DNA from: an uncultured Candidatus Saccharibacteria bacterium
GTDB lineage: Bacteria > Patescibacteriota > Minisyncoccia > Minisyncoccales > PEYH01
Reading direction: 5' to 3'
DNA length: 45,753 nt
NCBI GenBank assembly: GCA_964616145.1
Contig: CAZTRD010000004.1
Coordinates: 17,777 to 63,529 of the forward strand
Shown here: positions 1-45,753 of the stretch, piece after piece
How the letters are laid out: each line of letters opens with the position of its first letter
How positions within the stretch are numbered: the stretch's first letter is position 1
Notes under the pieces: model-generated
What the model saw: the letters and a program-made list of their open reading frames with translations, nothing else
Told to the model about the DNA's origin: nothing
Database searches by the model: none
Position numbers and translations under genes: made by a program

Positions 1-213
1 ACGCGTGAGCTTCGTCTTACTAGATTTAAGTATGGAGGATTTAGAGCGGAAGTATCTTTTAGTAGAAGTGTTTCCGGATGGCATAGAATCTCTCTTAAAG
101 ACTTTTATAAATGTTATTTAGAAGCTAAAGAAAGAAATGTTTTATTTCTAGTTTCTACATCCGAAGCAATAGAGAAAGAATTAAAAATGCAAGTAGCTGT
201 TGAGGGATTATAA
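1..213 (+). CDS. 3' end of hypothetical protein (5'-truncated), carries shared C-terminal tail ...EKELKMQVAVEGL
   Basis: Frame 1 open from base 1 to TAA 211-213, translated by hand; next ATG at 215. Confidence 0.75.
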   Translation, partial: TRELRLTRFKYGGFRAEVSFSRSVSGWHRISLKDFYKCYLEAKERNVLFLVSTSEAIEKELKMQVAVEGL

Positions 214-214
214 A

Positions 215-1174
215 ATGGGTAAACTAATTTTAAAAGATATAACCTGTGTACCGAATTCTGTATGCGATATAGTTAAACGTTTTTATCCGCACTCGATTGA
301 TGAACTAATTTTCGAAGGGGCTAAAAACAAACTTAAATTATTGAATAATACTCCTGTAGCTTATGCTTACGTTACTTTAAAAGAAGAGAAGATAGATCCT
401 GTAAATTATTGGAGGATGTCGAACGAAGAGAGGGAAAGAAAAACTAAATATATATTTTTAATAACAGGAGATTTTGTAGTAAAGAAAACTCGTTTTTGTA
501 ATATTAAAATTCACTTTCGTTCGTACTCGCATAGTGATAGTCTATTTATTAGACTTTGGGGACATTCTACAAATATATTATACGAAGGTTTAGAATATAA
601 TTTTAAACGACTTTTAAAGACAGACGGTCCTGAAGTTGTATATCAATTCTACGATAAGGATATTTATTGGAATATAATACCTAAAATGGATGCTGTTAAA
701 AATATTTTAGCCGATTTTATTGTAGGATATTCTAGATTTACTAGATGGAGTAATGTAGAAAATATAGAAACTTTTTTTAATAAAGAAGTTTATGATGCAA
801 ACTTATATCTTGCTAAACGATTTATAGTTTCTAGATTTAAAAACGAAAATCTTAGAATAGATGAATTTAATTTATATATAACTACTGATGGTTTAGGAAA
901 TAAAGTTATGAAAAATACATGTGGTTTAAAAAGAAGTGCAACCAGGTGTATTTTAGATCCTCTACAAAATATCTTAAGATTTAAAGAAAATGCGGAGCAT
1001 AAGTTTGTAGTTGAAAACGAAGATGCTATAAGATCAAATAAAGTACTAAAAAATTTTTTTTTAGAGTCTTACTACACTACAGCTCTTATCCCCTATATGT
1101 ATTCTGAAAAAATTCCTTTAACAGATAGAGTACTATCTGAACTGGTGAGTCAAAGAACTTTGGAGATTTTGTAA
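215..1174 (+). CDS. hypothetical protein with shared C-terminal tail (...SQRTLEIL)
   Basis: ORF track 200..1174; in-frame ATG at 215 directly after the upstream stop is the likelier start. Confidence 0.8.
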   Translation: MGKLILKDITCVPNSVCDIVKRFYPHSIDELIFEGAKNKLKLLNNTPVAYAYVTLKEEKIDPVNYWRMSNEERERKTKYIFLITGDFVVKKTRFCNIKIHFRSYSHSDSLFIRLWGHSTNILYEGLEYNFKRLLKTDGPEVVYQFYDKDIYWNIIPKMDAVKNILADFIVGYSRFTRWSNVENIETFFNKEVYDANLYLAKRFIVSRFKNENLRIDEFNLYITTDGLGNKVMKNTCGLKRSATRCILDPLQNILRFKENAEHKFVVENEDAIRSNKVLKNFFLESYYTTALIPYMYSEKIPLTDRVLSELVSQRTLEIL

Positions 1175-1175
1175 A

Positions 1176-1586
1176 ATGAGTGTGCAGTACTATCGCAAAT
1201 TTTCTAAATACAGAGCACGGAAAAATCCTAATATTGATGTGCTGGCAGAATTTGTGATGCCCTGCACTCTAAGTGTTACGGATGATATTGTTTTTATGAT
1301 AAAAACAATAGATATTTGTAGGAGGAAAAAAGATAATCACTTCGTTATATTTGATACTCGTTATAAGCTGGATTGTGCTACCAGACGTTTTAATAAATAT
1401 ATAAGTTCAGCCACAGATAATCTACATACTATTAGTACTCAATATGGATGGCTGTTAGACCAAAAATTTACCGCTAAACTAATACGCGCTGGATTGCTTA
1501 TATCTTTATGTAAAGCTGTAGATAAAGATAAGTTACTAAAAATAATGCAGGAAATAAAAGCATGTATAACTGCCTCTCTTCTGTAA
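1176..1586 (+). CDS. hypothetical protein with shared C-terminal tail (...KACITASLL)
   Basis: 136-aa ORF tightly packed between neighbours. Confidence 0.8.
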   Translation: MSVQYYRKFSKYRARKNPNIDVLAEFVMPCTLSVTDDIVFMIKTIDICRRKKDNHFVIFDTRYKLDCATRRFNKYISSATDNLHTISTQYGWLLDQKFTAKLIRAGLLISLCKAVDKDKLLKIMQEIKACITASLL

Positions 1587-1595
1587 GGAACTTAA

Positions 1596-2876
1596 ATGAC
1601 TACATCCGAACTTTTACCTATATTACAAAAGATGGTTGATGAACTTAGAGGAACATCGTCAATTTTATCTAAGAAAGATATTTTAAAGAAATATGCGAAT
1701 TTAAAAGACATTTTATATCTGATATATAATCCTTACCATCAATTCTATGTAACATCAAAACAATTGGCAGGTAAGTCCATAATTCCCGGATATACAGATT
1801 TAGAAGTTTTGTTAAAAGATTTACGTACACGTAAAATTACAGGACACGCTGCTGCCGGAGCGATTAATGGTTTAATCGCATTACATCCTAATTATACAGA
1901 ATTGATTTGTAGTATTTTAGATAAGGATCTGCAGGTGCGTATAAATTCAGCAACTATAAATAGTGTTTGGGAAGATCTGATTCCAACATTTAAAGTGGCT
2001 CTCGCTAATTCTTACGCTAAGGTTGATCCTGATTTTAGGAAAGAAGTTTGGTATGCTAGCCGTAAGATGGACGGATTAAGATTAATAACTAAGATAGATG
2101 CTGAAGGAGAGTGTTCATTCTTTTCTAGGAAGGGAAAGGAATTACATACTTTAAATATTTTAGAGCAAGCTGTAAAAGAATTAAATCTTAGGAACACTGT
2201 CTTAGACGGCGAGCTTTGCAATATAAACTCAGAAGGTGTGGAAGACTTTCAAAGTATTATGAAGGAGGTTCATAAACTTAAACACACTATAGAAAATCCA
2301 CATTATTTGATATTCGATATCTTATCTACGGAGGAATTTGAAAACAGTATAAGTAAGGGTAATTATTTAGATAAAAGAATGTCTCTCTTAAAATCTCTTA
2401 TAAAAGATAATAATAAGTTTCTTAAGAGAGTTAAACAGACTAGAGTACGTTCTATAGCACATGTAGTAAGAATGCAGGATATGGCTATAGCTCAGGGATG
2501 GGAGGGTTTAATCCTTAGGAAGAATACTGAATACGAAGGAAAAAGAAGTAACAATATGCTTAAGGTTAAACAGTTTTTTGACGATGAATTCGAAGTCAAG
2601 AAACTGGAAAATCATATCATCCCCGTAACTGATGGTTCTAGCATAACTCCTGAAGATATGTTGGGAGCTGTAGAGATAGAATATAAAGGATATACTGTAA
2701 GAGTTGGTAGTGGGTTTTCTCTAGACCAGAGACGTCTCTACTACAAGTATCCTGAAAAGCTTTTAGGAGCTACAATAACAGTGCAGTATTTTGCTGAATC
2801 CCGGGATCAGGATGGAAACCTGTCCTTACGTTTCCCCACTGTTAAAGCAATATATGAAAGTGGAAGAGATGTTTAG
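1596..2876 (+). CDS. lig: ATP-dependent DNA ligase
   Basis: KMDG adenylation motif, LDGEL, FDIL, EGLILR, KVK, VGSGFS and LRFP motifs; AAGGA RBS. Confidence 0.96.
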   Translation: MTTSELLPILQKMVDELRGTSSILSKKDILKKYANLKDILYLIYNPYHQFYVTSKQLAGKSIIPGYTDLEVLLKDLRTRKITGHAAAGAINGLIALHPNYTELICSILDKDLQVRINSATINSVWEDLIPTFKVALANSYAKVDPDFRKEVWYASRKMDGLRLITKIDAEGECSFFSRKGKELHTLNILEQAVKELNLRNTVLDGELCNINSEGVEDFQSIMKEVHKLKHTIENPHYLIFDILSTEEFENSISKGNYLDKRMSLLKSLIKDNNKFLKRVKQTRVRSIAHVVRMQDMAIAQGWEGLILRKNTEYEGKRSNNMLKVKQFFDDEFEVKKLENHIIPVTDGSSITPEDMLGAVEIEYKGYTVRVGSGFSLDQRRLYYKYPEKLLGATITVQYFAESRDQDGNLSLRFPTVKAIYESGRDV

Positions 2877-2932
2877 ATTGTAATATATATATATAATATA
2901 ATTATATTAACATATTAATAACTATAAGTTAC
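2877..2932. promoter_or_regulatory. extremely AT-rich intergenic tract upstream of the polymerase (possible promoter or unwinding element)
   Basis: TAATATATATATATAATATAATTATATTAACATATTAATAACTATAA is almost purely A/T and contains TATAAT. Confidence 0.35.
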
Positions 2933-2954
2933 TGTTTTGTTAATGGAGATATCT

Positions 2955-4659
2955 GTGAGTGAATTGGTAGTTGAAATAGCTGATAATGCTTATAAGATAA
3001 AATATTGGGTTCCAGAAATGTCTCTTAACGAGCCGGGGAATGAGACCTTTGTCGGTGTCGATACAGAGACGGAGGAGATAATCCCTGGAGCCCTAACTAT
3101 TCCTGTTATACTACAGGTTTGTTACCCATCGCAAAGATTAGTGCATATTATAAAAGCCGAACATATGCAGACATATTTGGAAAGAATGTTAGCAAAAAAT
3201 CCTTCTCTAGAATTAATATTCCATTCAGCCCCCTTCGACTTAAATGTTTTAGGTTTTTCTAAAGAGCATATCCTATTTAAACATTTGGAAAAAGGAAAGA
3301 TAATAGATATAAGTATTCGTTATATTTTAACAGCTTTGGATGTTGGTTCTTATATAAACACATATAATTTAGCATTTATATCTAAAGAAATTTTAGGTGA
3401 AAATCTAGATAAAGGTGCCGGAGTTAGACTAACATTTAAGGCTTTTGGAGAACTTACTGATAATCATTTAGTTTATGCTGCTACGGATGCCATAGTCACT
3501 GCTCTGCTTAGAGCAGCTCTACCAGTTAAACAGGCAACAGAGGATTGGCAGCTTAAGGGATATATAGCTTTAAATAATATTTCAGATAATGGGATGTTGG
3601 TTGATAAAGAATATGTGGTGGCTTTAAGAAATAAGTTGAACGAAAGGAAAGATACTCACTTAGAAATACTTAATACTTTTGGATGGTATCCGGGACTTAG
3701 TGGGAATAATGCTGTATTGCAGGAAGTGTTGGCAAATATGGAAGATAGGATTGGAGTTAAGTTCCCGAAGACTCCGAAGAATAAGGAGATAAGTCTTACA
3801 GACGAACTCCTACAATCTTTCGAAGGAAATGTCCATCCTTTTATAACAGCTTATAAAGAATATAAGCATATAGAAAAGCTTATAGAAACATATTTAGGAG
3901 ATGATCTTATTGGTGTGGATGGGAGAGTTCATCCACATTTCAATCCTTTAGTGCTTACTGGCCGGACATCCTGCGCTCGTCCGAATCTTCAAAATATACC
4001 AAAAGGAGATGATATAAGAGGGATATATACAGCCCCTCCTAAAAACTATCTACTATCAGTAGATTATTCGCAGCTAGAACTGTGCGCTTTAGCCGAACAC
4101 TGTTTAAAATATTTTGGACAGTCTAAGATGGCAGAACTTATTAATGCTGATATAGATTTACATAGTTGGTTTGGAGATGAGATTATAAAAGCTGAAGGTA
4201 AAGATCCTTTAAATTGTACTGAGGAAGATCGTAAGTTCCACAGGCAACTTGCAAAATCTTGCGGGTTCGGTTACCCAGGGGGTTTAGGCCCCGATACATT
4301 TACATCCTTTGCTAAAGGATATGGTTTGAATATAGATAGGGATAAGGCTTTGGAACTTAAGAAGATTTGGCTGAATACATTCCCAGAAATGACACAGCAT
4401 CTAAGACCTAAGTTAGATATTATGTGGACGGAAAACTATATAAAAAGATTTATATACAAACATATGAAAGAGTTTAAGAATCAAAAAGAAGCTTCTAGGA
4501 TAGTTAAATTAGAAGAGTTGGATTGGTTTTTAGAGAACGAAGGGCGTTCCCCAAGAGAAAGAGATGGAGCTCGCTTTTCAGTTCAGATGTATATGGCAAA
4601 TACTGTTACAGGTAGAGTTAAAAGAAACTGCACATACTGCGCTGCCTGCAACTATCCGT
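2955..4659 (+). CDS. polA: family A DNA polymerase, exon 1 (3'-5' exonuclease plus polymerase motifs A and B)
   Basis: DTETE, FDL and YAATDA exo motifs; TGRTS, NLQNIP, DYSQLE, RQLAK..FG; homology stops at CNYP; GTG 2955 follows a GGAG RBS (track start 2937). Confidence 0.93.
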
Positions 4660-5590
4660 CAAATGAGGCGGATATAAAATGGGGTGAATTCGGAGAAAGT
4701 CTTTGACAAATCATCTTGTAACAAGTAATTTATTACTAGGTGATGATAACTCCGAGCCAAGTTTTAGTGGAAACACTTTAAAAGGCGTAACGACTAGTCG
4801 TCAGTTCTATGAAGACAAGACGGCCACGAGCGCCCCACACCAAATGGTGATGATATAGTCTGAACTATTACATTTGTCAAGAAGTGATATACGATGATTG
4901 GTAAAGAACAAAAGTTAAAGTTAAATCGTGAGCGTAATGTACGTTATCGTGCGAAGCTAACCCCTGCTCAAAAACAAGCGAAATATTTAAAAGATAGAGT
5001 TAGGTTACTGGAACAACGTAAACAACGAATATCTCAAAATGATGTCTTGTTGACAGAAGATAAACGTATATGTTCAAGATGTTTTAAGAAAAAAAGTTTG
5101 TCTGAATTTTCCACCAAAGGGATATGCAAAAGTAAATACACAGATATGTGTGATATCTGTAGGATAAAGATTTATAAATCGGAAGCATACACACCTATAT
5201 TTATGACAGAGACTTGGTGGAGAAAAAAAGCGTATTGTGCGAATTCTTGTTTTATGCAGCGAATTAAACGGATAAAGATAGGAAACATTACCAATACTTT
5301 TAAAAAAGTATCTGGGCCAGATGTATTGCAATTATACACTAAGCAATCTGCTAAGTGTGTATATTGTGATAAAGATCTTTCTGACGGGATGTTCCAAATT
5401 GATCACATAACTCCACTTAGTAAACAAGGGACACATTCTATTGAAAATCTTCAATTATTATGTATTGAATGCAATCGTTTAAAACATACGACTACAGACA
5501 CGGAATTTCGTTCTTTATTGAAAGATTATTATCGTAGATTATCTCAAGTAATAGAACATGAGGATAAAGAACCTCATGGATAACAAATTG
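4660..5590 (+). mobile_element. group I self-splicing intron in the DNA polymerase gene
   Basis: P1 TATCCGT^C/GGCGGATA with U:G at the 5' splice site; GACTA (~4792) and GATATAGTCT (~4852) P7 strands; terminal G at 5590; splicing restores NYPFQGLAAD. Confidence 0.93.
4894..5583 (+). CDS. intron-encoded HNH homing endonuclease
   Basis: CVYC...IDHITPLSKQGTHSIENLQLLCIECNRLK HNH motif; N-terminal CxxC pairs; lies inside the intron. Confidence 0.92.
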   Translation: MIGKEQKLKLNRERNVRYRAKLTPAQKQAKYLKDRVRLLEQRKQRISQNDVLLTEDKRICSRCFKKKSLSEFSTKGICKSKYTDMCDICRIKIYKSEAYTPIFMTETWWRKKAYCANSCFMQRIKRIKIGNITNTFKKVSGPDVLQLYTKQSAKCVYCDKDLSDGMFQIDHITPLSKQGTHSIENLQLLCIECNRLKHTTTDTEFRSLLKDYYRRLSQVIEHEDKEPHG

Positions 5591-5952
5591 TTCAAGGACT
5601 AGCGGCTGATGGCGGAAAGATAGCTTTATGGTTATTATACATAAATGGTTATAAAGTAATTAATTATATACATGATGAAGTCATTATAGAACTTACGGAA
5701 GAACAGAATACTAAAGAAACTATGAAACATATTTCACAACTGATGATTGAAGGAATGTCTATAGCTATACCGGATGTCAAAATCAAAGTCAATCCTGCTT
5801 TGATGAGAAGATGGTATAAGGAAGCTGAAGCTATATATGATAGTGCTGGAGAATTATTGGAGTGGAATCCTGAAATAATTGAAAAGTGGAAGTTGGGCGA
5901 AGTGAAATTATATAAAAAGGATGGAAAGGAAATGATATATGAAACGGAATAA
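5591..5952 (+). CDS. polA: family A DNA polymerase, exon 2 (motif C)
   Basis: (F)QGLAADGGK...INYIHDEVI; in frame with track ORF 5722..5952. Confidence 0.92.
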
Positions 5953-5972
5953 AGAATTAAAGATACTTTCAG

Positions 5973-5991
5973 AAAGTGCACAAAAGTGCAC
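5973..5991. promoter_or_regulatory. AAAGTGCACAAAAGTGCAC motif, copy 1 (putative protein-binding site)
   Basis: Identical 19-mer at 37592-37610; both copies intergenic. Confidence 0.5.
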
Positions 5992-6041
5992 CTTAAGTAA
6001 GATAACACTCAACAACCTACTTTATAAATGGAGAACTGATT

Positions 6042-7202
6042 ATGAGTAAGTCTATGTTTAGACCTATGTATCAGAGAACAAACTCGATGAGAATGAATGA
6101 AAATAGTGTGTGTAAAGAAGATTCGGGATATATCTGGATTGATAACAGATTGAAGTCCGGAGAAGTATTTACTGAAATACGTATATTGCCTGTAATAGAT
6201 GAAGATGGTGATGAGCTTATAGCTCTAAATCCTGATGGTGGCGCCGCTGCAGATCAGATCCCGGCAACCTTAGGAGCCTGGACGGCCTGCATGGAAATAG
6301 CTTCGATATGGAAGAATGGTAAAAGAACATTTGTTTCTGCGGTGCAGGAGCATGATGATGATGGGGATAAAGCTCCTAACGGATATACTCCGATTATGAA
6401 GTTTATGTCTCGCATAGGCTATAAAATCTATGAACAGATAAAGAAACAGGAATTAGGTTTACCTATAGATATTCCAGAGCACTGGGTTGCTTGGAAGACT
6501 AATGGGACTATTTCCAAACCTCAAAACATGTACATAGTAAGAGCCTTAACCAATTATGTTAATGGGGAATCTGTTAAGGATTCTATGGGTAAATCTGAAT
6601 GGGTTCCGGGAGTGTTTGCTATACCGAAATCTGCTGAAGAGAAATTCATTCAGGATATCTGCACACGTTTGGATGCGACTGAACCTCTAGATTTGGGAAA
6701 TAATGAATTTGGTGATTTCTGCAGCTGTGCTGGAGGAGTTACTTTAAGATTAAAAAGATATGATAAGATGAAAGATAATAATAAAAGGACATTTACTGCA
6801 TATAGTTTGAATAGAGGTAGACCTATGCCTCTAGAACTCGAAAATGTTCGTAATATAGTTAAACCGTGGGATGATATTTTATATACTCCGACGGTAAATA
6901 AATGTATGGAAATATTGTGTGACTTATTTGAACCTTCGGCAATAGATTATGCCTTTAGAGGTTCTGCTTATGTAAAATATGTGCCTGAATCCATTTTAGG
7001 AGCCTCGGCAGAAATTACAGAGGCTGGAGATGTTCGTAAGCTCGGTGGAAATGTAGACGATGCGGAAACGTATAAACCTGCAGAGAAAGAAGAGTCCCGC
7101 CGGACTGAACATATTCCTTCCGATATGGATCAGGATAGTTTTGAGGATGTTGCTTCCAAACTTAGGAAGCAAGTACGTAAAACTGCTAGTTTAGTAGAAT
7201 AA
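6042..7202 (+). CDS. probable single-stranded DNA-binding protein (gp32-like)
   Basis: N-terminal EIRILP motif, acidic C-terminal region, position between pol and recA; GGAG RBS. Confidence 0.55.
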   Translation: MSKSMFRPMYQRTNSMRMNENSVCKEDSGYIWIDNRLKSGEVFTEIRILPVIDEDGDELIALNPDGGAAADQIPATLGAWTACMEIASIWKNGKRTFVSAVQEHDDDGDKAPNGYTPIMKFMSRIGYKIYEQIKKQELGLPIDIPEHWVAWKTNGTISKPQNMYIVRALTNYVNGESVKDSMGKSEWVPGVFAIPKSAEEKFIQDICTRLDATEPLDLGNNEFGDFCSCAGGVTLRLKRYDKMKDNNKRTFTAYSLNRGRPMPLELENVRNIVKPWDDILYTPTVNKCMEILCDLFEPSAIDYAFRGSAYVKYVPESILGASAEITEAGDVRKLGGNVDDAETYKPAEKEESRRTEHIPSDMDQDSFEDVASKLRKQVRKTASLVE

Positions 7203-7209
7203 GGATCCT

Positions 7210-7280
7210 GGGGGACTTGTATTAGGAATGTACTTTAGATACATATGTACAATCTCCGTATACAAACTCCCCCTTATTTT
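7210..7280 (+). terminator. long intergenic hairpin followed by a T-rich tract
   Basis: GGGGGA-C-TTGTAT ... ATACAA-AC-TCCCCC then TTATTTT. Confidence 0.5.
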
Positions 7281-7284
7281 TAAT

Positions 7285-8559
7285 ATGATTAGAAGAAAGA
7301 AACAAAGTTCTACAGTATTCGATCCTGGGCAGCTTTCTATCCAACTTAGAGAGAATGCTACTAAAGCTTATCCAGACAACATAGTTTCACAGAAGGATTT
7401 ATTGGACTCCGTATACGGAGTATCTCTAGAAAACAACATCCCTCTCCAATATGTTTTAGGAGTAGATGTTTTAGCTTTAGGTAGATGTATGAGTTTGGTT
7501 GGAAGTTGGGGATCTTCAAAATCTTCTTTAGGATGGTATATAGCTAAGATGTTTTTGGAAATAGGTGGTTTAGTTGTTGGAATAGATACCGAACATAAAC
7601 AGAATCCAGATCAGGTACGTGCTATAATAGATAATGATGTTTTATTTGAAAGAATTATATACAGCAAAGCAGATAGTTTAGATCAAATGTTAGATTTTAT
7701 GTTTTTCTGGACTAAGGAGTACGAAAGACTTATTCCCGATAAGAATGTACCGATGTTGATTTTGGTAGATAGTTTGAATGCAGTAACATCTGAAAAAGCT
7801 GGTGAAGAGAGAATGGCTGGCTCTGAAACTACTGGATATTCTGCGGCTAGGAATGCTGGTGAAATAAGTGATGCCATGAAGTCTTTCGTTCCTAAATGTT
7901 TGGACAGAAATCCTATATTAGCTGTTATTATCAACCACCAAAAAATTGATATATCCAAGATGGTGATGCCGGGAAGAGCTGCCCCAACGCATGAGCCTGG
8001 AGGAGTTCATAAAGATTTTGCGTATACTTGGAAATTGGAATTGAAGAAGGCTGAAACTCGTAAATCTGTGTACGGAGAGATTCCGTATTTTAAGATTAAG
8101 GGAGGTAAATCTTCTTTAGGTGTACAAAAGAAGTATGCAATTTCAGTTCCGTATAAAAGTAGTTACGCAGACGATTTGGAACATATTCACTACGATTGGG
8201 ATGAGTCTTTAGCTGATCTCCTAACTAGTGATGCGGTATCTTCTACATTACTAAAAGATATAATGCATTTAACTAAGGCCGGAAATAAGTATACAAGTAA
8301 GACTCTGAATTTGGAAGGAGTTACTGCTTCTGAAATAGGTAGAGCAATACATGCTGATAAAGAATTATCCAAAAGAATTAAAGAAGATTTGCTGCATATA
8401 CGTATTAAAAGAAAATTTGGAGGTATAGATGATACCGACTCCGGAAGCGAAGGAACTTCTAAACCAGCGTCTGCAGAGAATATCGAAGGAAATGCAGAAC
8501 CAGGAAGTACTATTATCGAACCGCTCGACGAATATGTTGAAGAGGAAAATGGCGGTTAG
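7285..8559 (+). CDS. recA: RecA/UvsX-like recombinase
   Basis: Walker A variant GSWGSSKS, IDTEH, ILVDSL, IINHQ, PGG; ATG 7285 preferred because track start 7228 lies inside the hairpin. Confidence 0.85.
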   Translation: MIRRKKQSSTVFDPGQLSIQLRENATKAYPDNIVSQKDLLDSVYGVSLENNIPLQYVLGVDVLALGRCMSLVGSWGSSKSSLGWYIAKMFLEIGGLVVGIDTEHKQNPDQVRAIIDNDVLFERIIYSKADSLDQMLDFMFFWTKEYERLIPDKNVPMLILVDSLNAVTSEKAGEERMAGSETTGYSAARNAGEISDAMKSFVPKCLDRNPILAVIINHQKIDISKMVMPGRAAPTHEPGGVHKDFAYTWKLELKKAETRKSVYGEIPYFKIKGGKSSLGVQKKYAISVPYKSSYADDLEHIHYDWDESLADLLTSDAVSSTLLKDIMHLTKAGNKYTSKTLNLEGVTASEIGRAIHADKELSKRIKEDLLHIRIKRKFGGIDDTDSGSEGTSKPASAENIEGNAEPGSTIIEPLDEYVEEENGG

Positions 8560-8965
8560 AGTGATTGAGAAGTTGGCTCCGATTATAGAAATGACTCCGC
8601 AAGAAAAGTATAGTTTGAAAACTGAAGAGGATCCTATAGCGGCTTTGAGAGAGAAATACGAATTTTCTATCTTAAGTTCCTTATATGTGAGTACAGAAAA
8701 ACTAGATGCTTTAAAAGTATTGAAAGGTGTTTACAAGGAATCAGCTGTTTGGAAAGAATTCAAAACATTATTGAAAACATATGAATCTCCGGTTTTAGTA
8801 TTTAATCTTAAGGGAATGGGTTTAGTTGTATTAACACGATTTCCCAAAGATAACCCTAAGGCGGGGGATGTAAGAATTAAAATAAATGCAAAAGAAACTG
8901 CGGAAGACGCATATATTGTTCCATTTTCTTCTTATTTGGAGTTTTTAAAAGTATATGACGATTGA
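8549..8965 (+). CDS. hypothetical protein
   Basis: Track ORF 8429..8965; start moved to reduce overlap with recA. Confidence 0.7.
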   Translation: MAVRVIEKLAPIIEMTPQEKYSLKTEEDPIAALREKYEFSILSSLYVSTEKLDALKVLKGVYKESAVWKEFKTLLKTYESPVLVFNLKGMGLVVLTRFPKDNPKAGDVRIKINAKETAEDAYIVPFSSYLEFLKVYDD

Positions 8966-9716
8966 GAAAAACGATACAATAATTGAGAAAAACGATCAAA
9001 TACTAGATATTTCCGAACTAGATCCTGTAACAACGGATTTGGAAGCACCGGTTCCAAAAGCACGTAAAGAATGTATAGATGAGATATGTAATAATTTTAG
9101 TTCATCCTTTCGATATTCTGCCATCAAGTTTTGGAGAATCGGTTACATTATATCCGAGCTCCAAAAAAGAGGTGAGAAGAATGTAGTTGAAGAATTGATG
9201 GATAAAGAAGGATACGAAAAAAGATATATTCAATATACGATGGCAGTATATAAGGTTATGCCGGATCCAGAAGAGGTTAAGAAATTATGTGTAAAGGGTA
9301 TGAGGTGGACGCATTTTAGACATTTAGCGTCCATAAAACAACCTGAAGACAGAAAACAGATTTCAGACAAAGTGTTGGATGGATCCCTTGATCCTATAGA
9401 TGTTCCAACAGCTGTGCAGAATTTGAAGCAGAGTAAAGCTCCTCCTACGAAACCAATTACTATTACCCCCGCAGCTTTTGTAGAAAAATTTACTGCTGCT
9501 GTAACTTTTCTTGAAAACGAATTGAATGCTCTAGAAATAGATTACGAAAATATGATGAATCTAGCTGCGGATGAAGATAAAACGTCTTCAGCTGATTTTG
9601 ATAGATTTAAAGCGGCCGCTAAGGATGCTAAACAAACTTTGGATAGAGTCTCTACAAAACTTAAGTTTGTTGCAGAGCGTCTATATAAAGATGTTTTAGA
9701 AGAAGAGGATGATTGA
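8955..9716 (+). CDS. hypothetical helical protein, N-half resembles DUF1016 N-terminal-like DNA-binding domains
   Basis: FWRIGYII...RWTHFRHLAS pattern; coiled-coil C-half. Confidence 0.5.
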   Translation: MTIEKNDTIIEKNDQILDISELDPVTTDLEAPVPKARKECIDEICNNFSSSFRYSAIKFWRIGYIISELQKRGEKNVVEELMDKEGYEKRYIQYTMAVYKVMPDPEEVKKLCVKGMRWTHFRHLASIKQPEDRKQISDKVLDGSLDPIDVPTAVQNLKQSKAPPTKPITITPAAFVEKFTAAVTFLENELNALEIDYENMMNLAADEDKTSSADFDRFKAAAKDAKQTLDRVSTKLKFVAERLYKDVLEEEDD

Positions 9717-10603
9717 AAATGCTTCCGCCCAGATACAGTCTTTCAAAACTTTCCAAACTAACAGATAAAATAAAAAAACAACTTGTATCTTCAGGTTTTG
9801 GATACGAAATACTTACCGGAGAAATAAGAGATAGGTTAGTGAGCGAATACATGTTGTATAAATTTTTCCCTAGTAAAATCACTGTAGAACATGCTGTAAA
9901 GAAGGATGTGATATCTAGTCTTTTAGTAGATTATATAGGACAAACTTTATCGGATACTATATTGGATGATATTTCTAGGAGGATTGCTGGGTGGAGTCAT
10001 AACATAAATTCTGGAAAAATATTTCGTAAATGGGATATGCAGAAACCTGTTTGGGCATGTTTGAAGGTTGAAGATATAGAACCTATTTTAAGAAAACCAA
10101 AAAGATATTTAGTAACTTTAAAGTCTTACTCCGGCTCTTCTGTAAACATGCGTTTTAAGCAGGTTTTTGCCCCCCAATTTCTTCGATTTTTAATTAAGAA
10201 AATTGGGGGAAATAGAACAGATGAATATGTGCCTTTTGATATTTATGGATTATGGTTATCAGCTCTTCTAGAATATGTTAATAATAAAAGTAGATTATCA
10301 CATATTTTTACATCCAGCAGTCAGCGACAGTATAATAAAAAACTTTTAAACGCTAGGAAGGGAGAATGTATAGGACCGTTTGGTGTAGATAAATGTTTTG
10401 ACTGCCCTATAGGAATAGATCAATGTAGTTTAGGTCGTCACTTAAATACATATGTATACGGTTTGTGCAGAGGGTTTGTTATACGCGATGGGAAGACTAT
10501 AAAACATAAAGGATATATTCGTAAAGCAGGATATTGTATGCATTGTTTAGAAATTGGTAATTTTACAACTACTTATAAGGAAAAAGTTAATGCCAAAATA
10601 TGA
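9713..10603 (+). CDS. hypothetical protein with Cys/His-rich C-terminus
   Basis: 296-aa ORF; CFDC and CMHC pairs. Confidence 0.75.
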   Translation: MKMLPPRYSLSKLSKLTDKIKKQLVSSGFGYEILTGEIRDRLVSEYMLYKFFPSKITVEHAVKKDVISSLLVDYIGQTLSDTILDDISRRIAGWSHNINSGKIFRKWDMQKPVWACLKVEDIEPILRKPKRYLVTLKSYSGSSVNMRFKQVFAPQFLRFLIKKIGGNRTDEYVPFDIYGLWLSALLEYVNNKSRLSHIFTSSSQRQYNKKLLNARKGECIGPFGVDKCFDCPIGIDQCSLGRHLNTYVYGLCRGFVIRDGKTIKHKGYIRKAGYCMHCLEIGNFTTTYKEKVNAKI

Positions 10604-11240
10604 AACGTTTACTAAGGTTAGAGGGGCTGTGGGAGTTCGTCCTAAAGGATCTTCACTCCCTCCGATGTTATTCCATAGAGACTATGCTTACGCTATGCCT
10701 ATGATATTTAAGAATGCTACTATTCTAACAGAATTGTCTATAACAGAAGATACGCAGGGAGGAGATGTCTTAAGAGAACGTTTGGAATCTTTAGATACGA
10801 TATCCCAATTTTATATTAGAATGTGGGAGGATTGTAGAACGAATAATATCATAGGAATAAGCGGTTGGAGGGAGATATTGAAATATTTAAATGCCGAAGA
10901 TGCTGAGAAAACTATACGTGCGGAAGTGTTTGGCACATTTAACTCTTTTGTTGCTTTATCTTTATTTGTTTACATGTTTGCAGCAAAAGAAATGGCCATC
11001 TCCTCTCCGGAAAGTTTTGATGAAATATGTTATAATACAGAAAATCTATTGTCTCTCTTATCTATTATGTCTACAGAGGATAGAAAATGTATGCTTAAGG
11101 AAATCAGGAAACTTGGGTTGATGGATTCTCAAATAAATCTATTGGCTTTATACAAACAAGGATCTGATTATTTGAAAGAGATCAGAAAGGATCAAGAACA
11201 GAGATATGGAAAAATTGCAGAAAGTCCAGAAACTGATTGA
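10590..11240 (+). CDS. hypothetical protein
   Basis: Track ORF 10554..11240; ATG 10590 follows AAGGA. Confidence 0.75.
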   Translation: MPKYETFTKVRGAVGVRPKGSSLPPMLFHRDYAYAMPMIFKNATILTELSITEDTQGGDVLRERLESLDTISQFYIRMWEDCRTNNIIGISGWREILKYLNAEDAEKTIRAEVFGTFNSFVALSLFVYMFAAKEMAISSPESFDEICYNTENLLSLLSIMSTEDRKCMLKEIRKLGLMDSQINLLALYKQGSDYLKEIRKDQEQRYGKIAESPETD

Positions 11241-11958
11241 CGATAATCAGGATTCTTTATTTTACAGCTGGCATGGTATAACATTTTCAGAGCAAGATGT
11301 TTTCTCCCGTTTGGATAAAACATTTTTATATTTATTACGTCCGGATAAGAAGATACAGAGAATTATAGGTTACCCGGAGTTAAATGAATACAGGGAAACT
11401 AGAATAGAGTTTACTTCTAGTATAGCCTACAGAATAACTACAGGTAAGCGTAAAGGACGCGTAGTAGCTCCTAAGAAAATTAATAGCGATGAAAGATTTG
11501 AAACCGCTACAATATATAAGGAATTATGTTTAGGCAGAGATACTTTAGAGTTAAATCCTGAAAATAAAGGGGATAGTCTTCTCCTAGATTCTTTTGATGG
11601 GTTGGTAGATAATCCCCCGAAGATATCGGATACTTTTGAGTTTCCGAGGTTTTATCTATGTTGTACCGGAGACGATAATATTTTGTATCCGAGACAGTCC
11701 GGAGAAGCTTTTGCATATTTTAGCAGTTTCGATGAGTTCGATATTAAGAAAACTCTAGAACAGAATATTAGGGATATTTTCAAGAATGAAGACTATGCTT
11801 TAAGTGCTGGTGGAAACAGGAAAGCATATTTATTTGAATATATGTTCGGTAAAGGAGTTGTTGCCGTAGATCTTGAACTTGATGGTAAGTGGTTTGGTAT
11901 AAAAAGAGATAAGGCTTTATTCGTAAAAGATTTCATTAAATTTGATTTGGATGTATAA
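11206..11958 (+). CDS. hypothetical protein
   Basis: 250-aa ORF in operon. Confidence 0.75.
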   Translation: MEKLQKVQKLIDDNQDSLFYSWHGITFSEQDVFSRLDKTFLYLLRPDKKIQRIIGYPELNEYRETRIEFTSSIAYRITTGKRKGRVVAPKKINSDERFETATIYKELCLGRDTLELNPENKGDSLLLDSFDGLVDNPPKISDTFEFPRFYLCCTGDDNILYPRQSGEAFAYFSSFDEFDIKKTLEQNIRDIFKNEDYALSAGGNRKAYLFEYMFGKGVVAVDLELDGKWFGIKRDKALFVKDFIKFDLDV

Positions 11959-12573
11959 ATGACTTTACAAACATGGTTTGAAGCAGCTTCTATAAATCCG
12001 GATAAAGGCTTATGTCTATCTATAGGGACAGACGGATTAGATCCCAAGAAAAATCAGTTGATGAGCGTTTCATATAAGAGCGAAAAAATTCCTCTTCAAA
12101 CAATATATGTAAAACAGCCTTTATCAGAAGCCGATGCCGAAAAAGTTCAGGAGTATACTGGAGTAAGTGCTGAAAGATATAGCTCGAAAGCTATTTATTT
12201 TAACGAGGCTTTGCTTAAATTAAAACCTATTTTAGATAATGTAGATTTTATAGTTTCTTATTCGTGTTCTTCTTTCCTAAAGCCGTGGATTAAGAATGTT
12301 CTAACATGTATGGTGGATTTCCCTCTGCTAGATCTTTCGGCTGTATTTAAACTTAAGGATAGAAACGGGATTATTAGATATGATCTAACTACTATAGAAG
12401 CTTTAGATAAATCTATAGCAGATCAAACAACATTTATTAGAGCCGGATATTCTATAGAGTCTTTAGTACATAGATATATAGGATGTCCTGTTTTAAAAGG
12501 AAAACCTGCTTTAGAAACACGCCCCCAACAATTATATCTTTTATTTGGAATAGCTCTGCAATTAATATTTTAA
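11959..12573 (+). CDS. DEDD/DnaQ-like exonuclease fold, catalytic residues apparently degenerate
   Basis: LSIGTDGLDP aligns with DxETTGLDP; downstream pattern resembles epsilon-like exonucleases. Confidence 0.55.
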   Translation: MTLQTWFEAASINPDKGLCLSIGTDGLDPKKNQLMSVSYKSEKIPLQTIYVKQPLSEADAEKVQEYTGVSAERYSSKAIYFNEALLKLKPILDNVDFIVSYSCSSFLKPWIKNVLTCMVDFPLLDLSAVFKLKDRNGIIRYDLTTIEALDKSIADQTTFIRAGYSIESLVHRYIGCPVLKGKPALETRPQQLYLLFGIALQLIF

Positions 12574-12582
12574 GGAGAAAAG

Positions 12583-13713
12583 ATGACGATCAGTACGTTT
12601 GACATTGGTGGATTAAAAGATTTCGTATCTAAGTTCGGGCAGTTATCCGGAGACGAAGATACGGTTTTAATCCAGAACTATGTAGATGATGGTAAATTGA
12701 TGGTGGACTTCCAGTTTCAAAGAAAGATAGGGGAGAATAATTATGACCCTATATCCTTCATCAAATATTTTGAAAGTATTTCGAGTGATAGTGTCGCACG
12801 AATATTTCCAATAAAAGATTTTCTGGAGTGTTTAAAAAAAGCAGAAGATAAGGCAGATCTTTTAGAGATTGGTTTTGAAAAATCAACCTCTATAAGTAAT
12901 CCGGAGGAAATAGCTACAATATCCACTATCTTCGGGGATGATACTGTTGTATTAGGATGTTTTCCAATACATACTGCAGAAAATATTAAAAAAGATATTA
13001 GAGACGAAACTTTATTTCCGCTTACTATAGAAAGCTTAGATGTTAAAAGTAGTGAAGATGGTGAAATTCTATACACAAGTAAGCAGGGTGATTGGTATTT
13101 ACTTTTTAATTTATTTGAATTGAATAATCATGAAGAAGCTAGGTTAGTATTAGCTAGTTTTATAGCAAAATACGGGGCTATGCCTGCATTAGAAACGCTT
13201 AAAAAGGAAGATAAAATGGGTGCTGTTACGAGAAGAGCTAGGAAAAAAGATACTACCGTAAAAAATACATCTAAAGATATTCCCGATACTCCTGCAGTAA
13301 CTCCTTCAGATATTCCTGTTGAGAATGTTGATGAGGCGGATAGTAATAAGAAGAAAAGAAGATCTGCTGAAGAAATTCTTAGAGATAGTTTGGCCGATGC
13401 TAAAACTTTGTTAGAGACTGACGGATATACAGTATTTAAGGATACTGTTGAAGAGAGTTCTGTTCAAGTATCTGTTTTAGACAAAGCCGAATTAGTACGA
13501 AAACTATTTAAAGAAATAGAAGTTGAAGTATCTGCCGGAGAATTGACTGTTAACGGTGTAGTTGACATCACTGTTGATTTTATGCATGATGTTACCCATT
13601 TATTAAATACAGCTCTACATCTCGAAGAAAATGCTGAACAAACAACATTCAGTCTTAAGGATTTAAGAAATATGAGTTTAGTAGATTTCGCAAAGATTAG
13701 AGAAGGTGTTTGA
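12583..13713 (+). CDS. hypothetical acidic protein
   Basis: 376-aa ORF, AAGGAG RBS. Confidence 0.8.
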   Translation: MTISTFDIGGLKDFVSKFGQLSGDEDTVLIQNYVDDGKLMVDFQFQRKIGENNYDPISFIKYFESISSDSVARIFPIKDFLECLKKAEDKADLLEIGFEKSTSISNPEEIATISTIFGDDTVVLGCFPIHTAENIKKDIRDETLFPLTIESLDVKSSEDGEILYTSKQGDWYLLFNLFELNNHEEARLVLASFIAKYGAMPALETLKKEDKMGAVTRRARKKDTTVKNTSKDIPDTPAVTPSDIPVENVDEADSNKKKRRSAEEILRDSLADAKTLLETDGYTVFKDTVEESSVQVSVLDKAELVRKLFKEIEVEVSAGELTVNGVVDITVDFMHDVTHLLNTALHLEENAEQTTFSLKDLRNMSLVDFAKIREGV

Positions 13714-14237
13714 TGGTAATTTTAGGAGTAGATCCCGGAACGCATTACACAGGTTGGTTAGCTTGGGATACGGACAGCGATACTATCGTTGATAATAATT
13801 TGAATATAAATTTTATGCAGGGTCGTCCTAAATGTATGGGTAAGGATTTAAACAAGAATTGTTTATATATATTTGAGTCCTTAATCACATCGAATATGGA
13901 CTGGGTTGTGGGAACTGCTGCCATAGAGATGTTTGCTGGATATGGGAGATCTGTTGGTAAGAGCACGTTTGAAGCCTGCAAATGGGTAGGTAGATTCGAA
14001 CAGCTTTTCGATGGATATAAGATACCCGTTAAGATGATATACAGGAAGGGGGATGTATGTCCCTGGATATGTAAAACTACTATGGCCAAAGATTCGGATA
14101 TTAGGAAGGCTTTAATAAAGAGATATGGAAAACCGGGAACAAAGAAAGCTCCTGGAAAACTCTTTGGAGTAACTTACGATATGTGGAGCGCTCTAGCGAT
14201 TGCTGTAACCTGTTATGAAAAATATTGTGAAGCTTAA
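13710..14237 (+). CDS. ruvC: RuvC-like Holliday junction resolvase
   Basis: ILGVDPG, AIE, AKD and DMWSALAIA RNase H-fold motifs. Confidence 0.85.
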   Translation: MMVILGVDPGTHYTGWLAWDTDSDTIVDNNLNINFMQGRPKCMGKDLNKNCLYIFESLITSNMDWVVGTAAIEMFAGYGRSVGKSTFEACKWVGRFEQLFDGYKIPVKMIYRKGDVCPWICKTTMAKDSDIRKALIKRYGKPGTKKAPGKLFGVTYDMWSALAIAVTCYEKYCEA

Positions 14238-14269
14238 ATTGTAAACGTAATTATTAAGTAAAGTAATTA

Positions 14270-14297
14270 AAGAGCCGTATAATATTATACGGCTCTT
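14270..14297. repeat. perfect 28-bp palindrome (terminator, cruciform or operator)
   Basis: AAGAGCCGTATAAT|ATTATACGGCTCTT. Confidence 0.85.
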
Positions 14298-14324
14298 ATA
14301 TTTAAGATAATTTGAAGGTATTAG

Positions 14325-14552
14325 TTGATGAACAAAGAAGTTGAAGATGCTCTAAATAAAACAGTTGTTTTTGCTAAGAAAGCAGCTAAAGCTAAATTTA
14401 AAGTTTGTGTAAAGAGTATAGCCGATAATCCTAAGATAGCGTTCGGTGTAGCGGCAGGAGCTGGTTTAATTTTAGTCCCGGCTCTTACTATAAGTGCTCT
14501 TCTAGGAGCGCTGAGTGCAAGTAAATTAAAAAAGATAGTTAAAGAGAAATGA
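14325..14552 (+). CDS. small membrane protein
   Basis: Gly/Ala-rich hydrophobic segment IAFGVAAGAGLILVPALTISALLGAL. Confidence 0.7.
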   Translation: MMNKEVEDALNKTVVFAKKAAKAKFKVCVKSIADNPKIAFGVAAGAGLILVPALTISALLGALSASKLKKIVKEK

Positions 14553-15187
14553 CTATAAAAGAAGCCAATAACATTACTGGAGGGCTTTCATTTCCTTCCA
14601 AAATGCCTTGCCCGGCATACAGTTTACCTATAGCTAATTGTAAAATGGGATCTGCCTTTAGGCTTATTGAAGGCACAGCGTGCTCTAAGTGTTACGCTTC
14701 TAAAGGCAGATACTGTTTTCCAAACGTGAAAAAAGCTTTGCAAAAAAGAGTAAGGGCTATATATACGAATAAGTGGCAGTCAGCCATGATTTTACTAATT
14801 AAGCATTATTGTTCTAATAGAGTGTTTAGATGGCATGACTCCGGGGATCTTCAGGGAGATTGGCATTTAAGATCTATTATGGGAATTGCCACAGCCACTC
14901 CTGATATATTACACAGACTTCCCACCAAGGAATGGAATCTTATATACGATGTTGCCGGATATATTCCAGATAACATTATTGTAGCTTTATCGTCACCTAT
15001 AATAGATTTTTTTCCTGTATTTCGAGGAAAACTAAAATCTTTTCCTGTACATACTGTTATTTCTGATGTGTCCAAATGTCCTTCTGGAGCAGTACTTTGT
15101 CCAGCAACAACTGTGCGTCACAAATGCGATTCCTGTAGAGTTTGTTGGGATAAAAGTATAAAAAAAGTTTGTTATCTACTTCATTGA
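14549..15187 (+). CDS. GP88-like Cys-rich phage protein (possible Fe-S)
   Basis: SKMP, C..CSKCYA, FRWHDSGD and C-terminal CPA...CxxCRxCW motifs. Confidence 0.7.
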   Translation: MTIKEANNITGGLSFPSKMPCPAYSLPIANCKMGSAFRLIEGTACSKCYASKGRYCFPNVKKALQKRVRAIYTNKWQSAMILLIKHYCSNRVFRWHDSGDLQGDWHLRSIMGIATATPDILHRLPTKEWNLIYDVAGYIPDNIIVALSSPIIDFFPVFRGKLKSFPVHTVISDVSKCPSGAVLCPATTVRHKCDSCRVCWDKSIKKVCYLLH

Positions 15188-15343
15188 TACTGTGGTTTTT
15201 AGAAAACTTGCGTTTCACATCAAAGAAATATAAATTGTTTATTCTTAGATATTTATGAAATCTGCGCTATTCCTCCTCCTGTTATTGACCCCTCGTTTTT
15301 TCAGGATACATTAACCTTTATACTTTAGAAAGCAGGAGAAAAT

Positions 15344-17950
15344 ATGAGTATGTTTGACGGTTTCCAAAAGAGAGATGGTATTGTCGTTGAGTTTGATGTG
15401 GACAAGATAGAAAAAGCTATCACCAAAGCATTGAACGAAGTATACGGGCCAAAAACTAAAGAAGTTCCTTCCTATGTTCTAGGAGATATAGTTGCACGAT
15501 TATCTAACTTTGACTACAAAGACACTAAGAAGATACCTACTTTAGATCAGGTTCAATCGTCTGTTATTACTTCCCTAGAGAGCTTCGGCTGGGCTGATGT
15601 AGCCCATAAATATAAACAATATAGAGATGCTAGAGATAGGGCAAGGCAAAAATTATATGTTAAGAATAAAACCGCTGGAGTAAATATCACAGACGATTCC
15701 TTACTTCTTGTTAATGATAGTGGATATGTAACTTCTCCGTGGAATAGGCAGAAGATATTAGCAGCTTTAAAGAAAAGCACGTCTCTAGAAGATGGTGAAA
15801 TTTTCACTGTAGCTAAATTAGTTGAAAATAGAATTATAGATAGTGGTATTAGTATTGTTACAACCTCTTTCATAAGAGAGATGATAAACAACACTCTTTT
15901 AGAAAGAGGTCATTCGGAAAATATTCCGGATATGTCTGTATATAGAGTTTCTTCTGATTTTATACAGGGACTAATGTCTCAAAAATCTGTGGAAAACAGT
16001 AATGTTGTACATAATAATCCCGAAGCCGTCAATCAAAATATTTCAGGATTGGTGTTAAAAGAGTGGGCTTTAAACAATGTCTTCTCTAAAGAAGTAAGTT
16101 CAGCGCACAGGAGTGCTGCCCTCCACATACACGATCTGGATTTTCCAACGCGTGTTTATTGTACAGCACTTTCAGTTGTATATATAGCTAAATATGGATT
16201 AGTAGGTCTTAACAACCTTTCTACAGAAAGTAAGCCGGCTAATAGCGCTTCAGTGTTAACAGGGCATTTAAATACATTTTTAGCATCTATGCAATCTAAT
16301 TACGCCGGAGCTCTGGGATTAGGTTATTTAAATATATTTTACGCTCCATATTTAGTTGATAAAACGGATAAGGAATATAAACAAGTAGCTCAAGAATTAA
16401 TATTCAATGCATCACAAAATGCTTATAGTCGAGGTGGGCAGACTCTTTTCATAGACTTTAATATTCACAGCACTATCCCAGAATTTCTTAAAGATGTTCC
16501 GGCTATAGGTCCGGGAGGGAGATATTACGCTAAAAGTGATTTGGGTATATATGCTTTAGAAGAAAAATGGAATACGGATTTCGAAGGTAAACGTATATCC
16601 AGAGACCTTATCTTTAAGAACTTTCAGAATAAAGAAGATGTGGTTATACATAGAACACATATAAAAGAAGTTTTTAAGTATGATACGGAAATACAGCAGT
16701 TAGCTAAAACATACGGGCTTAGAGTTCTTACGTATGCTGATTATGAACATGAAGCTCAGAAATTTGCTCTAGCTTTAATAAATATTTGGGAGAAGGGGGA
16801 TAAGAACGGTAGGATCTTCCCGTTTCCTAAAATAGATTTTCACATTGATAATAAATTATTTGCTGATAAGGAAGCCACTAAAGTTTATAATAAAGCTGTA
16901 GAGTTATCTGCTAAAAACGGTTCGACATATTTTGTTTTCGATAGGGATTCTGTTGTCCTCTCAGCTTGCTGTAGGATCAGATCAGCTTTAGATGATAAAG
17001 AAATGCTTTTCTTCCCAGAAAAACTTAGTTTCTGCGGTTTCCAAAATATAACTATTAATATTCCGCAGGCTGCTATAAGAGCTTTGCGTAAGTCTAAAGA
17101 ATGTGATAAACCTGTATATGATTTATTTCTGAATGAAATAGATACGATGATGGCTTTAGCTGTTAAAGCGCATATAGATAAGAAAGCTTTTGTAAGTACT
17201 ATAATGAAGGAACCGGGACAACCTCTATATCAAATAGGTAAAATTTCAGCACACGGGACTCCTTTCGTAGACTTGAATAAAGCTACGTATATAATAGGTA
17301 TAATTGGAGTTGATGATGCTGTATATGCTTTAACTCAGAAGCATATGCATGAAGATGAGAACTCTCGTTTACTGGGTATGAAGCTTCTAGCACATATGTA
17401 TATCAAGGTACAGAATTTAAGCCAAAGACACGGATTAAAAATAACTCTAGAAGAAACTCCGGCTGAAAGTGCTTCCAGAAGATTAGCAAAAACTGATTTG
17501 AAACTGTTTCCAGAAACCTCTTCAATAGTTAATTATAGAGAGAATGCCGAATACTATACAAACAGTATTCATTTTCAAGCCGCTGCTGATATATCTTTAG
17601 TTTCTCGAATCAGGCAGCAATCCAAATTTCATTCTCTTATCCAATCCGGAGCAATCGTACATGCTTTTGTTGGGGAACAACAACCTTCTGTGGAAGCCAT
17701 AGATAGATTGGTTAGACAAACATTTGAAAATACTCAGTGCGCTCAACTAACAATCTCTCCGGAATTTACTTACTGTAAGAATTGTAACGGGAGTGAAAGA
17801 GGATTAAAAGATAAATGTGGTAAATGTGGTTCTGAAAATGTGGATGGTGTTTCTAGAGTTGTAGGATATTTTAGTATAGTAAATAATTGGAATAAATCTA
17901 AGAAAGATGGAGAGCTTTTAGATAGGCATGAGGGGAATTATAGAGTATGA
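15344..17950 (+). CDS. nrdD: anaerobic (class III) ribonucleoside-triphosphate reductase with tandem ATP-cones
   Basis: KRDG..EFD..KI ATP-cone, HIHDLD, SACCR finger loop, ETPAES, YYTNS, CxxC..CxxC Zn site, RVVGY glycyl-radical motif; AGGAG RBS. Confidence 0.96.
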   Translation: MSMFDGFQKRDGIVVEFDVDKIEKAITKALNEVYGPKTKEVPSYVLGDIVARLSNFDYKDTKKIPTLDQVQSSVITSLESFGWADVAHKYKQYRDARDRARQKLYVKNKTAGVNITDDSLLLVNDSGYVTSPWNRQKILAALKKSTSLEDGEIFTVAKLVENRIIDSGISIVTTSFIREMINNTLLERGHSENIPDMSVYRVSSDFIQGLMSQKSVENSNVVHNNPEAVNQNISGLVLKEWALNNVFSKEVSSAHRSAALHIHDLDFPTRVYCTALSVVYIAKYGLVGLNNLSTESKPANSASVLTGHLNTFLASMQSNYAGALGLGYLNIFYAPYLVDKTDKEYKQVAQELIFNASQNAYSRGGQTLFIDFNIHSTIPEFLKDVPAIGPGGRYYAKSDLGIYALEEKWNTDFEGKRISRDLIFKNFQNKEDVVIHRTHIKEVFKYDTEIQQLAKTYGLRVLTYADYEHEAQKFALALINIWEKGDKNGRIFPFPKIDFHIDNKLFADKEATKVYNKAVELSAKNGSTYFVFDRDSVVLSACCRIRSALDDKEMLFFPEKLSFCGFQNITINIPQAAIRALRKSKECDKPVYDLFLNEIDTMMALAVKAHIDKKAFVSTIMKEPGQPLYQIGKISAHGTPFVDLNKATYIIGIIGVDDAVYALTQKHMHEDENSRLLGMKLLAHMYIKVQNLSQRHGLKITLEETPAESASRRLAKTDLKLFPETSSIVNYRENAEYYTNSIHFQAAADISLVSRIRQQSKFHSLIQSGAIVHAFVGEQQPSVEAIDRLVRQTFENTQCAQLTISPEFTYCKNCNGSERGLKDKCGKCGSENVDGVSRVVGYFSIVNNWNKSKKDGELLDRHEGNYRV

Positions 17951-18306
17951 ACATTATCATATTCGGGAAAAAAGGCTGTCAAAAATGTTCTATACTTAAA
18001 ACACGTTTTGATAGATTACTAAGCTCTTCAAAATATAGTATGTTTGATATTGAAAGTTATGAACTTGCTGATGAGGAGTCTATAGTTAAATTTTGTGATT
18101 TGGAGTGTTTGAATTTTATGCGAATTCCCTCCTTCTACATAGAACATGAAAACAAACCTTTAAATCCTAGAAACTTCGGATCATATTCCCTCCCCACTAT
18201 CTTAGGTATGCAAACAAATTATGAAGAACTGGGTGTTATAACTCCACAGATGTTGGAGCAAGTATTAGACGAAGCAAAAAGCCAAACAGGTGTAAAAAAT
18301 GAATGA
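17947..18306 (+). CDS. thioredoxin/glutaredoxin-fold protein (NrdH-like)
   Basis: FGKKGCQKC CxxC near the N-terminus, IPSF cis-Pro motif; ATGA overlap with nrdD. Confidence 0.75.
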   Translation: MNIIIFGKKGCQKCSILKTRFDRLLSSSKYSMFDIESYELADEESIVKFCDLECLNFMRIPSFYIEHENKPLNPRNFGSYSLPTILGMQTNYEELGVITPQMLEQVLDEAKSQTGVKNE

Positions 18307-18745
18307 TTGGAGAACGATAAAAGAGATTGACGGAATGTCTAAATCTACTACTATTATAGAGTTAATTAAGGATAAACTTCCGGATAGTTTAATCGAAAAG
18401 AAGAATGATGAGTTTCGTATTTTGTATCCGGAAGCTACGGGGGATGCTATATATTACCTATCTGTATGTAGAGATGAGGATGAAAGGCTTTCCTGCAGTA
18501 TGTTTCACGTAGGTGCCTTAGGAACGAAGAATCAAACAGAACCTATCCTAATACCATCCGATTCTAATACAGTGCTTAAACAGGCCTTCCGTCTCCTTCA
18601 GTGCTATTTGAGCGGGGAGCATTATAGATGGATAGCTTCCGAAAGAGATATTGTTTTAAAAATTATGCCTTTAGATAGTGATGAAGATGAAATACAGAAA
18701 CTGATGAACGAGCTTAAAGCTCAGTTAGCAATAGACCTGCTATGA
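18299..18745 (+). CDS. hypothetical protein with shared C-terminal tail (...KAQLAIDLL)
   Basis: 148-aa ORF, coupled to neighbours. Confidence 0.8.
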   Translation: MNDWRTIKEIDGMSKSTTIIELIKDKLPDSLIEKKNDEFRILYPEATGDAIYYLSVCRDEDERLSCSMFHVGALGTKNQTEPILIPSDSNTVLKQAFRLLQCYLSGEHYRWIASERDIVLKIMPLDSDEDEIQKLMNELKAQLAIDLL

Positions 18746-19410
18746 AATCTATAACGGAATTGGGGTTGAGTTTATATAATGTAATAACTCCGGATAAAAT
18801 ACATGTAGAACTTTCTTATAAAACATCTCCCTGGGTATCCTACTATCTGACAGAACCTCTCTGTTTATATAAAGTAAATAAACAAGGAGGTTTTGCTATC
18901 TTAAAAGTTAAAAATATTGTAAAAGGATTTCTTATAACTATTACCGACAGTCTTTTTTATACGCTGGGTTTAAGAACCTATCCTATAGTACTTAATCTTT
19001 CAGAAATAGATATTCCTTATATAATTAGAAATTTACATAAAATACAGGCTTCAGATAATTTAGAAGAGTTAAAAAATATAGAAGATATTAAAAACGATTT
19101 TAGGAAAAGTTTTTTAATAGAAGTCGTGGGACTTAAAAATACTAATTCCAATTATAAATACATAACTAGGTTTTGCGAAGGATCTAAAAATATTTTAGTA
19201 ACTTATAATTATGTAAATTTTTATCCAAAATATATTAGAGGGAATTTTAAATCGCTATGCAATCATGTAGGTGATTACAAAACTAAGTACTTAAAACTCG
19301 ATCCTTTCGCAGATTTTAGATTTTATTCGCAATACTCTCCTAAAGAACAAACTAAAATAGATGATATTTTTAGTAAACTAAAAGGATATGAAGCAGTTGA
19401 AGCTTTATAA
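18742..19410 (+). CDS. hypothetical protein with shared C-terminal tail (...KGYEAVEAL)
   Basis: 222-aa ORF, ATGA overlap. Confidence 0.8.
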   Translation: MKSITELGLSLYNVITPDKIHVELSYKTSPWVSYYLTEPLCLYKVNKQGGFAILKVKNIVKGFLITITDSLFYTLGLRTYPIVLNLSEIDIPYIIRNLHKIQASDNLEELKNIEDIKNDFRKSFLIEVVGLKNTNSNYKYITRFCEGSKNILVTYNYVNFYPKYIRGNFKSLCNHVGDYKTKYLKLDPFADFRFYSQYSPKEQTKIDDIFSKLKGYEAVEAL

Positions 19411-20065
19411 CAACCCTACTTTAGCAAATCTTTTGGATGTCGTATTAAAGGAGAACTCTTTAAATACAAATGCTATAAATACACATGCATATCCCCTAGA
19501 ATCTTCTTTCTGGAAGCAGAAAGTTAAATTTTGGGGAATAGCTGACGATGGCTTTATAGCTGCCATAGAAGATTCTCCAAAAATATTTGTGATATATTTG
19601 AACGGGGTTTTACTAAAAGATAGGTTACTCTATTCAAATGCATTTCAGTTCTCTATAAATGTTTATGAAATTTCTTTATTAAAATTTATAGAACTATCCT
19701 CTAAAAGATTTACTAATCTGTTCGGTATATCTACAAATTTTGGTACTGAAGAAGAGATATTAGCAAATACAAAAATAGATGTGTTAGTTGCTTTAAGGCC
19801 TTGTACAATCCCCAGTATTCAACATCCTGTGTTTTACGGGTTTAGTAGATATAAAAATAATAATATAAAAGTAATACACACATTTTTATATAGACCCGCC
19901 TATGTTATAAAGTCTAAAAGAAAATTATGGAGGTTATTTAACGAATTTGAGGATATTAAGAAGAAACCTGAAGAATATAATTTTATATTTAAGATAGGAA
20001 ATCTTGAAAAAATGTTGGAGTATATGAAAGAATTTAAAGCAGAAATATCGGTTAAAGCGCTGTAA
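19388..20065 (+). CDS. hypothetical protein with shared C-terminal tail (...KAEISVKAL)
   Basis: 225-aa ORF. Confidence 0.8.
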   Translation: MKQLKLYNNPTLANLLDVVLKENSLNTNAINTHAYPLESSFWKQKVKFWGIADDGFIAAIEDSPKIFVIYLNGVLLKDRLLYSNAFQFSINVYEISLLKFIELSSKRFTNLFGISTNFGTEEEILANTKIDVLVALRPCTIPSIQHPVFYGFSRYKNNNIKVIHTFLYRPAYVIKSKRKLWRLFNEFEDIKKKPEEYNFIFKIGNLEKMLEYMKEFKAEISVKAL

Positions 20066-20081
20066 AAACAAAGGACGCAAA

Positions 20082-21278
20082 ATGGAAATTAATCACAAAG
20101 AGTTGGCGGAGTTCATTCGTAAAGCAGTATCTACAAAATGTTCTTTATTCATTCACGGGACCACGGGGATTGGAAAGTCGTGGACAGTGGTTGAAGAAGC
20201 TAAAGCTTTAGCAGCTAAAGCGGGAAAGATATTCGTAGATTGGAATAGAATAATTGATACAGAAAAGCAGAAATTTATTGATGGAGGAACTTTTATAGAA
20301 AACGGGAAGGAAGTTAAACTTTCAGCCGAAGAATTTAGAGAGAAACACTACATCCTAGTAGATATTAGAATAAGTCAAATGGATCCTTCAGATCTTAGAG
20401 GACTTCCAAACTTTGCCGGAAACACTGGATATGTATCTTGGAAACCTAATATGGATTTCTGGGTTTTATCCCGTCCCGAAACCTCTGGAATATTGTTTTT
20501 GGATGAGATGAATCTTGCTCCGCCAGCAGTACAGGCCGCAGCTTATCAAATCATCAGAGATAGATGTATTGGACAAGTTGCTTTAAGTGAGCGTACTGGG
20601 GTTATTTCTGCCGGAAATACTGCGAACGATAGGGCCAATGTGTTTGAAATGGCAGCGCCTCTTAAAAATAGATTCATGCACGTAGAACTCAAAATCCCCA
20701 GTGCTGAAGAATGGGCTGGAAATTTTGCATTCGATCACGATATTGATCCTAGAATTATCTCCTTCCTTAAATTCAGACCTTCTCTGCTGATGGCTGGTGA
20801 AAAGATTATCCAAGATTCTAAAACAGCTGCTTTTCCAACTCCTAGAACTTGGGAAATGACGTCGAGGATGATTGATAGCGTTTCAGATCCACGTAAGGCT
20901 AGTCTATATTCCAGTGCCTGTATTGGTGAAGCCAGTTCTAGAGAATTTAAGACATTTATGCTTATGCACGATACCATAAATGTTGAAGATGTTCTTGCTA
21001 AGCCGGCTCTGATAAAGGAAATGGACTTGCAAGCTAAGTGGGTTCTTGTTTCTGCGGCCGCTGAAAGATACAAGGCTGGTAAAAGAAATATAAAGGAAGT
21101 TATTGATCTATGTACTATTTTAAATACTGCGGATAAAGATTTTTCTATTTCTCTGTTAAGGATGGCTAAGAACTATAACAAAACTGGATTTCTACCTTCT
21201 CTAAGAAAACATCCGGAAGCTATGGACATGGTCGGCGAGTATTTGAAATATCTCCGTGATCCAAACAGTGCTGTATAA
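20082..21278 (+). CDS. MoxR-like AAA+ ATPase
   Basis: Walker A GTTGIGKS, DLRGLP, Walker B LFLDEMN, sensor AGN, LKNRF Arg finger, PTPRTW. Confidence 0.92.
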   Translation: MEINHKELAEFIRKAVSTKCSLFIHGTTGIGKSWTVVEEAKALAAKAGKIFVDWNRIIDTEKQKFIDGGTFIENGKEVKLSAEEFREKHYILVDIRISQMDPSDLRGLPNFAGNTGYVSWKPNMDFWVLSRPETSGILFLDEMNLAPPAVQAAAYQIIRDRCIGQVALSERTGVISAGNTANDRANVFEMAAPLKNRFMHVELKIPSAEEWAGNFAFDHDIDPRIISFLKFRPSLLMAGEKIIQDSKTAAFPTPRTWEMTSRMIDSVSDPRKASLYSSACIGEASSREFKTFMLMHDTINVEDVLAKPALIKEMDLQAKWVLVSAAAERYKAGKRNIKEVIDLCTILNTADKDFSISLLRMAKNYNKTGFLPSLRKHPEAMDMVGEYLKYLRDPNSAV

Positions 21279-21292
21279 TTGAAGTATATTTT

Positions 21293-21316
21293 AGGGGAGG
21301 ATTAACCTCCCCTTTT
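21293..21316 (+). terminator. Rho-independent terminator-like hairpin between the ATPase and vWA genes
   Basis: AGGGGAGG-ATTAA-CCTCCCCT followed by TTT. Confidence 0.7.
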
Positions 21317-21333
21317 GCAAAAGGAGATTAACT

Positions 21334-22629
21334 TTGTTAGACACTTATGAAAGCATGAACGGAATTGATAGGATAATACGTGCCAAAGTCCAGCTTCAGG
21401 AGAAGCAGCCTTTCTTTTCATATTTGATGATGAATATGCGAATAATTCAAGACGATGCCATACCGACTATGTGCGTAGATAATTGTGATAGAATAACTTT
21501 TAATGAACAGTTTGTTAGAGGGATGTCTGAAGCCGAGCTTACTGGAGTTTTATGTCATGAAATTCTACATAGAGCTTTAAATCATCTAGCTAGAATGTGG
21601 TCTTTAGATATTTTGATGTTAGGTAATATTGCGGCCGATATTAAAGTAAACCAGATGCTCCTCCAAAATGGATTTAAACTTCCGGAAGGTGTTTTGATAC
21701 CTAATGCGTATGACAAAGCCATTAGAGTGCAGGCTGGTGAAAAATCAGTTACTGTTAGTGATTTAGATACTAAATCCATGGAAGAGATATACGAAGAAAT
21801 AAGATATGTTCTTAAGGATGAAATACAGGAACAACAAATAACTACACTTAATGGAACGCGAATGTCCGGATCTCCGGGAGGATTCGATCAACATGGACGG
21901 GCTTCAGACGACGATGTTGCAAAACAGGGGGAGGAAACTTCTGCGGAAAATAATCCAGGAGAACTTTCTGAAAAATGGAAGGATTTAGTTTCTCAGGCAG
22001 CTACACTAGCTAAGCAGAAGGGAAATGTTCCAGCAGGTTTGGAAGGATTGATAGGGGAGCTTTTAGCTCCTAAAATTCCTTGGAGACAAAAACTATATAG
22101 GTTTATGACGAATGAGATATTTCATAATTTTAGCTGGGCACGTCCTTCTAAGAAAAGCATGGCTATTGGAGTGTATCTCCCTACCGTAACTAAAGAAAGT
22201 ATAGAGATGGTATGCCACACAGATACTTCCGGGTCCATATCCGATATTGAAATGCAGACGTTTATGACAGAATTATATTCTATACTAAATGCTTTTAATA
22301 ATATTAATATGACTTTATTGATGTGTGATTGTGAAATTAAGGGAGAACCTATAGAACTGAATGCGCAGAGTAAAGTTGATATAGTTAACGGAAATATAAA
22401 GAGAAGAGGATATGGTGGAACTTCCCACGCTCCAGTAGTAAAGTGGATAAATGAAAACAAACCTAACTGCAGGTTATTCATATCTTTAACCGATGGTTAC
22501 TCAGACATAGAAAATTGTTATAAAGATCTTCCTTCTTCGACTACCAGAATAATCTTACTTCCTAAAGAATATAGTGGAATGGATACACGCTTAAATGCTT
22601 ACGGAGAAATTATTATCGTAGATGATTAG
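21334..22629 (+). CDS. metallopeptidase-like plus vWA domain protein (DUF2201-type), MoxR partner
   Basis: HEILH HExxH, NIAAD, MIDAS DTSGS, GGT, TDGY; AAGGAG RBS before TTG. Confidence 0.9.
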   Translation: MLDTYESMNGIDRIIRAKVQLQEKQPFFSYLMMNMRIIQDDAIPTMCVDNCDRITFNEQFVRGMSEAELTGVLCHEILHRALNHLARMWSLDILMLGNIAADIKVNQMLLQNGFKLPEGVLIPNAYDKAIRVQAGEKSVTVSDLDTKSMEEIYEEIRYVLKDEIQEQQITTLNGTRMSGSPGGFDQHGRASDDDVAKQGEETSAENNPGELSEKWKDLVSQAATLAKQKGNVPAGLEGLIGELLAPKIPWRQKLYRFMTNEIFHNFSWARPSKKSMAIGVYLPTVTKESIEMVCHTDTSGSISDIEMQTFMTELYSILNAFNNINMTLLMCDCEIKGEPIELNAQSKVDIVNGNIKRRGYGGTSHAPVVKWINENKPNCRLFISLTDGYSDIENCYKDLPSSTTRIILLPKEYSGMDTRLNAYGEIIIVDD

Positions 22630-22638
22630 GGGATTTTT

Positions 22639-22983
22639 ATGAAAATGGGTTTGTTCGCCTCAATATTTCCCCCAATCTTCATAGGAATGGGGGAATTTTT
22701 AAAAAATAGAATTCCTGAAGATACTAAAAAGCACCCCCTATTAGAATTATATAAACACGATAATCAACCATGTTCTGTGTGGAAGGTGGGTGATAAAGAA
22801 TTATTCGGATGTGAGTGCGCCATGCTTAGTGAAGAAGAAACTGAAAGTTTACTCAAATCTGAAAAGGATATAAAGTTTATAACTATAGAGATGTTTTTAA
22901 AATTACAGAAAGAGGTATTTGGTGGAGAAGGGTCTATAGATATGTTTTTAAAATTACAGGAGGTGCTTAGTGGAGAAGGGTAG
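22639..22983 (+). CDS. hypothetical protein with internal duplicated C-terminal repeat
   Basis: IEMFLKLQKEVFGGEG / IDMFLKLQEVLSGEG. Confidence 0.7.
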   Translation: MKMGLFASIFPPIFIGMGEFLKNRIPEDTKKHPLLELYKHDNQPCSVWKVGDKELFGCECAMLSEEETESLLKSEKDIKFITIEMFLKLQKEVFGGEGSIDMFLKLQEVLSGEG

Positions 22984-23215
22984 GTTATTTATACAGATTC
23001 AATCTTCCGAAGAAGCTGGAAATTGTATAAAACTGTTTTCTAGAGATTATGATTATAAAGATCTTTTATCCAAAGTAGATACGGCTTATAGAGAGATGAG
23101 TGCCGGAGATTTAAATCACTTTTCGTTTGAAGATAAGAAAGGATGCACGCATTTTCTTGGGGATTCCGCTTTTAGGAATGCACATATTTGGGTGCAGAAA
23201 GTATTAGATGATTAA
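22970..23215 (+). CDS. hypothetical protein
   Basis: GTG start after AGGAGG. Confidence 0.75.
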   Translation: MEKGRLFIQIQSSEEAGNCIKLFSRDYDYKDLLSKVDTAYREMSAGDLNHFSFEDKKGCTHFLGDSAFRNAHIWVQKVLDD

Positions 23216-23993
23216 AGTATTGATGGCAACATATCACCGTCCTAAACTTTTAGCTAAAACTTTAAATAGTTTACAGGAAGAGATAGATAAAATTAGAAAA
23301 GCCGATTACGGACGTTTTCAGTTATTTATATTCGATAATAATTCTGGAGAAGAGGTAAGGGGTATGCTGCTCGCATTCCAAAATAAGAATGAAGAGGTCG
23401 CTGTATTATCTTTATCGGATACGAATATTGGAAAAGCTAAAGCTTTAAATTCCTTTTTACCGAATATTGAAGATGATGATATTGTATGTTCGTTTGATAG
23501 CGATTTGGTAATAGAAAATTCTCTTTCCGGAAAGTTTTTTGGAGACGGTGCGGCCCTGTTTACAGATAAATTTTTAAAACATCATCCGGCAAGTGTCATA
23601 GTTCCCGATCAAGTAGGGAATGGTCAACATTTAATAGAAAAGAACTGGTCTCAAACAGCTCCTCCCACCAAATTTTCCAGTCCCTTCGAAGACGCATATG
23701 TAGAATCTGAATTCGGTTTTCATGTTGCCGGCGGTTGTTTATTCACTAGAGGGAGTACTTTTAAAGGTGTGGGGGGATATAGAGAGAATAGAGGTCTGTT
23801 CGGAGGGAATGATGGTTTTTTCCTTCTAGATGCCAGCAGATTCTGTCATCTCCCTATATATGTTATGAGATATTTGATAGTATACCACCCTCCAGATGAG
23901 GATGCCGGCTATGCGGAGTGGAAGAAAAAAGCTCAAGATCAACAGAGAGCGTTTCAACGCTGTTTATCTTATAAAGGATATTATGAATCATAA
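23208..23993 (+). CDS. glycosyltransferase family 2
   Basis: ATYHR, FDNNS, NIGKAKALN, DSD (DxD), GGY..FGGND motifs. Confidence 0.85.
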   Translation: MIKVLMATYHRPKLLAKTLNSLQEEIDKIRKADYGRFQLFIFDNNSGEEVRGMLLAFQNKNEEVAVLSLSDTNIGKAKALNSFLPNIEDDDIVCSFDSDLVIENSLSGKFFGDGAALFTDKFLKHHPASVIVPDQVGNGQHLIEKNWSQTAPPTKFSSPFEDAYVESEFGFHVAGGCLFTRGSTFKGVGGYRENRGLFGGNDGFFLLDASRFCHLPIYVMRYLIVYHPPDEDAGYAEWKKKAQDQQRAFQRCLSYKGYYES

Positions 23994-24055
23994 ATTTTAT
24001 GAAATGATGCACGTTTTAACCAATAAATATTGTAGGAGGGCGTTCAACGGATATA

Positions 24056-24943
24056 TTGTATATGAACGGAGATATACAGGAAATGAAATATTGCACTCAA
24101 CTACGTCCGCACCGTTTTATGCAGGTGTTTCTTTCAACACTTCTTCTGTCGTGTTCAACAACTCAACAACCACCTATTGAAAAACTTAGTGTAACTGTAT
24201 CTTTAAAAGATCAGAAAACTGATTTAGATGCTATTAAAACAGCTGTAACTGAAAATATGGATGGTATAGATAAATGTGCTGGAAATATTGGTAACGAAAC
24301 TGTTTCCGGAGAGAAAAAAGCTCCTAAATTATCTGAGTGGGAAGATATTAGGAAAGATGTTTTAAGTATATTGAAAGGAACCGGGAATACTCGAACAGAA
24401 TTGGATAAAATATCTCCAGTAGGCGAGGCTTTGGATAAAGCTGATTTGGAGATAAACGCTTTGAATACGTATGTAGACGGCTCCGCTCTAGAAATAGAAA
24501 ATTTAAAAATAGATATTAAGACTAAAGAAGATCTAATTAAAGAATATAAGGATGGAGCTGTAACACAGCAGAGAAAGATATGGGTTGGTGTTACGGCTCT
24601 GGCAGCTATAGGGATTGCCGTAGGAATAGCTTTAGCTTTATGGGTTAGTCCTCAACTAGGAATATCTTTATTCATAGCCAGCACCATATTAACTTCAATT
24701 TCATATTGTATGCTTAAATATGAATTTGTGGTTACTATAATTGGAGCTGTGTTATTACTATCTGTTTTTATAGCTTTTATATATATGTTTGTAAAAAATA
24801 GAAAAGCTTTAGTGGAGAGTGTTTTAAGTTTGGAAGTTATGAAAGATAAAAAATGGGAAGATGTTAAGAATAATGTTAAACAAATACAATCAAATTCCAC
24901 TAAAAAATTAGTAAATGAAATAAAAGCCGATAAGCAAATTTAA
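24056..24943 (+). CDS. putative lipoprotein with coiled coil and C-terminal TM helices (spanin-like?)
   Basis: LLLSCS lipobox, coiled-coil middle, about three hydrophobic helices; true start probably 24083 or 24119. Confidence 0.6.
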   Translation: MYMNGDIQEMKYCTQLRPHRFMQVFLSTLLLSCSTTQQPPIEKLSVTVSLKDQKTDLDAIKTAVTENMDGIDKCAGNIGNETVSGEKKAPKLSEWEDIRKDVLSILKGTGNTRTELDKISPVGEALDKADLEINALNTYVDGSALEIENLKIDIKTKEDLIKEYKDGAVTQQRKIWVGVTALAAIGIAVGIALALWVSPQLGISLFIASTILTSISYCMLKYEFVVTIIGAVLLLSVFIAFIYMFVKNRKALVESVLSLEVMKDKKWEDVKNNVKQIQSNSTKKLVNEIKADKQI

Positions 24944-24951
24944 GGATTATT

Positions 24952-25212
24952 ATGTCAACTGTAATGACAGTGGAAGTTTCTAAAGTTGAGGACGGTAAGA
25001 TTTCTATAAATTTTCATAAGGTTAAAAATGGAGAGATTGAGGAAGAGGACGTGAGTCGTAAAATAGTGGATATTCTTAAAAAGAATCTACAATCTTTTAT
25101 ATCCTTTGAAGGATGCTTGATGACGTCAATCCCTTCTATATTTCCACCAACTTCTAAAGATAATAAGAATATTAAATATAATTTAACTGATTTTGAAAAA
25201 CTTGAGGTGTAA
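24952..25212 (+). CDS. hypothetical protein
   Basis: AAGGA RBS, 86 aa. Confidence 0.7.
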   Translation: MSTVMTVEVSKVEDGKISINFHKVKNGEIEEEDVSRKIVDILKKNLQSFISFEGCLMTSIPSIFPPTSKDNKNIKYNLTDFEKLEV

Positions 25213-25213
25213 G

Positions 25214-25411
25214 ATGGGTGAAAAGAAAGCAATAAGATATCCTCTAGAAGCGCATATAGAGTTTGAAGATGGTTGTGTATTCGATAAAACTTTCGAAAAT
25301 TTAGAAGAAATCTCCTGTCCGGATAAATGCGAACACGGTTCAGGTATTAGAAAGATCTTAAAAAGAGCAACTTCTCTCCCTAAATTTTCCGAAGATGTTC
25401 CTACAATTTAA
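25214..25411 (+). CDS. hypothetical protein (possible Zn ribbon)
   Basis: GAGG RBS before ATG 25214; CPDKCEH. Confidence 0.6.
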   Translation: MGEKKAIRYPLEAHIEFEDGCVFDKTFENLEEISCPDKCEHGSGIRKILKRATSLPKFSEDVPTI

Positions 25412-25599
25412 CATATTAAATTTTAGGTGAATTGTGGCATAATACTATGTAGATTGTATACGCTCTTTATCGAATATCTTTCAGCTCTATATTAACATCT
25501 GAAATATAATGTTTCTGAATTTAATATAGAGATTTTTTAGTTACTTGAATCGAAGTAATTACTATTTACTTTGCTTTATATGTATGTTGAAAAGTGTAA

Positions 25600-25671
25600 G
25601 TCCTCATCGTCTAGTGGCTAGGACATTTGGTTTTCGTCCAAATAACGTCGGTTCAACTCCGGCTGGGGATA
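25600..25671 (+). tRNA. tRNA-Glu(TTC), CCA not encoded
   Basis: GTCCTCA/TGGGGAT acceptor; TTTGG-TTTTCGT-CCAAA; TTCAACT T-loop. Confidence 0.9.
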
Positions 25672-25682
25672 AAAAAATATAT

Positions 25683-25754
25683 TCCTCTCGACGCGCAAGG
25701 TGTGCGGCCAGACTGTTAATCTGTGTGAGCTAGGTTCGATCCCTAGGGGAGGAG
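25683..25754 (+). tRNA. tRNA-Asn(GTT)
   Basis: TCCTCTC/GGGAGGA acceptor, CTGTTAA loop, TTCGATC T-loop, G73. Confidence 0.9.
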
Positions 25755-25891
25755 CTGAAAAGGAAAATTTAAGATGAGTTTTTGGGAGTTTTTCGAAAAG
25801 CATTATATAATTGTCTTCATAGCTATGTTTGTGATAGGAGATTTTATAGAAAGAGTTATAAGGAATATAGGTTGTGTTTTAAAGGAGAAGA

Positions 25892-26206
25892 ATGACAAGT
25901 AATCGGTTGGCTATGGATGAAATTATAACTTTACATACAGAATTGTTGGGGATAAAGAAAAAGGTAAATGTTAAGAAAGAAGTTAAGAAAGAAGTTAAGA
26001 AAGAAGAGGTTGATTCAGGTTATATACAAGAAACTTTGGAAGAGATTACGGAAACTTTGACGGGGTTTGCGAAAATTTTGAAGAGTGTAAGGAATATTGT
26101 AGATGAAGTGGCAAACCGTGTATTTGATACAGGGAGAGTAATTTACGATAATACTAAAGAAATTAAGCGTATTGTGGAAATGTTATCTAAGATTCATTCA
26201 AGATAA
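25892..26206 (+). CDS. hypothetical coiled-coil protein, probable paralog of the next gene
   Basis: MTSNRL vs MPTNRL N-termini, ETLEEI vs TTLEDI; AAGGAG RBS. Confidence 0.75.
   Translation: MTSNRLAMDEIITLHTELLGIKKKVNVKKEVKKEVKKEEVDSGYIQETLEEITETLTGFAKILKSVRNIVDEVANRVFDTGRVIYDNTKEIKRIVEMLSKIHSR
25970..26005 (+). repeat. 3 x 12-bp tandem repeat encoding VKKE
   Basis: (GTTAAGAAAGAA)x3. Confidence 0.9.
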
Positions 26207-26236
26207 ATTTAAGAATTGTAATTAAGGAGAAGAAGA

Positions 26237-26641
26237 ATGCCGACCAACAGGTTGACTACGGGAAATTTAATAGCTCTATATAACTGGGCAGGTTCCAACG
26301 AAATTCAAGAAGATTTACGGAACTTGACAGACAGAGAAAATGCTGCTACGGCAGATGAAGCTCTGGGTTTTGTAGTTACCGCAAGCAATATTGCAAAAAT
26401 TAGAGAGTTGTACGATATAAAAAAAAGTCATGTGAAGACTAAGAAAGAAACTGAAACTACTTTAGAAGATATTAAAAAGATATGTGAGTATTTAAATAAC
26501 GGAATGGATGTTATCATAGAGACTTTAGCAGAATTGAGAGGTGATATAAATAAGAATGCTGAATCCAAAATAGTTGTAAGAGGTTCGGGACCAAGCTGTC
26601 CTCAGCCAAGTGGGGACCTTCATGCCTTTATCAGAAGATAA
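26237..26641 (+). CDS. hypothetical protein
   Basis: AAGGAG RBS, 134 aa. Confidence 0.75.
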   Translation: MPTNRLTTGNLIALYNWAGSNEIQEDLRNLTDRENAATADEALGFVVTASNIAKIRELYDIKKSHVKTKKETETTLEDIKKICEYLNNGMDVIIETLAELRGDINKNAESKIVVRGSGPSCPQPSGDLHAFIRR

Positions 26642-26666
26642 AAAAACTGCTGTATAAGTGTAATAC

Positions 26667-26751
26667 GCTGGGGTGGTGTAATTGGCGAAACGCGGTAGCT
26701 TCAAGAGCTATTGGAAGAAATTCCGTAAGGGTTCGAGTCCCTTCCCCAGTA
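26667..26751 (+). tRNA. tRNA-Leu(CAA)
   Basis: GCTGGGG/CCCCAGT acceptor, TTCAAGA loop, long V-arm, TTCGAGT. Confidence 0.92.
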
Positions 26752-26774
26752 TTTTAAAATAAAAGGATATTTAA

Positions 26775-27119
26775 ATGTGGGCATTTTTTGCTGTTTTGGG
26801 ATGGATGTTTTTTGGAGGTCTCCTGTGTGCTATATCTGAAACAGGAGATAGTACTTCGCTTTATGCTAGAATAGCTCCAGCCATTTTAGTGTTTTGGGGT
26901 ATAGTAACTTTATTCGTTATAGTTATCGGAGGAACGATAGCTTACAACAGCAGTAAGACAGAATCTCCAGAAAAATATGTAGAGGAAAGATTTTTCGAAA
27001 CTAAAGAAGCGTACCTATCTCGTAAGAAATTGGAGAAAGAGATTTTAGATCTTAAGAGGAGAGAGGTAATTGCTTTAGAAAAACTTCTAGAGATGAAGAA
27101 GGAATATAAGAATGATTAA
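26775..27119 (+). CDS. membrane protein (2 TM)
   Basis: Two hydrophobic segments then a charged tail. Confidence 0.7.
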   Translation: MWAFFAVLGWMFFGGLLCAISETGDSTSLYARIAPAILVFWGIVTLFVIVIGGTIAYNSSKTESPEKYVEERFFETKEAYLSRKKLEKEILDLKRREVIALEKLLEMKKEYKND

Positions 27120-27297
27120 GGTTTTTTGTGATCGGTGTTCTAAAGAGATTGCAAAACCTACTTTTGCTGAAATTACAAGTTCCCAACATATATGTTCAAC
27201 ATGTGTGTTGGGAGATCATAAAAAACAGCCTAAAAAAGATGTTCCTAAAGAACATTGTTGTATAGGATGTAAAGGTGTTGAAGGAGGTAGTGCATGA
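27112..27297 (+). CDS. small Cys-rich protein
   Basis: CDRC, CSTC, CCIGC. Confidence 0.65.
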   Translation: MIKVFCDRCSKEIAKPTFAEITSSQHICSTCVLGDHKKQPKKDVPKEHCCIGCKGVEGGSA

Positions 27298-27536
27298 AGA
27301 GAATGTTTGTATTGTTATGTGTGCTTTTGATTGGGTGTTCGAATATAAAGAATTTACCTCCAGTTGTGAAGGAAGCTGTTTTAGAAGAGGTAAGTGGGAT
27401 TAAACTTATAAAATATTCGAGTTGGAAAGAAGATGGTAAAACACTTTTCAATGTTATTGGAAAGAAAGATAATAAGAAATATGTGATTACTGTGGATGAA
27501 AATGGAAAACTTTTGAATGTTCATATAGAATTTTAG
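27294..27536 (+). CDS. small lipoprotein (PepSY-like)
   Basis: MKRMFVLLCVLLIGC lipobox; VDENGKLL end; AGGAGG RBS. Confidence 0.65.
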   Translation: MKRMFVLLCVLLIGCSNIKNLPPVVKEAVLEEVSGIKLIKYSSWKEDGKTLFNVIGKKDNKKYVITVDENGKLLNVHIEF

Positions 27537-27542
27537 AAGAAG

Positions 27543-27633
27543 GGAGAGGTAAGTCGAGTTACGGACTAACGACCGCGCTCCTGAAAAGCGTAGGCCCTAA
27601 ACGGGCGTGGGGATTCGAGATCCTCCCTCTCCG
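27543..27633 (+). tRNA. tRNA-Ser(TGA), atypical (C33, enlarged D-loop)
   Basis: GGAGAGG/CCTCTCC, G73, GCGCT-CCTGAAA-AGCGT, long V-arm. Confidence 0.8.
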
Positions 27634-27640
27634 CCTTTTT

Positions 27641-27721
27641 AAAGATCACCAAAAGGAACACCGGTAGGAATCTGTCAGCCTTCCGGATATACCGGGCATT
27701 CCATAAACTGCGGTGATCTTT
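27641..27721 (+). ncRNA. candidate structured RNA
   Basis: AAAGATCACC/GGTGATCTTT closing stem with nested GGAA/TTCC and CCGGTA/TACCGG. Confidence 0.5.
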
Positions 27722-27840
27722 TATCTACAGTGTATCTGCAAATAGCAGAACAGTGTGTGGGATGTGCTTAAATTGGAGCCCCGGGATTTGCTGTTGAATC
27801 AGCAATACTGGCGCTGGGTGGATTAAGCTACCTGTAGATA
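27722..27840 (+). ncRNA. candidate structured RNA
   Basis: TATCTACAG/CTGTAGATA closing stem; TCTGC/GCAGA, GCTTAA/TTAAGC and TTGCTG/CAGCAA helices. Confidence 0.5.
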
Positions 27841-27886
27841 TTACAAAAGAAAAGTAGAATGTACAGGAGAAAGTGAAAATGAGGCC

Positions 27887-28093
27887 ATGAAGAAGGTAGA
27901 TGTTACGGTACAAATGCGGGTAGCGTATATCCCTAGATTCAGAGATATTAAGTACAAAGATGTGGAATTTGGGACTGTTTCATCTATAGGCGAAAAATAC
28001 ATCTATGTCAGATTTGATAAAGACATAAAACAGTTAGGTTGGGAAAGGTGTTGTGGTGAAGCATGTTTTCCCGAAGATTTAATTAAGATTTGA
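27887..28093 (+). CDS. small SH3-like hypothetical protein
   Basis: EFGTVSS...IYVRFD...PEDL pattern; GAGG RBS. Confidence 0.65.
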   Translation: MKKVDVTVQMRVAYIPRFRDIKYKDVEFGTVSSIGEKYIYVRFDKDIKQLGWERCCGEACFPEDLIKI

Positions 28094-28130
28094 AGTATGG
28101 ATTGATCTGCATCATCTAAAGGAAGAAAAA

Positions 28131-28502
28131 ATGAAATCAAATTGGTTTATACCGGGTTATTCTGGAAATTCGCTTATAGCAATAAAAGTCAAAGTCGAAA
28201 AAGAAGTTGGTGATTTTCAGGGGATATGGGTTGATGAACCGATTGGTCATGCTGTGGGTGTGGATGAAATTATAAGTACTCGTAGAAAAGCGGTTGTAGA
28301 ACTAAAGAAAAGAATAAATGAGGCTAGGGCATATGGGGAGGTAGTTATTTCTTCGGATCTTTCCAAATTCAGAAAAGAGCATGAAGCTTTTATTGCCTCT
28401 ACTTGGGAAGAAAATGGACAAAAGTGGTCTGGACTAGGATATACGTTAGAAGATAAGAAAGAGAACGTTGATTGGTTTGGCCCTCAACATATTAAGGCTT
28501 GA
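28131..28502 (+). CDS. hypothetical protein
   Basis: 123-aa ORF with AAGGA RBS. Confidence 0.75.
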   Translation: MKSNWFIPGYSGNSLIAIKVKVEKEVGDFQGIWVDEPIGHAVGVDEIISTRRKAVVELKKRINEARAYGEVVISSDLSKFRKEHEAFIASTWEENGQKWSGLGYTLEDKKENVDWFGPQHIKA

Positions 28503-28587
28503 TGTTTTTGAAGGCGCAGCGAGGGTGGGGCGCGGAGTCCTATACCGGCAACCGGGTTACTAGACCAAAAAAGGAGTAGTAAAAGGT

Positions 28588-28953
28588 ATGTTAAGTTGGA
28601 ATATAGTTAAAAGACTTCCCTACGAAGCTAACGGGGATATGTTTAGATATGCTGATGGTAAAACCCAAAATGTATTTTGGGTAGTTAATGGCCCCTTTAA
28701 GGCCCGTTTAAAAGTTATAGGATGGGATAGAACGATTAAAGCACAATATTATATTTTAAGAAACTTGGAGAGTGGTAAGAAAGTTTTTATAGCTTTCCGA
28801 GATATGTATATAATACTTAAAACTAAGGATTTGAAGAAGGGGGAGTTTGAAGGGAATTGGATAGGAATTGGGTGGGGTGGGAATTACGGACTGCGTATGC
28901 ATGAATCCGATCCGGATTGTCCTCCCGGATATGTATTTACTGATGAGGAGTGA
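28588..28953 (+). CDS. hypothetical protein
   Basis: 121-aa ORF with AAGGAG upstream. Confidence 0.75.
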   Translation: MLSWNIVKRLPYEANGDMFRYADGKTQNVFWVVNGPFKARLKVIGWDRTIKAQYYILRNLESGKKVFIAFRDMYIILKTKDLKKGEFEGNWIGIGWGGNYGLRMHESDPDCPPGYVFTDEE

Positions 28954-28954
28954 T

Positions 28955-29041
28955 GGAGGGTATGTTAAGTTGGTATAACGGTTGAGTTGCTAACTCAATG
29001 TCCGAAAGGGCACGTAGGTTCGATCCCTACACCCTCCGCCA
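28955..29041 (+). tRNA. tRNA-Ser(GCT)
   Basis: GGAGGGT/ACCCTCC-G-CCA, TTGCTAA loop, long V-arm. Confidence 0.93.
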
Positions 29042-29064
29042 TTTTGTATAAAAAGGATATTGTT

Positions 29065-29763
29065 GTGATAATCTTAGGAGATCTACATGGAGATTGGGGG
29101 ACTTTAAAGAAAATACTAAATACTACAGAAGATGAGACAATCATCCAGTGTGGAGATTTTGGGTTCTGGCCAAATACTGGAGAATGGAAGAGATTTAGTA
29201 ATTATCTGAAATACCATCCCCTAAGTCCTAAAAAAATATATTGGTGTGACGGTAATCACGAACATTTTGAATATATAAAAAGACTTAAATTAGATAAGGA
29301 TGGTAAGTGCCAAATTCTTCCGGGATTATTTTATATGTCTAGAGGATCTGTACTAAAAATAGAAGATAAAGTCATTCTATTTTGTGGCGGAGCATCCAGT
29401 ATTGACAGGCAGTGGAGGACTGCCGGTAGAGATTGGTTTCCGGAAGAAGTAGTTTCCGAATATTTTCTATCTGATTTAATTAAAATAATAGATAGGAGAT
29501 TGTGTGGATTCAAAGTAGATATGCTAATTAGCCATACCTGTCCGTATGAAATTAATATGGTTTTAGAAGATGATTTGATAGATCCAACAAGATTTGTGTT
29601 AAATGAACTATGTAAAAGATATTCTCCTAAACGTTTATATTTTGCACATTGGCATGTTCATAAAGTAGGTTGTTTAAATAATACTGAATGGGTTTGTTTA
29701 AATCACAGCAAAAATTTTGATATTGGTTTTAAGGTTGTTTTGACAAAGGAAAAAAGTGCATGA
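29065..29763 (+). CDS. calcineurin-like metallophosphoesterase
   Basis: GDLHG, GDFG, GNHE, SHT, HWH motifs; GTG start downstream of the tRNA. Confidence 0.9.
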   Translation: MIILGDLHGDWGTLKKILNTTEDETIIQCGDFGFWPNTGEWKRFSNYLKYHPLSPKKIYWCDGNHEHFEYIKRLKLDKDGKCQILPGLFYMSRGSVLKIEDKVILFCGGASSIDRQWRTAGRDWFPEEVVSEYFLSDLIKIIDRRLCGFKVDMLISHTCPYEINMVLEDDLIDPTRFVLNELCKRYSPKRLYFAHWHVHKVGCLNNTEWVCLNHSKNFDIGFKVVLTKEKSA

Positions 29764-29975
29764 AGAGTGTTACTGAATACACAGTGGTTGAAGAAGGTTC
29801 CATAGTTCTTCCAGAAGATATTGTAGATATTTTGGAAGAGGCGTATTTGACGAAGGATATTGTCGGCTCCTCTCTTATCGATGCTTTTGAAATTTTTAAA
29901 GGAGATGATGAGGATACGCACACTAAGATTAGAGTTACAGCTAAGGTTTCTGTAACTATTGAAGAGGTTAAGTAA
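29760..29975 (+). CDS. hypothetical protein
   Basis: ATGA-coupled 71-aa ORF. Confidence 0.65.
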   Translation: MKSVTEYTVVEEGSIVLPEDIVDILEEAYLTKDIVGSSLIDAFEIFKGDDEDTHTKIRVTAKVSVTIEEVK

Positions 29976-29986
29976 GAAAGAAATAA

Positions 29987-30074
29987 GGCCGAGTGGTGTA
30001 ATTGGCGAAACACGCGAGACTTAAAATTTCGTGGGAGAAATCCCGTGAGGGTTCGAGTCCCTCCTCGGCTACCA
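29987..30074 (+). tRNA. tRNA-Leu(TAA)
   Basis: GGCCGAG/CTCGGCT-A-CCA, CTTAAAA loop, long V-arm. Confidence 0.93.
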
Positions 30075-30118
30075 TTATGAATTGTATACGTTTTCAGGTA
30101 GATCACTAGGAGAAAACT

Positions 30119-30502
30119 ATGTTTGTTGTGTACAACGCTGTGGATGATGAATTTCTATCTAAGTTTAATAAAAAAGAACCTCTAGAATCTCTGTTCGATT
30201 ATAAATACGAGTTTTTAGCAGATATTCGAGAGACTACAGAAGACTTTGCTGTTTTTTCCACAGCAGAAGATGCCCAAAAAGTTTGTGATATTCTTACGGA
30301 AGCATGTCTGGATGATATGATGGAAGGTGCGGCTAAACCGACTAAACCGGCAAAAATGTCGGACGAAGCCTTTAGAGATTCGTTGAAAGAAGACGTAAGT
30401 TTTATAGTTAGAGAAATAGTTGAGAAAAAGGTTTGGGGATTGACTGATGATGAAGATGAGTATGAAGATGAGGATGATTATGAAGATGAGGATGAACTAT
30501 AA
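30119..30502 (+). CDS. highly acidic hypothetical protein
   Basis: C-terminal DDEDEYEDEDDYEDEDEL; AGGAG RBS. Confidence 0.8.
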   Translation: MFVVYNAVDDEFLSKFNKKEPLESLFDYKYEFLADIRETTEDFAVFSTAEDAQKVCDILTEACLDDMMEGAAKPTKPAKMSDEAFRDSLKEDVSFIVREIVEKKVWGLTDDEDEYEDEDDYEDEDEL

Positions 30503-30635
30503 ATTTTAATTAATTTGCATAGGGTACTATATTCGGAGACAAATGTTTTCGATTTTAAGTTTTGTCGGAGTAGTGTCATGGGATGGCTAGGTGTTTTAGG
30601 AATGTTTTTACTAATCCTTCATTTTGGAGTGTGAT

Positions 30636-30869
30636 ATGGATGATGGTCCTGAACTTAGAGAAACGAAGCTGGCTAAGAAAGTGCTAGAGTTTGAACTTGA
30701 GTTTGGAAATGGTTCTCACAACTCAACATTATTCGATAGTATAGTAGATTTGCTTATTACTAAAGGAATAACAAGTAAGGAAGAAGTTTTGGATTTTGTT
30801 GAAAAAGCTTTAGATAGTAAGACTGCACTTAAGAGAGCCCACAAATCAACTCAATCAAGGATGTTTTAA
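30636..30869 (+). CDS. hypothetical protein
   Basis: GGAG RBS before ATG 30636. Confidence 0.65.
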   Translation: MDDGPELRETKLAKKVLEFELEFGNGSHNSTLFDSIVDLLITKGITSKEEVLDFVEKALDSKTALKRAHKSTQSRMF

Positions 30870-31037
30870 ATGGCAAGCGCAGTAGGTAAGAAAGCACGAA
30901 AAGCCGGTGGGAATAGATACACTATTAAAAGACGGAAGAGTGCGGAAAAGCATGGGAAAGTGTTTGACAATTCTGTTCTAAAGCCGGAAGCATATAGACA
31001 GAAGAAGGCTGCACATAAGAAAGAACTTAGTAAGTAA
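30870..31037 (+). CDS. small, very basic 55-aa protein (not in ORF track)
   Basis: MASAVGKKARKAGGNRYTIKRRKSAEKHGKVFDNSVLKPEAYRQKKAAHKKELSK; ATG directly after the upstream TAA. Confidence 0.7.
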   Translation: MASAVGKKARKAGGNRYTIKRRKSAEKHGKVFDNSVLKPEAYRQKKAAHKKELSK

Positions 31038-31048
31038 AAAGTCAACCA

Positions 31049-31207
31049 GAAGAGGTATGCCTTAGTAAACACCTAGCGGTGAGTTAATGTAGATTGAATA
31101 CAAAGAGAAACTGTATGTTTGGTTGAGCATAGTTGTCTTGAGTAACAATCACTAGTCCGAATTGTGTGTTTACTAAGACGGTGGGGACCCCACCTTACAG
31201 CCTCTTC
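31049..31207 (+). ncRNA. candidate structured RNA
   Basis: GAAGAGG/CCTCTTC, 12-bp CTTAGTAAACAC/GTGTTTACTAAG, GGTGGG-GAC-CCCACC. Confidence 0.6.
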
Positions 31208-31216
31208 GTTTTGTAA

Positions 31217-31291
31217 GCCCCTGTCGTTCAACGGATAGGACCACGATCTTCTAAATCGTTAACGGTAGTTCAATTCTACCCAGGGGTTCCA
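31217..31291 (+). tRNA. tRNA-Arg(TCT)
   Basis: GCCCCTG/CAGGGGT-T-CCA; ACGAT-CTTCTAA-ATCGT. Confidence 0.92.
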
Positions 31292-31315
31292 CTTTTTAAA
31301 ATTACTGGAGTTTGT

Positions 31316-31501
31316 ATGTGTAAATGTAAGTATTGCGGAAAAGAAATTGAAAATACCCCTTTCTGCAGCGAGCTATGTGAAAGTGAATATATTAAGGGAC
31401 TGAATTCACAAATAGATTTTGTATATCCGGATGGTTTTGATATCTTTCTAAAAGAAATTTTTGAAGATTTAGGGGCGAGTAACTCAATTGGTTTAGAGTA
31501 A
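31316..31501 (+). CDS. small Zn-finger-like protein
   Basis: CKYC...FCSELC; GGAG RBS; 3' end overlaps tRNA-Ile. Confidence 0.6.
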   Translation: MCKCKYCGKEIENTPFCSELCESEYIKGLNSQIDFVYPDGFDIFLKEIFEDLGASNSIGLE

Positions 31502-31550
31502 TGTCCTGATATGGCATAAGTTAAAGGTTCAAATCCTTTCTCGCCCACCA
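31473..31550 (+). tRNA. tRNA-Ile(GAT)
   Basis: GGGCGAG/CTCGCCC-A-CCA; CTGATAT loop. Confidence 0.92.
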
Positions 31551-31560
31551 AAGGATCAAT

Positions 31561-31746
31561 ATGGAAACTGCGGTTTTACCTACGAAGAGTGATGTGAATT
31601 GGATTAAGTGTACTCTGTGTCAGAAGACTGGATGGGTGCCGAAAGAAGGGTGTCCTAAAGGACCTATTAAAAAAAGACTTTTTATACTGAATAAGAAACA
31701 TAAAGTTTGCGAAACATGTTTAAATAAAATATTTTTAAAAAAGTAG
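31561..31746 (+). CDS. small Zn-finger-like protein
   Basis: CTLC...CETC. Confidence 0.65.
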   Translation: METAVLPTKSDVNWIKCTLCQKTGWVPKEGCPKGPIKKRLFILNKKHKVCETCLNKIFLKK

Positions 31747-31751
31747 TTTAA

Positions 31752-31828
31752 GGGGCTATAGCTTAGTTGCTTAAAGCGCGTGATTTGCACTCACGAGATC
31801 GGGGGTTGGAAGCCCTCTGGCTCCACCA
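31752..31828 (+). tRNA. tRNA-Ala(TGC) with C19:G56 elbow swap
   Basis: GGGGCTA/TGGCTCC-A-CCA with G3:U70; TTTGCAC loop; T-loop TTGGAAG. Confidence 0.9.
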
Positions 31829-31875
31829 TTTTATTTGTCTTGTTGGTCTTCGGGTCGGCAATACGGAAAGTGGAA

Positions 31876-32121
31876 ATGTTAATTATTAGAATCAATTTTA
31901 TAAATTGGTGTTTTATTCTTAAGGGGGATATATGGATTGCTGAAAATGAACGGGGTGGAATATTTTATAATTTGGTTGAAAGCTTTAAGTATCTTTTGGA
32001 GAAGAAGGATTTGGAAAATATGTTAGAATTTTGGAGAGCACATAAAGTAAAAGGTTCTGAAGAAGATTTCGAATCTTTTGCAAAGTGGTTTAAGAATGAA
32101 TATGCTGCAAGCTTATTGTGA
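31876..32121 (+). CDS. small paralog-family protein with shared C-terminal tail (...KWFKNEYAASLL)
   Basis: Track ORF 31780 overlaps a tRNA; in-frame ATG 31876 used. Confidence 0.75.
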   Translation: MLIIRINFINWCFILKGDIWIAENERGGIFYNLVESFKYLLEKKDLENMLEFWRAHKVKGSEEDFESFAKWFKNEYAASLL

Positions 32122-32366
32122 GACTTAATATGTTTACTTTGAAAGGTAGTAGTGGAACTGTTTATGATTTTTCTTTTGAAGAGGAGAGGTGGGTAGCTAG
32201 ATGTAGGAGTGATACGGATATAGTTTTTGATACATTGGATTTTGGTTTTGTAGAATTGAGTGAACTGGATTTAAAGGCTTTTGAAATGAGTTTGATAAGA
32301 GGTACTAAAGAATTTAAAGAATTTTGTAAGTGGTACAGAAGAGAGTTAGCTCTCCATCTGTTGTAA
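32118..32366 (+). CDS. small paralog-family protein with shared C-terminal tail (...KWYRRELALHLL)
   Basis: GTGA-coupled ORF. Confidence 0.75.
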   Translation: MRLNMFTLKGSSGTVYDFSFEEERWVARCRSDTDIVFDTLDFGFVELSELDLKAFEMSLIRGTKEFKEFCKWYRRELALHLL

Positions 32367-32381
32367 ATTAAAGGAAGTGAT

Positions 32382-33035
32382 ATGAATGCATTTTTTAAAA
32401 CGATGGTATGTATAAATACGGTTGCTATTATTGTTCTACTGTATTTTATTTATTCTAGTAGAATTATACTAAAGGATATGAATACAGAAATAGCTACTGT
32501 ACATAAGAATAATGAAAATCTATTTAATTTAATGGGGGATGAACTTAGAAATATAAATAATGATGAGATATATGCATACATCAAAAAAGAATTGGAAACT
32601 TTAAGATACACATCTGTATTCGATAAGATTTCCATAGAAGATAAGCAGGAGGAACTATCTCTAAGAGTCGATTCAGTAGTTACTGAACTGCTTAACAGAT
32701 TAGGAGATATAAAAACAAATTTTGAATGTAAGTTAAAGAGTAATACAGATTCTGTACTAAAGATAGTTAAACAAAATAATGAAGATACTCAGACAGCTAT
32801 TCAAGAAACTCTACAAAAACTTTCTGTATTAGATAAGAGAGTTGTGGAAAATGAAGTTTTAGCTGTTAAAATTAAATCTCTAGAAAATACTTTGAATACT
32901 GCTGTAGAGTTGATGAAGATTGAGGTTGGAAAGCTTTCTGCTGAAATTGCCAAAGAAGCTGCTGAAAAGAGACTTATACATTACAATTACGACGCTGTAC
33001 TACAGATAGAGAAGCAAAAAGGAAAAGTAAAGTGA
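32382..33035 (+). CDS. N-terminally anchored coiled-coil membrane protein
   Basis: Single N-terminal TM then long heptad-rich region. Confidence 0.7.
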   Translation: MNAFFKTMVCINTVAIIVLLYFIYSSRIILKDMNTEIATVHKNNENLFNLMGDELRNINNDEIYAYIKKELETLRYTSVFDKISIEDKQEELSLRVDSVVTELLNRLGDIKTNFECKLKSNTDSVLKIVKQNNEDTQTAIQETLQKLSVLDKRVVENEVLAVKIKSLENTLNTAVELMKIEVGKLSAEIAKEAAEKRLIHYNYDAVLQIEKQKGKVK

Positions 33036-33232
33036 AAAGAGAAAAAGCTACTGTAGACATAGATAGGGCTATAGAAGATATTTCAGATATGTATGCAGTA
33101 AAATTTGACTTTAAGGAATCTCTAATAGAGTCCGGAGAGTACGATAAACTTTTGGATATATATAAAGCCAAGGGTGGGGAAAAGATCAAAGATAAGTTGA
33201 TAGATCTGCTTTTAGGAAATGTAGAGATGTGA
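33032..33232 (+). CDS. hypothetical protein
   Basis: GTGA-coupled 66-aa ORF. Confidence 0.65.
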   Translation: MKREKATVDIDRAIEDISDMYAVKFDFKESLIESGEYDKLLDIYKAKGGEKIKDKLIDLLLGNVEM

Positions 33233-33278
33233 TGGTGGAAGTAGAAAATAAGTTTTTGGTAAGATTATTAAAATGTAT

Positions 33279-33356
33279 GCGCCTGTAGCTCAGCTGGTTA
33301 TGAGTGGGGCTCTTATAAGGCTCAGGTCCTAGGTTCAAATCCTAGCGGGCGCACCA
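33279..33356 (+). tRNA. tRNA-Ile(TAT), copy 1
   Basis: GCGCCTG/CGGGCGC-A-CCA; GGGCT-CTTATAA-GGCTC. Confidence 0.9.
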
Positions 33357-33426
33357 CTTTTAGGAAATGTAGAGATGTGATGGTGGAAGTAGAAAATAAG
33401 TTTTTGGTAAGATTATTAAAATGTAT

Positions 33427-33504
33427 GCGCCTGTAGCTCAGCTGGTTATGAGTGGGGCTCTTATAAGGCTCAGGTCCTAGGTTCAAATCCTAGCGGGCGC
33501 ACCA
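33427..33504 (+). tRNA. tRNA-Ile(TAT), copy 2
   Basis: Identical to copy 1. Confidence 0.88.
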
Positions 33505-33723
33505 CTTTTGGAATGGATCTTTTATCTATATTACCGGAATAGATTAAGCGCTGGAAAGACTTTTTTTGTGAGCAGTAATTCAAAGTAAGTTGGTCTCTAA
33601 CTGAAATGTATGTGGCCAAAAATAAACTCTTTCCAAATATGTATAGGGGAGTAGCGGGGAAGCAAAGTTTTAACTGCGGTGTCAGAGCACATCCTATACA
33701 TTTTTAACAATTAAGGAATTAAA

Positions 33724-34038
33724 ATGCCATACATAAAAGAAAAATATAGAACCGAAGTACAATCCGACTTAGATCATTTAGTATTTAATATTATAAAAAT
33801 TAGAGATGAGAATAATTTAAAAGATATGGACTTGCTAGGAATCTTAAATTACTGTATAACCACTCTAATACTTCTCTTCGTATCTCGTACAGCCGGTAAA
33901 ATCAGATATTATCTTATTGCTGGAATTACCGGTGTTCTAGAAAATGTGAAGCAGGAGTTTTACAGAAAAGTTGCTGCCGGATATGAAGATGTTAAGGAAG
34001 AAGAAGAGGGAGAAGTCGGATATTCCCGAATATTATGA
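33724..34038 (+). CDS. conserved phage protein (DUF6899-like)
   Basis: MPYIK...LNYCIT...EFYRKVAAGYED pattern. Confidence 0.6.
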   Translation: MPYIKEKYRTEVQSDLDHLVFNIIKIRDENNLKDMDLLGILNYCITTLILLFVSRTAGKIRYYLIAGITGVLENVKQEFYRKVAAGYEDVKEEEEGEVGYSRIL

Positions 34039-34105
34039 GTTTAGTAAAATTTACAGATAATACGTATTCTGTAATTATAAAGTTATTTGGAGAACGGAGT
34101 GTGAA

Positions 34106-34261
34106 ATGAAATATAAAAAGCATTTGGAGACGGAAACTGATAAAAGAGCCTGTAAGAATGAATGTGCTGTCGGGACATCTACTACTAAATATAGAGAAGT
34201 TACCTGCAAAACATGTAAGAATACATATGAATATATTTGGTTAAAAACCATGTCTAATTAG
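34106..34261 (+). CDS. small Cys-containing protein (51 aa, not in track)
   Basis: GGAG RBS; MKYKKH...VTCKTCK. Confidence 0.5.
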   Translation: MKYKKHLETETDKRACKNECAVGTSTTKYREVTCKTCKNTYEYIWLKTMSN

Positions 34262-34270
34262 GGGATTTTT

Positions 34271-34825
34271 ATGCAGCACAGACTTAAAGGAATGCGGTGC
34301 TATCTTTCTGGAGCTATGGATAGAGTAGATGATAAGGGAGTTATTTGGAGAAGATGGATAACTGAGTTCCTAAAATCTTTAGGAGTTATAGTACTCGATC
34401 CTAGCGATAAGAAGATGTATGGGGATGTTAAGTTTAAAATAGAACAGAAAGATTTTAGAAGAGATTGTCTGGATAAGGAAAAATTCGATAGTTTACAAAT
34501 AGAAACTAAAGCACTGCGTTCCGTAGATTTAAGGATGGTGGATATTTCAGATTTTGTAATAGTTTATCTAGATAACAGACAGACTGCCTGCGGAACTTTT
34601 GAAGAGTTATTTAAAGCTAATCTAAGTAAGAAACCTGTTTTGATTGTAGTTGAGCAGGGGAAGAAGGAAGCTTTCGCATGGTTGTTCGGAGTGATCCCTC
34701 ACGAACATATTTTTGAAGACTGGGATTCTTTAAAAACTTATTTGGTAAAAGTACATACAGATGAAACTGTACTAACATATAAGAGATGGATCTTCTTTGA
34801 TTATGATAAGCTTACAGCGGTGTAA
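34271..34825 (+). CDS. nucleoside 2-deoxyribosyltransferase-like protein
   Basis: YLSGAM, DL..VDISD, GTFEEL, KPV motifs. Confidence 0.8.
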   Translation: MQHRLKGMRCYLSGAMDRVDDKGVIWRRWITEFLKSLGVIVLDPSDKKMYGDVKFKIEQKDFRRDCLDKEKFDSLQIETKALRSVDLRMVDISDFVIVYLDNRQTACGTFEELFKANLSKKPVLIVVEQGKKEAFAWLFGVIPHEHIFEDWDSLKTYLVKVHTDETVLTYKRWIFFDYDKLTAV

Positions 34826-34827
34826 TT

Positions 34828-35160
34828 ATGCGTAGAGGTCCTTTAGTACATAAACCTTTTATCTTAACTATAAATGTTAAAGATATTATCCAGGAATGGT
34901 TGTTAATATTTAGGATGGGGCCTAAATTTTCCAGTTTTAAAGCATATGAAATGTTTATAAAAACTATAACGGATACTTGTGAAGTCAGATATTCATTAAT
35001 AAGATTTTGTAAACATGAAGTGTATTATAAGGATTATCAGCATATATTTGGATTTTATTGCTCGGATATTACAGAAGCCAATATTCCTCTCTTTCTGGAA
35101 GAGTGGCGGAGGGTGTGGTTGGTAGAAGGTTTTGACGGATTTTGGTATAGAACAAAATAA
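34828..35160 (+). CDS. hypothetical protein
   Basis: 110-aa ORF. Confidence 0.65.
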   Translation: MRRGPLVHKPFILTINVKDIIQEWLLIFRMGPKFSSFKAYEMFIKTITDTCEVRYSLIRFCKHEVYYKDYQHIFGFYCSDITEANIPLFLEEWRRVWLVEGFDGFWYRTK

Positions 35161-35239
35161 AGGCCTGATACGGCAGAATCTCTCTACTCGTGTCTTTAAT
35201 CTCCACTATACTTTTTAGTTACCAACAGGAGCTCGTGTA

Positions 35240-35395
35240 ATGGGTAAAAAAGTAGCTATTCTCAGGTGTGCGTGCAGATGGTGTGGTAAGACCGTGTACA
35301 CAAAGACAGTCCCTTATAAGAACGAGCCTGAAAAGATTTTAAAATGTGTTTGTGAAGAGTGTGAAGAAGTTGCACGGAATATAAAATACGCTTGA
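35240..35395 (+). CDS. small Zn-finger-like protein (51 aa, not in track)
   Basis: AGGAG RBS; CRWC...CEEC. Confidence 0.55.
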   Translation: MGKKVAILRCACRWCGKTVYTKTVPYKNEPEKILKCVCEECEEVARNIKYA

Positions 35396-35403
35396 GTGCA
35401 TTA

Positions 35404-35476
35404 CGGGGTGTGGGGTAACGGTATCCCGTCTGCTTTGGGTGCAGAAGATTTGCAGGTTCGAATCCTGCCACCTCGA
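35404..35476 (+). tRNA. tRNA-Pro(TGG)
   Basis: CGGGGTG/CACCTCG-A; TCTGC-TTTGGGT-GCAGA. Confidence 0.9.
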
Positions 35477-35504
35477 TAGTTAAGATTTAATTTAGGAATT
35501 TAGG

Positions 35505-36443
35505 ATGATAAAAATATCCCCGAGAACTTGGGAGACTTTAGAAAATGATGCTAAAAATATTTTAAAAACTAATATGGAATATGCTGTAAGTTTTTTAAGT
35601 TTATTTGAAGAGAATTTATCGGATATAATTGTATGCTCGATGGTTTCTAAAGGAGGACAGGGTATACAAGTTAAATATAGTGATTTGTCAACAGCTCTGA
35701 ATAATAACGATAAATACGAATGTGATGTGTACTTTCACGTTAACGGAGGAGGAACTAAGCAAGCTAAAATTAATAAAATTAGAGCCTCCTTCATAGATAT
35801 AGATGTTGGAAGAGATAAGAATGGTAATTATCTACAGAACAATATTGTTAAGAAGAGGAAGGAGGATATAAAATATTATATAACTAATTGCGCAGCTCCT
35901 CCCTCAATAATTTCGGAAACAAGAAATGGATATCACTGTTATTGGTTATTTGATAATACTTTAGATGGACACTCGCCGATGGATTTAGAGAAGTGGAGGG
36001 AGATTCAGCAAAGCTTACTAAAATATTTTGAGCCTGTAGGTGGCGATAGGATGGCCTTAAAGATAAATCAGCTTCTGCGTGTTCCAGGAACTATGTGGAA
36101 AAAGAAATGGACTGGTTTACCAAATACTTCTGTAGTTTACGTCTGTACAGGTAATAAATATACGATAGATTCTTTACATGCCTCTCTAATACCAGCCCCA
36201 GTAAAGAAGATGAATTGGGGGAGTCCTTCTGATCTTACTGCAAAAAAAACTGTAAATACAGGTACTTCCACAACAGTTTCCAATACGGTTTTGGGAACAG
36301 TTATGGAGACTATGAATTTTCTGGCTTTTGTAGCTTATCAAGCTAAACTTGAAAACAAGTATTTTTTACTACAGACTGCGGAAAGGCTTGCTAAAGAATT
36401 AGCATTTCATCACAATCTGTCAGTCGTAATTCCCAAGGTGTGA
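35505..36443 (+). CDS. RepB-like / AEP-superfamily primase domain protein
   Basis: FIDID, ETRNGYHCYW and LLRVPGT motifs. Confidence 0.8.
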   Translation: MIKISPRTWETLENDAKNILKTNMEYAVSFLSLFEENLSDIIVCSMVSKGGQGIQVKYSDLSTALNNNDKYECDVYFHVNGGGTKQAKINKIRASFIDIDVGRDKNGNYLQNNIVKKRKEDIKYYITNCAAPPSIISETRNGYHCYWLFDNTLDGHSPMDLEKWREIQQSLLKYFEPVGGDRMALKINQLLRVPGTMWKKKWTGLPNTSVVYVCTGNKYTIDSLHASLIPAPVKKMNWGSPSDLTAKKTVNTGTSTTVSNTVLGTVMETMNFLAFVAYQAKLENKYFLLQTAERLAKELAFHHNLSVVIPKV

Positions 36444-36603
36444 AATGGAAAAAGATGGTAATACGAAAAACAAGAAAGACAATATCAATACTATTTGTAG
36501 AAAATGTGGAAGGGATAAGTATATTAGTAAGGTTAATGAAAATCTTACAGGATGTGTAGTTCACTGCCCTTCCTGTAAGCATAGACTAGCTAGATTTGAG
36601 TGA

Positions 36604-36678
36604 TACGGGGAGGATGTTAATTTCCAGGCGAGTCTCATAAATTCGTCCACGTGGGTGTGATTCCCACCCCCGTTACCA
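36604..36678 (+). tRNA. tRNA-Met(CAT), initiator-like with atypical D- and T-loops
   Basis: TACGGGG/CCCCGTT-A-CCA (1:72 mismatch), CTCATAA loop, T-loop TGTGATT. Confidence 0.75.
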
Positions 36679-36737
36679 TCTTTTAGTTTGACTTCTATTC
36701 TTCTGGGTGCTAATAGTACAGCAAAAAGGAGAATAGA

Positions 36738-36791
36738 ATGCCAAACATTAATTCATGGAAAGCAGCCGGAAAAGTCACAGCTAAATTTTAA
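36738..36791 (+). CDS. putative 17-aa leader peptide MPNINSWKAAGKVTAKF with hairpin-sequestered RBS
   Basis: AAGGAG RBS; TTCTATTCTTCT (36693-36704) pairs with AGGAGAATAGAA (36727-36738). Confidence 0.4.
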   Translation: MPNINSWKAAGKVTAKF

Positions 36792-36816
36792 GCAAATTGT
36801 AAAAAGGAGAAAGTAG

Positions 36817-37335
36817 ATGAAGGTTTCTGTGAGTGAAGCTCTACGTTTGAAAAATGAAATTATAAAGATGGTGCATACGACCTTAGGAGATACCCGTATA
36901 GCTGAATACGGTGTTACTACTGAAGATGATAAACCTGTTACGGAAAGAGAAAGTTGTGAGAAGTTTCCAGAAGTATATGCTAAACTTTGTAAGATCTTTT
37001 CTATAAGTCATCAAATAAATTCCGTATTAGCTAAATATGATGTGGAAAGCGGCATTTCAGATTTGGTTAGATCCTTAAAGAATAACGAAGCATTGCTTAC
37101 GGTTTTAACCGATGCTTTAAGATTAAAAGATAGCACACAGATTACGTATCAAGCTATAGGGAATAAGAGAGTAGAAGTTAAGAGGCATTTCACTCCTTAC
37201 GTTCCTATAAAAGAGATTAAGTGTAAGATAACTCTTTTGAAGAAGGAGATAAGAGATATAAAAAGAGATATAGATAAGAAAAATTTGGAAACTATAGAAC
37301 TTCCATTCGAACATACGGAACTGGATTCTTTCTAA
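36817..37335 (+). CDS. DIP1984/DUF6847 (septicolysin-like) coiled-coil protein
   Basis: N-terminal VSEALRLKNEI and C-terminal IDKKNLETIEL match the recalled family pattern; AAGGAG RBS. Confidence 0.6.
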   Translation: MKVSVSEALRLKNEIIKMVHTTLGDTRIAEYGVTTEDDKPVTERESCEKFPEVYAKLCKIFSISHQINSVLAKYDVESGISDLVRSLKNNEALLTVLTDALRLKDSTQITYQAIGNKRVEVKRHFTPYVPIKEIKCKITLLKKEIRDIKRDIDKKNLETIELPFEHTELDSF

Positions 37336-37342
37336 GAGATTT

Positions 37343-37578
37343 TGTAAATCCTGGTTACTACGAATAGGTGTCTAACCGAATTTAGACTAGGGTTCTCCAC
37401 ACCGAATTGAGGAGAGGTTAGCTCTTTCATCCATAAAATTGCATTTGCATTAATTTTTTTAGAAAAATTAAAATACTGATGTAAAATGTAAAGAGTAAAC
37501 TGTAATACGTACTGACTGTTTACAGTCGCGTTAAACGTAGAATGTATGCACGTGACTTTCCGAAAACCAGGATTTACA
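37343..37578 (+). ncRNA. candidate structured RNA with repeated loops and phased 7-nt repeats
   Basis: Perfect 14-bp terminal stem TGTAAATCCTGGTT/AACCAGGATTTACA; two CCGAAT-loop hairpins; GTA every 7 nt. Confidence 0.7.
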
Positions 37579-37591
37579 TATTTTTATATAA

Positions 37592-37610
37592 AAAGTGCAC
37601 AAAAGTGCAC
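37592..37610. promoter_or_regulatory. AAAGTGCACAAAAGTGCAC motif, copy 2
   Basis: Identical to 5973-5991. Confidence 0.5.
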
Positions 37611-37618
37611 TTAAAATT

Positions 37619-37693
37619 GTGACCGTAGCTCAATTGGCTAGAGCGCTCGGATGTGGCCCGGGAGGTTGCTGGGTTCAAGTCCCGCCGGTCACC
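37619..37693 (+). tRNA. tRNA-His(GTG), no encoded G-1, bulged T-stem
   Basis: GTGACCG/CGGTCAC-C; CTCGG-ATGTGGC-CCGGG. Confidence 0.8.
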
Positions 37694-37848
37694 TTATAGA
37701 TTTTGGGTACCTGGAAAGATGTTTGGTTGTTTACCTGATTGCGTGTGTGGTATTAAATGATTTTCTATTTTATAGAAAATAACGAAGATAATGACGCAGT
37801 GTCTTCACATGTCTCCAAACATCCTTTCCAATTTTTTAAGGAAAAAGT

Positions 37849-38244
37849 ATGAATGTTACCGACTTTGTTGAACAAGCTAAGAAATATAGAGAAGCTGTTA
37901 GAGAAGTTAATGAAAAAGTAAAAAAGGATCTCGCATTCAATCCGATGGAGTGTAGAATTCATAGGGGGAACTTCGCAGCTCTGATCTATTTCGAAGAATG
38001 GGATGGGAGTATTCTCATTCAAGTAGGTACAGAGGATGTTATATTGGATACTACATATACGAAACCAGTTCCTAATACTACCTTCCCTGTTTCTGGAATA
38101 ACTACTGAATTTCTAGAGCTTCTGGATAGTAAATTTAAAGAAGCTATAAACTGGGTTCAAGGAAAAGCAGAAAACTTTCCTACAGATGATTGCGAAAAGA
38201 AGCATAAGAAAAGGGCTAGGAAGGCGTTGAAGGATAGAGTTTAA
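37849..38244 (+). CDS. hypothetical protein
   Basis: AAGGA RBS, 131 aa. Confidence 0.75.
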   Translation: MNVTDFVEQAKKYREAVREVNEKVKKDLAFNPMECRIHRGNFAALIYFEEWDGSILIQVGTEDVILDTTYTKPVPNTTFPVSGITTEFLELLDSKFKEAINWVQGKAENFPTDDCEKKHKKRARKALKDRV

Positions 38245-38261
38245 GTTTTTAGGAGGTTTTT

Positions 38262-38594
38262 ATGCGTTCTTTAGAACAACCTAAAGAATATACTCAGAAA
38301 GCAGATATTCAGGACATTTTAGTAAAAAACATAAATAAGTTTGTTATGGTTAGAGGATACTTCTTTGCAATTAAAGGTATATTAAAAGAACTTACCAAAG
38401 TTCTTTCTAACGAATTAGCTTTGGAACATAGAAAACTTTCTGAAGGGTTTTTGGAAAAGAACGGATCTTTTGTTGTATCGGTTAAAAATGGAAGAAATTT
38501 GGCTAATGTAGTTGTTTTTGCAGATAGTATTATTTCCATAGCCTCCCAAGATGATTTACCGATTGTTATAAGGACAAAGATGCCTGGAAAATAA
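38262..38594 (+). CDS. hypothetical protein
   Basis: AGGAGG RBS, 110 aa. Confidence 0.75.
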   Translation: MRSLEQPKEYTQKADIQDILVKNINKFVMVRGYFFAIKGILKELTKVLSNELALEHRKLSEGFLEKNGSFVVSVKNGRNLANVVVFADSIISIASQDDLPIVIRTKMPGK

Positions 38595-38687
38595 GAGCGG
38601 GCTGCTAAGATTGGTGGTTTAGCGCTGGTCTGTAAAACCAGTCCCTTAGGGTATATAACAATGTAGGTCCGATTCCTACCCCGCTCA
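38595..38687 (+). tRNA. tRNA-Tyr(GTA)
   Basis: GAGCGGG/CCCGCTC-A; CTGGT-CTGTAAA-ACCAG; long variable region; T-loop TCCGATT. Confidence 0.85.
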
Positions 38688-38698
38688 GGGAGAAGAAT

Positions 38699-38899
38699 AT
38701 GAAGGTGTATGATTGGCATATACTATGTAGATGTTTGGATGAATGTGTTTGTGGAGGATATCCGGGAGCTCTGCATACATTTTCTAAAAAGATATGTGTA
38801 GAGTGTCCTAGATGTGGTAAGCATACTTCTTACGGAGAATCTTGGGAATGTATGGTGGAGTGGAATAAGAAAATACGTAAGGAAAAGTTAAAAGAATGA
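38699..38899 (+). CDS. small Zn-ribbon protein (Lar-like)
   Basis: CVCGG...VECPRCG...EWN. Confidence 0.6.
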   Translation: MKVYDWHILCRCLDECVCGGYPGALHTFSKKICVECPRCGKHTSYGESWECMVEWNKKIRKEKLKE

Positions 38900-39159
38900 T
38901 GTTTACCATACTGTTTGAGAGTAAATTTCCTTCTAGGAGGGAGTTTAAACTTATATTTTATAAGGAGAAAGGCTGTTGGATAACTATATGTGATGGAAAA
39001 CATGTTAATATGAAAGAAGAGGTGTTTAAGTTTAAATATCCTCAAAACAAAGAGGTACTAAGTAGACTCCTCAACTACGCATATGTTACCGGAAATTTAG
39101 CAGAATATGCTGAATTTAGAAAATGGTTTATAAATGAATTGGCTGCAGAACTTTTGTAA
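38896..39159 (+). CDS. small paralog-family protein with shared C-terminal tail (...KWFINELAAELL)
   Basis: Similar to 31876 and 32118 (W[IV]x motif, FxKW[FY]). Confidence 0.75.
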   Translation: MMFTILFESKFPSRREFKLIFYKEKGCWITICDGKHVNMKEEVFKFKYPQNKEVLSRLLNYAYVTGNLAEYAEFRKWFINELAAELL

Positions 39160-39170
39160 GGAGAAAGTAG

Positions 39171-39506
39171 ATGGAAATTAATGTTGACGAAAAGGATGAT
39201 TGTAGGATAACGATTGATAAGCTGACTGATGAAGAAGAAGCCCTCCTTCTTCGAGAAGGTATACGTTCTTTTATAAACGATGTTCCTGAATATAGGGATA
39301 GTGTTTTAGTAATGAATCCGGAAGCTCTCCCTAGTTCTTCAGAAGTTAAGCATATAGAACTTAGCGATGATATGTGTTCAGTACTTCTCGCTAAAGGAAT
39401 TGTTTCTGCATTGGAAAGAACTCTTGAAACAGTTTCTAAACTAGAAAAAGATACGGAAAGTGTAAAAGACGAATGTGCGGAATGTTCGGATAAAGATAAG
39501 GAGTAA
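39171..39506 (+). CDS. hypothetical acidic protein
   Basis: AAGGAG RBS. Confidence 0.75.
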   Translation: MEINVDEKDDCRITIDKLTDEEEALLLREGIRSFINDVPEYRDSVLVMNPEALPSSSEVKHIELSDDMCSVLLAKGIVSALERTLETVSKLEKDTESVKDECAECSDKDKE

Positions 39507-39508
39507 AC

Positions 39509-39733
39509 ATGTTTATTTTCATTTCGATTTGGTTGCTTTTAGGAATAGTATGTGGTCTAATAGGTCAGAGTAAGATAAATGCAGATAATAAGAATATAGG
39601 GATGTTGGATCTGTATGTGGCGGCTTTAAGCCCTATCTTTGGTCCTCTAGCTCTCTTCACTCCAAAAATTGCAAGGAAAGATAAAACGGATGGGTGTACA
39701 GACGGAAGTTGCGAAGACAGTCCCAAAGTATAA
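39509..39733 (+). CDS. small membrane protein
   Basis: Two hydrophobic segments, AAGGAG RBS. Confidence 0.65.
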   Translation: MFIFISIWLLLGIVCGLIGQSKINADNKNIGMLDLYVAALSPIFGPLALFTPKIARKDKTDGCTDGSCEDSPKV

Positions 39734-39866
39734 CGGTATAGTAGATATACTAAAACAGAGTGGATGGGTATTTAAAGGAAATGGCTTTTGGCTTGATCCT
39801 ATTAGTGGTAAGAGATATTTAACAAGTGATGCTATAAAGATGGCTTCTGTTAGAAAATCTAAATAG
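39690..39866 (+). CDS. hypothetical protein
   Basis: In-frame ATG within track ORF 39669..39866. Confidence 0.55.
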   Translation: MGVQTEVAKTVPKYNGIVDILKQSGWVFKGNGFWLDPISGKRYLTSDAIKMASVRKSK

Positions 39867-39872
39867 ATTTTT

Positions 39873-39955
39873 GGGCGAATGGTGGAACTGGAGATACACA
39901 CTGGACTTAGGTTCCAGTCCTTAAATGGATGGGGGTTCGAGTCCCCCTTCGCCTA
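39873..39955 (+). tRNA. tRNA-Leu(TAG)
   Basis: GGGCGAA/TTCGCCT-A; CTGGA-CTTAGGT-TCCAG; V-arm. Confidence 0.92.
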
Positions 39956-39990
39956 CTATATGTTACTGTTTAAAAACGAAGGAAATTACA

Positions 39991-40221
39991 ATGCCTAGGA
40001 TTAAAGCACATGTTGGTGAGAAGAATGAAACTCAGTGCATGGTATATCACAAAGACTCTTCATTTATATATTACAGACCCCCGGATACTCAACTTAAGCA
40101 TTTCGGACGTTTTTTGACACTAAGGATTGGCGGAAAACGTTCTGCAGTTCAAATAGTTCTTAAGGGCAGAGAGATTAATTCTCTTAAGAAAATTCTAGAA
40201 AAAGTTGGTGAATTAGACTAA
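39991..40221 (+). CDS. hypothetical protein
   Basis: AAGGA RBS before ATG 39991 (track start overlaps a tRNA). Confidence 0.7.
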   Translation: MPRIKAHVGEKNETQCMVYHKDSSFIYYRPPDTQLKHFGRFLTLRIGGKRSAVQIVLKGREINSLKKILEKVGELD

Positions 40222-40223
40222 AG

Positions 40224-40565
40224 TATAGGTACTTATCGTAAATATTAGAAGGAGTGATGCAACTTTATTTACGTATGAGCTCCAAAGATTACATATAAAT
40301 TGGATACGTTGTGTCCTGGACAATAAACACAATTCCTTTTTGTATGCAATAAGATGTCAAAACTATTGTTAAAACTAGTTTGAACCTTACGAGGTATAAA
40401 ACTGAGCGGAGTAAATATCCCCGTTGTTTTGAATGAACTATAACATATGTCCAGGGGTAGAGTATGTTGTTATTCAAACGGCTTTTCGAAGCTTATCTTT
40501 TTATTACTTAAGCATCTACGACATCTAAGAGACTTGATCGTTTTCAAGCTTTGGAGGTACTTATA
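40224..40565 (+). ncRNA. candidate large (~340 nt) structured RNA
   Basis: Nested closing stems, two UNCG hairpins and a potential pseudoknot; no convincing ORF. Confidence 0.65.
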
Positions 40566-40571
40566 AATTAA

Positions 40572-40642
40572 GCGTTATTGATGTAATGGTAGCATAAGAC
40601 CCTTCCATGGTTTATGTATCGGTTCGAATCCGATATAACGCT
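40572..40642 (+). tRNA. tRNA-Gly(TCC)
   Basis: GCGTTAT/ATAACGC-T; AGACC-CTTCCAT-GGTTT. Confidence 0.9.
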
Positions 40643-40658
40643 CTGTAAAGGATTTAAA

Positions 40659-41498
40659 ATGGAAATTTTGGATGATTTTTTCTTTATAGCCCCGGCAATC
40701 CCGGAGACTATAGCTTTTCCTATACAAGATAAACGTTTGCAGACTATGTTGGCTTGGTATGCTACAAATAAAGATTTGAACTTAGGTACTGGAGGAAAAG
40801 ACGAGATACGTAGGTTAGATAGCATTTTCGATTTAAAGAATACATTACAATGCCCAATTTGCGAAAGTTTTTACGGTTTGGAGATTGAACGTTTAACAGG
40901 TATATGTGATTCCTGTAAGAAAGAATTAGAAAAAAGAACTATAAAACACAGTCCGACAGAACTTCAACTACACCATAAAGAAGGTGGATATACCAAGCTT
41001 AAAAATGTAGCTTCTGTATTTCGTTCTTGGGAGTGGCGGAAAGTATGCGATGAGGTGATGAAATGTGATGTGATGTGCGCCTGCGATCACACATATTTAA
41101 CGCAGAAATTACGCCCTTTTATGATTTTAAAGAAGAGGGATGATGAGGGGAATAGGGTAATAGAAGTTAAACAGAGAATGGCTGTTGGATGGTGGCAGAG
41201 AAGATTGGAAAGACAGGATGTGGTTTTGAGATGGACTGGCAATAGTATGGCTGGAATTATAAACAAACAGGATGAGCTTACATTATCTTCCGTAGATAAG
41301 TATGCTGATGATATTAGAATTGATGACATTGTTTGGTGCAGTGTTGGTGGATATACGTATTGTCACTTCGTAAAGATGATTCAAACAGGTAAAAATAAAA
41401 ATAGATATTGGATAGAAGATAGGTATGGGAAACCCCAGGGGTTTGCCGATGAAATATACGGAGTAGTTTCAAAAATTAACGGGGAGAAGTATTGTTGA
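40659..41498 (+). CDS. protein with Cys-rich middle and C-terminal S24/S26 peptidase-like domain
   Basis: GNSM...DDIV...CHFVK; CPIC and CDSC pairs. Confidence 0.55.
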   Translation: MEILDDFFFIAPAIPETIAFPIQDKRLQTMLAWYATNKDLNLGTGGKDEIRRLDSIFDLKNTLQCPICESFYGLEIERLTGICDSCKKELEKRTIKHSPTELQLHHKEGGYTKLKNVASVFRSWEWRKVCDEVMKCDVMCACDHTYLTQKLRPFMILKKRDDEGNRVIEVKQRMAVGWWQRRLERQDVVLRWTGNSMAGIINKQDELTLSSVDKYADDIRIDDIVWCSVGGYTYCHFVKMIQTGKNKNRYWIEDRYGKPQGFADEIYGVVSKINGEKYC

Positions 41499-41749
41499 TA
41501 TTTAGTTTATTTAAGAAGAGAGAACATCACAAACATAAATGTGATTCGTGTGGGACAGTTAAGACAGGGATAAATCATTCCCTAGTATATTGTATTTGCG
41601 GGAAAGAGATGAGGAAGTTAAAGGTGAATGTGAAGAAGTTGAGTATATTGTTATTTTTTGTATTGCTGTTCTGTAGTTGTCGGACAACATGTATTAGAGA
41701 TGTGGATAGTGATTACGGAATATATAAAGCTGAGGCGGTAGATAGGTAG
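41492..41749 (+). CDS. hypothetical protein (Zn ribbon plus hydrophobic segment)
   Basis: CDSC..CICG, LLFFVLLFCSC. Confidence 0.55.
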   Translation: MLIFSLFKKREHHKHKCDSCGTVKTGINHSLVYCICGKEMRKLKVNVKKLSILLFFVLLFCSCRTTCIRDVDSDYGIYKAEAVDR

Positions 41750-41757
41750 TTTAATAT

Positions 41758-41844
41758 GCCGGGGTGGCTGAGTGGTCTAAAGCAGCACACCTGTAATGTG
41801 CCGAGTCATTGACTCCATAGGTTCGAATCCTATCTCCGGCTCCA
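41758..41844 (+). tRNA. tRNA-Thr(TGT) with long variable arm and C33 (atypical)
   Basis: GCCGGGG/CTCCGGC-T-CCA; GCACA-CCTGTAA-TGTGC; V-arm GAGTC-ATT-GACTC. Confidence 0.75.
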
Positions 41845-41860
41845 GTTTTAAGGTGTAAAG

Positions 41861-42115
41861 ATGCTTAAGAAAAAAGATTGTGTTATTGGAAATTTGTATA
41901 GAGTTGCGGATAATAATTTATTTATTTTTGAGTTGGGATGCCCTCCTCTTATAGGAAAATCTTGGAAATTATATAAGGGAGCTGCATATAGATTGCTTAA
42001 AGGTCCTTATAAGATTGACAGAAGAATTAATACTGTTGATTTAGAGATTCTCGAAGGTGATGAGAAATGTAGTGCTTATTACTGTGATTTTTTATGGAAA
42101 TCTGTAAAGAATTGA
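41861..42115 (+). CDS. hypothetical protein
   Basis: 84-aa ORF with AAGGT RBS. Confidence 0.7.
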   Translation: MLKKKDCVIGNLYRVADNNLFIFELGCPPLIGKSWKLYKGAAYRLLKGPYKIDRRINTVDLEILEGDEKCSAYYCDFLWKSVKN

Positions 42116-42156
42116 TTATTACATTAAAAACATAAATTTTAATTTGGAATTTAGTA

Positions 42157-42672
42157 ATGGATGTAAAGATTTGTAGTACGGAAGAGTTGTTAGATATCTT
42201 ACAAAACGGTTACGTAGATTCATATGTCATATCTATAAGAGATACTGCGGGATCTTCTCTATATGCTGAAATAGATAAGTATGTTTTAAACTGTATAAAT
42301 CTATTTCACCTATACTTCGATGATATATGGTCTCCAGAGCATTTGTTTTACAACTATCACACTTTAAGATACGGACAGTTGTTGGCATTATTAAAGTGGG
42401 TTTCCGGAAAAAACTCCTTTATTATCCAGTGCACTAGTGGACTAAGTAGATCCGCAGCAATTGCATATGTGATAGGTTGTGGTAGGATGAAGCCAGAAGA
42501 AGCGGCAAAGCTGTTAGATCTGAATAAACATCACCCTAATCCTTTCGTTGTTAAGTTGGGAGCCAAGGTTTTAAATAACCCTTCTATAGAAACATACGGG
42601 TATTCTAATTTTACTATGTTGGATACTAGAGACGATCCTTGTAAAGGTATGCCGGAATTTGTTGAAAGTTAA
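42157..42672 (+). CDS. protein-tyrosine/dual-specificity phosphatase-like protein
   Basis: CX5R loop QCTSGLSRS, upstream YFDD, HPN. Confidence 0.85.
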   Translation: MDVKICSTEELLDILQNGYVDSYVISIRDTAGSSLYAEIDKYVLNCINLFHLYFDDIWSPEHLFYNYHTLRYGQLLALLKWVSGKNSFIIQCTSGLSRSAAIAYVIGCGRMKPEEAAKLLDLNKHHPNPFVVKLGAKVLNNPSIETYGYSNFTMLDTRDDPCKGMPEFVES

Positions 42673-42679
42673 ATAATTT

Positions 42680-42810
42680 GGTTTCCCGAATCGTCCAAAA
42701 CTGTCCCGGAAATCACCAAAAGCAGTTCGTACAGCTTTTCTGATTTTGTCTGATAAGATGAAGATCTGTAGTACAGAGATGTGTGTTCGGACTACACACT
42801 TCGGGAGATC
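42680..42810 (+). ncRNA. candidate tRNA-like structured RNA
   Basis: GGTTTCCCGAA/TTCGGGAGATC closing stem with a stacked GTGTG-TTCGGACTA-CACAC arm. Confidence 0.55.
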
Positions 42811-42829
42811 TATGTTATAAGGAGTTGAG

Positions 42830-43105
42830 ATGAAAGTTTATGTAGTAGCTCACTGCGGTACAAAAGGAATTAGATCGAGAACAATAAAAGTTTTTGATGA
42901 GTTTGATAAGGTTGTGATATATTTATGTATATTAAGGATGGGGGGAATTAGTAAAGAACTTTTAGATGAGTTTTTAAAAGATATTATAGGCAGCACGTCT
43001 TATTTGTATAATGTTTATGAATGTTTTATCAACAATATAGAGGATCCTATTAAAAAATTATCTACTAAAGAGATAGCTTTATTAGCGGAAAGGACTAAGG
43101 TTTAA
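42830..43105 (+). CDS. hypothetical protein
   Basis: AAGGAG RBS. Confidence 0.7.
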   Translation: MKVYVVAHCGTKGIRSRTIKVFDEFDKVVIYLCILRMGGISKELLDEFLKDIIGSTSYLYNVYECFINNIEDPIKKLSTKEIALLAERTKV

Positions 43106-43106
43106 G

Positions 43107-43331
43107 ATGGTAAAGCTTTTATGTTCTTGTAAACATGAGTTTCAGGACGAAAGATACGGGAAGTATATGCGATTACATAATACTGTTGTTAAGCCTTCGG
43201 GAACCGAAGCGCGTTGCACGGTATGTGGGGGAAGGAAGACTATCAAGAAGAAGGTGGTTGAAACGACTCCAGAGGAGAAAGCAGTAGTTAAATCTGCAGA
43301 TAAATCTTCGAAAAAAAGTAAGAGTAAGTAA
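43107..43331 (+). CDS. small Zn-binding phage protein
   Basis: CSCKHEFQD..YG...RCTVCG. Confidence 0.7.
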   Translation: MVKLLCSCKHEFQDERYGKYMRLHNTVVKPSGTEARCTVCGGRKTIKKKVVETTPEEKAVVKSADKSSKKSKSK

Positions 43332-43359
43332 CTGAGTTTGTGTGTGAAGGAGACAGAAG

Positions 43360-43863
43360 ATGGCTAGTTTGACCAAGTATCAAATGCAGCGATTGGAAAA
43401 GATGGTGAAGGATATTTTGAACGAAAAGTTGGATGAATGGGGAAAAAAGCATCCCGCACCTGTTCTAAAGCATATTCCTCATCCTAAAGAAGTTGAAGGA
43501 GGTAAGGATAGAAAAATTGCAAAAATAATTGTAGAGTATTATAGAAACCATATTGAAGAGTTGTTTACTATAATTGAAACACGTGGCTGTTCCTATCGTG
43601 ATTTGGTTGAGAAAAACACTTATGTGAGAGGAGCAATTGATGATATGTATAGGAAAATGGAAATTGCTGAAAAAGAATATGATGAAAAATGTAAGGAGGA
43701 ATATAGGAGACATAATGCTGCTATGGAAGAATGGATGGAAAAAAGAAAAAAGCCTGTTAGTAAACTCATGAATGCTGAAAGAGTATTACTAGAGAAGATG
43801 TTTTTTGAGTCTAAGGATATAACAAAATCTTTGGAAGGTTTGAGAACTTTAAAGATCGATTAA
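43360..43863 (+). CDS. hypothetical helical protein
   Basis: AAGGAG RBS, 167 aa. Confidence 0.75.
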   Translation: MASLTKYQMQRLEKMVKDILNEKLDEWGKKHPAPVLKHIPHPKEVEGGKDRKIAKIIVEYYRNHIEELFTIIETRGCSYRDLVEKNTYVRGAIDDMYRKMEIAEKEYDEKCKEEYRRHNAAMEEWMEKRKKPVSKLMNAERVLLEKMFFESKDITKSLEGLRTLKID

Positions 43864-43866
43864 ATA

Positions 43867-44098
43867 TTTGTATACTTCGGATCTGGCAGACGTTCGTTAA
43901 AGGAAACCCCCAAATTCCGTCTGCTTTTAAATTCTTTTAAAAAACGGGCATAATAGTTTGTATCACTTCAATTTTTGTTTGTTTAGGAACTAAGCTGTGC
44001 TTCTGATTCTGAACATATGTGCAAACTTCTCCATACTTCGGAAAGCTGGAAAAGCGAAAATCTGAAGCTTTTTTGAACGGACATATTGAGTGGGAGAG
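43867..44098 (+). ncRNA. two tandem candidate structured RNAs sharing ATACTTCGGA
   Basis: ATACTTCGGA at 43872 and 44033, each pairing with a downstream TGAA-containing strand; GCAGACG/CGTCTGC stem. Confidence 0.4.
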
Positions 44099-44134
44099 AG
44101 TTGTGATAAAGAATGGTGGTAAAGTAATATACGT

Positions 44135-44212
44135 GCTCCTGTAGCTCAGCCTGGTAGCAGCAACGGTCTTTTAAACCGTAGGGCGTTGGTTCAAATCCAA
44201 CCGGGAGTACCA
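44135..44212 (+). tRNA. tRNA-Lys(TTT)
   Basis: GCTCCTG/CGGGAGT-A-CCA; ACGGT-CTTTTAA-ACCGT. Confidence 0.92.
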
Positions 44213-44260
44213 ATTTCTCGAAATCTATACGCATATATTTTAACATATATAGGTGTTCTT

Positions 44261-44797
44261 ATGTCAGCCAAAAGATGGTATAGTGTAGGTTTTCGAATAA
44301 GAAATGAGTTAAGAGCATCAGTATCTTCTCCTTACACTAGGGCTAAAAGGTTATCCAAACTCCGTAATTTGGATGAGGATTCTACGGATATCCTTTCCTT
44401 ACGTTCTTGGAAAAATCTAAATAAAGCAAAAAAACAGTGGGAAAGTAAATTTTTATCTTTAAGAAGTTATTTTAAAACATATATAAAACAATATCAAAAA
44501 GATATGGAAAGTTTTAATCCATATTTTGAATATTTACAAAATTTAATTTATTGTAAAACATGCGGGAGAGAATTTAGATATAGAAAAAGGTATTTAAAAG
44601 GATATAGGGATTACATTCTAGAAATTTACGTAGATAGATACTACTTCCCCATATATACAGAAGAGGTTCACGAAAGACGTTCTTATAAAAGTAAGAAAGG
44701 ATGTTTTCCTCCGTCCCCTTTGGTTCCCCCTTCTGTATATTATAATAGGGAATACTGTAGAAAGATTTTGGAAGAGAAGTATCCTCTACCTTTCTAA
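44261..44797 (+). CDS. hypothetical basic protein (RSWK...KKQW motif)
   Basis: In-frame ATG 44261 after AGGTG; track start overlaps a tRNA. Confidence 0.65.
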   Translation: MSAKRWYSVGFRIRNELRASVSSPYTRAKRLSKLRNLDEDSTDILSLRSWKNLNKAKKQWESKFLSLRSYFKTYIKQYQKDMESFNPYFEYLQNLIYCKTCGREFRYRKRYLKGYRDYILEIYVDRYYFPIYTEEVHERRSYKSKKGCFPPSPLVPPSVYYNREYCRKILEEKYPLPF

Positions 44798-44799
44798 AT

Positions 44800-44877
44800 A
44801 TATCCTCAGCAAGGGGTGTGTTGCCGGTGGACTCCAAATCTACTGTGAATAAGAAAGTTCGATTCTTTCGGGATGTG
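44800..44877 (+). tRNA. tRNA-Trp(CCA)
   Basis: ATATCCT/GGGATGT-G; GTGGA-CTCCAAA-TCTAC; GAAAG-TTCGATT-CTTTC. Confidence 0.8.
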
Positions 44878-44898
44878 CTGAAAATAAAGAATTTGTTT

Positions 44899-44974
44899 TG
44901 GGGGATGGTGTAATTGGCTGCATGGAAGATTTTGATTCTTCAGGTTTAGGGTTCGAGTCCCTATCCCCCAGCCA
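44899..44974 (+). tRNA. tRNA-Gln(TTG)
   Basis: TGGGGGA/TCCCCCA-G-CCA; GAAGA-TTTTGAT-TCTTC. Confidence 0.93.
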
Positions 44975-45030
44975 ATTTATAATTTGTGTTGAAGTTTATT
45001 GAAAAGTAAAAAGTAAAAAGGAAAACTGGA

Positions 45031-45525
45031 ATGGAAACATTCAGAACGTATGTGTATGAAAGCAAGGATATTCCGGGAATGATTCCTGGAGGATGTATTC
45101 ACGCCAGCACAATTCAAGAAGGTGCCTGTGTGAAGGTGGGGCTGGCTTTTTGTAGTCCGGAAGATGCGTTTGAAATGCAGAAAGCTGCAGTTAAGAGTAT
45201 GGGTAGGGCTGTAGGAAAGTTATCCTGCAAGAACGGTGATACCCAGAAATACGCCCCCAACGCATTCCTTATAGCGCTGGAAATTATTACAGATGAAAAT
45301 ATCTTTGATCGTATCTTACGTGTATTGACAGCTGTTGCTGACGGTAGTTATTTCAAGATACATAGGAAGGGAAAGCATATAAATGCAGCACATATGATTG
45401 CTGACGGGAGAATTGATGGTGTTTTTGCAGTTTTAGGAAACATCAACATCCCGTCATGGTGCTGCCCGAAGAAACTTAAGAAAAATAGAAATAATACGAA
45501 AGAACAACCTAAGGAATTGGAATAG
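45031..45525 (+). CDS. hypothetical protein
   Basis: GLAFCSPEDAF..K...S.GR pattern; AAGGA RBS. Confidence 0.75.
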   Translation: METFRTYVYESKDIPGMIPGGCIHASTIQEGACVKVGLAFCSPEDAFEMQKAAVKSMGRAVGKLSCKNGDTQKYAPNAFLIALEIITDENIFDRILRVLTAVADGSYFKIHRKGKHINAAHMIADGRIDGVFAVLGNINIPSWCCPKKLKKNRNNTKEQPKELE

Positions 45526-45609
45526 GAACAGCCTAAAGAATTGAAGGAATGCTGGAACATGTAATGTTCTGCATTCCTTCTAAGTTTGAGCAACAGGCAA
45601 AAAGGAGAT

Positions 45610-45753
45610 ATGATGGAAGCTGAGTATAAAGATTTTATACCTTTAATGGAGTACGATTCCTTCGGGAATTTGATTCATTATAAGGACTCAGACGGTTATG
45701 AGGAATGGAGGGAGTACGATCCCTCAGGGAATCTGATTCGTTACAGGAATTCA
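45610..45753 (+). CDS. YD-like repeat protein, 3'-truncated by the window end
   Basis: AAGGAG RBS; EYDSFGNLIHYKDSDGYEEWR-EYDPSGNLIRYRNS repeat. Confidence 0.7.
   Translation, partial: MMEAEYKDFIPLMEYDSFGNLIHYKDSDGYEEWREYDPSGNLIRYRNS

Follow-up and report, generated by a model that had tools for sequence, protein, structure and literature searches.

The locus raises the question of why phage proteins with little else in common should end alike. The window, by which we mean the whole stretch of 45,753 nucleotides analyzed here (G000:C4:17777-63529), had been described in an initial annotation as encoding nine ORFs whose last residues align in fixed register with the stop codon. All nine C-terminal 13-mers, at ORF ends 213, 1174, 1586, 18745, 19410, 20065, 32121, 32366, and 39159, are present in the window exactly as described. 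The positional preferences also hold: L at −1, A/V/I/L at −4, A/S/T at −5, and L/I/F/Y at −10 in 9/9 tails each, and Q/E at −7 and K/R at −9 in 7/9 each. The tail occurs on 9 of the 80 greedy ORFs in the window, whereas 15 of the 80 have a C-terminal Leu. A stop-anchored profile was built from the nine tails and scored on the 1657 greedy ORFs of the 1.32-Mb bin; leave-one-out scores of the nine ranged from 6.6 to 20.5 bits.

All nine tail-bearing ORFs are encoded on the forward (+) strand. The first (1-213; tail EKELKMQVAVEGL; terminal profile score 26.9, leave-one-out 13.8) lacks its 5′ end, being interrupted by a 100-N scaffold gap just ahead of the window start. It is followed by two orphan ORFs, one of 324 aa from a TTG start (200-1174; LSELVSQRTLEIL), with no Pfam or PHROG match and a leave-one-out score of 7.1, and one of 136 aa (1176-1586; MQEIKACITASLL), likewise without a credible Pfam or PHROG match. 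Three further orphan ORFs abut a MoxR gene on its upstream side. The first, of 148 aa (18299-18745; MNELKAQLAIDLL), had no relative in the ESM Atlas; the second, of 222 aa (18742-19410; FSKLKGYEAVEAL), had no credible Pfam or PHROG match; and the third, of 225 aa (19388-20065; MKEFKAEISVKAL), with the MoxR gene directly downstream, matched only a fragment of itself among 5.8 billion proteins. The remaining three ORFs are paralogues of 81 aa (31876-32121; AKWFKNEYAASLL), 82 aa (32118-32366; CKWYRRELALHLL), and 87 aa (38896-39159; RKWFINELAAELL). The 81-aa protein probably starts at ATG 31876, because the longer frame, 31780-32121, overlaps tRNA-Ala (31752-31828). An AF2 model of the 87-aa protein places the tail within a terminal helix, residues 68 to 86, with a mean pLDDT of 60.5.

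The tail is not due to chance. The best 21 C-termini among the 1657 ORFs of the bin all lie on contigs C4 or C5, adding 12 tails of the same phage beyond the window, so that at least 21 orphan proteins of one phage bear the tail, nine of them in the window. With the nine excluded, the C-terminus reached 8 bits or more in 12 of 244 phage ORFs, compared with 23 of 48,377 internal positions, a roughly 100-fold higher rate at termini; in the rest of the bin, none of 1404 ORF C-termini reached 8 bits. The initial annotation had proposed a comparison with shuffled C-termini, and the motif passed it: 200 residue shuffles gave a mean of 0.05 matches and a maximum of 1, against 21 observed. Base composition might be invoked for an AT-rich genome (30-39% GC), yet Leu content is 8-9% in 5/5 genomes compared, and the near relative G002, at 40% GC, lacks tails whereas G001, at 39% GC, has them. 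A DNA-level element overlapping the gene ends, for example a promoter, a terminator, or a site of recombination, fares no better: the last two Leu codons draw on TTA, TTG, CTG, CTA, CTC, and CTT, tail genes use all three stop codons, and the DNA downstream of their stops is not conserved. Given these controls, the probability that chance, composition, or such an element accounts for the tail is negligible. Variable Leu codons and unconserved DNA past the stop indicate that selection acts on the protein. Mean pairwise BLOSUM62 scores are above background at −1 to −12 and at background (about −0.9) at −13 to −40, so that the conserved stretch is the last 12 residues only.

The tail is thus stop-anchored and phage-specific. 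Its consensus in this phage is approximately hydrophobic, K/R, x, E/Q/Y, hydrophobic, A, hydrophobic, x, L, L, stop, with an acidic residue at −3 in only 8 of 21 tails. The phage, of about 173 kb, is spread over contigs C4, C5, C9, and C17; C4 carries 13 tail genes and C5 carries 8, and the structural contigs carry none (0/36 ORFs on C9, 0/21 on C17). The tail genes, whose products range from 81 to 324 aa, are encoded in the nonstructural parts of the phage. They stand in tandem arrays, at 1-1586, 18299-20065, and 31876-32366 within the window and at C4 4430-5919, C5 32421-33464, and C5 37789-38779 outside it. Two physical properties ascribed to the tail by the initial annotation fared poorly. 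Amphipathicity is not borne out by the helical hydrophobic moment, which is lower over the last 14 residues (0.178) than in internal windows (0.273), and a free Leu carboxylate is not universal, since in related loci L043 has charged residues past the motif and L044 ends in Val.

At least six other phage contigs also have stop-anchored tails, with a consensus particular to each; by BLAST, these contigs have little in common with this phage beyond one subclade of a MoxR/vWA-peptidase gene pair. For a comparison free of any consensus, we used a rule under which a tail ends in L, is hydrophobic at −4 and −5, and contains no P or G. Rule-positive C-termini numbered 17/195 in this phage (G000), 28/209 in G001, 13/124 in G003, and 8/57 in G004, compared with 1.1-1.3% of internal positions; at locus L117, 9 of 29 ORFs fit. 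When the consensus of each phage was scored on the others, the diagonal was positive (8.9, 3.6, 2.9, and 0.5) and every off-diagonal value negative: the motif takes a different form in each tail-bearing phage. Even so, G000, G003, and L117 all have K/R at −9 and L at −1, and tails in relatives have acidic ends (VVEEL, IMExL, IVDxL). G003 and G004 share only 4 to 6 ORFs with G000 and G001 (BLASTP E≤1e-3), among them MoxR, vWA, HNH endonuclease, and ligase. G002 has no tails; a C-terminal L is found on 9 of its 243 ORFs, and 1 of 181 is rule-positive.

Do the tail-bearing proteins resemble one another elsewhere? As the initial annotation had it, only the last three ORFs of the window are paralogous: BLASTP links just these (E 5e-4 and 1e-4), and a match between the ORFs ending at 1586 and 18745 is confined to the last 21 residues. 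With tails removed, hhalign comparison of 17 groups (136 pairs) detected no similarity, the highest probability being 3.3%. The nine window proteins had no PHROG match at E≤0.01 and a best Pfam E value of 0.11. Among 69 tail proteins from four phages, none matched a PHROG, and Pfam returned one credible match (zf-BED, 9.5e-6) and three marginal ones. Searched with a profile of the three paralogues in the window, 1.84 billion representatives yielded only those proteins and one Sel1-repeat protein. None of the recognizable enzymes bears the tail, also as first noted, and in relatives it is found on zinc-binding proteins as well. These results agree with the description of the tail as a short module, in fixed register with the stop, on proteins without detectable mutual similarity.

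The main rival to a separately recognized module is hidden paralogy, in which the tail ORFs would be one or a few fast-diverging, tandemly duplicated families whose terminal helix, structural or oligomerizing, is the best-conserved element of the fold and has no separate reader. Tandem arrays are what duplication leaves, some neighboring tail genes are detectable paralogues, and expansion from one founder gene would be expected to yield a genome-specific consensus. In the low-confidence AF2 model of ORF 38896-39159, the tail helix is set beside a beta sheet. The clearest case is a zinc-binding family of 14 members in G001 with an invariant C-x2-C-x12-stop, where the tail is the helix after the second CxxC, modeled at pLDDT >90. 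This family supplies 12 of the 28 rule-positive tails of G001, so that ordinary paralogy accounts for part of the signal in relatives; moreover, clustering of the non-tail parts did not join it, a sign that profiles this shallow are poor grounds for dismissing hidden paralogy. Against this stand the absence of similarity once tails are removed, the sharp drop in conservation past −12, the wide range of protein lengths, the presence of the tail on proteins both with and without zinc-binding cysteines, and the recurrence of the same stop-anchored design (K/R at −9, L at −1) in phages with almost no other common genes. Even under hidden paralogy, the strongest constraint falls on the tail. On balance, we regard this explanation as somewhat unlikely.

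The initial annotation had placed three tagged genes directly upstream of a MoxR/vWA pair, and the arrangement is as reported. The MoxR-like AAA+ ATPase (20082-21278, +) has matches to AAA_5 and Sigma54_activat, both near threshold, and is 45, 39, 34, and 32% identical to its counterparts in L001, L015, L002, and L016, respectively. The adjoining gene (21334-22629, +) encodes a metallopeptidase (DUF2201_N, 2.9e-38; HExxH) fused to a vWA-like domain (DUF2201, 1.3e-11; DxSGS..T..D). Its HExxH, DxSGS, GGTS, and TDG motifs are kept in 12 homologues, and sequence searches found no solved relative. The locus thus has the layout of MoxR/vWA cofactor systems, an AAA_5-type ATPase followed by a vWA protein with MIDAS residues, and both proteins are candidate partners of the tail and no more. 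Iyer et al. 2021 propose a chaperone and processing role for a jumbo-phage MoxR/vWA-peptidase fusion (PMC7824862), and in phage Bas54 a MoxR gene is required to overcome a predicted defense system (PMC13716836); the available text of these two papers describes no client tag.

Tails co-occur with one subclade of this pair. We retrieved 79 loci with the vWA protein and divided them into the ten nearest homologues and 69 far ones. Rule-positive ORFs made up 36 of 379 in near loci and 8 of 1550 in far loci. Three or more such ORFs occurred in six loci, every one of them among the ten nearest, and none of the 69 far loci had two. In a quick-search tree of 43 vWA proteins, rows with stop-anchored tails fell in one 9-row clade with a modest SH-aLRT of 89. 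The evidence on the proposal that the tail serves MoxR/vWA cuts both ways: tails recur in phage contigs that carry this subclade of the pair, but the pair is present in hundreds of phages with no tails in the loci sampled, and in G002 it is intact, with HExxH and MIDAS residues, and accompanied by no tails. Every tail-bearing phage was retrieved by searching with the pair, so that tails without the pair were not detectable in this sample, and the co-occurrence may reflect no more than shared ancestry, a shared host, or a shared gene pool.

Proteases read non-polar C-termini, the ssrA tag being an example, and the tail might instead be a degron, through which ClpXP, FtsH, or another host protease would destroy early accessory proteins at a set time. 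It is anchored at the stop codon, hydrophobic residues predominate at five of its last six positions in this phage, the tagged genes are all nonstructural, and the bin has ClpP genes on C64 and C2. A degron of this kind is nevertheless quite improbable: the motif is 12 residues long and keeps a basic residue at −9, the ends in relatives are acidic or, in L043, followed by charged residues, and conserved host proteases would not be expected to select a phage-specific consensus. The tag encoded by the host tmRNA terminates in YALA, that of the phage tmRNA in PLAA; neither resembles the tails, which end hydrophobic-x-L-L in this phage and EEL or DxL in relatives. The C-terminal docking tail of HslU, which activates HslV, is likewise hydrophobic with a final Leu and acts as a plug, but it belongs to a single conserved protein, whereas here many proteins are involved. 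L016 encodes an HslU-like ATPase with the C-terminus ENLSKYIL; no HslU homologue was found in G000 or G001, and an HslU-type tail was rejected because the bin (99.2% complete) has no HslV protease (PF00227, 0 matches).

Encapsulin C-terminal cargo-loading peptides and clamp-binding motifs (QLxLxL, PIP box) offer a comparable logic, in that one short C-terminal motif brings many unrelated proteins to a single hub. An encapsulin shell gene was looked for and not found. The [EQ]-[LIV]-A-[AVL]-x-L-L of this phage superficially resembles QLxLxL, but the tails of relatives depart from that pattern, and a client motif for a phage gp45-type clamp was rejected because no gene for such a clamp was found (PF02916, no match in G000 or G001-G004). 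Similar in design are T4 IPI, IPII, and IPIII and their relatives, diverse and fast-evolving accessory or anti-defense proteins that have only a short terminal peptide in common (PMC3012670, PMC13716836). By analogy, the tail could target proteins to the procapsid or mark them for ejection along with the DNA, and the peptidase could process them; for the jumbo-phage pair, Iyer et al. propose a role in virion assembly and structural-protein processing (PMC7824862). The T4 capsid targeting sequence, which directs packaging, is N-terminal and cut off by the prohead protease, whereas the module described here, seen in sequence alone, is C-terminal and stop-anchored, and we rejected a T4-type signal on that ground. 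The tail genes also lie outside the structural modules on C9 and C17, and tagged proteins number some 21 to 40 per genome, which is many for packaged cargo. Packaging is a very improbable role.

The best explanation, which we hold tentatively, is that fast-evolving accessory proteins carry the tail as a common C-terminal tag for recognition. On this reading, a 12-residue module is kept by protein-level selection on at least 21 such orphans, and one partner would recognize a C-terminal helix or plug on many different proteins. We infer that a partner reads the tail, and its identity likewise: the leading candidate, unproven and linked to the tails by co-occurrence, is the pair inherited along with them, MoxR ATPase and vWA-metallopeptidase, whose action on tagged proteins could be to hold, remodel, or trim them. 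More specifically, and rather improbably in our estimation, this subclade may have evolved client tags of its own, with dozens of unrelated clients per genome and an address that coevolves with the machine and is perhaps read by a clade-specific insertion in the peptidase domain. If true, this would assign a role to a gene pair widespread in phages and make its clients findable from sequence alone.

Nine ORFs of the window end in a common tail of 12 residues, and every positional statement that the initial annotation made about these tails was exact. Leave-one-out scores of the nine against a stop-anchored profile with BLOSUM pseudocounts were 6.6–20.5 bits. When the 1657 greedy ORFs of the bin that holds the phage (GCA_964616145.1) were ranked by profile, the best 21 C-termini all lay on contigs C4 or C5. 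Outside the window, 12 additional tails were found in tandem arrays (C4 4430–5919; C5 4293–4724, 32421–33464, 35447–35932, and 37789–38779). With the nine left out, 12 of 244 phage ORFs reached at least 8 bits at their C-termini, compared with 0 of 1404 ORFs elsewhere in the bin and 23 of 48,377 internal positions. As ORFs came from greedy longest-ORF calling without a gene finder, the ORF denominators are inflated by a number of false ORFs, most of them minus-strand. Shuffled proteins gave a mean of 0.05 matches, compared with the 21 observed. A final leucine was present in 44 of 253 phage ORFs versus 109 of 1404 ORFs in the rest of the bin, at equal leucine content.

Synteny with a 159-kb IMG/VR contig, G001, assigns contigs C4, C5, C9, and C17, about 173 kb, to the phage. 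C4 and C5 carry the replication and accessory genes; the structural genes are found on C9 and C17 and at the end of C5. Apart from the phage, the 1.32-Mb bin consists of a small bacterial genome (completeness 99.2%) that encodes a tmRNA of its own. The window starts directly after a 100-N scaffold gap, has a GC content of 30–39%, and carries nearly all of its long ORFs on the plus strand. Pfam matches identified a DNA ligase (1596–2876), a family A DNA polymerase (2937–4706), an HNH endonuclease (4894–5583), a RecA-like protein (7228–8559), an anaerobic ribonucleotide reductase (15344–17950), a MoxR-like AAA+ ATPase (20082–21278), a DUF2201_N metallopeptidase fused to a DUF2201 vWA domain (21334–22629), and a glycosyltransferase (23208–23993); no gp45-type clamp was found. 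The reductase has 868 aa in the window and 1203 aa in G001 (L001 5080–8691), where it aligns as two blocks (7–533 and 869–1201), implying an insert of about 335 aa that is perhaps an intein. Among the small ORFs between 25600 and 44974 are 19 tRNA genes, including two for tRNA-Ile(UAU) and three for tRNA-Leu. A 127-aa ORF at 30119–30502 ends in a long acidic run, EDEYEDEDDYEDEDEL, with a final leucine and no fit to the tail motif. Megablast of 17900–22700 for the nearest cultured phages gave no match.

Column conservation, anchored at the stop codon, exceeded background at positions −1 to −12 only. The terminal two leucines are encoded by six different codons, all three stop codons are used, and no conserved DNA was found 3′ of the stop codons of the tail ORFs. 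The varied codons and the absence of a downstream motif indicate that selection acts on the peptide, and a DNA-level cause is rejected on these grounds; the chance that either coincidence or a DNA-level cause produced the tail is very small. Hydrophobic residues predominate at five of the six terminal positions, −9 is commonly basic, and −10 is commonly aromatic or aliphatic. The tail had been described at first as an amphipathic helix, a description that gained little support: its helical hydrophobic moment of 0.178 is below the 0.273 of internal windows. Because the moment is not raised, the tail is better termed a hydrophobic C-terminal plug on a helix. In an AF2 model of ORF 38896–39159 (mean pLDDT 60.5), the tail forms a terminal helix, residues 68–86, behind a small sheet; a Foldseek search of the PDB with this low-confidence model found nothing at E ≤ 0.001.

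A shared C-terminus could also reflect hidden paralogy, in which the carriers descend from one or a few families and retain a structural or self-associating helix. This is the main rival explanation, and we regard it as somewhat unlikely. BLASTP among the tail proteins linked only a few neighbors. In hhalign comparisons of 17 groups, the best alignments ran tail to tail, and with the last 14 residues cut, the top probability over 136 pairs was 3.3%. None of the nine window proteins matched Pfam or PHROG, and the 69 tail proteins of four phages gave one credible Pfam match and zero PHROG matches. Searching 5.8 billion proteins with ORF 19388–20065 returned the query only, and an ESM Atlas search with ORF 18299–18745 returned no homolog. 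A profile of the three window paralogs (31876–32121, 32118–32366, and 38896–39159) recovered, from 1.84 billion proteins, its queries and one Sel1-repeat protein only. The profiles of the tail proteins are shallow, which leaves room for deep paralogy among them. Nine repeats of Sel1-repeat protein P0005 (858 aa, representative library) matched the three-paralog profile; the terminal helix of the three paralogs, G..EF.EF.KW[FY]..E.A, is similar to helix 1 of Sel1-type repeats, a likeness that is probably due to convergence between helices. A tRNA-Ala gene at 31752–31828 is overlapped by the frame 31780–31875 of one tail ORF.

With the MoxR and vWA proteins as queries, IMG/VR yielded G001 as a close relative (45% MoxR identity, 64–66 ORFs in common with the window's phage). 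Three further phage contigs, G002, G003, and G004, have only 4–6 ORFs in common with these two phages by BLASTP: the MoxR/vWA-peptidase pair, plus HNH, ligase, and the like. A capsid-based search for further relatives of the lineage recovered G001 only. Final leucines were found in 53 of 241 ORFs of G001, 39 of 193 of G003, 15 of 66 of G004, and 9 of 243 of G002. A consensus-independent rule (final leucine, hydrophobic residues at −4 and −5, and no proline or glycine) fits 8.7–14% of C-termini in the window's phage, G001, G003, and G004, and 0.6% in G002; at internal positions it fits 1.1–1.3% in all these genomes. Each tail has its local consensus: A-h-x-L-L in the window's phage, V-V-E-E-L in G001, [DE][DE]-h-h-M-E-x-L in G003, and h-V-D-x-L in G004. 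Cross-scoring of the tail profiles was positive within each profile's own genome only, and a stop-anchored self-similarity index without consensus was too noisy for use. Dense tail ORFs also accompany the pair on L117, a contig of a MAG labeled Candidatus Woesearchaeota, on which 11 of 29 ORFs end in leucine. Despite a separate consensus each, the window's phage, G003, and L117 have K/R at −9 and L at −1 in common. The bin of L117 is labeled a DPANN archaeon, and that of the window's phage belongs to a small bacterium; in both cases, binning is an unreliable guide to the host. The initial annotation had given the tail a free leucine carboxylate, which is not universal, since tails of locus L044 end in ...EELV and in locus L043 one to eight further residues, mostly charged, come after the motif.

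In one relative, ordinary paralogy does account for many tails. G001 contains a family of 14 small paralogs with conserved H, C, and CxxC (L013 15317 to L014 3089; G001 135317–143092), which supplies 12 of its 28 rule-positive tails. Here the tail is the helix from the second zinc knuckle, modeled at pLDDT >90 and always 12 residues from the second cysteine to the end. Clustering of the non-tail parts failed to join the members, making this family an actual case of hidden paralogy. The leucine excess of the relatives is therefore partly due to ordinary paralogy.

The initial annotation had also named the MoxR/vWA-peptidase pair as one possible hub to which the tail routes its carriers. The distribution of tails fits this idea. 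Of 79 vWA-homolog loci, six contain three or more rule-positive ORFs, and all six belong to the ten nearest homologs; pooled counts were 36 of 379 ORFs in near loci versus 8 of 1550 in distant ones. In a tree of 43 vWA proteins (those of the 79 loci with a listed match start and a vWA ORF >300 aa), the loci with stop-anchored tails form one clade of nine rows with an SH-aLRT of 89; G002 and L045 are placed just outside it. Behind LPxGxLIP, the peptidase domain carries an insertion of 17–35 residues (residues about 118–145 of the protein encoded at 21334–22629). It is common to the window, L001, L015, L016, L039, L040, L041, and L044, which is the tail clade minus L043, and to L117, which was outside the tree sample; it is lacking in G002, L043, L045, and three of five far homologs. 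The association is, however, not independent of phylogeny, and G002 has an intact pair and no tails. Moreover, since each tail phage was identified by a search with the pair, any tails in genomes lacking the pair would have escaped notice. No conserved third gene was found beside the pair: phmmer among 54 neighboring ORFs linked just two within-genome paralog pairs. A reader sought by phyletic profile was rejected, as the sole ORF of the window's phage with counterparts in G001 and G003 and none in G002 was an HNH endonuclease. With the vWA protein as query, tblastn matched 640 phage records, none of which reached 60% identity (26–28% among the matches listed), and the vWA profile had no relatives among solved structures. 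In PMC7824862, the fused MoxR/vWA-peptidase pair is described as chaperone and cochaperone and is proposed to act in assembly and processing; according to PMC13716836, one phage required a MoxR gene to counter a predicted defense system.

Judged from sequence, the tail may be a shared recognition tag, a reading that we favor tentatively and rate somewhat short of an even chance. It is favored because the conserved part comprises 12 residues only and ends sharply, because the carriers (81–324 aa) are without other similarity, because the tail is fixed to the stop codon, and because the design recurs, in local versions, in phages sharing almost nothing else. The pair would be the best candidate reader of such a tag, although we consider this assignment doubtful. 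That the tail acts instead as a degron is improbable. Searches for proteases of the phage found S41, ClpP, and proteasome/HslV families on host contigs only or not at all. The phage tmRNA (C5 26052–26435; L005 6052–6435) encodes the tag AESFPLAA, unlike the host tmRNA on C1 66428–66796, whose tag is ANFFATPAYALA. Locus L016 encodes, at 12353–13654, an HslU-like AAA_2 ATPase ending in ENLSKYIL; it has no homolog in the window's phage or G001, and no HslV was found in the bin. A packaging signal is more improbable still. Among known devices, the one nearest in principle to the tail is the capsid targeting sequence of T4, described in PMC3012670 as the sole feature common to diverse T4 internal proteins; that sequence is N-terminal and serves packaging, whereas the tail described here is C-terminal.

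Terminal tags as such are a familiar device. In the literature searched, supplements aside, we encountered no account of a C-terminal tag that is anchored at the stop codon, sits on about one-tenth of the ORFs of a phage, and follows a MoxR/vWA-peptidase subclade. In large phages, orphans without a route to function make up the majority of genes. If the recognition-tag reading is true, its presence on 8–14% of the ORFs in several phages that are unrelated in other respects would group such orphans functionally and predict a common partner, and the function of the MoxR/vWA-peptidase pair, which is widespread in phages, would become directly testable. If the tail is merely a structural helix of hidden paralogs, it would still define a large lineage-specific family and provide a simple sequence signature for its members.
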